This document shows positions 1 through 64,000 of a stretch of 64,000 nucleotides of DNA, piece by piece. The notes beneath the pieces were generated by a model that saw nothing but the letters and a program-made list of their open reading frames with translations, did no database searches and was not told the origin of the DNA. Numbering within the stretch: position 1 is the first letter of the stretch; each line of letters opens with the position of its first letter. The DNA is taken from assembly GCA_041661765.1 (NCBI GenBank), contig JBAZTV010000001.1:135755-199754 (forward strand), given 5' to 3'. The position numbers were made by a program, and so were the translations under genes. This stretch comes from Candidatus Shapirobacteria bacterium. GTDB lineage: Bacteria > Patescibacteriota > Microgenomatia > UBA12405.

Positions 1-611
1 ACTGCAAAGTTAATAATTAAAGTTATTAAAAATATAAAAATAAAAACATTAAATGTGTGGACTATTGGATGCCAAAATATTTCCTTAATATCGAACTTTT
101 TTGAAGCAGCTGAAGTTGAGTGTCCACAACAAGCTGTTTCATTTAAAACAATTTCATGATTATGATTTTTATTATCATGACCATTTTCCACTGATTTAAT
201 GTGTTTTATAATCTTTTCTTCATCTTTTCTAAAAAAGAAATCAACCCCATAACCAACTACAAGTGCTATTACAATTTTTATTCCAATTAAAGGTAGCACT
301 AAATAGGCTTTATCTGGTTGTGACAAAATTATTGGTATTGCCTCATCAGAGGTAGATAAATAAACCGCCAATAAAGTTCCAATAGTTAATAATTTTTGAG
401 TGAATAGAGCCGTCGCAATTACCGAAAAACCACATTGAGGAAAAATTCCCGCCATTACTCCAATCAAGGGTCCTATTTTTCCTGCATTTTGAACCTTTTC
501 TCTAATTTTATCGCCAAATTTATATTCCATTAATTCGATCACAATATACAGAATCAACAATAAAGGAACAGTTTTTAGACTATCAATTAGTGCATCTATT
601 AATATTTCCAT
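1..611 (-). CDS. Putative heavy-metal permease/exporter (5' complete, 3' end beyond window); His-rich loop HDNKNHNHE and CCGH motif
   Basis: Own translation of minus strand from ATG at 609-611: MEILIDALIDSLKTVPLLLILY...GPLIGVMAGIFPQCGFSVIATALF...GHDNKNHNHEIVLNETACCGHS; multi-TM; start overlaps stop of adjacent Fur-family regulator. Not in ORF track because truncated by window edge. Confidence 0.5.
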   Translation of the reverse strand, partial: MEILIDALIDSLKTVPLLLILYIVIELMEYKFGDKIREKVQNAGKIGPLIGVMAGIFPQCGFSVIATALFTQKLLTIGTLLAVYLSTSDEAIPIILSQPDKAYLVLPLIGIKIVIALVVGYGVDFFFRKDEEKIIKHIKSVENGHDNKNHNHEIVLNETACCGHSTSAASKKFDIKEIFWHPIVHTFNVFIFIFLITLIINFA

Positions 612-1024
612 CATATATTTTTACAATGAGAACATAACCCAAAAAATTCTAGAGAATGTTCCAAATCTATAAATTTCGTTTCTCGCTGAAATTTTTGTTG
701 AATTTTAATCAATCTCTTTTCTTCATTTTTGGGTAAATCTATCCTTTGAATAGTTTTACATTTAGAACAAATTAAATGATGATAGTGATCCTCAATAGAT
801 TCATAACGAAGAGATCCGTCGCCAATTTCAATCAAACGGACTAAATTTTCTTCTTTAAGAGTAATGAGTGTTCTATAAATTGTGGCTCTATTAAACAAAT
901 TACATTTAAGTTGAATTTCTGTCGAACTGACGGGAGTAGAAGCATTTTTAATTATCTTTAAGACTGATTTTTTAGCAATTGATTGTCTAGCCATAATGGC
1001 CATTATAATGCGACATTGTCGCAA
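611..1024 (-). CDS. Fur-family metal-responsive transcriptional repressor (Fur/Zur-like)
   Basis: 137 aa; winged-helix N-term, HHHLICSKC...CSHC metal-binding motifs typical of Fur family. Confidence 0.8.
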   Translation of the reverse strand: MRQCRIIMAIMARQSIAKKSVLKIIKNASTPVSSTEIQLKCNLFNRATIYRTLITLKEENLVRLIEIGDGSLRYESIEDHYHHLICSKCKTIQRIDLPKNEEKRLIKIQQKFQRETKFIDLEHSLEFFGLCSHCKNI

Positions 1025-1080
1025 TTACAAGCTATTTTTAGTTTTTGTTTTTTTTTAAAAAAATACAACACTATATCTTC

Positions 1081-2394
1081 TCAGTCAGTTTTTAAATAAC
1101 TTCCACCATCTTTAGTAATGATCCAAATCTTTTTATTTTCTGGATATTTATCTATTATTTCGTTTTTTTCAAACAAAACAGAACCAATATAAAATACTGG
1201 AGTTTTATTAGGTAAATAAACATAAACAGGAATATCAGGTCGTTGTTTCTTTACATAATATTTAACTTCCAAAAAATTAAGTTCTGATTCAGGAATAATT
1301 ACATCATCATCACTAATTTTAGAAAGGACTTGTTGAACCCCGTAATTAATAGCTGGTTTAGTTGTTTTTTTGACTATTTCTTCTGAACCTTGAATTAAAA
1401 AAATAATATAAGAAATGCCTATGGCAAAAATAAAATATGATAAATATTTATTTAATTTAGATAATTTAAATAAAGAATAAATAATCCAAATAATAAATAT
1501 AGGTAAAATTGGCATTAAATATCTTTCGTGAAATATTGGTATCCAAAAAGCAGAAATTAAATAGACAATTAAAAATGGAATCAAAAAAAGAAAAATTAAA
1601 ACGGATTCATTTTTAATATCTATTTCTTTATCTTTTTGAGAAATATATTTATTAAACCAATAAAATATTCCCAAAATAACTAAAACAACCACTAAATTAT
1701 AGATCATTCCCTTTGAGGCATAATCAGTCGACCCTTGAAAATAAGTTCTAAATGTTTCTAAAAATATAGATGAATTTTTTGGTTCAATCCAAAAACCACC
1801 AGCAACTTTAGTCCATTGATTCCAAAGAAATAAAAACCAAATCCCAAATGCAATAAAAGGTAACGTAAATAAAGAAATAGCAGATTTAATACTCTTAATA
1901 AGAGAACTTCTATTTTTATAAATCCAAAAAATAACAAAAGCTAATAAAAAGAAAATTCCAAAATTATGTGTCAATAGGGAAAGCGCTAAAAATATAGAAG
2001 AAACAAAATTTTTCTTTTTTAAGAAGAAATAAGTAGCAGTGACTATTAGAAAAGCAAAAAATGAATAACATCTAGCTTCAAAGGCATATTCTAATAAGAA
2101 TGGATTTAATAAAACTGCTAATGATCCAACTATGGACAATTTCCAATTTTTAATTAAATGTTTAAGCATGAAAAATGAAGATATTACCAATAAAATATGA
2201 AAACCAAGAGATAAAGTTCTTACTATATATTCAGAATCACCAAATAATTTTATCCAGAAATGAAGCAAAAAATAATATAGAGGTGGACTTGTATCTTTAA
2301 TTGTTAAAAGCAAAATGTCTTTTAAACTTTTAGCAGAAAGCAGGACACTAAAAGCCTCATCCCTCCAAAAACTTTGATGTAAAATCGACAACAT
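1081..2394 (-). CDS. GT-C glycosyltransferase, ArnT/PMT_2-like (GT39/GT83) integral membrane protein
   Basis: 437 aa, ~12 TM; N-terminal WRDEAFSV...SPPLYYFLLHFW motif (DE + PPLYY) typical of ArnT/PMT_2 family. Confidence 0.65.
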   Translation of the reverse strand: MLSILHQSFWRDEAFSVLLSAKSLKDILLLTIKDTSPPLYYFLLHFWIKLFGDSEYIVRTLSLGFHILLVISSFFMLKHLIKNWKLSIVGSLAVLLNPFLLEYAFEARCYSFFAFLIVTATYFFLKKKNFVSSIFLALSLLTHNFGIFFLLAFVIFWIYKNRSSLIKSIKSAISLFTLPFIAFGIWFLFLWNQWTKVAGGFWIEPKNSSIFLETFRTYFQGSTDYASKGMIYNLVVVLVILGIFYWFNKYISQKDKEIDIKNESVLIFLFLIPFLIVYLISAFWIPIFHERYLMPILPIFIIWIIYSLFKLSKLNKYLSYFIFAIGISYIIFLIQGSEEIVKKTTKPAINYGVQQVLSKISDDDVIIPESELNFLEVKYYVKKQRPDIPVYVYLPNKTPVFYIGSVLFEKNEIIDKYPENKKIWIITKDGGSYLKTD

Positions 2395-2528
2395 TGGTTT
2401 ATGTTACCACAATTAATTCATTCTAAAAATTAACCATTACAGGCTGTAAAAACGAGAGCGGAGCATTTGAATATGGAATTAATCTATCCCTACAACACTA
2501 AAAACCACTTTATGTTGTAATATTAGGT

Positions 2529-2996
2529 CTAAATTACTTTTTTAACAACCCTATTTGTTAAATCCATTTGCATCCGGCCACTTCCGTTTTCTACTTCCTT
2601 AAAACCCAACCTTTTATAAAAACCAACAGCATCATCAACCGAATCTAATTCAATTTTTTTTATTCCGCGTTTTTGCGCAAGATCTATAGCCGCTTCGACA
2701 ACAGATTTACCAATACCTTTTCCACGATATTTTTTAACAGTTTCAACGACATTTAAGTGTGCACTTTGAATATTTCCATCTGAATCAATGTCGAAAGAAG
2801 TTAATAACGCAGAACCTACTCTTTTATTAAAAAATCCTTTTGTTGCTATTACTTGAGCTTCATAACCATTATTTTCTGACATGTTTTCGACAATATTAAT
2901 ATTTAGTACTTTTTTCGATCCCTGATCTAATCCCAGTTTTTCCAAATTTAAACTCTTATCAATTGAACTCGGATAACCTATTTCACAATTTTCCAT
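2529..2996 (-). CDS. GNAT family N-acetyltransferase
   Basis: 155 aa; RGKGIGKSVVEAAIDLAQKRG...FYKRLGF acetyl-CoA binding motif. Confidence 0.75.
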   Translation of the reverse strand: MENCEIGYPSSIDKSLNLEKLGLDQGSKKVLNINIVENMSENNGYEAQVIATKGFFNKRVGSALLTSFDIDSDGNIQSAHLNVVETVKKYRGKGIGKSVVEAAIDLAQKRGIKKIELDSVDDAVGFYKRLGFKEVENGSGRMQMDLTNRVVKKVI

Positions 2997-3414
2997 GAAA
3001 ATATTATAACAACCTTATTCTAAAATAATTTACATATCAATACTATGAAATCTGAACGAAGCTTATGGTTTTAGTATTAATATATCTTTATTATTCCAAA
3101 TCATTGCTGTCCTTTTTGTAATCTTTTGTAGCTAAATGAGAAAATAAGACACTTTTAAAAAAGGGTTTCTTAAAATTATTTATATTATTTAGACCAACTT
3201 AAGTATTTAAATTTCGGCTTTTTTTCAAAAAAATAGGGTTTTTGTTGTAAAAAATGTCAAATGTGATAAACTATAGGCTGTTTTCGTACTTTAACAAATA
3301 ATTGTTGTTTTAGTTTGTGGCTGATGGCTTAGTGAGTACAAATTTTGTGCTTAGTAAGCCATTAGTCATAAAAGACTTTTTAATGGTAATTTTTTTGAAA
3401 AGAGGTTTATTAAA

Positions 3415-4539
3415 ATGAACGAAACCCTGAAAACCAAACTTGTCGAACTCGGACTAAATGACGATCAAATCTCAAAACTCGAATCCGAAGGTGCAAAAAC
3501 CGAAGCCAATATGATCGGTCTTTCACCAGAAGAAATCAGGACTATGTGTGGGTGCGGGTTTATTTTGGCCAAAGAAATCGCCAAAGCCTTCATTCCGACA
3601 CCACCCGAAAAAGGATCCGAATCAATCGCAGTTTTATCAGCCGGGCAGCCTTCAATGGATGTTTTACCTCAAGTACCTGACGATGTTTCTTTCCTGAACA
3701 TGCTTAAAGTTGGTGGTGAACTTAAGGTTGGTGAAACTGAAGTTATCGCTGCCATCAGAGCATCTCTGGCAGACAAAAGCGGGCTTTACGAACTTCCAAA
3801 AATTTTAGCTAACCTTATGGAAAAATTCGCCGAAGAACAGGAAGTTCCATGCAGTAACGACTTTTACTCTTTACAGAAACTTCTAATAAGAAGAAACTAC
3901 GCCGAAATTTTTTCTGCTCTCGAAATCGACAGTGCTAGTGTTACTCAGCCCAAAAAAGATGCACTACTCAAAAAACTTCGGATCAATCTTTGGCCGGCGC
4001 TTTTAGGTTTTCATCAGCAAATCATAGGGTGGTTCTCAACTTATCAACAAACAGCTGCTAATCCGGCGGCAATGATGGGTATGTTTTCTATGCTTGCATC
4101 CGGCAATGGTAGTGCGGCTTCCAGTCTGATTCAGGCTCCTGACACCAACACCTTGCGTGATGCAGCTGAAAGCGTTATTGATCAAATCAATCGCGTTTTT
4201 GCCGGCACCGGTATTGTTATTTCTAGAGCTTTGGCTCTCGATGCTAACAATATTAAAACCGTGCTCGAAAATCCGTCATTGCCGGGACAGATTGGTGCTA
4301 GTAATCATGATCAGATGATTAAAATGCTTAGTGTTAACGTTTCAGCTGATTATGTCCGTCTTGAACGAAATATCACTCGTTACGCCTTGGCCATTATGGA
4401 GTTTCCGAAAGTGACCGCCGGACAATCAGAACTGAGTTATCTTACCGCAATGTTCCAACTTGGAAATGCCATTCCTTGGGACAAACTCGACTCGAAGGAG
4501 GTCGTAGCCGGTACAGGCTCTACCTTTCGAACCCAATGA
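3415..4539 (+). CDS. Hypothetical protein, cassette gene A (374 aa), no recognisable domain
   Basis: Long ORF with start ATG preceded by purine-rich stretch; visibly higher G+C than surroundings; first gene of + strand cassette 3415-8685. Confidence 0.5.
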   Translation: MNETLKTKLVELGLNDDQISKLESEGAKTEANMIGLSPEEIRTMCGCGFILAKEIAKAFIPTPPEKGSESIAVLSAGQPSMDVLPQVPDDVSFLNMLKVGGELKVGETEVIAAIRASLADKSGLYELPKILANLMEKFAEEQEVPCSNDFYSLQKLLIRRNYAEIFSALEIDSASVTQPKKDALLKKLRINLWPALLGFHQQIIGWFSTYQQTAANPAAMMGMFSMLASGNGSAASSLIQAPDTNTLRDAAESVIDQINRVFAGTGIVISRALALDANNIKTVLENPSLPGQIGASNHDQMIKMLSVNVSADYVRLERNITRYALAIMEFPKVTAGQSELSYLTAMFQLGNAIPWDKLDSKEVVAGTGSTFRTQ

Positions 4540-4600
4540 GTTCATCAAAAAATACTCTGAGATTGTCAACGGCAAAGACCATGCTGCCATCGCCGATTGG

Positions 4601-4897
4601 TTGATTAACAATGCCAAAAGCATAGACAAAACTATTTTCGATTCTAATTATTGGGATTTTTTGGAAGTTCTCGATGTTTTAACACTTCGTGTTTTTTCAC
4701 CTTCTGGAGTATTCATTTCTTTAAACAAAGAAAAATATACCTCAATTATCAACAATTCTCAACTACTCGCACTTAGCGAATGTCTTTTTAAAAATGATCG
4801 CGATTTCATTTCCAATCTTCCTTTAGAATTAAAACCATATTTAGCCCAATTAGAAGTCCTCATGGATTTGGCCTACAAAACTAAGATCAGGAGGTAG
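4601..4897 (+). CDS. Hypothetical small protein, cassette gene B (98 aa; TTG start in track, frame open upstream to 4508)
   Basis: ORF track; reading frame is open from 4508, overlapping end of gene A in +1 frame; possible alternative start or frameshift. Confidence 0.35.
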   Translation: MINNAKSIDKTIFDSNYWDFLEVLDVLTLRVFSPSGVFISLNKEKYTSIINNSQLLALSECLFKNDRDFISNLPLELKPYLAQLEVLMDLAYKTKIRR

Positions 4898-4961
4898 TAA
4901 ACAACAATTATTTCTGGGGTAGGACCTTTTCTAATATTTTTTAGAAAAAAAACTGCCCCAA

Positions 4962-5012
4962 TCCCTCTATCGATGTGTATCGATACCGATGAGTCCAAAA
5001 GGACGAAAGGAA
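4962..5012 (+). ncRNA. Hammerhead ribozyme-like motif, type III topology, variant core CCGAUGA (U4->C) and short stem III
   Basis: UCCCUC|UAUCGA-UGUGUA-UCGAUA-CCGAUGA-GUCC-AAAA-GGAC-GAAA-GGA: stem I hairpin, stem II GUCC/GGAC with AAAA loop, GAAA, 3-bp stem III; paralogous to the perfect copy at 7222-7273 with compensatory changes in stem I. Confidence 0.55.
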
Positions 5013-5066
5013 AAGTACTTTAAAAATAAGGAATGTTTCGTCATTTTTTGAAAGGAGTGATAATAA

Positions 5067-6023
5067 TTGGATCTTATTAAACTAATTTTAGCTCTCGCGC
5101 CACTAATACCTCGGGAAAATACTTCATCTTCATTAATCAAAATGACAGAGTTTGATGGGTTAAACGGAAAATACATTATTTTTGGTTTAAAATCTGCCAG
5201 CATTTCTAGTGGTGCTCCGATTGCCAAAACCAGTAACAGTAAATTGTACGTTACCCAGCTTCCTTCCGGTCAATTTGGATTTATGAAAATTGCTCTTGAA
5301 ACCTACGAAAATGACTCTATTGTCAGAGAATCCAATATTCTCAGGGAATTACAGTTGATTGCTCGTGAGATCGATAATGATTGTCAAAATAAAGGTTTAG
5401 GGAAACCAAACTATGGCGCCTTTTTCCCAAAAGTTTTAGAGACTTTTGATGCTGGTCCTAAAAAGGCTATGTTTTTAGGATTTGATGAAAACATCGAATC
5501 TTATCAACAATTTTCTCCCTTATCTTCATTAACAGGCGATCAGCGAATCGATCTTCAAACTGGTCATTGGATTTTAGGCAAGCTTCTTAAAATTCTTGCC
5601 TTTATTCACAGTTATGGTTATTCTCTTAAGTTAATTAATTCCAGTAATATTCTCCTCGAAACCAATCTTCACGGCGTTTTTATCCTCGATTTTTCTGCTG
5701 CTCAAAAAAATATTGATTCATTAGTTATGTCCCAAGAAATTTCAAATGCTGCCAAAATAGTTTGGTATGCAACTGGTGGAACCAACTCTGAATCTTCACC
5801 TCATGATCAAGACATTATGTCTCTCGAACATCACCATATCTATTTATCCTTTCTTTCCAAATTAATTGAAGGGACAAATTATACTACTGGTACAGTTATT
5901 GATAAATTATATGAACTTTCAGATGGCATTTGGCCAAAAGTTCAAAAGGAGGATGGTACCCCAGGTTTAAAACGACAATTTCATAAATTTTGCACCTATC
6001 CAAAAATAATCATTAAGGAGTGA
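5067..6023 (+). CDS. Eukaryote-like protein kinase fold protein, probable pseudokinase (HRD Asp replaced), cassette gene C
   Basis: 318 aa; TTG start 10 nt after AGGAG; motifs FMKIAL (beta3 Lys), RESNILRELQ (alphaC Glu), HSYGYSLKLINSSNILL (catalytic loop with Asn retained, Asp->Leu), ILDFSAA (DFG-like). Confidence 0.6.
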   Translation: MDLIKLILALAPLIPRENTSSSLIKMTEFDGLNGKYIIFGLKSASISSGAPIAKTSNSKLYVTQLPSGQFGFMKIALETYENDSIVRESNILRELQLIAREIDNDCQNKGLGKPNYGAFFPKVLETFDAGPKKAMFLGFDENIESYQQFSPLSSLTGDQRIDLQTGHWILGKLLKILAFIHSYGYSLKLINSSNILLETNLHGVFILDFSAAQKNIDSLVMSQEISNAAKIVWYATGGTNSESSPHDQDIMSLEHHHIYLSFLSKLIEGTNYTTGTVIDKLYELSDGIWPKVQKEDGTPGLKRQFHKFCTYPKIIIKE

Positions 6024-6030
6024 TGTTCAA

Positions 6031-7158
6031 ATGGTGGAAAAAAGACACACAGAAACTTTCAGTAGCAGTCACTATGAAAAAACCGTCAGTGAAATGCGCA
6101 CCCGCGGAGAGAAAGTCCACGATGCTGGCCAAAAAGTTTATCGCGAAACTGGCAAACTCGACCCCATGGTCGATATCAAAGGCAAAACTCGCGAATCCCG
6201 AAATGCTTTTATCGACAACGGTAATAACACCTGTCTTTTAACCAAAGGTATAAAAATGCCAGTCGTTTCTTGCGGTGATGGCACTGGTTCGATGGGTGAA
6301 AATGTTGGTAAAGTCTTTTTTGGAATGAAAAAACTTTTTGATATGCTTTCTCCGTTTCAATTGAGATATCAAATTGATCTCTCTGTCGCCGTAGTTCAAG
6401 ATGTTCAGGACAAACATCCTGTTTTTCAAATGGCTCAGTTCGAATCCAGCAATCTTGCTGCCGAGCATGTTACTAAATTAATCCCCGACAAAGATGGTGG
6501 TGATTCAGATGAAGACTATGATCTCGGTCTCTGCTATATCAATGACAGAGTAAATATTGATATTAATCAATACTGTTTGAAAGGCTATTTGTTTATTATT
6601 GCTGATGCCTGTGGTCGCGGTCGCGTTCTTGCTTCTGATGTCAAAAACCATCTAGGATATGAGATTCAATCAAGATCCATTTACACAAAAAAAATCTGTC
6701 AAGAACTTCTCAAAAAATGGCATGTCTTTTTTATCCAGATCAATAGTAGTTATCCAACTTCTTCTTGGTGGTCCGACCTACTTGGTGACAATCGAGTTAT
6801 TTTTGGTTGTGACGCTGATTATCTAGCCGAACTTCAGGCTGGATTAATGTATATCACCGAAACAGAAGAACCTCTTGAAACTAGTTTTATTGCCTTTCTT
6901 CAGGCTTCTGGTAACAATAAAATTTCCGATTACGATGCCAAAAAAATTTGGCAGATAATTCAGCCGGCCAAACCGCTTTTTGGCGCTCAGGCCAAACTCG
7001 ACGTCTTTAATAATATCCCCAAACCTGGTGATATTTTTAGTCACTATCGCAACCCCTGGCCCATTGGTCACGCCCGCGAAAGCGAAAATCCTACTACTAA
7101 TAGCGTCGTTACTACTCCATCTATCGATTCAAACGAAGTTGATTGGACTAAATTCTAA
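6031..7158 (+). CDS. von Willebrand factor A (vWA) domain protein with MIDAS motif, cassette gene D
   Basis: 375 aa; VVSCGDGTGSMGENVGKVFF = DxSGSM MIDAS start of vWA fold; later FIIADACG (ITDG-like). Confidence 0.65.
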   Translation: MVEKRHTETFSSSHYEKTVSEMRTRGEKVHDAGQKVYRETGKLDPMVDIKGKTRESRNAFIDNGNNTCLLTKGIKMPVVSCGDGTGSMGENVGKVFFGMKKLFDMLSPFQLRYQIDLSVAVVQDVQDKHPVFQMAQFESSNLAAEHVTKLIPDKDGGDSDEDYDLGLCYINDRVNIDINQYCLKGYLFIIADACGRGRVLASDVKNHLGYEIQSRSIYTKKICQELLKKWHVFFIQINSSYPTSSWWSDLLGDNRVIFGCDADYLAELQAGLMYITETEEPLETSFIAFLQASGNNKISDYDAKKIWQIIQPAKPLFGAQAKLDVFNNIPKPGDIFSHYRNPWPIGHARESENPTTNSVVTTPSIDSNEVDWTKF

Positions 7159-7221
7159 CGCAAACATTCTTTACAAAAGTCAGGACAGGTTGCTTTTGGC
7201 AACAAAACAATCTGTCCTACA

Positions 7222-7273
7222 TCCCTCTTCTGATGTGTATCAGAACTGATGAGTCCAAAAGGACGAAAGGGAA
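7222..7273 (+). ncRNA. Type III hammerhead ribozyme (canonical core)
   Basis: UCCCUC|UUCUGA-UGUGUA-UCAGAA-CUGAUGA-GUCC-AAAA-GGAC-GAAA-GGGA: closed stem I hairpin, CUGAUGA, stem II 4 bp + AAAA loop, GAAA, stem III UCCCU/AGGGA, predicted cleavage after C7227. Confidence 0.8.
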
Positions 7274-7275
7274 AT

Positions 7276-8685
7276 ATGAAAGAAATAATTTCAATTTTTG
7301 GCACTGGTATTGGTGAAGAAGTCAAGGGTGTCACCACTCAAAAATGTGTTCAAGAAACCAATGCTCACACCGTCATTCGATCTGGCGGTTTTCAATCGGG
7401 TCACCATATCGTCGATAATAACGGTGAAACTTTTTCTTTCAGTCATTTCAGTTGTGGTACTTTTGATGGGGCTCAAACCTATTTAAAAAATATGGTTTTT
7501 AATCCAGTCGATTTATTTGAAGAAGCAATCATGCTCGAAGAAAAAGGAATTGAAAATATTTTTGACAAAATAATTATTGATGAAAACTGTATTAGCACCA
7601 CTCCTTATCATCAAGCCATCAGTCGTCTTCGCGAAGTTTTACTCGGTGACAATAAAAAGGGAACTGTTGGCAAAGGTGTTGGTGATGCTATAAAAGATTC
7701 TTCAGACCCAAATCTAACTCTTCGGGCTGCTGATTTTTTTCAAAATTTTGACTTTCTTCAAAACAAAATTAAAAATATTCAGCAACATAAACTTTATCAA
7801 TCCCAAAAACTTTTAGAAAATAAAAATCCATCTGAAATCTCTGATCGTGCCCTTTTTGAATTTTCCATCATTAAGGATAAAAATCTTATCAAGAAAACCG
7901 TTATTGCTTGTCAATCTTTATCAAAATTAGTTCGTATCACTGACCAAATTTTTTTTCAAGAACTTTTAAATAAAAATGGCACTATTGTTTGCGAACCATC
8001 ACACGGTGCACTTCTCCATCCAGATTTTGGATTTGTTCCCCATGTCACCCAAGTCGATCCTACTGGTCAAGACCTTTTAGAATCCATCAAAAATCAAAAC
8101 TATGACGGTAAGATAGTTCGTCTTGGTGTCAGTCGTTGTTATATTACTCGTCATGGTGCCGGCCCTCTTGTTTCTTTCAATCAAGAAATGACCGATTCCA
8201 TAATTGAAAGTTCGGATAATAACGGTGCCAATGAATGGCTCGGCCCTTTTAGAAATGGAAATTTTGATTTAGTTGCCATGAAGTATGCACTCAATTTTAG
8301 CGGATCAATCAGTGGTCTTGGAATTAGTTATTTAGATATTTTAAATCAAAACCAAAATTGGCAAGTTTGCGAAAGTTACCAATATTTAGGAGATAAAAAC
8401 AACCTCCAAGATTTTTTTGAAATTGAAGACAATAAAATTATCGCCATAAAAATTTACAAAGGTGTAAATAAATCAGATCAAATAAATCATCAAGTTCAAC
8501 TCACCAACTTATTAAAAAATTGTCACCCAATTCTCACCACTCTCAAATCTACGGATAATAAAAATCTCGAAGAAATTTTTATAAATTATGTTGAACAAAA
8601 ATTAGAAATTCCTGTTGTACTTGTTGGTTACGGCCCTAAATCTTCCGATCGAAAATTCAGAATAAATTTATCTGATCTCGGGTAA
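7276..8685 (+). CDS. Divergent adenylosuccinate synthetase family protein (PurA/PurZ-like), cassette gene E
   Basis: Track ORF 7249..8685, start re-set to ATG 7276 (AAGGGA 7 nt upstream; 7249 start lies inside ribozyme). Colinear similarity to PurA: GTGIGEEVKG~GxQWGDEGKGK, HTVIRSGGFQSGHHIV~VVRYQGGHNAGHTLV, NGETFSFSHFSCG~NGEKxVLHLIPSG, KKGTVGKGVGDA~IGTTGRGIGPA, GALLHPDFGFVPHVT~GAQGTLLDIDHGTYPYVT, ITRHGAGP~STRVGAGP; several catalytic residues substituted. Confidence 0.65.
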   Translation: MKEIISIFGTGIGEEVKGVTTQKCVQETNAHTVIRSGGFQSGHHIVDNNGETFSFSHFSCGTFDGAQTYLKNMVFNPVDLFEEAIMLEEKGIENIFDKIIIDENCISTTPYHQAISRLREVLLGDNKKGTVGKGVGDAIKDSSDPNLTLRAADFFQNFDFLQNKIKNIQQHKLYQSQKLLENKNPSEISDRALFEFSIIKDKNLIKKTVIACQSLSKLVRITDQIFFQELLNKNGTIVCEPSHGALLHPDFGFVPHVTQVDPTGQDLLESIKNQNYDGKIVRLGVSRCYITRHGAGPLVSFNQEMTDSIIESSDNNGANEWLGPFRNGNFDLVAMKYALNFSGSISGLGISYLDILNQNQNWQVCESYQYLGDKNNLQDFFEIEDNKIIAIKIYKGVNKSDQINHQVQLTNLLKNCHPILTTLKSTDNKNLEEIFINYVEQKLEIPVVLVGYGPKSSDRKFRINLSDLG

Positions 8686-10377
8686 AAAAACTCGGCTTAA
8701 AAAAAGTTGTGTCGCTATCCGTCTAAACTCTGGTTCCCAAAAATCACTTTGCCAATCGATCAAATCTGAATGGACTGTGCCTTTTGATTTTTTAGATGGA
8801 TAAAAATAACGATAACCTTTATGCATAAATCTGTTTTGGATTATATCCATCTCCAATTTAAGTAAGAAAACAGTTATAATCGTTTTCTTTTGTTTCCCAA
8901 ATCTTTCCAAATTAAGATATTTTTTTGTTATATCTTGGCTAATCTTTTTAAATTCATTATTGGAGCTAATCCAAATTCCATTCCAAAAAATATGTATTTC
9001 TTTTACTCCAATAATTTTTCCATTTTGTTCTGGATTTTTAAATCCAAATTTTTCATCTTTTTTATCAATCCAATATTCCAAAATTTTTTCCACAGTTTTT
9101 AATGCTGGAATTTTTTGATGAAGTCGTTCTAAAATTTCTTCTCTTCTTTCAAAAGTAGTTTCTGGTCTAAAAAATATTGCCGCGTCTATATCTGCTTCCA
9201 CACCAGCATATCCTTTAACTCTTGATCCAAAAACTAAAAATGTTGGATAAATATATTTCATTAATTCACCATCTTCTTTAATTTTTATTACTGCTTCTCT
9301 AAAAATTTCAAAATCTTTTTTTACCATTTCTTTAGTTTTTATTGCCATCAGTTGATTAAATTCGGGCAATTTTGTTTTAAATTTTTCCAAAACTTCATCA
9401 GAAATAATACCTAAATTTTTCCAATGGCTTAATCCAGATTTAATATCATTTTCAAAAATATTTTTATTTTTAATCCAACAATCATAAACTAAAGGCAAAT
9501 ATTTTTCTATTAAATTAATCTTTTCTCCAGCCTTAAAAATACCCACAATTTCAGCAATCTCATTAATTTCACTAAATTCAATTTCACCATCAATTATTTT
9601 TTGACAAATTACTTCTGATTTTTTTTCAGTTTCTTTTTCTTTTTTAACTTGGTTTTCCCATCTAATTCTCGCTCGGCTAATAATAAAACTTTTATCAATT
9701 TTTGGCTTTTGTAAATCAAATAATTTATCAACCAATTTTTCATCAAAATCAAAATTTACTATTTTTTTATCAGCCGCAACAATCAATCCTTCAGTCAAAT
9801 TTATTTTCAAATTTTCGTCATCACAAACATTAACTATTTTTTTTATTTCCTCGTAATCAATTATCTTTTTTTCTAAAATATCTGACACCAAATGAGCCAC
9901 TTTTCTAACTGGAACTGGTTCTCCCAACCCTGCTTCTAAAATATCACCATCAACAAAATCAGCTCGCCAATCTTCCTCAAACAATAATCTAATCCATGAT
10001 TTTTTATAAACTTCAGAAAATTTTTTCCTTGATTTTCTTAAAATTTCACCATTAATTTCTTTTTCCATATTAGGCAAGAGTTGTGAAGGAAGATAAAGGA
10101 TAATTCGGCTATTATTTTCAACATCTTCTTCAATAAATTTTCCTAATCCATCATAAATATCAATTAAATCTTCATTACCAACCAAATCTTTTTCATACGC
10201 TTCATCAAAATCCATATTTACGTCAGGAATTTTATTAAAAATATTTTTTAACTTTTTATACAAATCCCTTCGATCTTTTCCTTCTTCACTTAAAAAAATA
10301 TCTACACCAATCGGGCCAGATATCTCAATTTCATTAAAATTTAGTCTATCTTTTATCTCTACTGTGGACACTACCAA
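8668..10377 (-). CDS. Nucleotidyltransferase (Pol-beta superfamily) domain protein, 569 aa
   Basis: GSRVKGYAGVEADIDAAIFF = GS..G...D.D NTase motif in C-terminal half; remainder unknown. Confidence 0.55.
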   Translation of the reverse strand: MVVSTVEIKDRLNFNEIEISGPIGVDIFLSEEGKDRRDLYKKLKNIFNKIPDVNMDFDEAYEKDLVGNEDLIDIYDGLGKFIEEDVENNSRIILYLPSQLLPNMEKEINGEILRKSRKKFSEVYKKSWIRLLFEEDWRADFVDGDILEAGLGEPVPVRKVAHLVSDILEKKIIDYEEIKKIVNVCDDENLKINLTEGLIVAADKKIVNFDFDEKLVDKLFDLQKPKIDKSFIISRARIRWENQVKKEKETEKKSEVICQKIIDGEIEFSEINEIAEIVGIFKAGEKINLIEKYLPLVYDCWIKNKNIFENDIKSGLSHWKNLGIISDEVLEKFKTKLPEFNQLMAIKTKEMVKKDFEIFREAVIKIKEDGELMKYIYPTFLVFGSRVKGYAGVEADIDAAIFFRPETTFERREEILERLHQKIPALKTVEKILEYWIDKKDEKFGFKNPEQNGKIIGVKEIHIFWNGIWISSNNEFKKISQDITKKYLNLERFGKQKKTIITVFLLKLEMDIIQNRFMHKGYRYFYPSKKSKGTVHSDLIDWQSDFWEPEFRRIATQLFLSRVFLPEIR

Positions 10378-10842
10378 TTATATCCTATAATTTATAAAAA
10401 ATCAATATTAACCTTAAATACGGGAATTATTTTAAGTAATGAAACAAAATATGAAGAGCATTATGATTGCGATGAGCCTTATATCGCTGAAGAATATCTA
10501 ATTAAACAGCTGGTCGCTCATATAGATGAAATTAAATTAGACGAAGTTTACCTAGCCTCATATTTAAAAGAAGATATTGATAGATTTCATGGATTAAGAT
10601 CAAGAGTTCTTCGTCAAGAATTTATAAGTGGAAACCTAAGAGAAATAGAATATGACGCTTTTAATAAGGTCGACAAAGATATGGTCAAAGAATATTTACT
10701 TTATGTTTTACAAACTGGAACAGCAGAGGAAAGATTAAAAGTTATGTCGGCAATTAAGACAAAGTTTATACTGCACAATAAACAGTTGACTATAAAGTAA
10801 AATAAAATACTATAATTACTGTATTATTTTGTATAAATTTAA

Positions 10843-11979
10843 ATGGACAATTGGAGCGCAAGTAAAACAGATAATCCTCAAGGGGCTGATTTTAGGGAAG
10901 TTTTTATAGATGGAAAGGTAAGTGAATTAGAGTTCACTATTAAACCACAAGGTGATTATTGGAGGGCTGGATTTAAACTATTTGACCCTAATGAAGATAT
11001 TTTTCCATTAAGAAGTAATAATAGTTTTTTATTTCATTTAGGGTCTACTCCCCCTAATAAGGAATACGGACTTACTGCTTATTTAAACGGTGATCACATT
11101 AAGGAATTAAACAAAACAAAGAAATACCCGAACAATAAACTAATTAATATCAAACTCGAAATTAACCACAATAATTTTTTAAAGATATATATTAATGGGT
11201 CACTTGAATTTAAACCGAACTGGCATTTTAAAAATCCAAATGTTAGAGAAAAAATTATTCTTATTGCGTGGGGAGATGAATTTAATTATCATGTTTATTT
11301 CAAAAATATCGCCATGGCAAACTGGAAAGACATTAAGAAAAAAGAACAAACAGGGAATGAAAGCGACAAGACACCTGCCACTCTTAAGGTGACTGGTAAT
11401 AAAAACGTTTTTTTAAACAGTCAAGTAAACGGTTCGGCTTTTATCAGCGGTAAAGAAAATGCATTTATAAAAACTAATATTAACTCAACAAAGATAAATT
11501 TAATAAAAAAGACTAAATGGTATAAGAATCCAAAGATAATAGTACCAGCAATCGTTGGAATTTTTACCGCTCCATGGTGGCCTTCAATTTTTTCAGGACC
11601 AAGCGAATATCCCAATAGTAGTATTGGACAAACTAATACACCAACAATTGTTGAAAAACTTATACCACTATCTATGCAAATCCCACAAAAAATAGCTGAC
11701 TCTAATAATGTAATTTTTGTGGATGAAAGTAAATCTTTTACTGATTCATCTTCTGGTTTAATTGTTGGTATTAATCGAGTTCTTTCGCATACCGATTCAG
11801 ATTTAACTATAACTTTTCCAGGAAAACCTTCAGAAGAGATGAAAGATATAAAAAGCGGTAAGAGTTTTCTTTATAAAGGAAAAGATAATTTAGAATATGC
11901 ATTAATTATTGTGGAAATTGCATCTGACAGTGTAGGTATAAAGATTAATTTAAACTCAGAACAGAACCAATTTAGGTAG
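10843..11979 (+). CDS. Hypothetical protein (378 aa), possible ConA-like/LamG jelly-roll N-terminal domain
   Basis: ORF track; beta-rich N-term GDYWRAGFKLF...FLFHLGS...IYINGSLEF; weak. Confidence 0.4.
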   Translation: MDNWSASKTDNPQGADFREVFIDGKVSELEFTIKPQGDYWRAGFKLFDPNEDIFPLRSNNSFLFHLGSTPPNKEYGLTAYLNGDHIKELNKTKKYPNNKLINIKLEINHNNFLKIYINGSLEFKPNWHFKNPNVREKIILIAWGDEFNYHVYFKNIAMANWKDIKKKEQTGNESDKTPATLKVTGNKNVFLNSQVNGSAFISGKENAFIKTNINSTKINLIKKTKWYKNPKIIVPAIVGIFTAPWWPSIFSGPSEYPNSSIGQTNTPTIVEKLIPLSMQIPQKIADSNNVIFVDESKSFTDSSSGLIVGINRVLSHTDSDLTITFPGKPSEEMKDIKSGKSFLYKGKDNLEYALIIVEIASDSVGIKINLNSEQNQFR

Positions 11980-12116
11980 TTAAAACACCTTTTTTGAAAT
12001 TTTTTTAACCATTACAGGCTATTTTAGCGATAAATGTTGAAAATTGAGAATATTTGACAACAGGTTAGGGGCTATTTGATATAACGATAGGGTCGCACAG
12101 AACACCAAACGTTCGG

Positions 12117-12199
12117 CGGAAGGGATGGGAGTCGAACCCACATGCCATTTCTGACGCAGGTTTAGCAAACCTGTGGCTTACCATTCGCCGCACCCTTCC
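12117..12199 (-). tRNA. tRNA-Ser (anticodon GCU), type II with long variable arm
   Basis: Reverse complement folds as GGAAGGG acceptor, anticodon stem CAGGU/ACCUG with loop UUGCUAA, long variable arm, T-arm GGGUUCGACUCCC. Confidence 0.8.
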
Positions 12200-12254
12200 T
12201 GGGGATAGTGTTTTAGTATATCAAATTTTTCCCAAATGCTTTAAAATTAAAACA

Positions 12255-12794
12255 ATGAAGAAAAAAGCAGTAAGTAGGGTTGATAGGGTTATAAAAGACA
12301 CTAATGAAGAGAAAACTTTAATTGAATGGGAAGCGGCCGAGAGGGCATTTAAGAAAAGAGACAAAGATTTTTGGATCACTGTCGTTTCAATTTTAATTTT
12401 ATTTTCAGTTGTTTTATTTTTTATCGAAGAATTTTTTCTAATTGTCGCTCTCGTTTCAGTTTTATTTTTATATTATGTTCTCTCCACTGTTCCTCCCCAA
12501 GTCGTTAAATATAAAATAACCAATAGAGCCGTCCATTTTGGTGATTCAAAATACAGTTGGGATATTTTATTAAGATTTTGGTTCAGAAAAAGTCTCAATA
12601 CTGAGCTTTTAGAATTTGAAACCAATTTAAGAATTCCTCGACAAATTTCTTTAGTCATCAAAGAATCAGATAAAGAAGAAATTAAAAAAATTGTTTTAAA
12701 GAAATTACCTTTAGTTGAATCATCACCAAATTTTGTTGATAAATTAGCCAAATGGTGGAACGATAAAATGCCTTGGGAAAAACGGGAAAAATAG
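12255..12794 (+). CDS. Hypothetical membrane protein (2 TM), 179 aa
   Basis: ORF track; two adjacent hydrophobic helices. Confidence 0.45.
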   Translation: MKKKAVSRVDRVIKDTNEEKTLIEWEAAERAFKKRDKDFWITVVSILILFSVVLFFIEEFFLIVALVSVLFLYYVLSTVPPQVVKYKITNRAVHFGDSKYSWDILLRFWFRKSLNTELLEFETNLRIPRQISLVIKESDKEEIKKIVLKKLPLVESSPNFVDKLAKWWNDKMPWEKREK

Positions 12795-12826
12795 ACTTTA
12801 TTTGGTATAATTCATATGATTTATTC

Positions 12827-12898
12827 GCGCCCATAGTTTAATGGATAGAATGACGGTTTGCGAAACCGTTGATCCAGGTTCGATTCCTGGTAGGCGCA
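12827..12898 (+). tRNA. tRNA with anticodon GCG (Arg by anticodon)
   Basis: GCGCCCA acceptor, anticodon stem ACGGU/ACCGU loop UUGCGAA, T-arm CCAGGUUCGAUUCCUGG; one acceptor mismatch; overlapping track ORF 12841..13023 is spurious. Confidence 0.65.
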
Positions 12899-12905
12899 CC
12901 GAAAT

Positions 12906-12987
12906 GGAGGGTTGGCCGAGTGGTTTATGGCGCACGCCTCGAAAGCGTGTGGGGAAACCCGCAGAGGTTCAAATCCTCTACCCTCCG
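12906..12987 (+). tRNA. tRNA-Ser (anticodon CGA), type II
   Basis: GGAGGGU acceptor, anticodon stem CACGC/GCGUG loop CUCGAAA, long variable arm, T-arm AGAGGUUCAAAUCCUCU, 3' ACCCUCC-G. Confidence 0.75.
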
Positions 12988-13040
12988 CAATCTTTCGCTA
13001 AAGCTTCAGAATTACATGCCTAATCTGATAATATTGTAAT

Positions 13041-13349
13041 ATGTATTACACTTACATATTACATAGTTCAAAATCTCATATTTTCTATTTCGGATCCACG
13101 ATTGATTTAAAAAATAGGTTTACTCTTCACAACACTGGACAAGTAAAATCTACTAAACCACACCTACCTTGGAAATTAGCTTGGTATTGTGGATTTGAAA
13201 CAGAAAAACAAGCCAGAGATTTTGAAATATATTTAAAGACTGGATCTGGAAAAGCTTTTGCATATAAAAGATTTGTTTCTGAAGCTTTAATGAAAGATTT
13301 TGAGAATGGTCGAGTTCCCCATGGTCTTACGAAACCGAAGGTGAAGTAG
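13041..13349 (+). CDS. GIY-YIG domain endonuclease (small, stand-alone)
   Basis: 102 aa; YYTYILHS...IFYFGSTIDLKNRFTLHN = GIY-YIG motif with Arg and His/Asn; followed by duplicated tRNA-Ser 3' end. Confidence 0.7.
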   Translation: MYYTYILHSSKSHIFYFGSTIDLKNRFTLHNTGQVKSTKPHLPWKLAWYCGFETEKQARDFEIYLKTGSGKAFAYKRFVSEALMKDFENGRVPHGLTKPKVK

Positions 13350-13471
13350 ACCTCTACCCTCCGCCTTCGCTCGCCATAGCTCACTTCGGCGGACAAAGTT
13401 CGCCATTTTCTGCGAAGGCGAGAATGTATTAAAACTCTCTCTAACTTTCCTTATGATGATACAATCATAGG

Positions 13472-14923
13472 ATGATTTCGGCAAAAAACATATTTTATTC
13501 CTACGGCAAAGAGAACATTTTTGAAGGTGCCAACTTTTATGTTGCCAAAAATAGCAAAGTTGGTGTCGTTGGGGCCAATGGTTCTGGTAAGTCCACTCTT
13601 TTTAATTTAATTACCGGTGAAGATCGTATTGATGATGGCAACCTTGACATCGTCGGCGATGTCATGTCTGTTCCTCAAGAAGTCAAACACGATGCCACCA
13701 TGGAAAAAGCTGAATCAATTCGCGATTATTTAGATCCTTATTGGCAAAAACAAGATTACGAACTTTTAAAAATGCTTTCTAAATTAGAATTATCTCGTTT
13801 ATCTCTTGAGGGTAAACCTCAAGTTTTAAGTGGTGGCCAAAAAACCAAATTAGCCATTGCCAGGGCTTTAATTTTTGAGCCAGACATTTTACTTTTAGAC
13901 GAACCCACTAACTTTTTAGACGTCGAAGGTAAACTTTGGATGATGAACTTTTTAGGTCGTTATTCCAAAACTCTAATTATTATTTCCCATGATCTAAAAT
14001 TACTCGACAAAAACATCGATAAAATTATCGAAGTTGATAAACGAACCAAACAAATCACTGAATATAACGGTAATTACAGTAATTATGTTAATTTAAAAGG
14101 TGAGAGAGAAACCCTTTTGATTAATCAAATTCATGTTCAAGAACGAAAGATTATAGATATGAAAAAAGGCTTAGTCAGAATTTCTGGCAATCGATCTGAA
14201 AAAGGTGTTCGTCAAAAACTTAATTTGCAAAAAAGAATTGAGAAATTAGTAGTCGCTCTTCCAGAAATGCCACCAAGTGTTAAAAAAATTAACATGCAAT
14301 TACCCGAGCCAGCTTGGGTTGGCGAAGTTCCATTTATAGTCAAAAATATATGTAAGTCTTATGGTGAAAAAAAAGTTTTAACTGATATAAATTTTGATAT
14401 TAAAAGAGGTGAGAGAATTGCTCTCATGGGTCAAAATGGTGCTGGTAAAAGCACTTTAATTAAAATTTTAATGGGCATGTTAATCCAAGATTCCGGTGAA
14501 ATTATCAAAGATGAAAAATTAAAAATTGGTTATTACTCCCAAGAATTTGAAACTTTTGACATGGAGAAAAATCTTTTAGAAACAGTCAAAGATAAATGTG
14601 AAATGACGGAAGCTCAACTTCGTTGTTTATTAGGCCGATTTTTATTCCCCGGTCAAAAAGTTTTTCAAAAAATATCTACCCTTTCTGGTGGTGAAAAAAC
14701 CCGTCTTTCTATTGCCACTCTTCTAGCCAAAAATTACAACCTTTTAATTCTCGACGAACCAACCACTTACCTCGACGTTCTTTCACAAAGACTAATTTTA
14801 GAAGCCCTAAAATTTTATCAAGGCGCCATGATTATCGTCAGTCACACCCCCGAATTTATCGCCGAATTAAAACCCAGTCGCAAATTTCTTCTCCCAGAAA
14901 ATAAAATGGAATTATGTCAATAA
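13472..14923 (+). CDS. ABC-F family ATPase (tandem ABC domains, no TM; EttA/Uup-like translation factor)
   Basis: Two Walker A (GANGSGKST, GQNGAGKST), two LSGG signatures, two Walker B/D-loops. Confidence 0.85.
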   Translation: MISAKNIFYSYGKENIFEGANFYVAKNSKVGVVGANGSGKSTLFNLITGEDRIDDGNLDIVGDVMSVPQEVKHDATMEKAESIRDYLDPYWQKQDYELLKMLSKLELSRLSLEGKPQVLSGGQKTKLAIARALIFEPDILLLDEPTNFLDVEGKLWMMNFLGRYSKTLIIISHDLKLLDKNIDKIIEVDKRTKQITEYNGNYSNYVNLKGERETLLINQIHVQERKIIDMKKGLVRISGNRSEKGVRQKLNLQKRIEKLVVALPEMPPSVKKINMQLPEPAWVGEVPFIVKNICKSYGEKKVLTDINFDIKRGERIALMGQNGAGKSTLIKILMGMLIQDSGEIIKDEKLKIGYYSQEFETFDMEKNLLETVKDKCEMTEAQLRCLLGRFLFPGQKVFQKISTLSGGEKTRLSIATLLAKNYNLLILDEPTTYLDVLSQRLILEALKFYQGAMIIVSHTPEFIAELKPSRKFLLPENKMELCQ

Positions 14924-14961
14924 AAATTATATAAATATAAATATATAGTCTTCTTAAAAAT

Positions 14962-15231
14962 ATGGATAATATAAATCAAATAACCAAAGAAATTGAAAAA
15001 ATAAAAATTAGAAACTCAAAAGTTGAAGCTGACAAAGCTTGGGAAACAAGTTTTTCTCGAAAACTTTTAATTACTATTTCAACTTATTTTGTCGTTGTTT
15101 TATTTTTCAAATTTGCCAGTTTACCAAAACCATTTATTAACGCCATTGTTCCAACTTTAGGTTTTTTATTATCCACCCTTTCCATTCCTTTTTTTAAAAA
15201 AATCTGGATAAAAAATATCTATAAAAAATAA
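14962..15231 (+). CDS. Hypothetical small membrane protein
   Basis: ORF track only. Confidence 0.3.
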   Translation: MDNINQITKEIEKIKIRNSKVEADKAWETSFSRKLLITISTYFVVVLFFKFASLPKPFINAIVPTLGFLLSTLSIPFFKKIWIKNIYKK

Positions 15232-15256
15232 TTTATCGTAATAAATATTACTTTGA

Positions 15257-16051
15257 GTGCTAAACTCAAATATGATTTCTAACGTTAATAAAAAATATTT
15301 TATTTTTATAGACGAGTCTGGAACTTCAGATGTTAAATCTTTTAAAATTCAGCCATTTTTTACTGTTGTCGGTCTAATGATTGGAGAAAATAATAGAGAA
15401 AAAATGAAAATTGATTTTGAAGATTTAAAATTAAAACATTTTGGATCAAAAAATTATGTTATACATAATACTGAAATACGCAGAGATTTAAAAACAGATA
15501 TAAAAATTAAAAACTTTTCCTTAGATTTAGAAAAATTTTTAAATAAATATAACTTTTTTATTTTAAGTACTAACGTTGATAAAGAAAAAGCTTTCCGACT
15601 CGGATGGAGCAAAAATACTGTTTTAAACAGATCATATCGTTCGCTTTTTTCTAATTTATTAAAATTTCTTATTGCTAAAAATCTAAAAGGACAAGTTGTT
15701 AGTGAAGCCAGTAATTCAGAACAAGATATTATTATTTATCAAAATGTTTTCCATTATTTAGTCAATGGTATTAGTAATCTAAATATCACGCCTCAAGAAT
15801 CTAAAAAACATTTAACTTCAATTAGTTTTGTTACCAAGTTTAATAATGATCCAGAAGAACAAATAGCTGATTTATATGGAGTTTGTCCCAGACTTAAAGA
15901 AGAAATTAACAACAAAGATATAAAAAATTTAAATCCGATTCAAAAAGTATTATTGGCTAGTTTTGAAAAGAAATTATTTATTGGATTCGCTAAGAAAAAA
16001 GATAAAGTAAGACTTTATAAAGAAATAAAGTCTACTGTTAAATTACCCTAA
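15257..16051 (+). CDS. DUF3800 family protein
   Basis: N-terminal YFIFIDESG motif characteristic of DUF3800; possible start at ATG 15272. Confidence 0.6.
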   Translation: MLNSNMISNVNKKYFIFIDESGTSDVKSFKIQPFFTVVGLMIGENNREKMKIDFEDLKLKHFGSKNYVIHNTEIRRDLKTDIKIKNFSLDLEKFLNKYNFFILSTNVDKEKAFRLGWSKNTVLNRSYRSLFSNLLKFLIAKNLKGQVVSEASNSEQDIIIYQNVFHYLVNGISNLNITPQESKKHLTSISFVTKFNNDPEEQIADLYGVCPRLKEEINNKDIKNLNPIQKVLLASFEKKLFIGFAKKKDKVRLYKEIKSTVKLP

Positions 16052-16148
16052 AAACTATAAAAACCGGCTAGCGGACGTTGGTCACACTTACCGGCTTTCT
16101 TGGAAGTATTGTAACATATCTAATTAAAAAATATTTATCAAATTAATT

Positions 16149-16799
16149 TTACTTCATCGCCGTCTTTTTATACTCATATCTCCCATAAATTCTCACCTCT
16201 GTCCCAACTTCAGCCCAATTAAAAATTTCAGCTGCATCAGCCGTTCTCATATTGATACAACCGTGGCTCATTGGCACTCCAAAATTATCATGCCAATATG
16301 TACCATGTAAACTAAATCCTACCTTTTTGGCGTATACATTATTATAAAAAAACATAATATATGGAACATTCGGTAAATAATAATAATCTTTTGTTAATTT
16401 AGACCCGCCCTCCATTTTTTGTGATCTAATTTTAGTCCATATTTTAAAAACTCCAGTCGGAGTTCTTCCCCATTTTCCCGACGAAATAATATATGTTTTA
16501 AGCCTTTGACCATTTTCATAGGTATAAACTTTCTGAGAAGTTAAGTCCACATCAATATATTTATTTGAATTATTTGTCATAGCCACCATATCTCCTAAAA
16601 CTCGTTGTTGATCTTGTGGTACCACCACTTCTTTATTATTAAATATTCCCACTCGTGCAAGAGGGTCATAATATTCAGATATAGTATTCGGGTTAATTTC
16701 CTTTTGAAAAGAAATATATTGTGGCCACCATGGCTGACTTATAATCACCAATCCAAAAAAACCAGCCAAAAAAAGTAACAAAAATAACAGTTTATTCAT
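16149..16799 (-). CDS. L,D-transpeptidase (YkuD fold)
   Basis: SLHGTYWHDNFGVPMSHGCINM catalytic His/Cys motif; N-terminal signal/anchor. Confidence 0.85.
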   Translation of the reverse strand: MNKLLFLLLFLAGFFGLVIISQPWWPQYISFQKEINPNTISEYYDPLARVGIFNNKEVVVPQDQQRVLGDMVAMTNNSNKYIDVDLTSQKVYTYENGQRLKTYIISSGKWGRTPTGVFKIWTKIRSQKMEGGSKLTKDYYYLPNVPYIMFFYNNVYAKKVGFSLHGTYWHDNFGVPMSHGCINMRTADAAEIFNWAEVGTEVRIYGRYEYKKTAMK

Positions 16800-16802
16800 T
16801 AT

Positions 16803-18998
16803 TTAATAATAAACCTTTTTATCCAATTTTTTAGTCCTTAATCTTAATGAATTTCCCACCACCGACACACTGCTTAAAGACATTGCTAGTCCGGCAAAAA
16901 CTGGATTTAGTGTAATTTTCCAAACGGGGTACAATAATCCTGAAGCAATCGGAATTCCAACCACGTTATAAATAAATGCCCAAAACAAATTTTGTCTAAT
17001 AGTTCGCATCGTAGCTCGAGACAATTCAATTGTTTGAGAAATTTTTTGAATATCACCATGCAAGATAGTAATCCCTGCTGATTCAATAGCAATATCTGTT
17101 CCTGTCGCCATTGCAATTCCTACATCAGCTTGTACTAAAGCCGGAGCATCATTAATTCCATCTCCAGCCATTGCCACCTTTTTACCTAAACCCTGCATTT
17201 CTTTAATTTTTAAAGCTTTTTCTTGTGGCAAAACCCCAGCCACGACTTCATCTATTCCTACCATTTTACCTATAAATTCAGCCGATTTTTGATTATCTCC
17301 AGTCATCATTACCACCTTAATTCCTTGTCGATGAATTCTTTTTATTGCTTCCACCGCCTCATCCTTAATCGTGTCGCTCATCGCAATTTTACCAACCATC
17401 TTTTTATTAATTTCAATTACAACCACTGTTTTACCTTGATTAATCAATTCATCTGTTCCGTCCAATTTATGAATTAAAATATTTTTTTTATCAACAATAC
17501 CACTAACCCCAACTCCTTCTTGAGACACAAAATTCTTACAAGGCCACAACTTTATTTTTTCCAATTCTGCTTTAGCCACAATTGTTTGTGCCAACGGATG
17601 TTCCGATAATTTCTCCACACTAGCCGCATATTTTAAAATTTCTTTTTCGTCAAAATTTTCCGACAGAGAAATAATATCTGTCACTTGCGGTTGACCTTTA
17701 GTGATTGTTCCAGTTTTATCCATTATTAACACATCAATTTGCGATAATTTTTCCAAACTTTCGGCATTTTTTATTAATATCCCCATTTCCGCTCCTTTTC
17801 CCACCCCCACAATCACTGCTGTTGGCGTGGCCAAACCAAGTGCGCATGGGCAAGCGATTACCAACACTCCCACAAAAGATAATAACGCCAAACTAGGTAC
17901 CCCAGCTATTAACCAAACAATAAAAGATAAAACTGCAATTATCAAAACAATCGGCACAAAAACGCCAGATATTTTATCAGCCAAAGCCTGAATTGGGGCT
18001 TTGGAGCCTTGAGCCTCTTCCACTATTTTTATAATTTGAGACAGTAAAGTTTCATTACCAATTTTTGTTGCTTTAAATTGAAAACTACCTTGTTTATTAA
18101 TTGTTGCTCCAACCACTTGATCACCAATTTTTTTATCCACCGGCAGTGGTTCACCACTAATCATTGATTCATCAATTGAACTAAACCCCTTAGTAATAAT
18201 TCCATCAACTGGAATTTTAACTCCTGGTTTGATAATAATTAGATCACCGATTTGTACCTCAGACAGGGGAATTTCTATTTCTTTTTTATTGCGTAAAACC
18301 AGTGCTGTTTTAGCCTGCAATCCCAAAAGTTTTTTAATCGTTTCACCAGTTTTTTGCTTAGAGACCATTTCTAAATGTTTTCCAAAAGTTACAAAACCAA
18401 TCACTACAATTGTCACATCGAAATAATTTTCCGCTGGCAAATTTAAATAATTTTTAACCTGTGGAAAAAGTATAATAATTGCACTGTAAACATAAGCCGT
18501 GAAAGTACCTATTCCCACTAATGTATCCATATCCGCCGCCCCAAATTTAACAAATCTTAAAATTCCCTGCCAATAAGGTTTACCAATTGCCACTATAACT
18601 ATGGTTGCCAAAATCAAAAAAATAATATTTAAAACATCCATTGAAATTGGAAAATTTGGAATAAAAGAAAACGATTTAGATCCAAGATTCCACAGCATAA
18701 TTACAAAAGCCAAAATTGAGATTGGCAGGATATATTTAATTCTCTGGTGCGATTTATCATCCATCATATGATGGTGTTCATTATCCGGCATATCAAAGTT
18801 GTAGCCTAGCTTAGAAATAGGTTGATTCATCAATTGATGATTGGTTACATCGTCATGGTAGGAAATTTTAGCCGTTTCCGTGGCAAAATTAACATCAACT
18901 GAATTAACCCCCTCAACCTTAGAGACCCTATTCTTAATAATATTGGCACAGCTGGCACAATGCATCCCCTTAATTTTTAAAGTTTCCGTTTTAATCAT
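16803..18998 (-). CDS. copA: Copper-translocating P1B-type ATPase
   Basis: N-terminal [14 protein letters not shown] in TM6, [17 protein letters not shown]. Confidence 0.9.
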
Positions 18999-19020
18999 AT
19001 GTTAGATTATATACAAATAA

Positions 19021-20265
19021 TTATTCAATTACTCGAACTTCACCTTTATGGGGCACTCCCATTGCGCAAGTAAATTTGTAAGTTCCAATTTTTTCTGGAG
19101 TAAATTCCATAACCAAAGTTTGTCCTGCCACTAAAGTTTGTGGTCTTTCAAAAAGCCCTGGTAATAAAATCGTCGACATACAGCCATACTCATTTTCTTT
19201 TACATCTATTTCAATTCGTACTCTTTGACCCTTTTTAACGGTCAAAGTATAGGGGCTTAATCCTAAAAATCGAGTATAATTAGCTTTTATAATTTGAGCC
19301 GGTTCTTGATTTTCTGTTTTAAGCCCTCCCTTTTCAAGGGAGGGTAGGGTGGGTTTTAAAATCCCAAACTGAAAATTCAAAGTATAAACCACAAAAAATA
19401 AAATCAGCAAACCCATTATTTTTTGATTTTTAAATAATTTTTCACTCGATAATCCAATTAAAAACAGGGGAATGCTGGTTCCCAATACAAAAGCCAACAT
19501 AATTAACATTCCGCTCATCCAACTTCCACTTAACATAGCCACACTTTCTGTAAGTAAAGTAAAACCACAAGGTAAAAGTATTGTTAAAAATCCAATCATC
19601 ATCGGTAATTTTTTGCTGGTTATTTTTTTACCAACCGACTTAGGTAAATTTATTTTAATTTTTTTGGCCCATTTCACTTGTAACATTTGCAAAGCCACAA
19701 TTATCATTACCGCCGACACTATTACTATTAACAAATTAGCCAATCCGGCCATAGAAATCGTTTGTCCCACCATTCCTAAAATTACTCCCAAAATTGTATA
19801 ACTTACCATTCTTCCCAATAGTATTTCCAAAGTTCTTTTCGGATAAGAAATAATTATTCCGCTCAACAATGCTCCACAGGTCGAAAATCCGGCAATAATT
19901 CCAAAGACAAAAAATGTTAATAATGAACTTTGATCATTAACATTCAAAAAACTCGCCAATCCAAATCTATTCAGTAATAAAAACACCAATATTATCATTA
20001 CCGCCGGCAACCACCAAAGCCCTCCCTTTTCAAGTGAGGGTGGAGTGGGTTTGTTTCCTATTTCAGAAAAACTATATCCATTTTTTTTAAACATATTATT
20101 TAATTTTTGAACACTTATTTTTTCTTTTGAGTCAATTTCCAGTATATTTTCCGTCAAATTTACCTCAGCTTTTTTTACCCCCACCATACTTTCCAAAGAA
20201 TCTTCAATTAAAATTTCACAGCTTTTACAATGCATTCCTTCTACTTTGTAAATCCGTTTTACCAT
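19021..20265 (-). CDS. HMA-domain membrane protein with C-terminal cupredoxin-like domain; carries two in-frame palindromic-element insertions
   Basis: N-term GMHCKSCE (HMA), multi-TM core, C-term FTCAMGVPHKGEV; repeated peptide KPTxPSLEKGGL at two linkers encoded by elements at 19324-19357 and 20020-20053. Confidence 0.6.
   Translation of the reverse strand: MVKRIYKVEGMHCKSCEILIEDSLESMVGVKKAEVNLTENILEIDSKEKISVQKLNNMFKKNGYSFSEIGNKPTPPSLEKGGLWWLPAVMIILVFLLLNRFGLASFLNVNDQSSLLTFFVFGIIAGFSTCGALLSGIIISYPKRTLEILLGRMVSYTILGVILGMVGQTISMAGLANLLIVIVSAVMIIVALQMLQVKWAKKIKINLPKSVGKKITSKKLPMMIGFLTILLPCGFTLLTESVAMLSGSWMSGMLIMLAFVLGTSIPLFLIGLSSEKLFKNQKIMGLLILFFVVYTLNFQFGILKPTLPSLEKGGLKTENQEPAQIIKANYTRFLGLSPYTLTVKKGQRVRIEIDVKENEYGCMSTILLPGLFERPQTLVAGQTLVMEFTPEKIGTYKFTCAMGVPHKGEVRVIE
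19324..19357. repeat. Bipartite palindromic element copy (in-frame in HMA membrane protein)
   Basis: CCCTCCC-TTTTCAA-GGGAGGG-TAGGGTGGGTTTT. Confidence 0.7.
20020..20053. repeat. Bipartite palindromic element copy (in-frame in HMA membrane protein)
   Basis: CCCTCCC-TTTTCAA-GTGAGGG-TGGAGTGGGTTTG. Confidence 0.7.
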
Positions 20266-20267
20266 AT

Positions 20268-20564
20268 TTATTTATTAAACATTTTAGTAACTCTCAAAAT
20301 TTCTTTTGTCATTTCTTCTTTCCTTTTTTCATCACCGCTTTTAATCGCACTCGAAAAACAGGTTTTCAAATGATTTTCCATCAACATTTGATGAGCTGAT
20401 TTGAGAAGGCCAATCACCGCTAAATTTTGCTGCATCACGTCAATGCAATATTCGCCATTTTCTATCATTTTAATGATTTTGCCCAAATGGCTTTGAGCTT
20501 TTTTAAAATTTGTTAATTCTGTCATACCTATACCTATGGTACAGGTAAAGATAATCATTGTCAA
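20268..20564 (-). CDS. csoR: CsoR/RcnR-family metal-sensing transcriptional repressor
   Basis: AQSHLGKIIKMIENGEYCIDVMQQNLAVIGLLKSAHQML..H..C signature; true start probably at internal Met (MTELT). Confidence 0.75.
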   Translation of the reverse strand: MTMIIFTCTIGIGMTELTNFKKAQSHLGKIIKMIENGEYCIDVMQQNLAVIGLLKSAHQMLMENHLKTCFSSAIKSGDEKRKEEMTKEILRVTKMFNK

Positions 20565-20585
20565 CTATTTGGAGTACAATTAACC

Positions 20586-21227
20586 ATGCCCAAAATAAAA
20601 GTTTCCAAAAACGGACCATATTTTGTCTCCGATAATTTACCTTTAAATAAAAACACTGTTGAATATGACGATGAAAGTATTCCTTTAAAAACCGAAAAAG
20701 GGAAATCAATTCCAACTCATCAAGATTATGCTCTCTGTCGTTGTGGTCATTCCAAAAATAAACCTTTTTGTGATGGTTCTCATAAAATTAATCATTTTAA
20801 TGGCACTGAAAATCGCGATGCTAAGCAAAAGTTTGAAAAAATTGCCAGTCAAATTGATGGCCCAGATTTAATTTTAAAAGACGCCACTAATCTTTGTGCT
20901 GGTGCTGGTTTTTGTCATCGAGCCGGCGGAGTTTGGAACTTAACTGAAAATTCTGATAATTCTCAATCAAAACAAACTGCTATCGAAGAATGTCATTGTT
21001 GTCCTTCTGGTCGTTTAGTTGCTGTTGATAAAATTACAGGGAAAATACTCGAATCAAAATTAGATCAATCTATTAGTATTCATCACAATGGCCCTCTTTG
21101 TGTCAAAGGGGGAGTCCCAATCGAAGCTGTCGATGGTTCAACTTATGAAATCAGAAATCGAGTCACTCTTTGTCGTTGTGGGAAATCTCAGAATAAACCT
21201 TTTTGCGACGGTTCACACTTAGATTAA
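20586..21227 (+). CDS. CDGSH-type iron-sulfur domain protein (two CDGSH motifs)
   Basis: CRCGHSKNKPFCDGSH and CRCGKSQNKPFCDGSH. Confidence 0.75.
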   Translation: MPKIKVSKNGPYFVSDNLPLNKNTVEYDDESIPLKTEKGKSIPTHQDYALCRCGHSKNKPFCDGSHKINHFNGTENRDAKQKFEKIASQIDGPDLILKDATNLCAGAGFCHRAGGVWNLTENSDNSQSKQTAIEECHCCPSGRLVAVDKITGKILESKLDQSISIHHNGPLCVKGGVPIEAVDGSTYEIRNRVTLCRCGKSQNKPFCDGSHLD

Positions 21228-21468
21228 TTATCAAAAAACCAATGATTATAAAAATCATAGTCACCGCCGATATCACATCGCTTATCCAACCAGTAGTAAT
21301 TTTTGGCCAAAATTGAGCTAATCCTAAGATTTGAAAATAATTTAAAAATTTTATATTTCCATTTTTAATCGCGCTAAAAATTAATACTCCAATATGAATT
21401 AATGCCGTCATTAACACAAATTTTAAAAAACTAGACCAAACTTTCTTACTTATTTTTATAAAAATCAT
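21163..21468 (-). CDS. Hypothetical small membrane protein (overlaps 3' end of CDGSH gene by 65 nt)
   Basis: ORF track; two TM helices; overlap makes call uncertain. Confidence 0.3.
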   Translation of the reverse strand: MIFIKISKKVWSSFLKFVLMTALIHIGVLIFSAIKNGNIKFLNYFQILGLAQFWPKITTGWISDVISAVTMIFIIIGFLIINLSVNRRKKVYSEISHNDKE

Positions 21469-21483
21469 AAATGCTCTTAATAT

Positions 21484-22059
21484 TTATATTTCCAACCAAT
21501 TCAAAAATTTTTGGATTTTCTTTTTTTCAATGCCTTTCTTTTCGCAATATTTATAAATTGTTTCCAGTTGTCTGTTTGCCATCACATTGGCCAAATTTAA
21601 TTTTTTCGGGTGCATAATATTAGGAGACACCTGTTTAACTTCATATAAAAAAGCCACCAAATCACAAATTTTTAAATCTTTTTCCAAATTTTCATCATAT
21701 TCCACTTCCAACGCTTCCAAAATATTATTTTGTAATTCATCTAATTTACTTCTCAATTCATCGGTTTTAAACATCGGCAAAATATCGCCCGTCACTGATT
21801 CATGTAAATCATGGAGCAATGCCATTATTACTAACTTATTTCGTGTCACTTCTGGATACTTATTAAATTTCGCCCAAAAAACAGCAATCAACGCCGTTGC
21901 ATAAGAATGTTTGCCCACATCCCAATTTCCCCCAAAACCACTGACTCCAAAAGCTCGGGGAATATTAAAAATATTCATTAGAAAATCCAATTTTGGATCT
22001 TTTTCAACTTCTTCCAAAATTCCCTGTGGTGTAAAAATATCATTGGCTCTTATTGTCAT
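21484..22059 (-). CDS. HD-domain phosphohydrolase
   Basis: HDLHESVTGDI HD motif. Confidence 0.65.
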   Translation of the reverse strand: MTIRANDIFTPQGILEEVEKDPKLDFLMNIFNIPRAFGVSGFGGNWDVGKHSYATALIAVFWAKFNKYPEVTRNKLVIMALLHDLHESVTGDILPMFKTDELRSKLDELQNNILEALEVEYDENLEKDLKICDLVAFLYEVKQVSPNIMHPKKLNLANVMANRQLETIYKYCEKKGIEKKKIQKFLNWLEI

Positions 22060-23261
22060 ATTTTTATTATAAACAGTTTATCGTTTTTTCTCACCTTTTC
22101 TTTAATCTTAAAAGTCATGATGTTTTTATCCATTTTTATCTCAAAAAACTTCCCTCTGACTACACCACTGCTTGGACCAATTATTATATAATTGTCGCCA
22201 TTATTTACTCTATTATCAGTAGTTAATTTTATTTCAGCAATTTTAACTTTTGGATAATAATGATCAATTTTCCCCAACAATATTTTTGTTTCTGTCGCCA
22301 AATTATTTTCACCAATAGCCCATTCATCTGTACTTCTTCCCAAATAAAAACCAGTTGACAATCCTCGATTAAAAACCGTTTTTAATTCTTCCAAAAATTT
22401 TTCTTTTTCTGTTTTTTTATATTTATTTTCTGCAATTAAATTTAATGCTTTTTTATAAACCCTAACCACCGTGTCAACATAATCAGCACTTCTAGCTCGA
22501 CCCTCAATTTTAATCGTACTAATTCCAATTTCCACTAATTTATCCAACAATCCAATTGTACATAAATCACTTCGACTCATAATCAAATTATTATCAAGGA
22601 TTAATTTTTTTCCAGTTTCCATTTCCGTCACTTCATATTTTCGTCGACACATTTGCACACACTTACCCCGATTAGCCGACAAATTTTGATGATATAAACT
22701 CATCTGACATCGACCCGAAATTCCCACACACATTGCTCCATGTCCAAATATTTCAATTTCGATTAATTTATTTTTTAGTCCAGTAATTTTTTTCTTTTTA
22801 ATTTCCTCAACTATTTTTTTAATTTGTTCCAAATTTAATTCCCGAGCCAACACAATTCTATCCACCCACTTGCTCAAAAATTCTATTGTTTCCAAATTCG
22901 ACACCGACATTTGGGTTGAAACACAAACTTCAATTTTCTTTTCATTTGCCATTTTTATCACCGCCAAATCAGAGGCAATAATGCCACTAACTCCAGTTTT
23001 TTTAATTTTGTCTAAAATCTTTTTTATATCGGTAATTTCTTCATCATAAACGACCGTATTTAAAGTCACCCAACTTTTTATCTTTGCTTTTTTACAGATT
23101 TGACTAATTTTTTCTAAGTCATTTATAGAAAAATTATTGGCCCCCGCCGCTCTCATATTTAAAATTCCAATTCCAAAATAAATTTCATCAGCTCCCGCGT
23201 TTATTGCCGCCATCAATAATTCAAAATTACCCGCCGGCGCTAAAATTTTTACTTTATTCAT
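22056..23261 (-). CDS. Peptidase U32 family protein (RlhA/TrhP-like)
   Basis: EIFGHGAMCVGISGRCQMS and KIEGRARS motifs of U32 family. Confidence 0.8.
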   Translation of the reverse strand: MNKVKILAPAGNFELLMAAINAGADEIYFGIGILNMRAAGANNFSINDLEKISQICKKAKIKSWVTLNTVVYDEEITDIKKILDKIKKTGVSGIIASDLAVIKMANEKKIEVCVSTQMSVSNLETIEFLSKWVDRIVLARELNLEQIKKIVEEIKKKKITGLKNKLIEIEIFGHGAMCVGISGRCQMSLYHQNLSANRGKCVQMCRRKYEVTEMETGKKLILDNNLIMSRSDLCTIGLLDKLVEIGISTIKIEGRARSADYVDTVVRVYKKALNLIAENKYKKTEKEKFLEELKTVFNRGLSTGFYLGRSTDEWAIGENNLATETKILLGKIDHYYPKVKIAEIKLTTDNRVNNGDNYIIIGPSSGVVRGKFFEIKMDKNIMTFKIKEKVRKNDKLFIIKI

Positions 23262-23281
23262 ATTTTTTAATTTTTTTTATT

Positions 23282-23319
23282 CTCCCTGCCCTGTCAAGGG
23301 AAGGGTCGGGGAAGGGTTT
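23282..23319. repeat. Bipartite palindromic element copy (intergenic, abutting gpmI stop)
   Basis: CTCCCTGCCCT-GTCAA-GGGAAGGG-TCGGGGAAGGGTTT. Confidence 0.65.
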
Positions 23320-24823
23320 AAACCAAAAGGCTTTCTCCTGTCATCTCCACTGGCTTTTCTATTCCCATTATTTCTAAAATTGTCGGCGCCACATCTTGCA
23401 ATCCACCGTCTTTAACTCGACCTTCAATTCCAATAAATGAAAACTTAACCGGATTAAAACCATGTGACACATCAACTTCACCATTTTTATAAAGCTTATT
23501 TTCGGCATTACCATGATCAGCCCCCACAATTACCACGTAATCATTTTCAATTCCCTTGTCCACAATTTTCCCCACTTCTTCATCCACCACCTCACAAGCC
23601 TTTTTAATCGCCTCAAATTTACCACTATGTCCCACCAAATCTGCATTAGCAAAATTAATTAAAATAAAATCATAATTACCAATCGCCTCCAATACTTTTT
23701 CGGTCACCTGTGGTGCCGACATTTCCGGTTGTAAATCATAAGATAACACTTTCGAACTAGGCACCATTATTCTATCCTCGCCCTTAAAAGCTGTTTCCTG
23801 TTGAGAATCAAAAAAGAAAGTTACGTGAGCATATTTTTCAGTTTCCGCAATTCTGATTTGTTTTTTATCATTTTTAGACAAAATTTCACCCAAATTATTT
23901 TTCACATTTTCTAACAGAAAGGCGACTGGTAAATCCCAAGATTTATCGTATGTTCCCATACAAACCCAAACCAAATCCAAATTACTTTGCAGTTCAGTCG
24001 GGCAAAGTGTTTGTCTGGTTATCATTGCTGTAATTTGGCGAGATCTATCAGTTCTAAAGTTAAACCAAATAAACGAATCACCAGATTTTAACAATCCATT
24101 TTTATTAATTATGGTTGGTTGTATATAATAATCAGTTTCATCGCCTCGCTCATAAGCTAAATTTATAGCCTCAATTGCGTCCATTGCTTCATAACCTTCA
24201 CCCTTAGTCCACAAATCAGCCGCTTCTTTTGTCCTCTCCCAATTTGTATCTCTATCCATGGCATAATATCTTCCCACCGCATCGGCAATTTTACCCACCC
24301 CAATTTCCTTTATTTTTTCATTTAATTGTTCAACATAAATTTTTGCCGATTTTTCGGGAACATCTCGTCCATCCAAAACCAAATGAATATAAACTTTTTC
24401 CAAACCATTATCTTTAGCCAATTTTAACAAAGCATATAAATGGTTCACATCAGAATGGACTCCAGCATCTGATAATAATCCCGACAAGTGAAGAGTAGAA
24501 TTATTTTTTTTGCAATTTTCAATCGCTTTTAATAAAGCCGGATTTTTAAAAAAACCGCCATCGAAGATGGCATCATTTATTATTTCCTGTGGCTGCCACA
24601 CAATTCGTCCAGCTCCCATCGTCAAATGACCAACTTCACTTCCACCTTGTGATCCTTCCGGATTACCCACATCTTTACCGCTACATTTTAATAAAGCCGA
24701 TGGATATTCACGCAAATATTTATCATTATTCGGCACCTTAGCCGCCATTATGGCATTACCATAAGAATCAGTTGAATAACCCCACCCATCTCTAATTATC
24801 AAAATTACTTTTTTATTCTGCAT
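23318..24823 (-). CDS. gpmI: 2,3-bisphosphoglycerate-independent phosphoglycerate mutase
   Basis: RDGWGY, GGSEVGHLTMGAGR, VLDGRD motifs. Confidence 0.9.
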   Translation of the reverse strand: MQNKKVILIIRDGWGYSTDSYGNAIMAAKVPNNDKYLREYPSALLKCSGKDVGNPEGSQGGSEVGHLTMGAGRIVWQPQEIINDAIFDGGFFKNPALLKAIENCKKNNSTLHLSGLLSDAGVHSDVNHLYALLKLAKDNGLEKVYIHLVLDGRDVPEKSAKIYVEQLNEKIKEIGVGKIADAVGRYYAMDRDTNWERTKEAADLWTKGEGYEAMDAIEAINLAYERGDETDYYIQPTIINKNGLLKSGDSFIWFNFRTDRSRQITAMITRQTLCPTELQSNLDLVWVCMGTYDKSWDLPVAFLLENVKNNLGEILSKNDKKQIRIAETEKYAHVTFFFDSQQETAFKGEDRIMVPSSKVLSYDLQPEMSAPQVTEKVLEAIGNYDFILINFANADLVGHSGKFEAIKKACEVVDEEVGKIVDKGIENDYVVIVGADHGNAENKLYKNGEVDVSHGFNPVKFSFIGIEGRVKDGGLQDVAPTILEIMGIEKPVEMTGESLLV

Positions 24824-26084
24824 TTTTTAATTCTTCTTCTATTCTCATTAACCTATTATATTTACACACTCTTTCTCCTCGTGTTGGTCCAACTTTAATA
24901 TAAGCCGATCCAACCGCCACTGCCAAATCAACCATAAAAGTATCATTGGTTTCTCCACCGCCGCGATGACTTGGCATCGTCATTAAACTATTAGCTCGGG
25001 CCAATAAACAACAATCCACTGTTTCTGTTAAAGTTCCCGCCTGATTTAATTTAATTAAAATTGCTGTCGCCGCTTTCATTTCAATCGCTTTTTGTAATAG
25101 TTTTGTATTAGTCACTGTCAAATCATCGGCAATCAACGGAAATTTTCCATTTATAACTTCCACTAATTTTGGCCAATTATCCCAATCAAATTCCGACAAC
25201 ATATCTTCCATTGTCACAATTGGATATTTTTCCATCCATGGTTGGTAATAGGTGATTAATTCTTCACTTGTTAAAATTTTTCCTTCTAATTTTAATTCGT
25301 ACATTTTTGATTCCCCATTAAAAAATTCCGACGCTGCCGCATCAATTCCCACCCCAGCATCAACCCCTGGAACATAACCGGCATTTTTAATTGCCTCGAC
25401 AAAATATTCCATTGGCTTTTCATTAGAAATTATTCCATTTGGAGCAAAAGCTCCTTCATTTCCCACATTAGTCGATAATTTTTCCGCCTTCAAAATCTTT
25501 TTTAAAGCGCTATAAATTTCCATTTCCATTCTCACATTTTCCGCCGCAGTTTTTTGACCCATGGCTCCAATCATAAATTCCTGCAAATCAGTCGTTTCAT
25601 CAGCATGTTTTCCACCCTCAATCATCACCACCATTGGTTTTGGTAATGTCCAACCAATCTCACCAATTCCATAAATTTTTCTCAAATATTTGTACAAAGG
25701 TAAATTTTCTTCATTCGCTTCTGCCCGGGCGACAGCTAAACTAACTCCCAAAATTGCATTTCCTCCCAAGACCGCCTTATTTTCAGTTCCATCCAATTCA
25801 ATCATTTTTTGATCAATATTTCTTTGTTCTCCCGCCTCAATTCCCACTAAGTTTTCTTTAATAATAGTATTAATATTTTCAATTGCCTTTAACATTCCTT
25901 TTCCGTTATATCGAGCAATATCACCATCTATTAATACCACCGCTTCCTTTGATCCAGCCGATGCTCCATAACTCACCGACGCTTCCCCAATCGCTCCCGA
26001 TTCCAATGTAACTGTAACTTCTAAACTTGGCGCTCCGCCACTAGCCAAAATCTCTCGTGCAAAAATATTTTTTATTTTACTCAT
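24813..26084 (-). CDS. eno: Enolase
   Basis: ILASGGAPSLEVTVTLESGA...SHRGGGETNDTF. Confidence 0.9.
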   Translation of the reverse strand: MSKIKNIFAREILASGGAPSLEVTVTLESGAIGEASVSYGASAGSKEAVVLIDGDIARYNGKGMLKAIENINTIIKENLVGIEAGEQRNIDQKMIELDGTENKAVLGGNAILGVSLAVARAEANEENLPLYKYLRKIYGIGEIGWTLPKPMVVMIEGGKHADETTDLQEFMIGAMGQKTAAENVRMEMEIYSALKKILKAEKLSTNVGNEGAFAPNGIISNEKPMEYFVEAIKNAGYVPGVDAGVGIDAAASEFFNGESKMYELKLEGKILTSEELITYYQPWMEKYPIVTMEDMLSEFDWDNWPKLVEVINGKFPLIADDLTVTNTKLLQKAIEMKAATAILIKLNQAGTLTETVDCCLLARANSLMTMPSHRGGGETNDTFMVDLAVAVGSAYIKVGPTRGERVCKYNRLMRIEEELKNAE

Positions 26085-26192
26085 AACCCATTATATCTCA
26101 CTAGATGAATTTCTAGTATGATTCCATAAGTGTTGATATTTATAATATCGCTCCTTATAAAATCATACTGATTCTAATTTAGTATTAATATA

Positions 26193-26534
26193 CTATCTAA
26201 AACACATTAGTACCACAAAAATAATTACTAATAAAAAAAAGATAAGGGTAAGAACAACCTCCAAGATTTTATTTTTTGGGTCATATCTTGAACGAAAATA
26301 TTTTTTCTCTCTCATATTATCTATCAAATTACTACTCCAAAAACAACTAATCGCAAAATAAGCAACTATTGCAATAATTAAAAAAATAGGACTAAAATTT
26401 GATAATTTAAAAAAAAATTTTACAAATAAACCCAAAAAATAAAAACTAAACGCCCAAAAAATAAAAACCAAACATATTACAATAACCTTCCCTATTGCAG
26501 TATTTCTTCTAAAAAAATCTTTAATTTTATCCAC
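26193..26534 (-). CDS. Hypothetical small membrane protein
   Basis: ORF track; 3 hydrophobic helices. Confidence 0.35.
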   Translation of the reverse strand: MDKIKDFFRRNTAIGKVIVICLVFIFWAFSFYFLGLFVKFFFKLSNFSPIFLIIAIVAYFAISCFWSSNLIDNMREKKYFRSRYDPKNKILEVVLTLIFFLLVIIFVVLMCFR

Positions 26535-26731
26535 TCAAAACACCTCTTTCTTTTTTTTATTAAAGAGCAAAAAACATATAGACGCATTTGTCTATCCGCA
26601 AATAAATGCTTCACATTTTACCAATAAATCCACCCAAAATCAATAGTTATCTTTATCAAAAATTAAAATTATTATGTAAATTAATTTCAAAAGTTAATTG
26701 ACTTTGATTTAATTTTTAATTAAAATCCGAC

Positions 26732-27370
26732 ATGTGTGAAACTATAAGATATGAAATACCTTGCGTTAAGCAAATAAGTGAAACATCCTGTGCTTCGGCT
26801 GATTATACGATGGTGGCCAATGCTTTAAAAATTAACAGTTCTTTAGATGATATTTTAAAAATTACCAAATCAGAAATTGGTTTTGCTCCATTTTGGAAAT
26901 GGTTAGTAGAAGAAAAGAATATTGAAGTCATTGATTTTAGCCAAAATAACCTCCAATCTTGGTCTAAAAATGGCTTTACTGATTTTTCTCAAAATACCGA
27001 CCCAAAAGTCGTTGAATTTTTTGACGATAGAATTAAAAATTCTAATGATTATCAAAAAGACCTTCAATTTTTATTTCAAAATGAAAAATTTAAATTTTGT
27101 AACCAAAAACCATCAGTTGACTTATTAAAAGAATATTTTTCTAAAGGTTATGTCTGTGATGTTATGTTAGATCCTTGGTGGATCTATGGTGAAGAACCAG
27201 AATTTTATTCATTACATCGAGTATTTATTGTCGATATTAACGACGATGAAATCGTTTTTAACGACCCATCTTTCGATGGGGGAGAATTTTTCAAATCCAA
27301 TACTATTAATTTTCAAAAAGCTTTTCAAATTTCAGGCGCAGAACTAACTTGCTATAAGGTAAATAAATAA
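26732..27370 (+). CDS. Hypothetical protein, possible papain-like/C39-like cysteine peptidase fold
   Basis: QISETSCASADYTMVANAL (Gln-Cys nucleophile context) and later His; weak. Confidence 0.4.
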   Translation: MCETIRYEIPCVKQISETSCASADYTMVANALKINSSLDDILKITKSEIGFAPFWKWLVEEKNIEVIDFSQNNLQSWSKNGFTDFSQNTDPKVVEFFDDRIKNSNDYQKDLQFLFQNEKFKFCNQKPSVDLLKEYFSKGYVCDVMLDPWWIYGEEPEFYSLHRVFIVDINDDEIVFNDPSFDGGEFFKSNTINFQKAFQISGAELTCYKVNK

Positions 27371-27372
27371 TT

Positions 27373-28032
27373 TTATATTTCCAAACTTTCTCTAATTTCT
27401 AAAATTTTATAATTTAACTCTAATTTTTTTAAATCATTTTCAACTTCAACCATATTTACGGGATAAGTCGAGTTATCATAATGAGTCGGAATAACCAATT
27501 TCGCTCCAGTTTCTTTCGCAAACAATGCTCCATCAAAACCTCCCATAACCAACCCATGATTACTAATTGCGATAGCAATTGCATCACATTTGTAATTGTT
27601 TTCAAAACAAATTGTGTCGCTGGTTATATAAAATCTTTTATTGTTGTCATCAATAATAAATCCAATATTTTCATAAATTTCTTTTTCACCTTTTAATGTT
27701 GGCAAATATCCATGAATCGCTTTTACCACTTCAATTTTTATTCCATCAATATCAAACAAATCATTTTCTTTAACCATGTTGATTTTTAAATCAGGAAATT
27801 GATTACAAACTTCATTTGATGAATAAATTTTAATTTTTTCGTTTTCCGAAATTTTTCTAATCATTTCATAATTACAATGGTCACTATGTTTATGAGTTAT
27901 TAAAATTGCATCAATATTTTTCCAATCAGTCAAAAATGATTCATCCCACAACAAACTCCCTGGGTCAGTCAAAATCTTTTTTTGTTTAGTCTCAATCAAT
28001 AAACAGGATTGAGGATATTTAGTTATTTTCAT
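27373..28032 (-). CDS. MBL-fold metallo-hydrolase
   Basis: ILITHKHSDHCN HxHxDH motif. Confidence 0.75.
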   Translation of the reverse strand: MKITKYPQSCLLIETKQKKILTDPGSLLWDESFLTDWKNIDAILITHKHSDHCNYEMIRKISENEKIKIYSSNEVCNQFPDLKINMVKENDLFDIDGIKIEVVKAIHGYLPTLKGEKEIYENIGFIIDDNNKRFYITSDTICFENNYKCDAIAIAISNHGLVMGGFDGALFAKETGAKLVIPTHYDNSTYPVNMVEVENDLKKLELNYKILEIRESLEI

Positions 28033-28051
28033 ATTTTATTTTAATACTTAT

Positions 28052-28954
28052 TTAAGTCTCTGGTCGTCCCAAAATTCTTTTAATCAACTTCTTTATCCAA
28101 AAGTCTTTAAATTGCCCCAAGCGGTCGTTAAAATTAATTTCTTCTTTTACCCATAAATTTCCATAATCATCCTCATTTTTATCACTATATTTTTTATCCA
28201 AAAACTTTTGCGAAGCAGGGAATTGGACTTGAATATATTCATCCACCCAAAATATTTTTTTATAAATTTTTCTAAAAAATTCCATCATTTCTTTAATCTC
28301 CGATCCGGAATTTTTTGCTCCCCACGGCCAATATTCAAAAAATATCGTTGGTTTATTTTTTTCAATTATTTCTTTTCCTCCATCAATTACCAACGGCTCA
28401 AACCCTTGCACATCCATTTTAATAAAATCAATTTTTTTATAATCCAAATCTTTTAACAAATCATCCAACCTCCGACAAAAAACTTCAACAGATTTTCTAG
28501 ACTTGCCCCCTTCCTTAAGGGGGAATTCCGGTTTATCCGGAAGGGGGTTTTGATTTAAGAGGGTTTCTTCCCACATCCTATGATCTCCATAATTTTCTTT
28601 AGACTCGTAAATCCCCATTTTTTTATTCTCACTTCCTACTGCCGCTTGCACCGCCACCACATTAAATAATTTATTTTCTTTAATATTTTTTTGCAAAATT
28701 TCAAAATTAATTGGATCCGGTTCAATGGCAATTACTTTTCCGGTTTTACCCGTCCTTTCAGCAAATAACACCGTATCATAGCCAATATTTGCCCCAATAT
28801 CCAAAACCACATCACCAATTTTAATTTTCGACAACATTAAATCAGTCAAATACGGTTCATATTTTTCCAAAGCCACTCTTTGCCCTACATATTTATCATT
28901 CGGCAAATAATAAAAAGTATATTTTCCAAAAACTTTACATTTTTCCAATTTCAT
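28052..28954 (-). CDS. FkbM-family SAM-dependent methyltransferase (contains in-frame palindromic element)
   Basis: VLDIGANIGYDTVLFA...VIAIEP; element at 28506-28551 encodes NPLPDKPEFPLKEGGK in frame. Confidence 0.7.
   Translation of the reverse strand: MKLEKCKVFGKYTFYYLPNDKYVGQRVALEKYEPYLTDLMLSKIKIGDVVLDIGANIGYDTVLFAERTGKTGKVIAIEPDPINFEILQKNIKENKLFNVVAVQAAVGSENKKMGIYESKENYGDHRMWEETLLNQNPLPDKPEFPLKEGGKSRKSVEVFCRRLDDLLKDLDYKKIDFIKMDVQGFEPLVIDGGKEIIEKNKPTIFFEYWPWGAKNSGSEIKEMMEFFRKIYKKIFWVDEYIQVQFPASQKFLDKKYSDKNEDDYGNLWVKEEINFNDRLGQFKDFWIKKLIKRILGRPET
28506..28551. repeat. Bipartite palindromic element copy (in-frame in FkbM methyltransferase)
   Basis: CCCCCTTCC-TTAA-GGGGGAA-TTCCGGTTTATCCGGAA-GGGGGTTTT. 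Confidence 0.7.
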
Positions 28955-29062
28955 TCAATTAGTTTACCATTCAAACCACTTGTCATTTTTACTGTCATCG
29001 CTATAATATTAGCAGTCGGTCATTTTGACTGATAAATATTATTTATTAATTTTAATCAATTT

Positions 29063-29350
29063 ATGACCAAAATCCATCCAGTTGCCGGCTTCCTTTTAGT
29101 CGAGCCACAAAAACAAGAAAAAACCACTGCCTCAGGTATTGTTTTACCAGAATCTCATCAAGATAAACCACAGCAAGGAAAAGTTTTAGCCGTTGGTGAC
29201 ACCACTTTTATTGATGGTCGAGAAATTAAATCTCCCTGTAAAATTGACGATATTGTTGTCTATAAAGAATGGGGTGGTAAAGAATATAAAGAAAATAATG
29301 TCGATTTATTATTATTAAAATTCGACGACATCATGGCCATCATCAAATAA
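29063..29350 (+). CDS. groS: Co-chaperonin GroES
   Basis: 95 aa; mobile loop and GDTTFIDG...VYKEWGGKEYK. Confidence 0.9.
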   Translation: MTKIHPVAGFLLVEPQKQEKTTASGIVLPESHQDKPQQGKVLAVGDTTFIDGREIKSPCKIDDIVVYKEWGGKEYKENNVDLLLLKFDDIMAIIK

Positions 29351-29362
29351 AAATCTCTTTTG

Positions 29363-29390
29363 TAGGAACGCGCCATGGCGCGTTCCTACC
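29363..29390. repeat. 28-nt perfect GC-rich palindrome in groES-groEL spacer
   Basis: GTAGGAACGCGCCATGGCGCGTTCCTAC; core ACGCGCCATGGCGCGT recurs at 36399-36414 inside transketolase coding sequence. Confidence 0.6.
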
Positions 29391-29403
29391 TTTTACAAAT
29401 TAA

Positions 29404-31080
<1,677 letters not shown>

Positions 31081-31091
31081 TTTATTCTTGA

Positions 31092-31130
31092 AGTTGGGGG
31101 CGGACCGATGTGTCCGCCCTTTTCGTTTAA
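31092..31130 (+). terminator. Rho-independent terminator after groEL
   Basis: GGGGCGGAC-cgatgt-GTCCGCCC followed by TTTTCGTTT. Confidence 0.6.
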
Positions 31131-31178
31131 AAAAATAAATTATTATTTTTTTTGATAAAATAGGCTTACTCTAAATCC

Positions 31179-31249
31179 GACGCGGTAGTCAAGCGGTTAG
31201 ACAGCAGTCTGCAAAACTGCGTAGATGGGTCCGACTCCCATCCGCGTCT
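31179..31249 (+). tRNA. tRNA-Cys (anticodon GCA)
   Basis: GACGCGG/CCGCGUC acceptor, anticodon stem GCAGU/ACUGC loop CUGCAAA, T-arm AUGGGUCCGACUCCCAU. Confidence 0.8.
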
Positions 31250-31372
31250 CAAATTAAACTTCATCCTATAATTGATTTTTCCCATAATTTTTAATAGAAT
31301 TACTCGTATTATTATTTAATCTATTGCAGACTAAATAAATAATATAGTTCCTTTAAAAATCAGTAAAACTAT

Positions 31373-31771
31373 GTGAAAGGTGGTTCACCAATGTCAAGAA
31401 AAATAGAAACATCTAAAACAAACTCAACTCTATATCAAGCCTTACACCCAACTTATACCCCAATTAGGGTAAATTATATCGCCCACACTGAAGACGGAGT
31501 CTTACATCACGTAACCGAATTTGGGGAAAATGATCACAGTATAAACTCCATTGATGTTCTCGCAAAAATTGGTAATTCTTCAAAGAAAGAATTAAATTTT
31601 TCTATTGAAGTTCAAAGCCTGGTAATTAAAAAGACATTTTGGATTAAATTTTGTCTTAAAAAGAACAATTTAGAGTATCAAGAAAATAATAAAGAAATCG
31701 TTCTACCATTTCGAGTATTTTTTATCTTATTTTGTAAAAATATAAAAATGAAAATACTTAAAGCGATTTAA
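31373..31771 (+). CDS. Hypothetical protein
   Basis: ORF track only; start may be internal Met at 31391. Confidence 0.3.
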   Translation: MKGGSPMSRKIETSKTNSTLYQALHPTYTPIRVNYIAHTEDGVLHHVTEFGENDHSINSIDVLAKIGNSSKKELNFSIEVQSLVIKKTFWIKFCLKKNNLEYQENNKEIVLPFRVFFILFCKNIKMKILKAI

Positions 31772-31854
31772 AATTTCAACAGTTTTATTGATTTTTATTT
31801 TAAACCGGGCAGGTCAATGCATTTTTTTAAATGTATACTTGCCCATTCTTTCCG

Positions 31855-32409
31855 TCAAAATTTTTTACAAACATTATTTGCCCACATTCCAACTTTTCTC
31901 TCTTTTGCTATTTTTTCAACCTCTTTAAATTCCGTCTGAAATTTATAAGCAGTTTTATAAGTAAATTCTTCAGCCATTCCTTCTTCTATTAATTTTTTAT
32001 TAACCAAAATTCCATCATCCAAATAAACATATCGCAATAATCGATCATATTTATCTTTATCATCCTGACTATTATCGGCCTCTAATTTTATTTTTTTATT
32101 ACCAATTAATTCTTTTATTTTCTCCGCCGATTCCTTTCCAAAACATTCATTTGTTTCCGGAGTATCAATTCCAATCAATCTTATCGATTTTTTATCGCCA
32201 TTAATTTTTATTATTATAGTATCTCCATCAACCACTCTTATTAATTCGACTAAATCTTTTTCAACTATTTCTGTCGGTGTTATTTCAATTTTATTTTTAA
32301 TTAGAATACTTTCTTTAGTTTTGTCGACTAAACATTTAATTAAAAATATTATTAATCCAATTATTAAAATTAATAAAAACAATCCGCCAAATTTTTTTAT
32401 AAACTTCAT
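31855..32409 (-). CDS. Thermonuclease (staphylococcal nuclease-like) with N-terminal membrane anchor
   Basis: VVDGDTIIIKINGDKKSIRLIGIDTPET...RLLRYVY SNase motifs. Confidence 0.75.
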   Translation of the reverse strand: MKFIKKFGGLFLLILIIGLIIFLIKCLVDKTKESILIKNKIEITPTEIVEKDLVELIRVVDGDTIIIKINGDKKSIRLIGIDTPETNECFGKESAEKIKELIGNKKIKLEADNSQDDKDKYDRLLRYVYLDDGILVNKKLIEEGMAEEFTYKTAYKFQTEFKEVEKIAKERKVGMWANNVCKKF

Positions 32410-32448
32410 TTATTAAAAATTATATCTTTTTTACGATAAAATCAGCCT

Positions 32449-33300
32449 ATGATAAATTTACACATCGCCACTTCTCATGGTTTTTGTTTCGGTATCAATA
32501 GGGCTATTAATTTAGCCAAAGAAACATCAGAAAAATATTCAAAAAATATTTACTTTCTTGGAGAAATCGTCCACAACCAACATGTTGTTGATTGGTTAGA
32601 ATCAGAATTGGACATAAAAACAGTTCAATCAATTAATGATATTCCCAAAGGTTCAGTTGTAATTATTCGTGCTCATGGTGCTCCACCATCAACTTTTAAT
32701 CAAGCTACCACCAAAGGTCTTACTATTATTGATGCCAGTTGTCCTCTTGTTTTAAAATCACACCAAACTGTTATTAATCTTAAAAATCAAAATAAAAAAA
32801 TAATTTTTGTTTGCAATAGTATTACTCACGATGAAACAATTGGTGTTGTAGGTGAAGATCCTTCTTCTGTCATTCCAATTACGATTAAAGACATCACCAA
32901 TTTTATAATTGATGACCCTATTAATTATGTCGTCATGACTCAGACCACTCTTTCCACATTAGAAACCAAAAATGCTCTAGATTTTCTTAAAAATAAATAT
33001 CCAAAAGTCACTATTTTACCCCACATTTGTCAAGCCACCACCGATCGTCAAAACACTATTATTAAATTAAGCCAAACTTGTAGCCTAATTATTATTGTCG
33101 GTTCTTCTACTAGTGCCAACTCCAACAGTCTTCAAAAAGTTGCTAAAGAAAGTGGCACTGTTAGTTATATTATTGACAATGTCTCAGAATTTAATCCAAA
33201 ATGGCTTCTTGGTCACCAGGAAATTGGCATTAGTTCTGGTGCTAGTACCCCCGAATCAATTTTAGAAGAAGTTATTCAAGAAATAAAAAAATATGCATAA
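32449..33300 (+). CDS. ispH: 4-hydroxy-3-methylbut-2-enyl diphosphate reductase
   Basis: SHGFCFG, IVHN, three-Cys pattern and SSNS motif. Confidence 0.85.
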   Translation: MINLHIATSHGFCFGINRAINLAKETSEKYSKNIYFLGEIVHNQHVVDWLESELDIKTVQSINDIPKGSVVIIRAHGAPPSTFNQATTKGLTIIDASCPLVLKSHQTVINLKNQNKKIIFVCNSITHDETIGVVGEDPSSVIPITIKDITNFIIDDPINYVVMTQTTLSTLETKNALDFLKNKYPKVTILPHICQATTDRQNTIIKLSQTCSLIIIVGSSTSANSNSLQKVAKESGTVSYIIDNVSEFNPKWLLGHQEIGISSGASTPESILEEVIQEIKKYA

Positions 33301-34348
33301 AAAATATAAATCAAAAGAAGTTAAGGTTGGTAACTTAATTCTTGGTGGTGATAACCCAGTTCGAGTTCAATCCATGTGTAACACACCCACTAAAAACATT
33401 AAAGCCACCGTTGCTCAAATTCTAGAATTAGAAAAAGAAGGTTGTGAAATTATCAGAGTTGCTATTCCTGATATAGAATCCGCCCGTACTATTGGTGATA
33501 TTAAAAAACAAATAAATATTCCCCTAGTTGCCGATATCCATTTTGATCATTTACTCGCACTAGAAGCCATTAAACAAGGAATTGATAAAGTCCGAATTAA
33601 TCCAGGTAATATTGGATCAGAAGAAAAAGTTAAATCAGTTGTCAAAGCTTGCCAAGAAAAAAATGTTCCAATTAGAATTGGTGTTAATGTTGGCTCAATT
33701 GAAAAAGAATTATTAAGTAAATTTGGCCCCACTCCAAAAGCCGCTGTAGAATCATGTTTAAAACATGTCAGAATTTTGGAAAAGTTAAATTTCAAAAATA
33801 TGCTTCTTTCTATTAAATTTAATGATGTCCCTCAAATGATTGAAGGTTATCGACTTTTAGCCAGCAAGGTCGATTATCCACTTCATCTCGGTGTTACTCA
33901 TGCTGGCACTGCTTTTATGGGTAGTATTAGAAATGCCATTGGTATCGGCACTCTTCTTCAAGAGGGAATTGGCGCTACTTTACGTGTTTCTTTAACCGCT
34001 CCCACCAGTGAAGAAATTAAAGTTGGTTGGGCCATTTTACGCAGTTTAAATTTAAGACAGCGCGGCCCGGAATTAATTTCTTGTCCAACCTGTGGTCGCA
34101 CTGAAATTGATTTATTTTCCCTCGCCAACAAAGTTGAAGAAGCTTTAAAAAACATTGAAACTCCCATAAAAGTTGCCGTTATGGGCTGTGTTGTTAACGG
34201 TCCTGGTGAAGCCAGTGAAGCTGATATTGGCGTTGCTGGTGGAAAAAATTGTGGTGCTATTTTTGTTAAAGGACAAATTATTAAAACTGTCCCAGAAAAT
34301 GAAATATTACCAAGTTTATTAGAAGAGATTAAAAAACTAACGAACTAA
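33293..34348 (+). CDS. ispG: 4-hydroxy-3-methylbut-2-en-1-yl diphosphate synthase (GcpE)
   Basis: GGDNPVRVQSM, CPTCGRT, MGCVVNGPGE. Confidence 0.85.
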   Translation: MHKKYKSKEVKVGNLILGGDNPVRVQSMCNTPTKNIKATVAQILELEKEGCEIIRVAIPDIESARTIGDIKKQINIPLVADIHFDHLLALEAIKQGIDKVRINPGNIGSEEKVKSVVKACQEKNVPIRIGVNVGSIEKELLSKFGPTPKAAVESCLKHVRILEKLNFKNMLLSIKFNDVPQMIEGYRLLASKVDYPLHLGVTHAGTAFMGSIRNAIGIGTLLQEGIGATLRVSLTAPTSEEIKVGWAILRSLNLRQRGPELISCPTCGRTEIDLFSLANKVEEALKNIETPIKVAVMGCVVNGPGEASEADIGVAGGKNCGAIFVKGQIIKTVPENEILPSLLEEIKKLTN

Positions 34349-34797
34349 TCTCCCATCACTTGCACCAAAACTTTTCTCGGTCGACAACAATCCAATTCAA
34401 TCGCAAAAATTCTTTGCCACACTCCCAACATTATTTTTCCGTCAATAATTGGAACAGTCTCCGAATTTCTCATTAATAAATGAGTACAATGTGAATGACC
34501 ATTCAAACAATCTGAAGCTGCCGATTGACAGACCAAATTTTCAGTTCTCACCGATAAATCATTGTGCTGATAATAATCATTTTTAGGGATTAATTTTCCC
34601 ATTAATTTTTTAAAATCGGATACAATACCTTTCTCTTTTTCATTAATACAAATCGCCAAAGTTGTATGAGTCGAATAAACTAACACATTTCCATTTTTTA
34701 TTTTTACTTCTTTTACAAATTTTTTTACATCATCTGTCAAATCCTTAAATTCAAAATTTTCTTGACTAACATATTCGATTGTCATGTTTTTAATCAT
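34345..34797 (-). CDS. YjbQ/UPF0047 family protein
   Basis: HTTLAICINE...NGHSH..HLL..SETVPI..GKIMLGVWQRIFAIELD signature. Confidence 0.8.
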   Translation of the reverse strand: MIKNMTIEYVSQENFEFKDLTDDVKKFVKEVKIKNGNVLVYSTHTTLAICINEKEKGIVSDFKKLMGKLIPKNDYYQHNDLSVRTENLVCQSAASDCLNGHSHCTHLLMRNSETVPIIDGKIMLGVWQRIFAIELDCCRPRKVLVQVMGD

Positions 34798-34825
34798 AAC
34801 AACTTAGTCGAGACCTATTTTAAAA

Positions 34826-35170
34826 TCATTTACTTCTCATCACTCTAATTATCCAGTACCCCAAATATGCCAACAAAAAAAATTCAATTCCACTCACTAT
34901 CAAAAAAAATATTCCCACTCCATTAATAATTAATCCAAATCGATAATAATCCCAAACAACTCTCGCCATATAATAAACCAAAAACGGCATCAAAAAAACT
35001 ATTCCTACTAAAAACATTTGCGATTTATCTCTATCTTTCACAATTAATTTTTTAAACGTCAAAAATGGCTCTTCAATCATATGATACAAATTACATAATA
35101 ATTTCCAAATTTGTCGGACAATTATCAAAAAAATTAATTCTGTTATTTTTTTAATCCTTTTCTTGATCAT
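34826..35170 (-). CDS. Hypothetical membrane protein, possible anti-sigma factor (overlaps and follows ECF sigma gene)
   Basis: Position immediately downstream of sigma factor with 20-nt overlap; TM helices. Confidence 0.35.
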   Translation of the reverse strand: MIKKRIKKITELIFLIIVRQIWKLLCNLYHMIEEPFLTFKKLIVKDRDKSQMFLVGIVFLMPFLVYYMARVVWDYYRFGLIINGVGIFFLIVSGIEFFLLAYLGYWIIRVMRSK

Positions 35171-35657
35171 AAACCCAAGCCTCCCTGAATTTTTTCTTAG
35201 CTCTAATTAATTTTGATTCCACCGCCTTACCTGTCAATTTTAAATTTATTGCAATTTCATTTATTTTCATTCCTTCTATATATTTTAGTCGTAATATATC
35301 CTTATATCCTTTACTTATTTCTGCCAAAGTTTTTTTAATTTCTTCTTTTAATTCATTTTTAAGGACATCTCTTTCTGGAGTTAACGCCTTATCAGCAATT
35401 TCTTCAAATTCAGGTGAAAACGAGAATAAAATTGTCTTCAATTTTTTCTTTCGATAATAATCAATTATTTTATGCTTAGCAATACTACATATCCAGCTAA
35501 ATTCATTACAATCTCCCTTAAAATTAGACCGACACATCATTGCCGCCATCATAATATCATTAGTTAATTCTTCTATAACTCCTTCATCGTCAATCTTTTG
35601 ACTGACAAATTTTTTCACCCCCAAATAATATTTTTTATAAAAATTATCCATCGACAT
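35151..35657 (-). CDS. ECF-type RNA polymerase sigma-70 factor
   Basis: Region 2 (FSWICSIAKHKIIDYYRKK) and region 4 HTH (ILRLKYIEGMKINEIAINL..TGKAVESKLIRAKKKF). Confidence 0.75.
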   Translation of the reverse strand: MSMDNFYKKYYLGVKKFVSQKIDDEGVIEELTNDIMMAAMMCRSNFKGDCNEFSWICSIAKHKIIDYYRKKKLKTILFSFSPEFEEIADKALTPERDVLKNELKEEIKKTLAEISKGYKDILRLKYIEGMKINEIAINLKLTGKAVESKLIRAKKKFREAWVYDQEKD

Positions 35658-35680
35658 TACTATTATAACTTATATAAACT

Positions 35681-35729
35681 TCTCCCTTTATTAAGGGGAG
35701 ATGTCCCGCCACTGGCGGGACAGAGAGGA
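35681..35729. repeat. Bipartite palindromic element copy (intergenic, upstream of transketolase)
   Basis: TCTCCCTT-TATTAA-GGGGAGA-TGTCCCGCCACTGGCGGGACA-GAGAGGA. Confidence 0.65.
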
Positions 35730-35747
35730 TTAATCTATACTTAATTA

Positions 35748-36536
35748 ATGTTCCCGTTTATTAATACCAATCCACTCCAAAAAATCAGTCAAAATTTGCG
35801 TCATGATTTATTGGATATGGTCTACAAAAACGGCGGACACATCGGCGGGTCATTATCATCAATCGATTTAATTACTACCGTTTATTTCGGGAATCTCTTT
35901 AATTTAAAAAAAGATCATTTTATTTTATCCGCTGGTCACTTAGCTCCGGCTCTTTACACTGTTCTCGCCAATGCTGGTTATTTCGATAAAAAATTACTCG
36001 ACACTTATTCAAATTTCACATCCATTTTACAAGGTCATATTTCCACCGAAGTTCCCGGAGTTAATTATTCTTCCGGCGCTCTTGGACAAGGTCTCTCTTT
36101 TTCTTGTGGTTTGGCTCTGGGTGATCCAAAACATACCACCATTTGTCTCACCAGCGATGGTGAACACCAAGAAGGTCAAATCTGGGAATCATTGCTTTTC
36201 GCCAAAAAGTATAAATTAGGCAATTTAATTAATATTGTAGACTTTAACCAATTTCAAATCGACGGTTCAGTTTCTGAAATTATGCCTCTCGACAATTTAG
36301 CTGCCAAATATATTCAATTTGGTTGGACAGTTACCACTGTCGACGGTCACAATTTTAATCAAATAATTTCTGCCTTAAAAAAAGCTGTAGAGACGCGCCA
36401 TGGCGCGTATCCTGTCTGTATTATTGCTAAAACAACCGTTGGTAAGGGAATCTCCTTTATGGAAAATAATTTTAAATATCATGATGTTAAAAAACTTTCC
36501 GAAAGTTTATATAATCAGGCCAAATCAGAACTATGA
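35748..36536 (+). CDS. Transketolase, N-terminal subunit
   Basis: GGHIGGSLS, GALGQGLS, TSDGEHQEG ThDP-binding motifs; contains in-frame GC palindrome ACGCGCCATGGCGCGT. Confidence 0.85.
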   Translation: MFPFINTNPLQKISQNLRHDLLDMVYKNGGHIGGSLSSIDLITTVYFGNLFNLKKDHFILSAGHLAPALYTVLANAGYFDKKLLDTYSNFTSILQGHISTEVPGVNYSSGALGQGLSFSCGLALGDPKHTTICLTSDGEHQEGQIWESLLFAKKYKLGNLINIVDFNQFQIDGSVSEIMPLDNLAAKYIQFGWTVTTVDGHNFNQIISALKKAVETRHGAYPVCIIAKTTVGKGISFMENNFKYHDVKKLSESLYNQAKSEL

Positions 36537-37516
36537 TAAATTCTATTCGCCAATCATTTGGTGACACCCTCACTAAATTAGCTAAAAATAATAAAAATAT
36601 TTTTGTTGTTAATGCCGATTTAAAATCATCACTTTTTCTAAATGATTTTGCTAAAAAATTCCCTCGTCGTTTTATTGAGTGCGGCGTTGCCGAAAACAAT
36701 GCAGCGGCCGTTGCTGCTGGTCTTGCTCAAACTGGAAAAACTGTTTTTTTAACTTCTTTTGCCTGTTTTTCTCCCGCCATTAATTGGAATACCATTAAAC
36801 AATCAATTTGTTACAACAATTCTAATGTCAAAATTATTGGTTCCCATGCTGGTCTTATGAGTACTGATCTTGGCGCCACCCATCAAATGCTTGAAGATTT
36901 AGCCTTAATGCGCTCTCTTCCCAACATGGAAGTTTTTTCACCTCTTGATGCCCTTGAAACTGAAAAAATTATTAAAACCATTTCCTTTAGTAAAAAACCA
37001 GCTTACATTCGTTTAGTTCGTCCCTCAACCCAAAATCTTTTTGATCCAAAATTCGATTTCACCATTGGCAAATCTCATATTTTACAATCTGGCAAAGACA
37101 TCACCATTATTGGTCATGGGCCCATTTTAGAAGAAGCTTTTCAAGTCCAGGCTAAACTAAATTTAGACAATAAATACAAAAAAATTTCTCTCGAAATTAT
37201 CAATTGTTCATCTATCAAACCTCTTGATACTTTCACCATTTTAAAAAGCGTTAAAAAAACTGGACACCTAATTTGTCTTGAAGATCATCAAAAAAATGGA
37301 GGGCTAGGGGAGGCAGTCGCTTCTCTAATTCTAACCAATAATTTTTCTTGTAAATTTATTCATTTGGCCGTCGATAATAGTTTTGGCCGTTCAGCTAAAA
37401 CTTATCAGGAGCTGTACAATTATTATGGCATCGGCGTTAATGATTTACTTTCCGCCGTTACTTCTCTCCTCGTTAAGGAGAGATCCGGTTTATCCGGAAA
37501 GAGGATTTTAAAATAA
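36533..37516 (+). CDS. Transketolase, C-terminal subunit (C-terminal tail encoded by palindromic element)
   Basis: Pyrimidine-binding and C-terminal domains; last 17 aa SLLVKERSGLSGKRILK encoded by element 37463-37509. Confidence 0.85.
   Translation: MINSIRQSFGDTLTKLAKNNKNIFVVNADLKSSLFLNDFAKKFPRRFIECGVAENNAAAVAAGLAQTGKTVFLTSFACFSPAINWNTIKQSICYNNSNVKIIGSHAGLMSTDLGATHQMLEDLALMRSLPNMEVFSPLDALETEKIIKTISFSKKPAYIRLVRPSTQNLFDPKFDFTIGKSHILQSGKDITIIGHGPILEEAFQVQAKLNLDNKYKKISLEIINCSSIKPLDTFTILKSVKKTGHLICLEDHQKNGGLGEAVASLILTNNFSCKFIHLAVDNSFGRSAKTYQELYNYYGIGVNDLLSAVTSLLVKERSGLSGKRILK
37463..37509. repeat. Bipartite palindromic element copy (encodes C-terminal tail of transketolase C-subunit and its stop)
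   Basis: TCTCTCCTC-GTTAA-GGAGAGA-TCCGGTTTATCCGGA-AAGAGGATTTT; hairpin 2 identical to copy at 28506. Confidence 0.7.
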
Positions 37517-37517
37517 A

Positions 37518-38363
37518 ATGAAAACATTACGTCAACTTTTAACCGAATATCGCGCCACCGGCAAAGCCATTCCCGCCTTTAACATCGACTCATTTGAAAT
37601 TTATCAAGCTGTCGAAGAATCGGTCAAAGAAACCGGTTTGCCTTGCATTGTTCAGCTTTCCGCCGGCGAAGATAAATTTATTCAAGCAGAACGTCTTTTT
37701 GTTTTAGTAAAAAAAGCTCAACTCGATGGCTTGCCGATTTATTTAAATATGGATCACGCCTTCGACCAAGTTCGTTTAGAAAAATTAATTAGTCTTGGTT
37801 TCGATATGGTTCATTTTGACGGTTCTAAAATGGACTTTTATACTAATTTAGAAACCACCCAAAAATTTATTCATACTCTCAAAAATCATTACCCACACAC
37901 TCTTTTTGAAGTCGAATTTAATAAAATTAATTTAGTTGACACCCAAGTTTCGGAAAACAGTTTTACTGATCCAAATCAAGCTTACGAATTTATAACTCAA
38001 ACTTCTGCCGATCTTCTGGCTGTTTCTATCGGCAATCTTCATGGTATCAGTTTAAAACTACCAGAGACCATCGATTTAAATTTATTAGCCAAAATCAAAA
38101 ATAAAATTCCCGAAGATCGATTCATTACTCTACATGGCGGTTCCGGTATTAGTTCAGACCAAATTACTCAAGCCATTCAACTCGGTGTCGTTAAAATTAA
38201 TATCAATACCGAATTAAGAATTAATTTTAATCAATCACTCGCCAAAATTTATTCCCAAGAGGTTAGTCAAAAAATTTACGATAATTTCTCTCCCGCCATT
38301 GATGAATTAAAAAATATTATCAAATCAAAATTACTTCTTTTTTCCACTTCTAAATATGCTTGA
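37518..38363 (+). CDS. Class II ketose-bisphosphate aldolase (fructose-bisphosphate aldolase family)
   Basis: IPAFNIDSFE, YLNMDHA, HFDGS, LHGGSG motifs. Confidence 0.8.
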   Translation: MKTLRQLLTEYRATGKAIPAFNIDSFEIYQAVEESVKETGLPCIVQLSAGEDKFIQAERLFVLVKKAQLDGLPIYLNMDHAFDQVRLEKLISLGFDMVHFDGSKMDFYTNLETTQKFIHTLKNHYPHTLFEVEFNKINLVDTQVSENSFTDPNQAYEFITQTSADLLAVSIGNLHGISLKLPETIDLNLLAKIKNKIPEDRFITLHGGSGISSDQITQAIQLGVVKININTELRINFNQSLAKIYSQEVSQKIYDNFSPAIDELKNIIKSKLLLFSTSKYA

Positions 38364-39276
38364 TGTTATTTCCATTGGCGGCGCCACCATCGATATTTTT
38401 GTTAAATCTCCACAATTTATCGTCGACAATAATTTATTATCTTTGGAATATTCCTCCAAAGCCGAAATCAGTCAAAGTTTAATTTGCAGTGGCGGCGGAG
38501 CCACTAATTCCGCTGTTTCTTTTAGTCGTCTTGGCTTAAAATCAATTTGTATTTCCCTAATTGCCGATGATCATTTAAGCAATTACATCATCGACGATTT
38601 AAAAAAAGAATCAGTCAACACCAATCTTTTAATTAAAAATAAAAAAGATACCACTGATTTTTCTATTATTTTAGTTGCTCCTGATGGTGGTCGGTCTATC
38701 CTTACCAATAGGGGAGACACTCGACTCGAAGAAAAAAACATTAATTGGGATAAAATCCCTAAAACCAAATGGTTTTATATTACTTCCCTTGAGGGTAATC
38801 TTGATTTATTAGAAAAATTAATCGGTTTTGCCAAAGAAAATAACACTAAAATTGCCCTAAATCCAGGCAATCGTGAATTAGTCCAAAGAAAAAAACTTCT
38901 ACCTTTATTAAAGCTAGTTGATTTTTTACTTTTAAATAAAACCGAATCGGAAACTTTAGTCGGTCTTAATATTGATGATAAAGATTTTTGGACTCATCTA
39001 GTTTCTCTTTCACCACCCACCACTGCCGTTACTAATGGTCGCAATGGTGCTTTTGTTTTTGCTGATGGTAAACATTATTTCTCTCCTATCATTAATGTTA
39101 AACCAGTTGATGAAACCGGCGCTGGTGACGCTTTTGGTTCTACTTTTGTCAGTGCTCTAATTTACAAAAACACTCCTCAAGAAGCCCTCTTTTGGGCCAT
39201 CAAAAACTCCGCCTCTGTTGTGTCCGCTCTCGGCGCCAAACCCGGTCTTCTTACTCTTAAACAAATTAAAAAATAA
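38356..39276 (+). CDS. PfkB-family carbohydrate kinase
   Basis: GGATIDIF, GGGATNSAV, DETGAGDAFGSTFVSAL. Confidence 0.8.
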   Translation: MLDVISIGGATIDIFVKSPQFIVDNNLLSLEYSSKAEISQSLICSGGGATNSAVSFSRLGLKSICISLIADDHLSNYIIDDLKKESVNTNLLIKNKKDTTDFSIILVAPDGGRSILTNRGDTRLEEKNINWDKIPKTKWFYITSLEGNLDLLEKLIGFAKENNTKIALNPGNRELVQRKKLLPLLKLVDFLLLNKTESETLVGLNIDDKDFWTHLVSLSPPTTAVTNGRNGAFVFADGKHYFSPIINVKPVDETGAGDAFGSTFVSALIYKNTPQEALFWAIKNSASVVSALGAKPGLLTLKQIKK

Positions 39277-39281
39277 ACCCC

Positions 39282-39896
39282 ATGCTTCCTAAACAAGAAA
39301 AAATCAAAAAGAAACCAGACACTGAACAGCCTGGTCTTTTTGATAAAGTAGATGAAAAAAAACGCCTTGCTAAAAAAAGAAAATTTATTTACATTGCCAT
39401 GATTTTAACTGTCGGCCTCAGTTTGTCTTTCTGGGCCTATCGTTCGATTAAAAATTTTAAAATGCCAACTTTAAATATCCCAGTTTCTTCACCAAAAACT
39501 ACTTCTATAAAAACCACCAATAGCTTTACTTTACCAAAAGACACCAATTCAACTTGGTCTTTTTTCTTAAAAAGAATCGATACTAATTCCGTTATTTATC
39601 AAAACAACCAAGATATTATTTTTTCCACTCAAGATCAAAATTCTATTTTAAATAAAATTAATCAAACCGATTTTATTACCCCAAGCCTTTATTCTTCTAC
39701 TCTCCCTCAAGGTCTTAAAATAAAAGAAATTGTCGAAGAAAATGATTCTACTTTTTCTTATTTTTCTACCATCACCACTCCTGCGCAGCAATTACTTTTA
39801 ATTATTAAAATTATTGATTCCAAAGATTTGACTCAAGCTAAAAATTCAATTCCCGATTTAATTAATCAACTGTATTGGTATTCTCTTCAAAAATAA
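39282..39896 (+). CDS. Hypothetical membrane-anchored protein
   Basis: ORF track; one TM then Ser/Thr-rich. Confidence 0.35.
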   Translation: MLPKQEKIKKKPDTEQPGLFDKVDEKKRLAKKRKFIYIAMILTVGLSLSFWAYRSIKNFKMPTLNIPVSSPKTTSIKTTNSFTLPKDTNSTWSFFLKRIDTNSVIYQNNQDIIFSTQDQNSILNKINQTDFITPSLYSSTLPQGLKIKEIVEENDSTFSYFSTITTPAQQLLLIIKIIDSKDLTQAKNSIPDLINQLYWYSLQK

Positions 39897-41826
39897 TCTT
39901 ATCATCAGGTAATGAAACTGTTGATCCCGTCCATTGTTCATCAATTTTATTTTCTAAAATTTTGGTCATAATTCTATTCCAAATTGGCGTCGCCCCGCTC
40001 ACTCCTGAAGCCACCCAACTCATTGGGGTTGCGTTATTATTTCCTACCCAAGTCGCCACCAAATAACTAGGCGTCCACCCAATACACCAATTATCTTTTA
40101 AATTATTTGTCGTTCCGGTTTTTACCGCCACCGTTTTTCCTTCAATTTTTAGTTTTGAATTTAATCCAAAAATAGGCGATCTTGCTTGGTCATCACTCAA
40201 GATACTATCAATTGTTAATACTAAATTAGGATTCACAATTTGTTCCGATTCTTTTTCTTTGGTGTAAATATTTTCTCCCAAATAATTATCAATTTTATAA
40301 ATCGGATTAATTTCAACTTTATCTCCCAAATTAGCAAATATGGTATAGGCCTGAGCCAGCTCTGTCATTTTAACTTCACCGCTTCCCAATGCCAGTGACA
40401 ACCCATATCTGTTTCTGTCTTTCCATGTAGTTATTCCCATTTTTTCGGCTAAATCAATCATATTATTCACTCCATTTTCTGCCAGCAATTTCACCGACGG
40501 CACATTTAAAGATGATGCTAATGCTGTTCTCAATGTCACTTTACCTAAATATTTACCGGTATAATTTTGTGGTGAATATGGTTTTTGTCCCGGCACATAA
40601 TAACTCACCGGACTATCATCAATATAATCTTCTGGATTTTTCCCTTTTTCAAATGCCAATAAATAATTAATTGGTTTTATTGACGATCCTGGCTGCCTTA
40701 ACGAAGTTGTCACGTTCACATTGCCATCAATATCAGTCGCGTCATAATCCTTTGATCCCACCATCGCTAAAATATCGCCATCTTTTACTCCCACTACCAA
40801 CGCTGCTCCGTTTGATATTTTTAAATTTTTCACTTTGTTAACTTCATCTTTAATCACTTTTTCCGCTTCTTTTTGAATATTCAAATCTAAGCTGGTGTAA
40901 ATATTTAACCCCTGTCTTTCCATATTTATATAACCATATTTATTTTCCAATAAATTTTTAATATAAAAAACAAAATGGGGAGCTTCTATTTTTTGTTTAT
41001 TTTTAGCAAACATCAATTTTTCGGCCAATATTTTTTCACCATCTTTTTTGAAAATATATCTAGCCGATATCATTTCTTCAACCACTCTTTTTTGTCGTGA
41101 AATTCCTAATTCTGGATCACTGCCAAAAGGGGAGTAAGAACTTGGAGCTGCCGGCAGTCCCGCTAAAAATGTCATTTCTTCATCCGCCAAATCCCAAACA
41201 TTTTTCCCAAAATATTTTAAAGCCGCTTCTTGGACACCATAAGCTTCACCCCCATAAGACACTTGATTGAAATATCTCTCCAAAATTTCATCCTTAGTCA
41301 ATTTTCTTTCCACCCTCAGAGTCAAAATTGCTTCCTTAATTTTTCTTTTAAAAGATTTTTCATTAGTTAAAAATACATTTTTAACTAATTGTTGGGTAAT
41401 TGTTGAACCACCTCGTAATTTCTCATCATCAGATTTTTTAAAGTTATAAATAAATGCCTTTAAAATTCCCTTCAATGACAATCCGCCGTGTTTATAAAAA
41501 TCTTTATCTTCAATTGATAAAGTTGCTTCAATAAATGTTTTCGGGATTTTATCTAAACTTATCCAAGTTCTATTTTCTTCTTCGTAAAAACTATAAAGCA
41601 GATTTCCATTTCGATCAAAAATTTTAGTTGATAATTTTGGTGGATTATAGATTAAATTTATATCCGGTATTTCTTTATTTAGAAATTGATAGCCGTTATA
41701 AGTAAATATAATTAAAATAATTATTATTAAAAAAAATTTTATTTTTTTCCAAACCCAAAGAGTTAACCTTCCCGTCGCTATCAAAAACTTAATTAATTTT
41801 TCCAGTAAAATCATCTCAATTAACAA
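39862..41826 (-). CDS. Class A penicillin-binding protein (transglycosylase + transpeptidase)
   Basis: EDKDFYKHGGLS, GGSTITQQLVKN, SGSSIKP, SLN, KTGTTNN. Confidence 0.9.
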   Translation of the reverse strand: MLIEMILLEKLIKFLIATGRLTLWVWKKIKFFLIIIILIIFTYNGYQFLNKEIPDINLIYNPPKLSTKIFDRNGNLLYSFYEEENRTWISLDKIPKTFIEATLSIEDKDFYKHGGLSLKGILKAFIYNFKKSDDEKLRGGSTITQQLVKNVFLTNEKSFKRKIKEAILTLRVERKLTKDEILERYFNQVSYGGEAYGVQEAALKYFGKNVWDLADEEMTFLAGLPAAPSSYSPFGSDPELGISRQKRVVEEMISARYIFKKDGEKILAEKLMFAKNKQKIEAPHFVFYIKNLLENKYGYINMERQGLNIYTSLDLNIQKEAEKVIKDEVNKVKNLKISNGAALVVGVKDGDILAMVGSKDYDATDIDGNVNVTTSLRQPGSSIKPINYLLAFEKGKNPEDYIDDSPVSYYVPGQKPYSPQNYTGKYLGKVTLRTALASSLNVPSVKLLAENGVNNMIDLAEKMGITTWKDRNRYGLSLALGSGEVKMTELAQAYTIFANLGDKVEINPIYKIDNYLGENIYTKEKESEQIVNPNLVLTIDSILSDDQARSPIFGLNSKLKIEGKTVAVKTGTTNNLKDNWCIGWTPSYLVATWVGNNNATPMSWVASGVSGATPIWNRIMTKILENKIDEQWTGSTVSLPDDKIIFEENTNTVD

Positions 41827-43999
41827 AGGCAGATGACGTATTAGGACTTGTATCTCCCACTAATGGGCAATCTAAACACACTTTAACCCCACTAACATCG
41901 GTCACCACCATATGATCCTGCCATTCCGCATTTGGTGTCTCTTCATTATCTTTCACGATCCTACCAGTGTCTTTATTAATTAATACATTCATTCTCAAAC
42001 CGGCCGCCGCTGGTAAAAATTTTTTATTAAAATATTCATAATGAGAATCACAACCGCCTTCTGGAACCGCCCCACCAGTTAAATTACAAACATTCATTCC
42101 AATCACATCGGTTGGCATCACTGGTTTTTTAACAGTTTTGTCTTTTAATAATTCAGTCATTATTTTATTCCAAATTGGTGCCGCTCCACTTATTCCCGAA
42201 ACCACTCCGCTCATTTTTGAATTATCATTGTTTCCCACCCAAGTTCCAACCACATAATCGGCTGTGTAGCCATAAGTCCAATTATCCCTCAAATCATTCG
42301 TAGTGCCAGTTTTTACCGCCACCTCTGGGTGGTTTTTAATATTTAAAAGTGATCCTCTACCAAATACCATACTTCTCGCTCCATCATCAGATAAAATATT
42401 TTGAATAATATACGAGGTTTCTCTCGACAACACTCTTTCTCCAATGTTTTCTTGGAATTCTTCCAAAGTTTTTCCATCTTTATCCTCAACTTTTAATATT
42501 GGTATCAAATTTTGTTTAACTCCCATATTAGCTAAAACACCGTAAGCCGTGGCCATATCTGTCATATAAACTTCGCCACCACCTAAAGTTAGTGATAATC
42601 CATAATTTGATGGGTCTTTTAATGTAGTTAATCCCATCGCCGATGCTGATGCAACAAAAGTTTCTACTCCATTTAATTTTAATACTTTTACCGCTCCAAT
42701 ATTTAAAGAATTGGCCAAAGAATTTCTAATTGTTTGTAGCCCATGATAAGCATTTCCATAATTAGTTGGGCAATAGGGCTTTTGATTCTCCAGTCCAAAA
42801 CAAGTTGGGTCATCATCGATTATTGAAGCCGCAGTTATTTTTCCCAACTCTAAGCCAACAGCATAATTTAAAGGTTTAATCGATGATCCTGGCTGCCTTA
42901 ATGCCGTCGCCACATTATATTTACCATCTATATCATTAGAAAAATAATCAATCGATCCAACCATTGCTAAAATCTGTCCAGTTTTTGGTTCAGTTACCAA
43001 AGCCGCACCATTTGTCACATTCGATTTTTTTAATTTTGCCACTTCAGAAGCCACCACTGTTTCTGTTACATTTTGCACATCCAAATCCAGTGTTGTTGTA
43101 ACTTTCAACCCTCCTTCTGTTAATTTTTTCAGACCATATTTTTCCGCCAACTGTTCTTTAACATAAAAAACAAAATGAGGTGCCAAAATTCCAGTTTTAT
43201 CTAAATAATAATTTAATTTTTCTGCTTTGGCTTTTTCCATTTCCTCTTTAGTAACAAAACCGACCTCATTCATTCTTGTCAAAACCATTTCTTGTCTAGT
43301 TTTGGCCATTTCTGGATGACTAAATGGATTATATTTTGTTGGCGATGCTGGTAACCCTGCAATCAATGCTGCTTCAGCCAAATCCAAATCTTTTACATCC
43401 TTATTAAAAATTCCTCTTGCTGCTGCTTGAGCTCCCCACAAAGTTCCACCATATGGTGTCTGATTAAAATACATCTCTAAAATTTGGTCTTTACTATAAA
43501 GAGTTTCTGTTGCCACGGTTAAAATTGCCTCTTTTACTTTTCTTGAAATTGTTCTTTCTTGTGTCAATAAAGCATTTTTAACCAATTGTTGGGTCAAAGT
43601 TGAACCACCCTGTAATCGTTTTTCAACTATAGTTCTATAAAGACCTCTCAAAATTCCTCTAAAATCAAAGCCGTTATGTTTATAAAAATTAACGTCTTCA
43701 ATTGCCAAAGTTGCTTTTTTTAAAGCATCAGGGATCTCTCCAATTTTAACCGGATTTCTTCTTTTATCTGAATAAATTTCAAACAATAATTGACCTTTTC
43801 TGTCTAATATTTGCGAAGATTGAGGATAATTACCGTTACTTAATTGAGTTGGGTTAGGTATTTCCTTAACAATATAAAAAATTATCAATACCAACAACAC
43901 TAATATTAATATCAACACCAAAAGCCATTTCTTAAAAAACTTCCTTTTAATTCCTTTCATTATTTTCCCTATTTTTTTGATTCCAATATTCCAACTCAT
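41816..43999 (-). CDS. Class A penicillin-binding protein (second paralog)
   Basis: EDVNFYKHNGFD, GGSTLTQQLVKN, SGSSIKP, KTGTTND. Confidence 0.9.
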   Translation of the reverse strand: MSWNIGIKKIGKIMKGIKRKFFKKWLLVLILILVLLVLIIFYIVKEIPNPTQLSNGNYPQSSQILDRKGQLLFEIYSDKRRNPVKIGEIPDALKKATLAIEDVNFYKHNGFDFRGILRGLYRTIVEKRLQGGSTLTQQLVKNALLTQERTISRKVKEAILTVATETLYSKDQILEMYFNQTPYGGTLWGAQAAARGIFNKDVKDLDLAEAALIAGLPASPTKYNPFSHPEMAKTRQEMVLTRMNEVGFVTKEEMEKAKAEKLNYYLDKTGILAPHFVFYVKEQLAEKYGLKKLTEGGLKVTTTLDLDVQNVTETVVASEVAKLKKSNVTNGAALVTEPKTGQILAMVGSIDYFSNDIDGKYNVATALRQPGSSIKPLNYAVGLELGKITAASIIDDDPTCFGLENQKPYCPTNYGNAYHGLQTIRNSLANSLNIGAVKVLKLNGVETFVASASAMGLTTLKDPSNYGLSLTLGGGEVYMTDMATAYGVLANMGVKQNLIPILKVEDKDGKTLEEFQENIGERVLSRETSYIIQNILSDDGARSMVFGRGSLLNIKNHPEVAVKTGTTNDLRDNWTYGYTADYVVGTWVGNNDNSKMSGVVSGISGAAPIWNKIMTELLKDKTVKKPVMPTDVIGMNVCNLTGGAVPEGGCDSHYEYFNKKFLPAAAGLRMNVLINKDTGRIVKDNEETPNAEWQDHMVVTDVSGVKVCLDCPLVGDTSPNTSSAFVN

Positions 44000-44570
44000 T
44001 TATAATTTTATTTATTTTTTCACTTTTATAATTGAATGATTTTACTATATCTTCATAAGCTAAACCAGCCTGATCAATTTGCAATTCAATTCTAAAAAAA
44101 TCAATATCTCTTTTATTTTCTTCAAAAAGATATTTTTTAGCCTCCATTAAACTATAAATTGAATTATATAAAGTTTCTGAGATTAATTGTTCACTCTTTT
44201 TATTATCAATTAATTCAACTGTTTCAAACATCCTTTTATCTGCCATAAGCAAATACACTTCAGCTTTTTCCTTTGGTGTTCGACTCAGTAAAATCCACAG
44301 TTCATCCCGAAATTTCTTTAATGAATATCTTATGTCTCCCGGTTCAATATTACTTTCAGGAACTTGATAAGTTTTTAAAATTTTTTCTCCTGTTTCAATT
44401 TCTTTTACATATTCAATCGGAATATTTTTCAAATTATTCGATCTCATATCGCTCATCATTTTTTCAAAACCAGCCGATACTAAAGACCAAAATAAAATTA
44501 TTAAACTGATTACAATTAAAAAAAATCGACCAAACCATTCTAAAAATTTTTCTTTTGGCCAGGAAATCAT
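43947..44570 (-). CDS. Hypothetical membrane-anchored protein
   Basis: ORF track. Confidence 0.35.
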   Translation of the reverse strand: MISWPKEKFLEWFGRFFLIVISLIILFWSLVSAGFEKMMSDMRSNNLKNIPIEYVKEIETGEKILKTYQVPESNIEPGDIRYSLKKFRDELWILLSRTPKEKAEVYLLMADKRMFETVELIDNKKSEQLISETLYNSIYSLMEAKKYLFEENKRDIDFFRIELQIDQAGLAYEDIVKSFNYKSEKINKIINELEYWNQKNRENNERN

Positions 44571-44585
44571 TCCCTATTTTACCAT

Positions 44586-45359
44586 TCAATGGTGAAAGAA
44601 AGCTTCATGCAATCCAACTTTCTCATTTTTTATTTTTTTTCTCATATATAAAAATTGTGGCCAAAACACCATCCAATTTATCACTCCATCTAATCTTAAC
44701 AAAGTTTCCCTTTTCAAGGGAGATGTCTTGCGAAGCGAGACAGTGGGTTTCAAACTATAACCAGTAGCAACGTATTTTTTTGCCCAACCATTAGCCAAAA
44801 TAAATTTTTCATAAGTTTTTTTTCTATTTATCAACGGTTTCATTAATATTAAATCAACCGCATTTTTTAAATTTTGTTTTTCTTTCTTAAGCCCTAACGA
44901 TTCTTCGTCTAACCATAAATTAAAACAGAATTCATCAGCTTTCTCTCTCTCCCCAAATTTACGGTGGGGTATTTTATTCGTCTTAATAAAAAATCTCAAT
45001 TTCAACCTAGTAACCCACAATTTACTTATTTTCGTAATGATTATCAAATCAATATCATTATTTTTTTTTGGATATCCGGCTGCCACTGATCCTGTTATTC
45101 CCAAAAATAAAATATCTTTAAAATTTTTAGAAATTTTCTTAGTCAACCCTTTCGCCTTTTTCTCCTTTATTAAAGCCTCCCTGCCTGCCTGCCTCTGGAG
45201 GGTCAAGGGGAGAGGGGTTTGTTCTATTATTTTTACAAACTCTTCCTTTTTATAAACCCGATTTCCAATCAATCTTTCAAATAATTGTTTTTCATTTAAT
45301 TGGCCACCATGTTTTTGGGCATATTTAATTGTTTTCTGAATCGATTCAAAAGTATCCAT
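44586..45359 (-). CDS. Hypothetical protein with nucleotidyltransferase-like motif; two in-frame palindromic elements
   Basis: LGITGSVAAGYPKKNNDIDLIII (GS..D.D); elements at 44704-44750 and 45176-45221 read in frame. Confidence 0.45.
   Translation of the reverse strand: MDTFESIQKTIKYAQKHGGQLNEKQLFERLIGNRVYKKEEFVKIIEQTPLPLTLQRQAGREALIKEKKAKGLTKKISKNFKDILFLGITGSVAAGYPKKNNDIDLIIITKISKLWVTRLKLRFFIKTNKIPHRKFGEREKADEFCFNLWLDEESLGLKKEKQNLKNAVDLILMKPLINRKKTYEKFILANGWAKKYVATGYSLKPTVSLRKTSPLKRETLLRLDGVINWMVFWPQFLYMRKKIKNEKVGLHEAFFHH
44704..44750. repeat. Bipartite palindromic element copy (in-frame in ORF 44586..45359)
   Basis: TTTCCC-TTTTCAA-GGGAGA-TGTCTTGCGAAGCGAGACA-GTGGGTTTC. Confidence 0.65.
45176..45221. 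repeat. Bipartite palindromic element copy with internal (CTGC)3 (in-frame in ORF 44586..45359)
   Basis: CCTCCCTGCCTGCCTGCCTCTGGAGGG-TCAA-GGGGAGAGGGGTTTG. Confidence 0.6.
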
Positions 45360-45411
45360 TTCCCTATTTTATCTCAAATATTCCTCACTCTTGATATAAT
45401 CAATTACTAAA

Positions 45412-46920
45412 ATGATTAATAAAAATACTAAAATCTATCGTCTTTGGGAAATGATTCCTGGTTTTTTTGCCTGGATGACTATTCTTTTTCCAATTTGGGG
45501 AGCTTTTGTTTTTCCTAAAATTGTTGCTTATTTTGTTATTGCCTTTCTTGTTTATTGGCTTTATCAATCATTCAAGTCTGCTATTTTAGCCATCATTGGT
45601 TATTTCAAAATCCAAACTGCCAAAGCTACCAATTGGCAAGAAAAATTTCAGTCAGATTTTAAATCTGATTGGCTCAAAAGAAATGATATTCATCATGTCA
45701 TTGTAATTTCTTCCTACAAAGAACCAAACGAAGTCATTGATATGGCCATTGGCAGTTTAGCCGCTCAGATTAATATTAATTTAAAAAAAATTCATGTAAT
45801 TCTTGGTCAAGAGGAACGAGCCGGCAAAGAAAATAACCAGGCTACTATCGATTATTTTTCTAAAAAATATAAAAATGTCTTTGGCAACTTAATGTTTACC
45901 GAACATCCAAGCAATCTTCCAGGCGAAATTGCCGGCAAACACACCAATGAATCTTGGGCCGCCAAATATTTCAAAAAACATTTTATCGATACTGGTAAGT
46001 TCAAAATGGAAAATTTAACCCTAACTAGTTGTGATGTTGATACTATCTTTAATACACAATATTTTTCTGCCTTAACTTATCATTTTGCTTCCAATCCAAA
46101 CCGTTATTATCGTTTTTGGCAGTCACCAATTTTTTGGCATAATAATATAAACCAAGTTCCTGCCCCTATCAGAATTATCGGTATTATGGGCAATGTTATT
46201 CATATTGCCAATATCCAAGAGCCAGATGGTTTATTTTTTAATTATTCTTGCTATTCCTCATCATATAAATTAATTGATTCAGCCGACTATTGGGATCCCG
46301 ACATGATCCCTGAAGATTGGCATATCTTTTTAGAAACTTTCTTTGCTAGCGGTGGTAAAACTGCAGTTGAACCAATTTTTTTACCAACCGTTGTCGATGC
46401 TCCAGGTGGTGAAAATTATGTTTCTGCCCTTAAAAATCGTTACAATCAATGTGTTCGTCATGCTTGGGGTGCCACTGACATTCCCTATGCCATCGAACAA
46501 GCCAGAATCCATACAGAAATCCCTTTTATTACCCGAGCTCTAAGAATTTTTAAATTAATTCAAACTCATTTAATTTGGTCCAGTAATTGGTTTATCCTAA
46601 CTCTCGGTACTTCACTTCCAGTTATTCTCAACCCTAAATTTTTTCAAACTGCCGTCGGTTACAATCTTCCCAAAATTTCCAATATTATTCTCACTATTTG
46701 TTTGTTGCCCATGTTTGTTCTAATAATTTTAGACTGGAAATTACGCCCCACCCATCAAAAAAAAGGTTTCAAAAATATTATCAAAAATATACTCCAATGG
46801 CCATTTATGCCTTTAGCCACTCTAACCATGTCGGTTCTTCCTGGACTTCATTCCCACACCCGACTTCTTTTCGGCAAAAGATTAGAATATAAAACCACCA
46901 GCAAAAAGCATACAAAATAA
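45412..46920 (+). CDS. Family 2 glycosyltransferase, membrane-embedded (CesA/processive synthase-like)
   Basis: N- and C-terminal TM clusters around cytoplasmic domain with VIVISSYKEP, SCDVD (DxD), QCVRHAWG (QxxRW-like). Confidence 0.6.
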   Translation: MINKNTKIYRLWEMIPGFFAWMTILFPIWGAFVFPKIVAYFVIAFLVYWLYQSFKSAILAIIGYFKIQTAKATNWQEKFQSDFKSDWLKRNDIHHVIVISSYKEPNEVIDMAIGSLAAQININLKKIHVILGQEERAGKENNQATIDYFSKKYKNVFGNLMFTEHPSNLPGEIAGKHTNESWAAKYFKKHFIDTGKFKMENLTLTSCDVDTIFNTQYFSALTYHFASNPNRYYRFWQSPIFWHNNINQVPAPIRIIGIMGNVIHIANIQEPDGLFFNYSCYSSSYKLIDSADYWDPDMIPEDWHIFLETFFASGGKTAVEPIFLPTVVDAPGGENYVSALKNRYNQCVRHAWGATDIPYAIEQARIHTEIPFITRALRIFKLIQTHLIWSSNWFILTLGTSLPVILNPKFFQTAVGYNLPKISNIILTICLLPMFVLIILDWKLRPTHQKKGFKNIIKNILQWPFMPLATLTMSVLPGLHSHTRLLFGKRLEYKTTSKKHTK

Positions 46921-46935
46921 GGTATTATTTATATA

Positions 46936-48393
46936 ATGTATAAAACTTTAGTTAAATTAAAATATTGGATCGTACTTTTTTTAATTTTTTTTATATTAAG
47001 AGTTCCGTCTCTCTTTGAACCATATTGGTATGGCGATGAAGGTATTTATTTAGTCTTAGGTCAGGCCATCAGAAAAGGAGTTGCTCTTTATAGTCATATC
47101 CACGACAATAAACCTCCAACCCTTTATTATTTAGCTGCTTTTGCTCAAACCGTTTTTGGTTTCAGACTTCTTCTTTTGTTTTTTATGGCTTCCACTATTT
47201 ATTTTTTTCATCGTCTTAGTCAATTTTTTCTTTCCCCCAAAGGTTCCAAAATTGCTACTTTTATTTTTTTAATTTTAACCTCAATCCCTTTATTTGAAGG
47301 TAATATTGCCAATGCTGAAATCTTCATGCTTTTACCAACAATTATTGGTGTTTTGTTTTTAGTTAAACCAAAGCCAAAGTTTCAAAATCTTATTTTTTCA
47401 GGATTATTTTTAGGTATTGCTTTCACTATTAAAATTCCAGTTATTATTGAGTTTACATTCCTTTGTTTATGGCTTTTAATCGACAATCTAGATTCATTTC
47501 AAAAAACTTCCCTTAAAATAAAAAATATTTTTATATTTGGGATCGCCTTTTTTCTACCAATCACTTTTTGGGCAGTCTATTATTATTTACAAGGCGCTTT
47601 TGTTCCATTTTTAAATGCTAGTCTTTTTCAAAATTTTGGATATCTTTCCTCTTGGTCCACTGGTACTCAAACATCTTCTGTTTCTAGTGGTGGTGTAATT
47701 ACTAGATTTCTAGTCTTATTAATTTTTTGGACTTTAATTTTCTTACTTAAAAATAGAGAAATAATTTCCAAAAAATTTTCTTTTTTACTCTTTTGGTTTT
47801 CAGCAACTATTTTTGGTTCTCTCTTATCCGGACGACCTTATCCTCATTATTTAATTCAAGTTTTACCACCATTAACCCTAATCATTATTGAATTATTAAA
47901 TTTCAAAGAAAGAAAAAATCAAATTTTATCTGCTTGTTCTTTTTTCATTTTTGTTTTTATTTTTTTTAAATTTCAATTTTATCTTTATCCTGTTTTTAGT
48001 TATTATTCCAATTTTTATAGTCATATTATTGGCATCAAACCTACTACTGACTATCGAAATTATTTTGGTTCTCAAATCAACGACGTTTATGAAATTTCTG
48101 ATTTTATCAAAATCAACACTAGTCCTACTGATAAGATTTTTATTTGGGGCGATCAACCTTATATCTATGCCCTATCCGATCGTTTACCATCATCGAAATA
48201 TACAGTTTCTTATCACATAATTGATTTTAATGGCTACCAATCAACCATGGATAAAATTGAGGCTAATATGCCTAAATTTATTGTCTATTATCAAATGACA
48301 GGTCGATCTTTTCACGATCTTGATAATTTTATTAACAATTATTATTTTGTCGTCAAAATTATTGGCGATGCCACTATTTTTAAAGTAAGATAA
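46936..48393 (+). CDS. GT-C glycosyltransferase, ArnT/PMT_2-like membrane protein
   Basis: YWYGDEGIYLVLGQAI...HDNKPPTLYYL signature; ~11 TM. Confidence 0.6.
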   Translation: MYKTLVKLKYWIVLFLIFFILRVPSLFEPYWYGDEGIYLVLGQAIRKGVALYSHIHDNKPPTLYYLAAFAQTVFGFRLLLLFFMASTIYFFHRLSQFFLSPKGSKIATFIFLILTSIPLFEGNIANAEIFMLLPTIIGVLFLVKPKPKFQNLIFSGLFLGIAFTIKIPVIIEFTFLCLWLLIDNLDSFQKTSLKIKNIFIFGIAFFLPITFWAVYYYLQGAFVPFLNASLFQNFGYLSSWSTGTQTSSVSSGGVITRFLVLLIFWTLIFLLKNREIISKKFSFLLFWFSATIFGSLLSGRPYPHYLIQVLPPLTLIIIELLNFKERKNQILSACSFFIFVFIFFKFQFYLYPVFSYYSNFYSHIIGIKPTTDYRNYFGSQINDVYEISDFIKINTSPTDKIFIWGDQPYIYALSDRLPSSKYTVSYHIIDFNGYQSTMDKIEANMPKFIVYYQMTGRSFHDLDNFINNYYFVVKIIGDATIFKVR

Positions 48394-48397
48394 TTTT

Positions 48398-48778
48398 ATG
48401 CCTTTTTTTAACTCACTATTTTCTCAGGTTTCACTTTTGGGTAACTTTTGGCAGGAAAAAATTAACAGTCAATTTTTAAGATGGAATTTATTTTTAATTA
48501 TTTTTCAAATAGTCATTCTTTTTTTTAAATTTAACAATTTACCTCAACAAGTTCCCTTATATTATTCTCTCCCTTGGGGAGAGGAGCAATTAGCTTCTAC
48601 AACCTCTCTCTTTCTTTTGCCAACTTTTTCCATTATTATCCTTCTTATCAATAATTTAATTGCCACTTTTTTCTTTAAAAGTATCCCTCTTTTTTCTCGT
48701 CTTTTAGTATTTTTTTCTCTAGTTTTTTCTCTTCTGGCTGCTATCTCTCTCACTAGAATTATTCTTTTGATTTCTTAA
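48398..48778 (+). CDS. Hypothetical small membrane protein
   Basis: ORF track; 3 TM. Confidence 0.35.
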   Translation: MPFFNSLFSQVSLLGNFWQEKINSQFLRWNLFLIIFQIVILFFKFNNLPQQVPLYYSLPWGEEQLASTTSLFLLPTFSIIILLINNLIATFFFKSIPLFSRLLVFFSLVFSLLAAISLTRIILLIS

Positions 48779-48779
48779 T

Positions 48780-49838
48780 ATGTCAATTTCTTTTTTATTG
48801 GCTATTGTAATTTCTACAGGTATTTCTTTTTTTTTCACTCCATTGGTTAGAAATTTTTTTATTAAGAAGAACTGGATTGAAAATCCAAGAGAAAAACAAA
48901 AAAAAACTCACAACGCTACCGCAGTTTCTTCCGTTCCTCGGGGCGGGGGAGTTCCCATTTTTATTGCTGTTTTGATCACCTCAATTATTTTTCTTCCTCT
49001 CGATAAACATTTAATTGGAATTATTTTAGCCAGCCTAATTACTCTTATTGTCGGATTATTCGATGATATTAAAGATATTAGCCCTAAAATAAGATTTTTG
49101 TTTAATATCATTGTTGCTCTGATTATTGTCGCCTCTGGTATTGGTATCGCTTTTATTTCCAATCCCATCACTGGCGGTATCATTGATCTCTCATTTTTAA
49201 AAATAAATTTTAATTTTTTTGGCCCCCACAGTATTTGGGTTATTTCTGATCTTTTAGCGATTTTTTGGATTATTTGGTGTATGAATATTGTTGGTTGGGC
49301 CACTGGTGTTGATGGACAACTTCCTGGTTTTGTTGCTATTTCTGCTTTTTTTATCGGTCTTTTAGCTATTCGTTATTCTACTGATATTACTCAATGGTCA
49401 GTCATAATTCTTGCCGGTGCTGTTTGTGGCTCCTACTTAGGTTTTTTACCTTTTAATTTTTTTCCTCAATCAATCATGCCCGGTTACAGTGGTAAAAGCC
49501 TTGCGGGTTTTCTATTAGCAGTTCTTGCGATTCTTTCTGGAGCCAAACTAGCTACTCTAATTTTTCTTCTTTTTATTCCCATGCTTGACGCTATCTACAC
49601 TATTCTTCGCAGAATCATTAATAAAAAACCTATTTATATTGGTGATGGTAAACATTTCCATCACCAACTTCTTAAAATTGGTTGGTCGCGTCGTTCCATT
49701 GCTATCTTCTACTGGTTTATCAGCTTAATACTTGGAATTATTTCTTTATACTTAAACAGTCAACAAAAGCTATATTTCTTTTTAGCCTGTTCTTTTCTAA
49801 TATTTGGAATTTTCATTAATTTTTCAAAGCGTAAGTAG
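48780..49838 (+). CDS. Glycosyltransferase family 4 polyprenyl-phosphate sugar-1-phosphate transferase (MraY/WecA-like)
   Basis: FDDIKDISP (DDxxD), multi-TM, LDAIYTILRRI. Confidence 0.8.
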   Translation: MSISFLLAIVISTGISFFFTPLVRNFFIKKNWIENPREKQKKTHNATAVSSVPRGGGVPIFIAVLITSIIFLPLDKHLIGIILASLITLIVGLFDDIKDISPKIRFLFNIIVALIIVASGIGIAFISNPITGGIIDLSFLKINFNFFGPHSIWVISDLLAIFWIIWCMNIVGWATGVDGQLPGFVAISAFFIGLLAIRYSTDITQWSVIILAGAVCGSYLGFLPFNFFPQSIMPGYSGKSLAGFLLAVLAILSGAKLATLIFLLFIPMLDAIYTILRRIINKKPIYIGDGKHFHHQLLKIGWSRRSIAIFYWFISLILGIISLYLNSQQKLYFFLACSFLIFGIFINFSKRK

Positions 49839-50619
49839 TCGAAATCCATCCACTTTTACTACTTCCTAAATCAATTTTATACCAATCTGTTTCTTCGTCT
49901 AATAAAACATAACTCACACCCGGTTTAACTTTTATTATTTCTTTACTTGAACTAGAATTAGATTCTCTTACTTTTAACCATCCGGTCTCAGTTTCTTTTA
50001 TAGTTACTTTTTGACCTTGATCTACATTTAAGCCACTACTTGTTGCCTCTATTGGTGCTTCAATTATTTTACTAATATCATTTTTTTCTTCCGCTAATTG
50101 CGCATTAACTACTAATTGATATCCAGTAATTGCTTTCATAAAAACATTCACATCTTTATATCCTGGAAAAGATATTACTAATTGTCTATCGCCTTCACTT
50201 AATTCATTTACTTTAATTGGTGAAATTCCTTTAACCTCCCCGTCAATTTTTATAGTTGTTTTATCTGGATTTGTGTTGACCAACAAAGATGCCTTTTTAC
50301 CTCCTGTCTTTTCCAAATACAAAATATAACCACTATCTCCACCAGAGTCATCACCTAACTGCCAATCTATCACCGTGTTTATATTATTTTGCAACTCTAT
50401 CGTCTTTTTCCACTCTCTTACTCCAGTTACTAATTTAACCTCATTATCGCCAGGTTTCAAATCCAAATTTTTATATGGAGTCGATCCCATCTCTTTATTA
50501 TTAATAAAAACTTTAGCTGTTGGATAACTCATTATTTCTAACCCTGATTTTTTCGGACTTAAACTACAGCCACCCAACAAAGATGAAGCCAAAACCAATA
50601 TTAAAAATTTCTTTAGCAT
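49816..50619 (-). CDS. Lipoprotein with PEGA-like and SH3b-like domains
   Basis: Lipobox LLGGC; KVFINNKEMGSTPY PEGA-like; C-terminal GWLKV/GWIST. Confidence 0.45.
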   Translation of the reverse strand: MLKKFLILVLASSLLGGCSLSPKKSGLEIMSYPTAKVFINNKEMGSTPYKNLDLKPGDNEVKLVTGVREWKKTIELQNNINTVIDWQLGDDSGGDSGYILYLEKTGGKKASLLVNTNPDKTTIKIDGEVKGISPIKVNELSEGDRQLVISFPGYKDVNVFMKAITGYQLVVNAQLAEEKNDISKIIEAPIEATSSGLNVDQGQKVTIKETETGWLKVRESNSSSSKEIIKVKPGVSYVLLDEETDWYKIDLGSSKSGWISTTYALKN

Positions 50620-50633
50620 TATCTACTAGTTTA

Positions 50634-51272
50634 TCAAAAACTATCCACTAGTTCTTTAAATTTACCAACCATCCCAATATTTTCCTTCCTTTTAAGACTT
50701 TTTTTATTTTTGATTATTTTTAAAACTTCTTCCGGACTGTCGGCGAAAGCATAAACTTTCCGTTCAATCCTATCAAAGTTTAAATTTTCCACCAAAGATT
50801 CTATTGTTTTTTTCCAACAATCACCAAAAAACACTAACGGTTCATGTTTTCCATATTCAAATTTTGCCTTTTCCCAAACCAATGCTAATTCTGCCATCGT
50901 ACCAGTGCCACCTTTAAAAACGATATGAGCATCAGCCAACTCCACTATTTTTTCAGTTCTATCTTGAATTGTTTTAGTTCTGTAAATTTGATTAAGATCT
51001 TTTTCTTTTTCAATAACGTTCCCCTCATAATTTTTGCCCATATCAACTTTTTCATCAATTATTACCACTTCCACTTTTCCATTTACTGATTTTGCCCCCA
51101 AAGTTGAAGCCAACATTACTCCTGGCCCTCCACCATTCACAATAATATATCCATTTTCTGCCAATAATTTTGCCGTGTTAAAAGCATCAATATAGTGCTG
51201 GTCTGTTTTTTTAGCCCCAGAATCCCCAAAGAAAGATACCCTTTTAATTTTTTTCTTAGTTATTGCCAACAT
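50634..51272 (-). CDS. LOG family (TIGR00730) nucleotide-binding protein
   Basis: IIVNGGGPGVM and GGTGTMAEL motifs. Confidence 0.8.
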   Translation of the reverse strand: MLAITKKKIKRVSFFGDSGAKKTDQHYIDAFNTAKLLAENGYIIVNGGGPGVMLASTLGAKSVNGKVEVVIIDEKVDMGKNYEGNVIEKEKDLNQIYRTKTIQDRTEKIVELADAHIVFKGGTGTMAELALVWEKAKFEYGKHEPLVFFGDCWKKTIESLVENLNFDRIERKVYAFADSPEEVLKIIKNKKSLKRKENIGMVGKFKELVDSF

Positions 51273-51897
51273 ATTTTAGTTTTTCAAAATTATCATCTAC
51301 CATACCATTAAAAATTGCTCCCCCGCAATAAGCAATTTCAACTCCAATATTTTTTATTTTTTTAATGGTCTCAAAATCAACTCCACCGTCAATTCCAATT
51401 TCAAAATTCATTTCTTTTTCTTTTCTCAAATTCACCAAAGCTTCTATTTTTTTTAAGATTTTTTCATCAAATTCAACAACTTTAAATCCAGCCTTTCTTC
51501 CCATTAATAAAATTAAATCAGTTTCAAAAGGTATTTCGCCTACTTCTGTTTCCACATCAAAAGCCAATCCTGCCTCTAACCCCATGTCTTTTATTTCTTC
51601 CACAAACTTTTCCCTATTGGACATCTTCTCCACTTGTCCAATAATTCTCGATGCTCCGACAAAATTACACTTTTCAATCCATTTAATAGGTTCTTTCACC
51701 ATCAAATGTATTTCCAATAAATTATTTTGTATTTCTTTTTGAATTTTATTCACCAATTCCAATTCAAAACTTTTTCCTTCAGTAAAAAAACCATCAATCA
51801 CATCAATTTGTATCCACCGAGTTTTATCTTTAATTAATTTTATTTTTGTTTCGGCTATTGAAAAATCTTTTTCTAAAATAGTTGGTATTATCTGCAT
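51256..51897 (-). CDS. rpe: Ribulose-phosphate 3-epimerase
   Basis: QIDVIDGFF, HLMV, GIDGG barrel motifs. Confidence 0.8.
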   Translation of the reverse strand: MQIIPTILEKDFSIAETKIKLIKDKTRWIQIDVIDGFFTEGKSFELELVNKIQKEIQNNLLEIHLMVKEPIKWIEKCNFVGASRIIGQVEKMSNREKFVEEIKDMGLEAGLAFDVETEVGEIPFETDLILLMGRKAGFKVVEFDEKILKKIEALVNLRKEKEMNFEIGIDGGVDFETIKKIKNIGVEIAYCGGAIFNGMVDDNFEKLKYVGNN

Positions 51898-52932
51898 TTA
51901 TTTATCCGAAATAGCAATTGCATTTTCAATTAATCTACAACTGTATCCATATTCATTATCATACCAGGCTCCAATCGAAACCATATCATCAGAAATCACT
52001 TTAGTCATTTCAGAATCAATCACACATGAAGCATTGTTCCCCAAAATATCAGAAGAAACCAGCGGTTCGTAAGACACTTTCAATTTACCCACCAACTCCG
52101 GATCAAAACTGGCTTCTTCGAAAATAGAATTAATTTCTTCTACCGTTGTTTTGCGAACTAACTTAAAAGTTAAATCAGAATAACTACCACAAACCACTGG
52201 CACCCTAATTGCTGTTCCTCCAAATCTTCCCTTAGCTTCGGGATAAGCTGCTATTACTGCCTCCGCCGCTCCGGTTGTTGTCGGCACAATGTTTATTGCT
52301 GCCGCTCTCGCTCTTCTAGGGTCTTTACCATTACCATCCACCAAATTTTGATTAGTAGTATAAGCATGAATAGTTGTTAAAGTTCCTTCTTGAAAGCCAA
52401 TTTTTTCATCAATTAATTTCACGATTGGCGCCACACAATTAGTAGTACAAGATCCATTTGAAATTAATTTTTCTCCTTTATATTTATCACCATTAACTCC
52501 TAAAATATAAGTCGGAATGGAGTTACCCTTACACGGGGCACTGATAATTACCTTTTTAGCCCCCGCCTTTATGTGTGCCAGCGCCTTATTATCAGTAAAA
52601 GCTCCGGTGCATTCCAATACCACATCCACATCTTTCCACGGAATTTTTGTCGGATCCATTTGACCAAACACTGGGATTGAATTATCACCCACTTCCAACC
52701 TGCCAATCTCCATTGCTTTTTGTGGTCCAGAAAATCCAACTTTCCATGGTGATCTTCCATAAACAGAGTCATATTTAAATTGCATAGCAAAAGTTTCTAT
52801 ATCAAATCGACCATCAGTATTAATTGCTGCCACTTCCACGTCATATTTTTCCGCAAATATCGCCCTTAAAACTACACTTCCAATCCTTCCAAAACCGTTA
52901 ATCCCAATTCTTATTTTTTTATCTTGTTTCAT
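51898..52932 (-). CDS. gap: Glyceraldehyde-3-phosphate dehydrogenase
   Basis: INGFGRIG, SCTTNC. Confidence 0.95.
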   Translation of the reverse strand: MKQDKKIRIGINGFGRIGSVVLRAIFAEKYDVEVAAINTDGRFDIETFAMQFKYDSVYGRSPWKVGFSGPQKAMEIGRLEVGDNSIPVFGQMDPTKIPWKDVDVVLECTGAFTDNKALAHIKAGAKKVIISAPCKGNSIPTYILGVNGDKYKGEKLISNGSCTTNCVAPIVKLIDEKIGFQEGTLTTIHAYTTNQNLVDGNGKDPRRARAAAINIVPTTTGAAEAVIAAYPEAKGRFGGTAIRVPVVCGSYSDLTFKLVRKTTVEEINSIFEEASFDPELVGKLKVSYEPLVSSDILGNNASCVIDSEMTKVISDDMVSIGAWYDNEYGYSCRLIENAIAISDK

Positions 52933-52946
52933 ATATTAATAATAAA

Positions 52947-54053
52947 CTATTCCCAAGCAGGAAGTGAACCTTTAATTAAAAATTCTAACATTACTCCACC
53001 ACCAGAACAAACAAAATCAATCTTATTTTCCAACCCCAGATTTACAATTGATGCTACTGTATCACCGCCGGCAATTATTTTATAAGCGTTTGAACCAGCA
53101 ATCGCTTTGGCAATTTCCTCAGTTCCTTTTTTGCAATTTCCTTTTTCATAAAACCCCATTGCTCCCGCCCAAATAATCATTTTAGCCTCATAAATTATTT
53201 TTTTAAATTTTTCAATATCTTCATCGCTTAAATCCAATCCATCCTCCCTCAATTCTGCCACTAAAATTTTAGCCTCCCTGTCAAGGGAGGTGCCCGAAGG
53301 GCGGAGGGTTTTAATCAATTTTGGTAATTTACCGCCAATTAATATTTGGTCAGTCATTTTTGCCAATTCACCCAAATTTTTCAATTTATCCTCCTTAACT
53401 CCACCTAAAATCACCACTAAACCTTTATTATTCTGCTTTGCAGAATTTTCTAAAATTAAATCTATTTTTCCTACCTCTTTCACGAAATCTAAGCCATAAT
53501 AAGTCTCCATTTCTCGATGTAACATTATCGATGCTGCCGCTCGATGGGCGACGGCAAATGCATCATTCACATAAACCGTCGCATATTTTTTTAATACCGA
53601 AAACAGGGCTGTATTACCATCTTCTTCCTCTTTATAAAATCTCAGATTTTCTCCAAAAATTATTTCATTTTCAGAAATTGCCTTTTTAATTTTTTCTTCA
53701 TTTTTTATATCATCCACAAAAACATTTTTTACACAATCTCCACCACAATCGGCCTCCAAAATCTCCATCAATTCTAAGTAAATTGGCCTTAAAGATAAAT
53801 TATTTTCTTTATTTTTTGGCCTGCCCAAGTGCCCCACTATTACTATTTTATTTTCTCTCTCCAATAGTAATTTAATTATTGGAATCGATTTTATCAATCG
53901 ACTACTATCTAAAATTTGGCCGTCCATCATTGGCAAATCCAAATCCATTCGCAAAATAACTACATTTCCTTCGTTAATATTTTCAACCGAGTTTAGTTTT
54001 TTCATATTTTTTAATTTTATTAATTCTTCTAATAAATCTCTCTTCACTGGCAA
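52947..54053 (-). CDS. pgk: Phosphoglycerate kinase (start probably internal Met ~54005); palindromic element embedded in-frame
   Basis: RMDLDLPM, GHLGRPK, GGGV/GGKL core, AGGDTVA; element 53273-53313 encodes IKTLRPSGTSLDREA. Confidence 0.9.
   Translation of the reverse strand: MPVKRDLLEELIKLKNMKKLNSVENINEGNVVILRMDLDLPMMDGQILDSSRLIKSIPIIKLLLERENKIVIVGHLGRPKNKENNLSLRPIYLELMEILEADCGGDCVKNVFVDDIKNEEKIKKAISENEIIFGENLRFYKEEEDGNTALFSVLKKYATVYVNDAFAVAHRAAASIMLHREMETYYGLDFVKEVGKIDLILENSAKQNNKGLVVILGGVKEDKLKNLGELAKMTDQILIGGKLPKLIKTLRPSGTSLDREAKILVAELREDGLDLSDEDIEKFKKIIYEAKMIIWAGAMGFYEKGNCKKGTEEIAKAIAGSNAYKIIAGGDTVASIVNLGLENKIDFVCSGGGVMLEFLIKGSLPAWE
53273..53313. repeat. Bipartite palindromic element copy (in-frame in pgk)
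   Basis: CCTCCCT-GTCAA-GGGAGG-TGCCCGAAGGGCG-GAGGGTTTTA; 18 + 11 nt identical to intergenic copy at 61799. Confidence 0.7.
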
Positions 54054-54438
54054 AAACCGTTTCTAAAAATATTTCAATAATTCTAAAATTTGTTTCTTCG
54101 TCCACTAAACCAGCCGATAAACATAAAATATTAGCATCGTCATCTGTTCTTGCCAATCGAGCCTGTTTTTCATTTGTCACCAGTGCCGCTCTAGCCCCAT
54201 CAACTTTATTAGCCGAAATACAAATCCCCACTCCAGACTCACAAATTAAAATTCCTTTAGTATTTTCCATTACCACTTTTTCTGCCAATTTTATGGCTAT
54301 ATCACTATAATCATCATCTTGATTGTATTTAGTTGGTCCTAAATCTTTTATTTTATATTCCCGATCTCTCAAAAACTCCAACACTTTATTTTTTAAATTC
54401 ATACCTCGATGATCAGCTCCAACATAAATCACACTCAT
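53983..54438 (-). CDS. rpiB: Ribose-5-phosphate isomerase B
   Basis: VGADHRG...ILICESGVGICISANKV. Confidence 0.85.
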   Translation of the reverse strand: MSVIYVGADHRGMNLKNKVLEFLRDREYKIKDLGPTKYNQDDDYSDIAIKLAEKVVMENTKGILICESGVGICISANKVDGARAALVTNEKQARLARTDDDANILCLSAGLVDEETNFRIIEIFLETVFASEERFIRRINKIKKYEKTKLG

Positions 54439-54477
54439 AATTTAATATAGCATCAATAGGTTAAAATATCCTTAATC

Positions 54478-55170
54478 ATGAATATTATTTCGCTTCAAAA
54501 TCAATCATTCGAATATGAAATCAATCGCAAAGGTATTAGATCCATTCGTCTCAAACTAATTTCTCAAAATAGTTTTCAAATTTCATGTCCTCATCTCACT
54601 CCAGATTTTTTAATCAAAAAATTTATTAAAGATAATTCTCTTTGGATTATTAATCATTCTGATAAAATTACTTCCAAAAAAGCAATTTTAGATTTAAAAA
54701 GCCTTCAAATACTAGAAAATAATTATGAAATTCAATGGATAAAAACACAAAGGGATTCGGTCATTATTAATGAAGATGAACAAAAAATTTATTCAAATAT
54801 CACCATCATTTCTGAAACCCATGCTAAAAAAATTTTAGAGTCAAAATTAAGACCTTTTGCCTTAAAATTAATTAAAAAAGAATTGCAAAATTTATCAAAA
54901 GAATTTTGTTTTAAATACAATAATGTCACCGTTCGTAATCAAAGTTCTCGCTACGGTTCTTGCTCCAGCCGTGGCAATTTGAATTTTAATTGGCAGATTA
55001 TTTTTTTCCCCTATCCTCAGCTTCGTCACATTTTATTACATGAATTAACCCATCTTGACATTAAAAATCATTCATCAAAATTTTGGAGCCAATTAACCGT
55101 TTATGATTCAAATTGCAAAAATCATAATCTCTGGCTCAAAAAAGAGGGGACTAAATATTTTTTATTTTAA
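54478..55170 (+). CDS. YgjP/DUF45-family zinc metallohydrolase (HExxH)
   Basis: HILLHELTHLDIKNHS HExxH motif. Confidence 0.65.
   Translation: MNIISLQNQSFEYEINRKGIRSIRLKLISQNSFQISCPHLTPDFLIKKFIKDNSLWIINHSDKITSKKAILDLKSLQILENNYEIQWIKTQRDSVIINEDEQKIYSNITIISETHAKKILESKLRPFALKLIKKELQNLSKEFCFKYNNVTVRNQSSRYGSCSSRGNLNFNWQIIFFPYPQLRHILLHELTHLDIKNHSSKFWSQLTVYDSNCKNHNLWLKKEGTKYFLF
55120..55161. repeat. 42-nt direct repeat, left copy (3' end of DUF45 gene)
   Basis: AATCATAATCTCTGGCTCAAAAAAGAGGGGACTAAATATTTT; right copy at 55551-55592 with 1 mismatch. Confidence 0.7.
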
Positions 55171-55172
55171 AT

Positions 55173-55210
55173 TGCCCTTTCTGATGATCGGGGCAGTAAG
55201 GGCAATTTAA
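55173..55210. terminator. Bidirectional stem-loop terminator
   Basis: AAATTGCCCTT-(18 nt)-AAGGGCAATTT perfect 11-bp inverted repeat between convergent genes. Confidence 0.45.
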
Positions 55211-55216
55211 TTTCAC

Positions 55217-55387
55217 TTACAACAATGGAGCAGTTGGACCGTTTGTTTTAACCCAATTTATTGAGTCAATAGCTGCTTGTCTTGAAGAATAACCTTCACT
55301 CCAACAGACTATTTGATTATTGGCTGCTACAAGCCTCCAATGATAAAAACGATCTTGCCCTATGTAAATTTCATATCTTATTCGCAT
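55217..55387 (-). CDS. YegP/DUF1508-family small protein (56 aa)
   Basis: Own translation: MRIRYEIYIGQDRFYHWRLVAANNQIVCWSEGYSSRQAAIDSINWVKTNGPTAPLL; matches YegP repeat consensus (F.iyk...g.yrfrL.A.NG..I..SEgY.s...a...I..V); below ORF-track size cutoff. Confidence 0.55.
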   Translation of the reverse strand: MRIRYEIYIGQDRFYHWRLVAANNQIVCWSEGYSSRQAAIDSINWVKTNGPTAPLL

Positions 55388-55550
55388 AGTGTTTTTTAAA
55401 TAAATAATCTACCACTAGTGTGTATTACATAAATTATACGCTACAAATAGTGCTTATAAAATATAAAAAAATATATCTCAATATCACAAACTATCACAAA
55501 TAAACAATTCATATATAAAAATATCTTTTAAGTATCAAAAAACATCACTT

Positions 55551-55592
55551 AAAAAATAAAATCACAATCTCTGGCTCAAAAAAGAGGGGACT
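55551..55592. repeat. 42-nt direct repeat, right copy
   Basis: AATCACAATCTCTGGCTCAAAAAAGAGGGGACTAAATATTTT. Confidence 0.7.
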
Positions 55593-55709
55593 AAATATTT
55601 TATTTTTAGTTAAAGTTGTTTTTGTTAATTTTTATGGTAAAATTCCAGTAAAGTTGCAAATAGCACCTTTAAAATTTGGCGAAATAAATACTAGAGAGGG
55701 GTAATTAAA

Positions 55710-56168
55710 ATGACGGAATTCAACAATCATCTTCCTGATTTTTTTGACGTAGACAGCTCGATAGCAGATAACCATCGTGATCTTCTTCTTAATGCCTACA
55801 ATAACCCTGAAAATACTGGAAATTTTATTTTAGTAGATACCAAAAATTTGAGAGTAGTCATTAATACAATCAAACAGGAGCTTTCTTATTGTCCCTTTGA
55901 AATTGTACCTGAAACTGGAAATATAAAATATGCCCAAACGCTTCATGGTTACCGTGATGCCCAAAAATATATTTTTAAAATTGATGCTAGGAATAGTTTT
56001 AATCAGGAAATTAGCAACAATTTTAATTGGCCAGTTTTTTCCTTAAATTTCCCATATAAAATACCAACTTATTGTTTTTATTTTATTCTAAACCAAAAGG
56101 ATCTATCTCTTTTTGCTGAGTTATTTTCCAATTGGTTATCTAAAATAGATTTACCATTTTCAGACTAA
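55710..56168 (+). CDS. Hypothetical protein (152 aa)
   Basis: ORF track; GAGAGGGG RBS 8 nt upstream. Confidence 0.45.
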   Translation: MTEFNNHLPDFFDVDSSIADNHRDLLLNAYNNPENTGNFILVDTKNLRVVINTIKQELSYCPFEIVPETGNIKYAQTLHGYRDAQKYIFKIDARNSFNQEISNNFNWPVFSLNFPYKIPTYCFYFILNQKDLSLFAELFSNWLSKIDLPFSD

Positions 56169-56206
56169 ATTCCCTAACTCATTTAAAAAAAGGAGGTGAA
56201 TAAATT

Positions 56207-56326
56207 GTTTATCGATTATTCTAAAGACCCTGTAAAAAGTCTACCAACCCCAGGTACTATTAAGATTATTTCACTACCCAAAACGATTTCATCGGAAATT
56301 CCTTTTAAAAAACTCTGTATTTAAAC
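56207..56326 (+). CDS. Possible small protein (39 aa, TTG start) with strong RBS
   Basis: AAAGGAGGTG 7 nt upstream of TTG; MFIDYSKDPVKSLPTPGTIKIISLPKTISSEIPFKKLCI; followed by terminator. Confidence 0.3.
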
Positions 56327-56333
56327 CAAATCC

Positions 56334-56396
56334 ATTCCACCCTTCAATACTATTTTGATCACAAAAGTGATTTAGTAAAGAAGGGTGTTTTTTTTA
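56334..56396 (+). terminator. Rho-independent terminator
   Basis: CACCCTTC...GAAGGGTG stem followed by TTTTTTTT. Confidence 0.5.
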
Positions 56397-57173
56397 TATT
56401 ACTATTTCAATACCAACAGGACAATGATCTGACCCTTCAATTTCAGGCATAATAAACGCCGATTTTACCTTATTTTTTAACGATTCATCCACAAAAAAAT
56501 AATCAATTCTCCAACCCACATTTCTTTTTCGAGCCCCGCTTCGTTGACTCCACCAAGAATAATTATTTGGTTCTTTATTAAATAGTCTAAAAGTATCCAC
56601 ATAGCCATTTTTAATTACCTTATCAATCCAGTTTCTTTCAATTTCCAAAAAGCCTGAAACCATTTCATTATCCTTTGGTCTGGCCAAATCTATTTCTTCA
56701 TGAGCCGTGTTTATATCACCACAAAAAATTATTTTTTCACCACTATCTCTTAATTCATTTATATATTTCAAAAAATAATCATAAAATTTCATTTTATAAT
56801 CTAATCGACCCTTATCTCTTTTACCGTTTGGAAAATAAACATTAAATAAAGTAAATTCATCAAATTTAGTGATAATTACTCGACCTTCATCATCCCAATC
56901 ATTATCTAGATCACCTACAATCACATTTCTAGGTTCAATTTTACTAAAAGTTGCCACTCCAGAATAGCCCGCTTTTTCTGCTGGATTCCAATAATTTAAA
57001 TAATCATTTGGATAATCATCCTCAATTCTGCTTTGCAGAACTTGTTCCGGACGGGCCTTAATTTCTTGAAAACAATATATATCAGCATCAATTTTCTTCA
57101 TTTTCTGCCACAAACCCTTTTTAACTGCTGCCCTCATTCCCGCCAAATTCCAAGAAATTATTTTTACTTTCAT
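56394..57173 (-). CDS. xth: Exodeoxyribonuclease III (AP endonuclease)
   Basis: ISWNLAGMRA, FQEIK, GDINTAHEEIDL, SDHCPV. Confidence 0.9.
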   Translation of the reverse strand: MKVKIISWNLAGMRAAVKKGLWQKMKKIDADIYCFQEIKARPEQVLQSRIEDDYPNDYLNYWNPAEKAGYSGVATFSKIEPRNVIVGDLDNDWDDEGRVIITKFDEFTLFNVYFPNGKRDKGRLDYKMKFYDYFLKYINELRDSGEKIIFCGDINTAHEEIDLARPKDNEMVSGFLEIERNWIDKVIKNGYVDTFRLFNKEPNNYSWWSQRSGARKRNVGWRIDYFFVDESLKNKVKSAFIMPEIEGSDHCPVGIEIVI

Positions 57174-57191
57174 AATTTATTGTATCAATTT

Positions 57192-57200
57192 GCTATAATA
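57192..57200 (+). promoter_or_regulatory. Extended -10 promoter element (TGcTATAAT) upstream of tRNA-Tyr
   Basis: TGCTATAAT 14 nt upstream of tRNA 5' end. Confidence 0.35.
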
Positions 57201-57213
57201 ATCCACATCATTA

Positions 57214-57285
57214 CCAGCGGTGACCGAACGGTTAGGTGGCAGTCTGTAAAACTGTTTTGAGCAGGTTCGACTCCTGCCCGCTGGA
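57214..57285 (+). tRNA. tRNA with anticodon GUA (Tyr), short 5-nt variable loop
   Basis: CCAGCGG/CCGCUGG acceptor, anticodon stem GCAGU/ACUGU loop CUGUAAA, T-arm GCAGGUUCGACUCCUGC, discriminator A. Confidence 0.7.
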
Positions 57286-57373
57286 CATAACTTACAATAT
57301 TTGATTTTTCCCAAATTTCACGATAAAATCACGTGTACTTTCAAACTAAATTTTAAAGGGAGGGTAATTTTAA

Positions 57374-57720
57374 TGGCAGAATTTGAAAGATTTTGGCCTT
57401 TTTTGGTAATAATTTTAATTGCCTTAGTCACAACAGCCATTGCTTGCTGGAAAACAACACTAGACTCAACCACAAAAGAAAAAGATTTTTTAGGTTTTCC
57501 TGTTTGGTTTATTCCATTAGGGTATCTAGTAATTGCGTGGCTTTTTGGAGGATCTATTAATTTAAACAAACCAATCAGTATACTTGGTGCATTGTTTGTT
57601 TATGGGCTTTCAGTCGTAATCCTTTTTAAGGCGCGTCATTTACCATCCGATTTAAAATGGTATTACCCAATTAGAGCAGCTGTTGTGATTTTAATAATCG
57701 CAAATAGTTGTTTGTCTTAA
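57374..57720 (+). CDS. Hypothetical membrane protein (start reassigned to ATG after GGGAGGG RBS)
   Basis: Track ORF 57301..57720; RBS GGGAGGG then ATG 57374 (MAEFERFWPF...). Confidence 0.4.
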
Positions 57721-57900
57721 AATTTAGTTAAATAGCGTCGATAAAAAAGGGAAATAAAGTTGTTTTATATGCATATCGCATATTCCAACAACCAATTTTT
57801 CTTTTTAATAATATCGGCGCTTTTTTCTTGTCAAATTTATTACAGATTAAACTCATATCCTATGGACATTTCCATTTTTCCACGTATAGTCACTCTATGA

Positions 57901-58133
57901 AGGATAAAATTATTGATGTTGTTAGTTGGTGTGGTACATTTGTTGCAATTTTAGCCTATATTTTGGTTAGTTTTAAAATTATTCAACCGAACCTGATTTA
58001 TCAAATTCTCAATATTTCTGCTGCTATGAGCATTGCTATTGTTTCTTTTCATAAAAAAGTTTATCAACCCGCCGTTCTAAATATAATTTCCGTATTAATT
58101 GGAACTATTGCCATAGTAAAATACTATTTATAG
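57901..58133 (+). CDS. Hypothetical small membrane protein (start ATG 57901 inside track ORF 57828..58133)
   Basis: ORF track; 2-3 TM. Confidence 0.35.
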
Positions 58134-59207
58134 ATGTATCTATCTAAACTTCTTCTTCAAAATTTTCGCTCATATCCACAACAACTCATCGAATTTGATC
58201 CCAAATTAAATCTTATTCTTGGTCCCAATGGTTCCGGTAAAACTAATATTATAGAGGCCATTTTTATCCTAGCCGCTGGTAAAAGTTTCCGATCTAGTTC
58301 TCAATCAAAATTAATTAATTGGAATGATTTTTTTACTTCAGTCCGAGCCAAACTTATTAACGATAAAAATGAAACCAGTGAAATCGAAATTAAATTAATC
58401 AAAGATCAAACCGGCAAAAGTAGTACCGTTTCCCGTAAATTTTTAATCGATAAGGTCGAAAAAACCAGAAAGACATACATTGGTATTTTTAAAAACGTTA
58501 TCTTTCATCCTGAAGACATTCGTCTAATTAATGGTTCTCCTAATCGCCGCCGTGAATTTTTAGACGAAATTTTTCTTCAAACTGAGTGGCGTTATACTCA
58601 GGCTTTATCTCAATATAACAAAGCCATAAAACATCGAAATGAACTTCTCAATCAAGTCCGAGAAGGCAAATCTATCAAATCGGAGCTTTTTTATTGGGAT
58701 CAAACCCTTATTAAAAATGCCAGAATAATCCACGATTTTCGCACCACTTTTATTCGTTCTACTAATTCTTTTTTTCAAAATCACCCCGATTCTCAAATTA
58801 AATTAATTTTTCTAAATTACCATCCCTCAATTTTGACTGAAGACAGGTTGGAAAAAAGTTATCAATTAGATCTTCATCGTGGTTGCACTCAGATTGGTAT
58901 CCATCGTGATGATTTTAGTTTTAATAATAATGATTTTTCTACTGAAGATAAAAATTTAGCTTTTTGGGGCAGTCGGGGACAGCAACGACTTGCTGTTTTA
59001 GCCATTCGTTTAGCCCAAATTAATTATTTGGAAAAAATTTATCAAGATAAACCAGTTTTATTATTAGATGATATCTTTTCCGAACTCGACCCAGATCATC
59101 AAAAATTAGTCGTATCTTTGTGTCAAAAATATCAAACAATCTTCACAGCCGCCGAACCTGAAAGTATTAAGATTCTATCTACCGCCAAATTGATTCAACT
59201 TACCTAG
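58134..59207 (+). CDS. recF: DNA replication/repair protein RecF
   Basis: LLQNFRSY, Walker A GPNGSGKTN, signature and D-loop. Confidence 0.9.
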   Translation: MYLSKLLLQNFRSYPQQLIEFDPKLNLILGPNGSGKTNIIEAIFILAAGKSFRSSSQSKLINWNDFFTSVRAKLINDKNETSEIEIKLIKDQTGKSSTVSRKFLIDKVEKTRKTYIGIFKNVIFHPEDIRLINGSPNRRREFLDEIFLQTEWRYTQALSQYNKAIKHRNELLNQVREGKSIKSELFYWDQTLIKNARIIHDFRTTFIRSTNSFFQNHPDSQIKLIFLNYHPSILTEDRLEKSYQLDLHRGCTQIGIHRDDFSFNNNDFSTEDKNLAFWGSRGQQRLAVLAIRLAQINYLEKIYQDKPVLLLDDIFSELDPDHQKLVVSLCQKYQTIFTAAEPESIKILSTAKLIQLT

Positions 59208-59393
59208 TGCAAATTTCAATCTTGTGTAATATAATAACCTCACTGCCTGAAACAAGGCAGAATTGTTCTTTAAAATTAAGTTCACAATTTGTTTAGAGCC
59301 AGAAGCTGTTAGTACCAGAAAGATTTTCAAAAAAAATTTTTGATTGATTATTTAAATCAATTGATTTCGAATTTATTCGAAATGTTAGTACTA

Positions 59394-60887
<1,494 letters not shown>

Positions 60888-60980
60888 GAGGTTTATGTCC
60901 AATCCATAAGATTGGACCATCTCATCCTTTCTGGTACTAACAGTTCGGCTCTAAACAAGTGAATTTAATTTTAATCTTAA

Positions 60981-61006
60981 AATCCGCCATTTGGCGGATT
61001 TTTTGA
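60981..61006 (+). terminator. Rho-independent terminator after 16S
   Basis: AAAATCCGCC-ATTT-GGCGGATTTTTT. Confidence 0.6.
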
Positions 61007-61051
61007 TACAATACCACATGAATTTTAGTCCTTTACCGACTAAACAAACAT

Positions 61052-61786
61052 ATGAAAAAAAACAATTCGCCTTTTATCACTAATTTAAAAATTGATCAAA
61101 ATGCCTTACCGAAACATATTGCCATTATTATGGATGGTAATCGCCGTTGGGCTATTAAACATGGAGTAAAGGCTAGTGAAGGTCACAAAGCCGGTGCTCA
61201 AAATTTAGAAAATATCGTTGATTATTGCCGTGATATCGGTATAAAAAATATTACCGTCTATGCTCTTTCCACTGAAAATTGGCGTAAACGTTCAGTCGAA
61301 GAAGTCAAAGGTATTTTTAATTTACTAATTAATGTTGTTAAAACTAAAAGTAAAGAGTATCAAAAATCTGGTATTAAATTTTTTGTCTTAGGTAATTTTC
61401 AAGCTTTTCCTTTTAAAGTAAAACATGCCATCAAAAAGATTTTAAATATGGTTTTAGATAAAGAAAGAATTAAATTTAACGTTGCCCTTAATTATGGAGG
61501 TCGCGACGAAATTGTTAACGCCATCAAAAATATTATTAAAGACGGAGTTAAATCTTCAGACGTTAACGAAAAATTAGTTTCCAACTATCTTTACACCACT
61601 GGTCAACCAGATCCAGATCTAGTTATTCGTCCAGGCGGAGAATTTCGTCTTTCTAATTTTCTTTTATGGCAAACATCATATGCTGAACTTTATTTTACCA
61701 ATACCCTTTGGCCAGATTTCACTCCAAAAGAACTAGAAAAAGCTATTTATTGGTATCAACAACGTGATCGCCGTTTAGGTAAGTAA
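61052..61786 (+). CDS. uppS: Undecaprenyl diphosphate synthase
   Basis: IMDGNRRWA, LSTENWRK, RPGGEFRLSNFLLWQ. Confidence 0.9.
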   Translation: MKKNNSPFITNLKIDQNALPKHIAIIMDGNRRWAIKHGVKASEGHKAGAQNLENIVDYCRDIGIKNITVYALSTENWRKRSVEEVKGIFNLLINVVKTKSKEYQKSGIKFFVLGNFQAFPFKVKHAIKKILNMVLDKERIKFNVALNYGGRDEIVNAIKNIIKDGVKSSDVNEKLVSNYLYTTGQPDPDLVIRPGGEFRLSNFLLWQTSYAELYFTNTLWPDFTPKELEKAIYWYQQRDRRLGK

Positions 61787-61798
61787 AAAAAAAGAAAT

Positions 61799-61846
61799 GC
61801 CGCCCTGTCAAGGGAGGTGGTCCGAAATTTCGGACCGGAGGGTTTT
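61799..61846. repeat. Bipartite palindromic element copy (intergenic between convergent uppS and small membrane gene)
   Basis: GCCGCCCT-GTCAA-GGGAGG-TGGTCCGAAATTTCGGACC-GGAGGGTTTTA. Confidence 0.7.
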
Positions 61847-61850
61847 ATTT

Positions 61851-62138
61851 TTACATAAAACTAACACCAAGCAAAACTTCCACTATTTTAGCAATAAAAT
61901 AAGACACAAAAATAATTAAAAACCCAATTATTGCCCCAGTTATTTTTCCATAAGCCGCTTTCGATTTATCCGGACTTCCTACCGATGTCATTAAGCCAAT
62001 TCCACCACTAATCAACATTAATAATAATATTAGCCCGGCTATAACATAAACATAAGGCAACAATTTCCCAACTATTTCACCTATCGTGGCAGTTTTAAAA
62101 CTAAAACCAGTGTTACCATAAAGATCCATTAATGCCAT
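61851..62138 (-). CDS. Small membrane protein (2 TM), possibly TrbC/VirB2 pilin-like; tandem paralog
   Basis: Signal-like N-term, GGIGLM...ITGAIIGFLII; resembles neighbour 62141..62527. Confidence 0.4.
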   Translation of the reverse strand: MALMDLYGNTGFSFKTATIGEIVGKLLPYVYVIAGLILLLMLISGGIGLMTSVGSPDKSKAAYGKITGAIIGFLIIFVSYFIAKIVEVLLGVSFM

Positions 62139-62140
62139 AT

Positions 62141-62527
62141 TTAATTTATTCCTGGGATTTGTAAAATATTAACTGCAACTAATCTTAAAATAAAAATTGC
62201 AAAAATACAGACCAATAATCCAATCACTGCCGAAGTGATTGTTTCTCTAGCACCTTGAACCTTCTTTTCATCCCCAGCAGATGTGGCAATTAAAATAAAA
62301 CCATAAGACATCAATAAAAAGGCAATTCCACCTGCAACTCCAAATAACCAACCCAGTAACCAAGGCACAAAAGAATTCATTTCTACTGGAATACAACCAA
62401 GGGCTGTATTAATTGATGTAGTAGAACAACCAGCAAAAGGATCATACGCAAAAACGGTTTTTTTAAAAAAGCCTCCAAAACCGATTGTCAACATTCCCAA
62501 AACCAACAATATCTTTCTCTTCAACAT
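62141..62527 (-). CDS. Small membrane protein, paralog of 61851..62138
   Basis: Signal peptide, conserved GGIAFLLMSYG...ITSAVIGLL. Confidence 0.4.
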   Translation of the reverse strand: MLKRKILLVLGMLTIGFGGFFKKTVFAYDPFAGCSTTSINTALGCIPVEMNSFVPWLLGWLFGVAGGIAFLLMSYGFILIATSAGDEKKVQGARETITSAVIGLLVCIFAIFILRLVAVNILQIPGIN

Positions 62528-62603
62528 ATTTGTAGTATATCAAATGTTAAAATTAAACTGTGTATCTAAAGCCCAAAAAATTATTAATATTTTTTTTGTT
62601 TTT

Positions 62604-62650
62604 AGCCCTCCTTTTTCAAGGGAGGGTGCCCGCAGGGCGGGTGGGTTTGA
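62604..62650. repeat. Bipartite palindromic element copy (5' region/N-terminus of SpoIID-like gene)
   Basis: AGCCCTCC-TTTTTCAA-GGGAGGG-TGCCCGCAGGGCGGG-TGGGTTTGA. Confidence 0.7.
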
Positions 62651-64000
62651 ACTTTGTTTTTGCCAGCATCGATGATGATATCGCCGCCATCACTAAACAA
62701 ATTTCCGATCTAGAAGCTTCAATTGCCCCTCTTCAAAAAGAATCTACTGGTCTTGCTTCTAAACTTACTTCTGCTAAAACCCAAATTACATCCATAAGCA
62801 ATCAGGTCGACAACCTCAGTCAAAAATTAGTCGACAAAGAATCAGATCTTGAAGTCCAAAAACTTTTACTTGCCGAAAGAGTTAAACGTTACTACAAAAA
62901 TAGTAAAAGTTATAATTCCTTTTTAATTTTATTTTCCGCTTCGGACAATAAAAATGGTTCTGTTTTTCAACAATATGCTTGGTATCAGTCAATTATTTCC
63001 CAAGATAAAAATACTATTACTCAATATTCTTCCGATATTACTATCTTAAACGATAATAAAAACAAACTCGAAGCTGAAAAAAATAAATTAGCCAAAGTCA
63101 AAAAAGACCTCGAATCCCGTTCCAGTTTTTTGGCCACTGAAATTAAAAAAGCCGAAACTTATAAAGCCGAACTTTCCGCCAAACAAAAAGACCTTGAAGC
63201 CAAAAAACTAGCCAGTTTAAATTTACCCACCAGTGTTGGTAGTGGTGGTAACATGATGTGTACCGATGATCGAAAAACCGATCCTGGTTTTGGCACTGGT
63301 TTCGCTTTTTTTACCTTTGGTATTCCTCACCATGTCGGTTTAAACCAATATGGTGCTTATGGTCGAGCCAAAGCTGGACAAAACTACAAAGACATTATTA
63401 ATGCCTATTTTAACAACGTTACTTTTGAAAAAAAGCCCAATATTACTCTCAACGTAAAAGGTTACGGTTCCATGCCTCTAGAACAGTATCTTTTAGGTAT
63501 TTATGAAGTCCCTGAATCTTGGCCAATTGAAGCTTTAAAAGCTCAAGTTATTGCTGCTCGTTCTTATGCTTTAGCTTATTCAAATAATGGTGCCAATGAA
63601 ATTTGTACCACCCAAGCTTGTCAGGTTTACAAAGGTGGCAATAAAGGTGGACAATGGGAGCAAGCTGTCAAAGCCACTGAAGGTGAAGTTATAACTCAAA
63701 GTGGTCAAGTAGTCACCGCTTGGTTTGCCTCTACCGCTGGTGGTTATACTTATACCTCTGCCGACGTTGGTTGGAAATCCACCGGTTGGACCAAAAATAC
63801 TCGCGATACTTCCGGTGATGTCAATTCTTTTGAAGATCTTATAAATAAAGCCTATGATAAAGATTCTCCTTGTTTTTATGCCGCCCAAGGCTATCGCAAA
63901 GAATATAATAAATCAGCTTGGTTAAAACCTAGTGAAGTTGCCGACATTGTCAATTCTATTCTTTTATCTCAAAAAGATTCTTCTATTAATAATAATCTTT
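62641..64000 (+). CDS. SpoIID/LytB-domain protein with N-terminal coiled coil (3' end beyond window; start uncertain: GTG 62560, TTG 62596 or GTG 62641)
   Basis: Own translation: ...EVPESWPIEALKAQVIAARSYALAY...ICTTQACQVYKGG typical SpoIID/LytB; frame open from 62557 to window end; not in track because no stop. Confidence 0.75.
   Translation, partial: MGLNFVFASIDDDIAAITKQISDLEASIAPLQKESTGLASKLTSAKTQITSISNQVDNLSQKLVDKESDLEVQKLLLAERVKRYYKNSKSYNSFLILFSASDNKNGSVFQQYAWYQSIISQDKNTITQYSSDITILNDNKNKLEAEKNKLAKVKKDLESRSSFLATEIKKAETYKAELSAKQKDLEAKKLASLNLPTSVGSGGNMMCTDDRKTDPGFGTGFAFFTFGIPHHVGLNQYGAYGRAKAGQNYKDIINAYFNNVTFEKKPNITLNVKGYGSMPLEQYLLGIYEVPESWPIEALKAQVIAARSYALAYSNNGANEICTTQACQVYKGGNKGGQWEQAVKATEGEVITQSGQVVTAWFASTAGGYTYTSADVGWKSTGWTKNTRDTSGDVNSFEDLINKAYDKDSPCFYAAQGYRKEYNKSAWLKPSEVADIVNSILLSQKDSSINNNL

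What the first reader, a model, noticed from the sequence alone, without database searches (positions are those of the whole stretch)
19324..62650. Dispersed family of bipartite palindromic elements, mostly inserted in-frame inside protein-coding genes (RPE-like)
At least 12 copies share the same layout: a C/T-rich arm (CCCTCCC or CTCCCT), a short loop (TTTTCAA, GTCAA or TTAA), a G-rich arm (GGGAGGG), a second variable GC hairpin (for example TCCGGTTTATCCGGA twice, GGTCCGAAATTTCGGACC, GTCCCGCCactGGCGGGAC), and then GGAGGG/GGTGGG followed by TTT. The 5' arm can pair with either G-run, giving alternative folds. Seven or eight copies lie inside ORFs and keep the frame. Read antisense they encode KPTxPSLEKGGL-like peptides, and read sense they encode tails such as SLLVKERSGLSGKRILK. 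The hosts are pgk, the FkbM methyltransferase, the HMA protein (twice), a nucleotidyltransferase-like ORF (twice), the tkt C-terminus, and the SpoIID N-terminus. The intergenic copies sit at gene ends where they could act as terminators. This mirrors Rickettsia palindromic elements and suggests a proliferating selfish element in a reduced genome.
Basis: seen in the sequence. Interest (0 to 1): 0.75.

Follow-up and report, generated by a model that had tools for sequence, protein, structure and literature searches.

The report
Triplex-forming DNA repeats inside CPR genes
A tiny-genome bacterium carries ten copies of a short repeat built to fold single-stranded DNA into a hairpin plus a third strand; seven sit in frame inside genes, and across several phyla the same kind of repeat flanks a small DUF559 endonuclease gene that may be what spreads it.

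Summary
The repeats are real. I find 10 copies (not 12 or more), all on the + strand. Seven lie in frame inside ORFs: pgk, FkbM, the HMA/DsbD protein (twice), an NTase-like ORF (once), the tkt C-terminus and the SpoIID N-terminus.

The second G-run is a mirror image of the first, not a direct repeat (G to G, A to A or T), and the T tail continues that mirror. This is the geometry of a class II purine-motif intrastrand DNA triplex, a kind already described in E. coli as BoxC/PIT/TMECO. It is not an alternative hairpin or a terminator.

What is new here:
- the host, a CPR bacterium (Candidatus Shapirobacteria);
- a GC hairpin within the second loop;
- about one third of copies sit inside coding sequence;
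- orientation follows the C-rich genome strand, not gene direction;
- elements are gained, lost or swapped at the same codon position among close relatives.

An unexpected lead is that small DUF559 (Vsr-like) endonuclease genes carry these elements at their ends. This holds in CPR, Alpha- and Gammaproteobacteria and Cyanobacteria (7/7 versus 11/668 ORFs, p = 3e-12; 9/9 loci sampled protein-first). The arrangement resembles REP/RAYT. Mobilisation by DUF559 is inferred, not shown.

The parts
19324..19357 (+). Element, short-linker form: CCCTCCCTT ttc AAGGGAGGG ta GGGTGGGTT. It is antisense inside the HMA/DsbD_2/cupredoxin ORF (19021-20265, -) and encodes KPTLPSLEKGG in the linker before the cupredoxin domain.
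   Evidence: DNA fold z = -3.5
20020..20056 (+). Element, short-linker form and degenerate (R1 is GTGAGGG; R2 is GGAGTGGG). It lies antisense in the same ORF and encodes KPTPPSLEKGG after the HMA domain.
   Evidence: fold no better than shuffles, consistent with decay
23284..23319 (+). Element, short-linker form: CCCTGCCCT gtca AGGGAAGGG tcg GGGAAGGGT. It is intergenic between the peptidase U32 gene (22056-23261, -) and the iPGM gene (23318-24823, -). Its T tail overlaps the iPGM stop codon.
28504..28552 (+). Element, long-linker form, with hairpin TTCCGG tttat CCGGAA. It is antisense inside the FkbM methyltransferase ORF (28052-28954, -) and encodes NQNPLPDKPEFPLKEGG.
   Evidence: an orthologous site in L149 carries a different variant
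35681..35732 (+). Element, long-linker form, with hairpin GTCCCGCC act GGCGGGAC. It is intergenic between a divergent sigma-70-like gene (35151-35657, -) and the transketolase N-terminal subunit gene (35748-36536, +).
   Evidence: (z = -6.5)
37463..37509 (+). Element, long-linker form, carrying the same hairpin module TCCGG ttta TCCGGA as the copy at 28504. It is in sense orientation at the 3' end of the transketolase C-terminal subunit ORF (36533-37516, +). It supplies the last 17 codons (SLLVKERSGLSGKRILK), and the stop codon follows directly.
44705..44752 (+). Element, long-linker form, with hairpin GTCTTGC gaa GCGAGAC. It is antisense inside the nucleotidyltransferase-like ORF (44586-45359, -) and encodes KPTVSLRKTSPLKRE. 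The orthologous genes in L002 and L004 carry different variants at the same place.
53273..53312 (+). Element, long-linker form: CCTCCCT gtca AGGGAGG t GCCC gaa GGGC GGAGGGT. It is antisense inside pgk (52947-54005, -) and encodes KTLRPSGTSLDREA after GGKLPKLI.
61800..61846 (+). Element, long-linker form, with a G-opposite-A mismatch in the Y arm (CCGCCCT / AGGGAGG) and hairpin GGTCCGAAATTTCGGACC. It is intergenic between convergent uppS (61052-61786, +) and a T4SS-pilin-like gene (61851-62138, -). L008 has a different variant at this site, and L009 has no element there.
62606..62648 (+). Element, long-linker form, with hairpin GCCCGC ag GGCGGG. It is in sense orientation in the N-terminal region of the SpoIID-domain ORF, which starts at about 62560 on the + strand and runs off the window. 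It encodes ALLFQGRVPAGRVGLN.
   Evidence: full ORF seen in L241

Best explanation
Anatomy. The ten elements are copies of a short repeat that acts at the DNA level. Its three arms fit a class II purine-motif intrastrand triplex.
- A pyrimidine arm (Y) pairs by Watson-Crick bonds with a purine arm (R1) across a loop of 3-9 nt.
- A linker follows. It is either 2-5 nt, or 11-25 nt and usually holds its own GC hairpin.
- A third arm (R2) then runs antiparallel to R1. It obeys G opposite G and A or T opposite A, and continues into the T tail.

On the G-rich strand, as single-stranded DNA, this should fold into a hairpin with a third strand laid in its major groove. The experimentally studied BoxC/PIT/TMECO elements of E. 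coli do exactly this.

Proposed origin (inferred). The window's copies are most likely solo, non-autonomous members of a repeat family. The full unit of that family is a small DUF559 (Vsr/PD-(D/E)XK-type) endonuclease gene bracketed by two inverted copies. The nuclease would recognise or cut the folded element, and host repair or replication would then copy elements into new or already occupied sites.

Why copies survive where they do. Copies persist in intergenic DNA and in protein loops and linkers, because the C-rich and G-rich strands are nearly free of stop codons. In gene-dense CPR genomes about a third therefore end up in frame inside genes.

Orientation (two inferred options). Orientation is locked to the C-rich genome strand. 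This could reflect selection against triplex folding on the strand that is exposed during replication, or it could reflect strand-specific insertion.

Shown versus inferred. Shown: the anatomy, three-way covariation, copy dynamics, strand bias and the DUF559 association. Inferred: triplex folding in vivo, the nuclease's role, and the cause of the strand bias.
For: Anatomy and covariation:
- There are 10 copies, all on the + strand.
- In perfect Y/R1 hairpins chosen without regard to R2, the best third arm fits the mirror rule better than the direct-repeat rule in 54 cases against 6.
- In more than 100 metagenome copies the distal G-run of R1 (2+n) tracks the first G-run of R2, while the last run stays G3.
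- Arms are diverse, for example AGGAGAGGGG / GGGGTGAGGT, AAAGGGAGA / AGAGGGATT and GGGAGGGGG / GGGGGAGGG.
- DNA folds pair Y with R1 and leave R2 free.

Known class:
- Holder et al. 2015 describe class II Y-loop-R-loop-reverse-Hoogsteen motifs (PMC4666352). They showed triplex formation in vitro by CD and NMR, and the same frequent single-mismatch ('mm') variant.
- They also state that purine-motif triplexes do not form in RNA.

Dynamics:
- The pgk site carries three different element variants, other fillers, or nothing, in a polyphyletic pattern. Sister pairs are P0001(A)/P0002(B), P0005(B)/P0014(none) and P0004(C)/P0012(none).
- The same pattern holds at two sites of the HMA protein.
- A clean 49-nt presence/absence difference separates L164 from L199, whose flanks are 92-95% identical. 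Others were found too.

Context and strand:
- Of 168 unique elements, 54 lie inside long ORFs.
- Of those 54, 49 lie on the C-rich strand, whether sense (16:3) or antisense (33:2).

DUF559 link:
- Inverted elements flank the DUF559 gene in 8 loci found through the element.
- 7/7 DUF559 ORFs have elements at both ends, against 11/668 other ORFs (Fisher p = 2.6e-12).
- All 3 CPR loci sampled protein-first show the same arrangement (Microgenomates, SR1 and another CPR genome).
- All 6 loci from PLSDB do too: Sphingomonas (twice), Pseudanabaena, Picosynechococcus, Synechocystis and Azospirillum, each with lineage-specific arms.
- A Dongiaceae locus has a DUF559 gene next to an element.
- E. coli ycjD has a BoxC about 160 nt downstream, plus a degenerate hairpin at its stop codon.
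- Closely related DUF559 units sit in at least 4 different genomic contexts.
- The catalytic-type residues D, E-x-D and H are invariant, and the protein is related to PDB entry 3HRL.
Against: - No DUF559 gene lies in the window itself. Whether the rest of this genome has one is unknown.
- The window's copies differ from one another, so they are not a recent burst.
- A hydrolytic PD-(D/E)XK nuclease cannot carry out strand transfer by itself, so any mobilisation route is hypothetical.
- No consistent target-site duplication was found. Flanks show only a TTTTAAG / TTTTAA preference.
- Polarity around DUF559 is not uniform. Tails point outward in CPR but inward at Sphingomonas L257.
- Elements at some sites persist across orthologues only 60-75% identical. 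That could also mean long-term retention under structural selection rather than repeated insertion.
- Holder et al. found no strand bias in E. coli, and found no mobility genes in their own check there.
- Triplex folding was not measured for these sequences. With 2-nt linkers the first triples next to the turn cannot form.
Confidence: 0.65

Rival explanations
1. DUF559 is a free-standing homing-type endonuclease that uses pre-existing triplex elements, or head-to-head element pairs, as a multi-copy safe landing site. IS elements that target REP sequences behave this way. The elements themselves would spread or arise by another route. The window's copies would then have nothing to do with DUF559 activity.
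For: - Head-to-head element pairs with only 17-33 nt between them exist without a gene (L165 and L151). They look like empty versions of the DUF559-flanking arrangement.
- DUF559 shows weak similarity to the catalytic domain of the I-Bth0305I homing endonuclease, PDB 3R3P.
- One unit sits between sufB and sufC in Sphingomonas.
- The window has 10 elements and no DUF559 gene.
Against: - The flanking copies carry lineage-specific arms in every phylum sampled. That is equally expected if nuclease and repeat co-evolve as partners.
- This rival leaves unexplained how solo elements are gained and swapped at the same sites.
- The 3' element overlaps the end of the ORF and supplies its stop codon in many lineages, which suggests a long-standing unit.
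Confidence: 0.2
2. The elements are host-beneficial structural DNA signals kept by selection, for example replication or transcription punctuation, or recombination or nucleoid-organising sites. DUF559 would be a housekeeping nuclease that resolves or repairs the triplexes. The elements would not be selfish or mobile.
For: - Three-way compensatory covariation shows selection on structure.
- Elements persist at orthologous sites across orthologues only 60-80% identical.
- There is a strong genome-strand bias.
- The DUF559 unit lies in a conserved position between nusG/secE and nrdR in three genomes.
Against: - Density differs greatly between syntenic regions of related genomes. The window has 4 copies where L007 and L009 have none under the strict scan.
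- There are clean insertion/deletion differences between 95%-identical flanks.
- Placement inside essential enzymes at non-conserved loops is hard to square with a positional signal.
- As reported in Holder et al. (PMC4666352), Maher's group found no promoter or terminator activity and no in vivo replication effect for E. coli PIT elements.
Confidence: 0.15
3. The element is an RPE-like palindromic MITE that works at the RNA level. The 5' arm switches between two G-runs, and intergenic copies act as intrinsic terminators.
For: - There are two hairpins followed by T's.
- One copy lies between convergent genes (61800) and one at the end of tkt (37463).
- In-frame insertion resembles RPEs. RPE properties are taken from my own knowledge and from titles.
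Against: - R2 is the mirror of R1, not a direct copy of it (54:6), so Y:R2 pairing is systematically poorer than Y:R1.
- R2 separates hairpin 2 from the T run by 6-10 nt.
- The T's covary with the A's of R1.
- High-GC relatives lack a T run.
- Most copies are antisense inside genes, or sit at a divergent promoter.
- No Rfam family matches.
- The length is 30-60 nt, against more than 100 bp for RPEs.
Confidence: 0.05
4. The G-rich arms form a G-quadruplex, and the C-rich arm acts as a competing switch.
For: Copy 19324 contains GGGAGGGTAGGGTGGG, a textbook four-tract motif. Many copies have four G-tracts.
Against: - Copies such as 37463 (GGAGAGA / AAGAGGA) and 35681 lack G-tracts, yet keep the mirror rule.
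- The mirrored tract lengths (3,5 | 5,3) are not required for a quadruplex.
- The Y arm always covaries with R1.
Confidence: 0.03

Closest known systems
BoxC / PIT elements / TMECO: class II purine-motif intrastrand triplex repeats of E. coli and other bacteria (Hoyne et al. 2000; Holder et al. 2015, PMC4666352)
   Same: - The order of parts is the same: 5' pyrimidine arm, loop, purine arm, loop, reverse-Hoogsteen arm.
- The base-triple rule is the same: G.G:C, A.A:T and T.A:T.
- Stems are 6-11 nt.
- There is a frequent variant with one mismatched triple, G opposite A in the Y arm.
- Both occur as singlets and as inverted doublets.
- Both are associated with locally variable DNA.
   Different: - The arm sequence differs: CCCTCCC or CCTCCCT types rather than CCCTCNCCC.
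- Two thirds of the CPR copies have a second loop of 11-25 nt, and most of those loops hold a GC hairpin. The published definition allows loops of 1-6 nt.
- Seven of 10 copies here, and about one third in CPR overall, are in frame inside genes, whereas the E. coli elements are 'always intergenic'.
- There is a strong strand bias, where none was reported in E. coli.
- The DUF559 link is not reported in that work, which states that no mobility genes were found.
Rickettsia palindromic elements (RPE)
   Same: Both are short GC-richer repeats in an AT-rich reduced genome, inserted in frame into protein-coding genes and translated as extra peptide segments. In neither case is a transposase encoded within the element.
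   Different: RPEs are about 100-150 bp simple palindromes restricted to Rickettsia (from my own knowledge). These elements are 30-60 nt, have a three-arm mirror architecture, and occur in several phyla.
REP / REPIN sequences and their RAYT (TnpA_REP, HUH Y1) transposase
   Same: A single small nuclease gene is bracketed by inverted copies of a short structured repeat. That repeat is otherwise dispersed through the genome as singlets and doublets. Recognition of a folded single strand is plausible in both cases, and the repeats are lineage-specific.
   Different: - The enzyme belongs to the Vsr/PD-(D/E)XK family (DUF559), not the HUH family, so covalent strand transfer is not expected.
- The repeat is a hairpin plus a third strand, not a simple hairpin with a GTAG or CGTC tag.
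- No biochemistry exists for this pairing.
Vsr-fold nucleases: Vsr mismatch nickase, and the I-Bth0305I homing endonuclease catalytic domain (PDB 3R3P); the DUF559 structure 3HRL
   Same: The flanked protein matches Pfam DUF559 (E = 1e-28) and PDB 3HRL (E = 1e-18). It matches 3R3P weakly. The invariant acidic and His residues are present.
   Different: No substrate is known for any DUF559 protein. The association with triplex repeats is not described in the papers I could search.

Membership tests
Class II purine-motif intrastrand triplex repeats (BoxC/PIT/TMECO kind) | The order on one strand is pyrimidine arm, loop, purine arm, loop, third (reverse-Hoogsteen) arm. | tested here: met
   All 10 window copies and 168 unique copies in related DNA have this order. 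The reversed-sequence control, which would detect the opposite order, gives 5 hits.
Class II purine-motif intrastrand triplex repeats (BoxC/PIT/TMECO kind) | The third arm is antiparallel to the purine arm, with G opposite G and A or T opposite A (a mirror repeat). | tested here: met
   The mirror rule beats the direct-repeat rule 54:6 in hairpins chosen blind to R2. G-run lengths covary in mirror fashion.
Class II purine-motif intrastrand triplex repeats (BoxC/PIT/TMECO kind) | Both loops are short (1-6 nt in the ITxF definition; N3 for loop 2 in TMECO). | tested here: not met
   Loop 2 is 2-5 nt in 54 copies. It is 11 nt or more in 106 copies, and 81 of those hold a perfect hairpin of at least 4 bp. 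In the window, 7 of 10 copies are long-linker forms.
Class II purine-motif intrastrand triplex repeats (BoxC/PIT/TMECO kind) | The isolated strand forms a stable triplex (shown by CD, NMR or melting). | not testable with these tools
   Only Watson-Crick folding can be computed. Those folds leave R2 single-stranded, which is compatible with a triplex but is not proof.
TMECO sequence family of E. coli | Consensus CCCTCNCCC N3-6 GGGNGAGGG N3 GGGNGAGGG. | tested here: not met
   The window arms are CCCTCCC, CCTCCCT, TCTCTCC or CCCCCTT types. The elements share the architecture but are not the same sequence family.
Rickettsia palindromic elements | A palindromic unit of about 100-150 bp with sequence similarity to RPE families. 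| tested here: not met
   Lengths are 30-60 nt with a median of 39. No sequence comparison with RPEs was possible, because none were available in the tools.
Rickettsia palindromic elements | In-frame insertion into protein-coding genes without disrupting them. | tested here: met
   Seven window copies are in frame. Element-free orthologues exist for pgk and the HMA protein.
REP/RAYT systems | The associated gene encodes an HUH Y1 (RAYT) transposase. | tested here: not met
   The flanked gene is DUF559 (PF04480), which is Vsr-like.
REP/RAYT systems | The nuclease gene is bracketed by inverted copies of the repeat that is dispersed in the same genome. | tested here: met
   (7/7 against 11/668, p = 2.6e-12).
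MITE | Terminal inverted repeats plus a fixed-length target-site duplication. | tested here: not met
   A single element has no terminal inverted repeats. The filled/empty pairs show no consistent duplication.
Intrinsic (Rho-independent) terminator | A GC-rich hairpin immediately followed by a U run, at the 3' end of a transcription unit. | tested here: not met
   R2 (6-10 nt) separates the last hairpin from the T's. Seven of 10 copies are inside ORFs and one is at a divergent promoter. RNA 3' ends were not measured.

The most novel reading that the evidence does not exclude
DUF559 proteins, a very widespread 'domain of unknown function' that includes E. coli YcjD, are the cognate nucleases of intrastrand-triplex repeats (BoxC/PIT/TM elements). 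They would recognise a folded DNA triplex and drive copying or replacement of these elements. This would be a second nuclease-repeat partnership alongside RAYT-REP, but with different chemistry and a three-stranded recognition structure. In gene-dense CPR genomes the system would repeatedly write 11-17-residue peptides into loops of essential enzymes.
Probability: 0.4. Interest if true: 0.9.

Novelty: new variant of a known kind. Interest (0 to 1): 0.8.

Why it matters
Intrastrand triplex repeats have been known since the 1990s, as BoxC and later as PIT and TMECO. They were shown to fold in vitro and were linked to genome instability. Their origin, their means of spread and any partner protein have remained unknown. 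The main survey explicitly found no mobility genes near them.

Three points follow from the present work.
- The same architecture is abundant in candidate-phyla-radiation bacteria. There it invades coding sequence in frame and obeys a strict strand rule.
- In four phyla, DUF559 endonuclease genes are bracketed by these elements. This turns an old descriptive puzzle into a directly testable nuclease-substrate hypothesis. It also gives a first functional lead for a very large protein family of unknown function.
- Practically, these elements explain short, patchy, palindrome-encoded inserts in CPR protein alignments. They also mark hypervariable sites.

Tried and rejected
- Rfam: the gathering-threshold search and permissive searches around the elements gave no family. 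Hits near the Sphingomonas doublet were generic hairpin matches to miRNA models.
It was useful only because about 20 hits in other phyla showed the full architecture.
- Alternative Y:R2 pairing was rejected by the mirror statistics and by the folds.
- A G-quadruplex was rejected as the general explanation, because the A-rich variants lack G-tracts.
- The terminator role was rejected on position and anatomy.
- Target-site duplication: none was consistent. One pair is compatible with TTTA and another has none.
- Phage vector: only 1 match in 2.9 million viral contigs.
- E. coli correlation between TMECO and ycjD: megablast with a 36-mer finds only that one locus per genome (3524/5426 genomes), so it says nothing about copy number. 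The ycjD locus is variable (present in 3346/5426), and an RND-efflux island replaces it in strain 536 and in O157:H7. I did not establish whether ycjD lies elsewhere in those strains.
- Other ORFs flanked by elements on both sides are ordinary genes in element-dense DNA, with elements mostly in the same orientation (11 ORFs counted; 12 appear in the looser list, which also admits the L226 ORF).
- I did not build a covariance model. The variable hairpin insert and the non-Watson-Crick third arm are not representable, so a custom scanner with shuffled and reversed controls was used instead.

Full report
**Source and setting**

The window is AT-rich (GC 0.27-0.40). Its GC skew on the + strand is negative almost throughout. 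It holds a 16S rRNA gene, five tRNAs and densely packed genes. Its pgk and HMA-protein products are 100% identical to proteins from a 445-kb contig annotated as Candidatus Shapirobacteria, a member of the candidate phyla radiation (CPR) within Microgenomates.

**Checking the observation**

Reading the quoted sites and scanning both strands for pyrimidine-arm/purine-arm hairpins gives ten convincing copies. All are on the + strand: 19324, 20020, 23284, 28504, 35681, 37463, 44705, 53273, 61800 and 62606.

- I could not find the claimed 12 or more copies, nor a second copy in the nucleotidyltransferase-like ORF.
- Seven copies lie in frame inside ORFs with Pfam support. These are the HMA/DsbD_2/cupredoxin protein (twice), FkbM, the NTase-like ORF, pgk, the last 17 codons of the transketolase C-terminal subunit, and the N-terminus of a SpoIID-domain protein.
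- Five of these hosts are on the - strand and two on the + strand, yet every element is on the + strand.
- Three copies are intergenic. One overlaps a stop codon, one lies between divergent genes and one between convergent genes.
- No Rfam family matches.

**The anatomy is a three-arm mirror, not a two-state hairpin**

The decisive feature is the relation of the second purine arm (R2) to the first (R1). Examples are AGGGAGG...GGAGGGT, AAGGGAGGG...GGGTGGGTT and AAAGGGAGA...AGAGGGATT, and in other taxa GGGAGGGGG...GGGGGAGGG or GGGGGTGGG and AGGAGAGGGG...GGGGTGAGGT. R2 is R1 read backwards, with G kept and A replaced by A or T. The 'terminator-like' T tail simply continues the mirror of the A's at the 5' end of R1.

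- I picked perfect Y/R1 hairpins without looking at R2. I excluded the copies that matched my search pattern. The best downstream match fits the mirror rule better than the direct-repeat rule in 54 cases against 6.
- In the pattern-selected metagenome copies only GGTTT was required downstream. There the length of the distal G-run of R1 (2+n) is tracked by the first G-run of R2, and the last run stays G3. A direct repeat would show the opposite.
- DNA folding of all ten window copies pairs Y with R1, folds the linker hairpin, and leaves R2 plus the T tail free. Z-scores are -2.7 to -6.5 for eight of them.
- A scanner that encodes the full rule finds 232 raw hits (168 unique after filtering) in 796 kb of low-GC DNA. 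It finds 1 in block-shuffled and 5 in reversed sequence.

**This is a known kind of element**

The order Y, loop, R, loop, reverse-Hoogsteen arm, with G.G:C, A.A:T and T.A:T triples, defines a class II purine-motif intrastrand triplex.

- Holder et al. (NAR 2015, PMC4666352), following Hoyne and Maher, describe such repeats in many bacteria.
- They studied in detail the E. coli BoxC/PIT/TMECO element (CCCTCNCCC N3-6 GGGNGAGGG N3 GGGNGAGGG).
- They showed triplex formation in vitro and linked the loci to genome rearrangement.
- In E. coli they found the elements always intergenic and without strand bias.
- They found no transposase or integrase nearby.
- They also note that purine-motif triplexes do not form in RNA.
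- Their most frequent variant has one mismatched triple. I see the same G-opposite-A mismatch in the Y arm repeatedly, in window 61800 and 23284 and in L008, L071 and L025.

Because R2 often uses T opposite A, the complementary C-rich strand would carry a non-canonical A in its third arm. So the G-rich DNA strand is the one under structural selection. This last step is inference from the triple rules quoted.

**What differs here**

- The host is a CPR bacterium, and the arm sequences differ from the E. coli consensus.
- The linker between R1 and R2 is bimodal. It is 2-5 nt in 54 copies and 11 nt or more in 106, and 81 of those long linkers contain a perfect hairpin. The hairpin behaves as a module: TCCGGTTTATCCGGA occurs in two window copies whose arms differ.
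- About a third of copies (54 of 168) lie inside long ORFs.
- Orientation follows the genome strand, not the gene. Of the in-ORF copies, 49 of 54 lie on the locally C-rich strand, whether sense (16:3) or antisense (33:2).
- Loci with several copies are nearly uniform in orientation: 7/7, 6/7, 5/5 three times and 4/4 four times.
- Related Microgenomates are reported to have one strand C-rich around the whole chromosome, and that strand carries the rRNA genes (PMC7143001). The window shows the same pattern. Which replication template this corresponds to is not established.

**Evidence that copies come and go**

In pgk the element sits after GGKLPKLI, in a segment that aligns with a variable stretch of solved PGKs.

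- Among 30 Shapirobacteria-like orthologues this position holds three different element variants, encoding KTLRPSGTSLDRE, QNPSPALRELPLTRE and NPSADKSASPFDKRE. Each is a complete three-arm element at the DNA level, with its own arms and hairpin.
- In other orthologues the position holds other fillers: tandem heptamers in L008 and L009, or a DRSLIVDRR-type segment.
- In others it holds almost nothing (L006, P0042).
- A tree built without this segment shows the variants are polyphyletic. Sister sequences carry different states: P0001 has A and P0002 has B; P0005 has B and P0014 none; P0004 has C and P0012 none. Distant sequences share a state.
- The HMA protein shows the same behaviour at both of its sites, which are inter-domain linkers.
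- The NTase and uppS-downstream sites carry different variants in relatives, or none.
- Between contigs with 92-95% identical flanks, a 49-nt element is cleanly present in L164 and absent in L199, without flanking direct repeats. Other pairs show an element in one genome and a short AT-only palindrome in the other.
- Syntenic 20-kb regions hold four copies in the window and none in L007 or L009 under the strict scan.
- There is no consistent target-site duplication. Flanks prefer TTTTAAG before the element and TTTTAA after it.

**Distribution**

- The unspecific genome scan still revealed full three-arm elements in Sphingomonas, Sphingobium, Sphingomicrobium, a Dehalococcoidia MAG, a Clostridia MAG, Bacteroidota, Patescibacteria and others.
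Most of those contigs had GC 0.29-0.40.
- Viral contigs gave one hit.

**The DUF559 lead**

Several metagenome loci had two elements about 460 bp apart in inverted orientation. Between them lies a gene of 120-150 residues that matches Pfam DUF559 (E = 1e-28). It also matches PDB 3HRL, and weakly the catalytic domain of the I-Bth0305I homing endonuclease. The D, E-x-D and H residues are invariant.

- In eight loci found through the element, the gene is bracketed by complete inverted elements with tails pointing outward. The 3' element overlaps the end of the ORF, giving C-termini such as ...RKASLSREV..., with the stop codon right after the T tail.
- Within the low-GC loci, 7 of 7 DUF559 ORFs have elements at both ends, against 11 of 668 other ORFs (p = 2.6e-12). 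Those others are ordinary genes with mostly same-orientation elements.
- Sampling by protein rather than by element gave the same picture in 3 of 3 CPR loci: a 907-kb CPR genome, a Microgenomates genome and an SR1 genome.
- It also held in 6 of 6 PLSDB records:
  - Sphingomonas parapaucimobilis, twice; one unit sits between sufB and sufC;
  - Pseudanabaena, Picosynechococcus, Synechocystis and Azospirillum;
  - each with arms typical of its own lineage.
- A Dongiaceae MAG has a DUF559 gene next to an element.
- E. coli K-12 ycjD has a BoxC about 160 nt downstream. It also has a degenerate Y/R hairpin across its stop codon and a duplicated fragment of its own 3' end. The locus is present in 3346 of 5426 E. 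coli genomes.
- DUF559 genes that are 78-85% identical to the reference copy (L191) occupy at least four different genomic neighbourhoods. Three more diverged ones share one neighbourhood, between nusG/secE and nrdR.
- Full-text searches found no paper that links DUF559 or Vsr-like nucleases with repeats.

**Interpretation**

Shown:
- the elements exist;
- they obey a triplex-compatible three-way covariation;
- they belong structurally with BoxC/PIT/TMECO;
- they are gained, lost and swapped;
- they are tolerated in frame in protein loops and linkers;
- they are strand-biased;
- the same kind of element brackets DUF559 genes across phyla.

Inferred:
- they fold as triplexes in vivo;
- DUF559 recognises or cuts them and thereby promotes their copying or replacement, following a REP/RAYT-like logic;
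- the strand bias reflects replication.

The main rival for the DUF559 part is that the nuclease gene merely homes into pre-existing elements. A second rival is a host-beneficial structural role. The window itself has no DUF559 gene, and its copies are diverged from one another. They are therefore best seen as solo, possibly old, members of the family.

**Verdict**

- The RPE and terminator interpretation is only partly right.
- The element class is already known, but this variant is new: a CPR host, a hairpin in loop 2, in-frame coding copies and a strict strand rule.
- The DUF559 association is a new lead that can be tested directly.

Noticed in passing
pgk site in L008 10678-10709, L009 about 10680-10727 and L007 10681-10709; proteins P0006, P0008, P0011, P0027, P0036: Where no triplex element is present, the same pgk codon position carries other odd fillers. 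L008 has three tandem CCAATTT heptamers. L009 has GTTGAAA-type tandem repeats. A DRS(L/S)I(V/I)DRRN segment recurs in unrelated branches of the pgk tree. The site looks hypervariable by more than one mechanism.
   Followed up: partly
L199 about 3522-3552 and 1182-1203, against L181 2099-2135 and L141 10279-10327: At intergenic sites where one genome has a triplex element, the close relative has a short AT-only perfect palindrome instead: AATAATTTTTAAAAATTATT or TTGTAAATTTTACAA. These may be preferred targets, or functional equivalents.
   Followed up: no
window 59387-60887 and the whole window: The 16S rRNA gene is followed by uppS, not by 23S, so the rRNA genes are unlinked. GC skew on the + strand is negative almost throughout, regardless of gene direction. 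This resembles the one-directional skew reported for related Microgenomates (PMC7143001).
   Followed up: partly
L257 (Sphingomonas parapaucimobilis plasmid NZ_CP155753.1, 112113-113415): A DUF559 gene with a triplex element on each side sits between sufB and sufC, inside what is normally a tight operon. Here the element tails point towards the gene, the opposite polarity to the CPR units.
   Followed up: no
L244 5040-5830 (E. coli K-12, fabI-ycjD-sapF); L245 and L246: Downstream of ycjD there is a duplicated fragment of the ycjD 3' end next to a BoxC element. In strain 536 and an O157:H7 strain a TetR/RND-efflux island starts at the point where K-12 has this BoxC.
   Followed up: partly
L147, L166, L176, L177, L195, L232 and L242 (GC about 0.55-0.57; at least L147 is from a human-gut metagenome): A different repeat shares the CCTCCCTTTTCAAGGGAGG hairpin but has no third arm. 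It is followed by a second hairpin, GGCTCCCTTGTAAAGGGAGC, and the flanks are near-identical across samples. It is probably a separate hairpin-repeat family.
   Followed up: no
L150 1839-3100, L190 543-763, L209 3800-4180, L134: There are arrays of near-identical units, spaced about 190-210 bp and about 1 kb apart. Each ends in a short-linker element (CCTCCC TTTTCAA GGGAGG TT GGGAGGG), and the arrays lie next to a DUF559 gene.
   Followed up: no
window 61800, 23284; L008 208-247; L071, L025; E. coli TMECO 'mm' types: The same single mismatch recurs in unrelated copies and phyla. It is a G in the pyrimidine arm opposite an A of the purine arm, and it is the commonest E. coli variant. This suggests a tolerated or even favoured non-canonical triple.
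   Followed up: no
L243 208-864: An ORF with a micrococcal-nuclease-like sequence has triplex elements within 90 nt of both ends, in the same orientation. This may be coincidence in element-dense DNA.
   Followed up: no
L019 2632-2735 (Sphingomonas prati): Two elements lie in tail-to-tail inverted orientation and form a palindrome of about 100 bp. That palindrome draws spurious matches to many microRNA models in a permissive Rfam search.
   Followed up: partly
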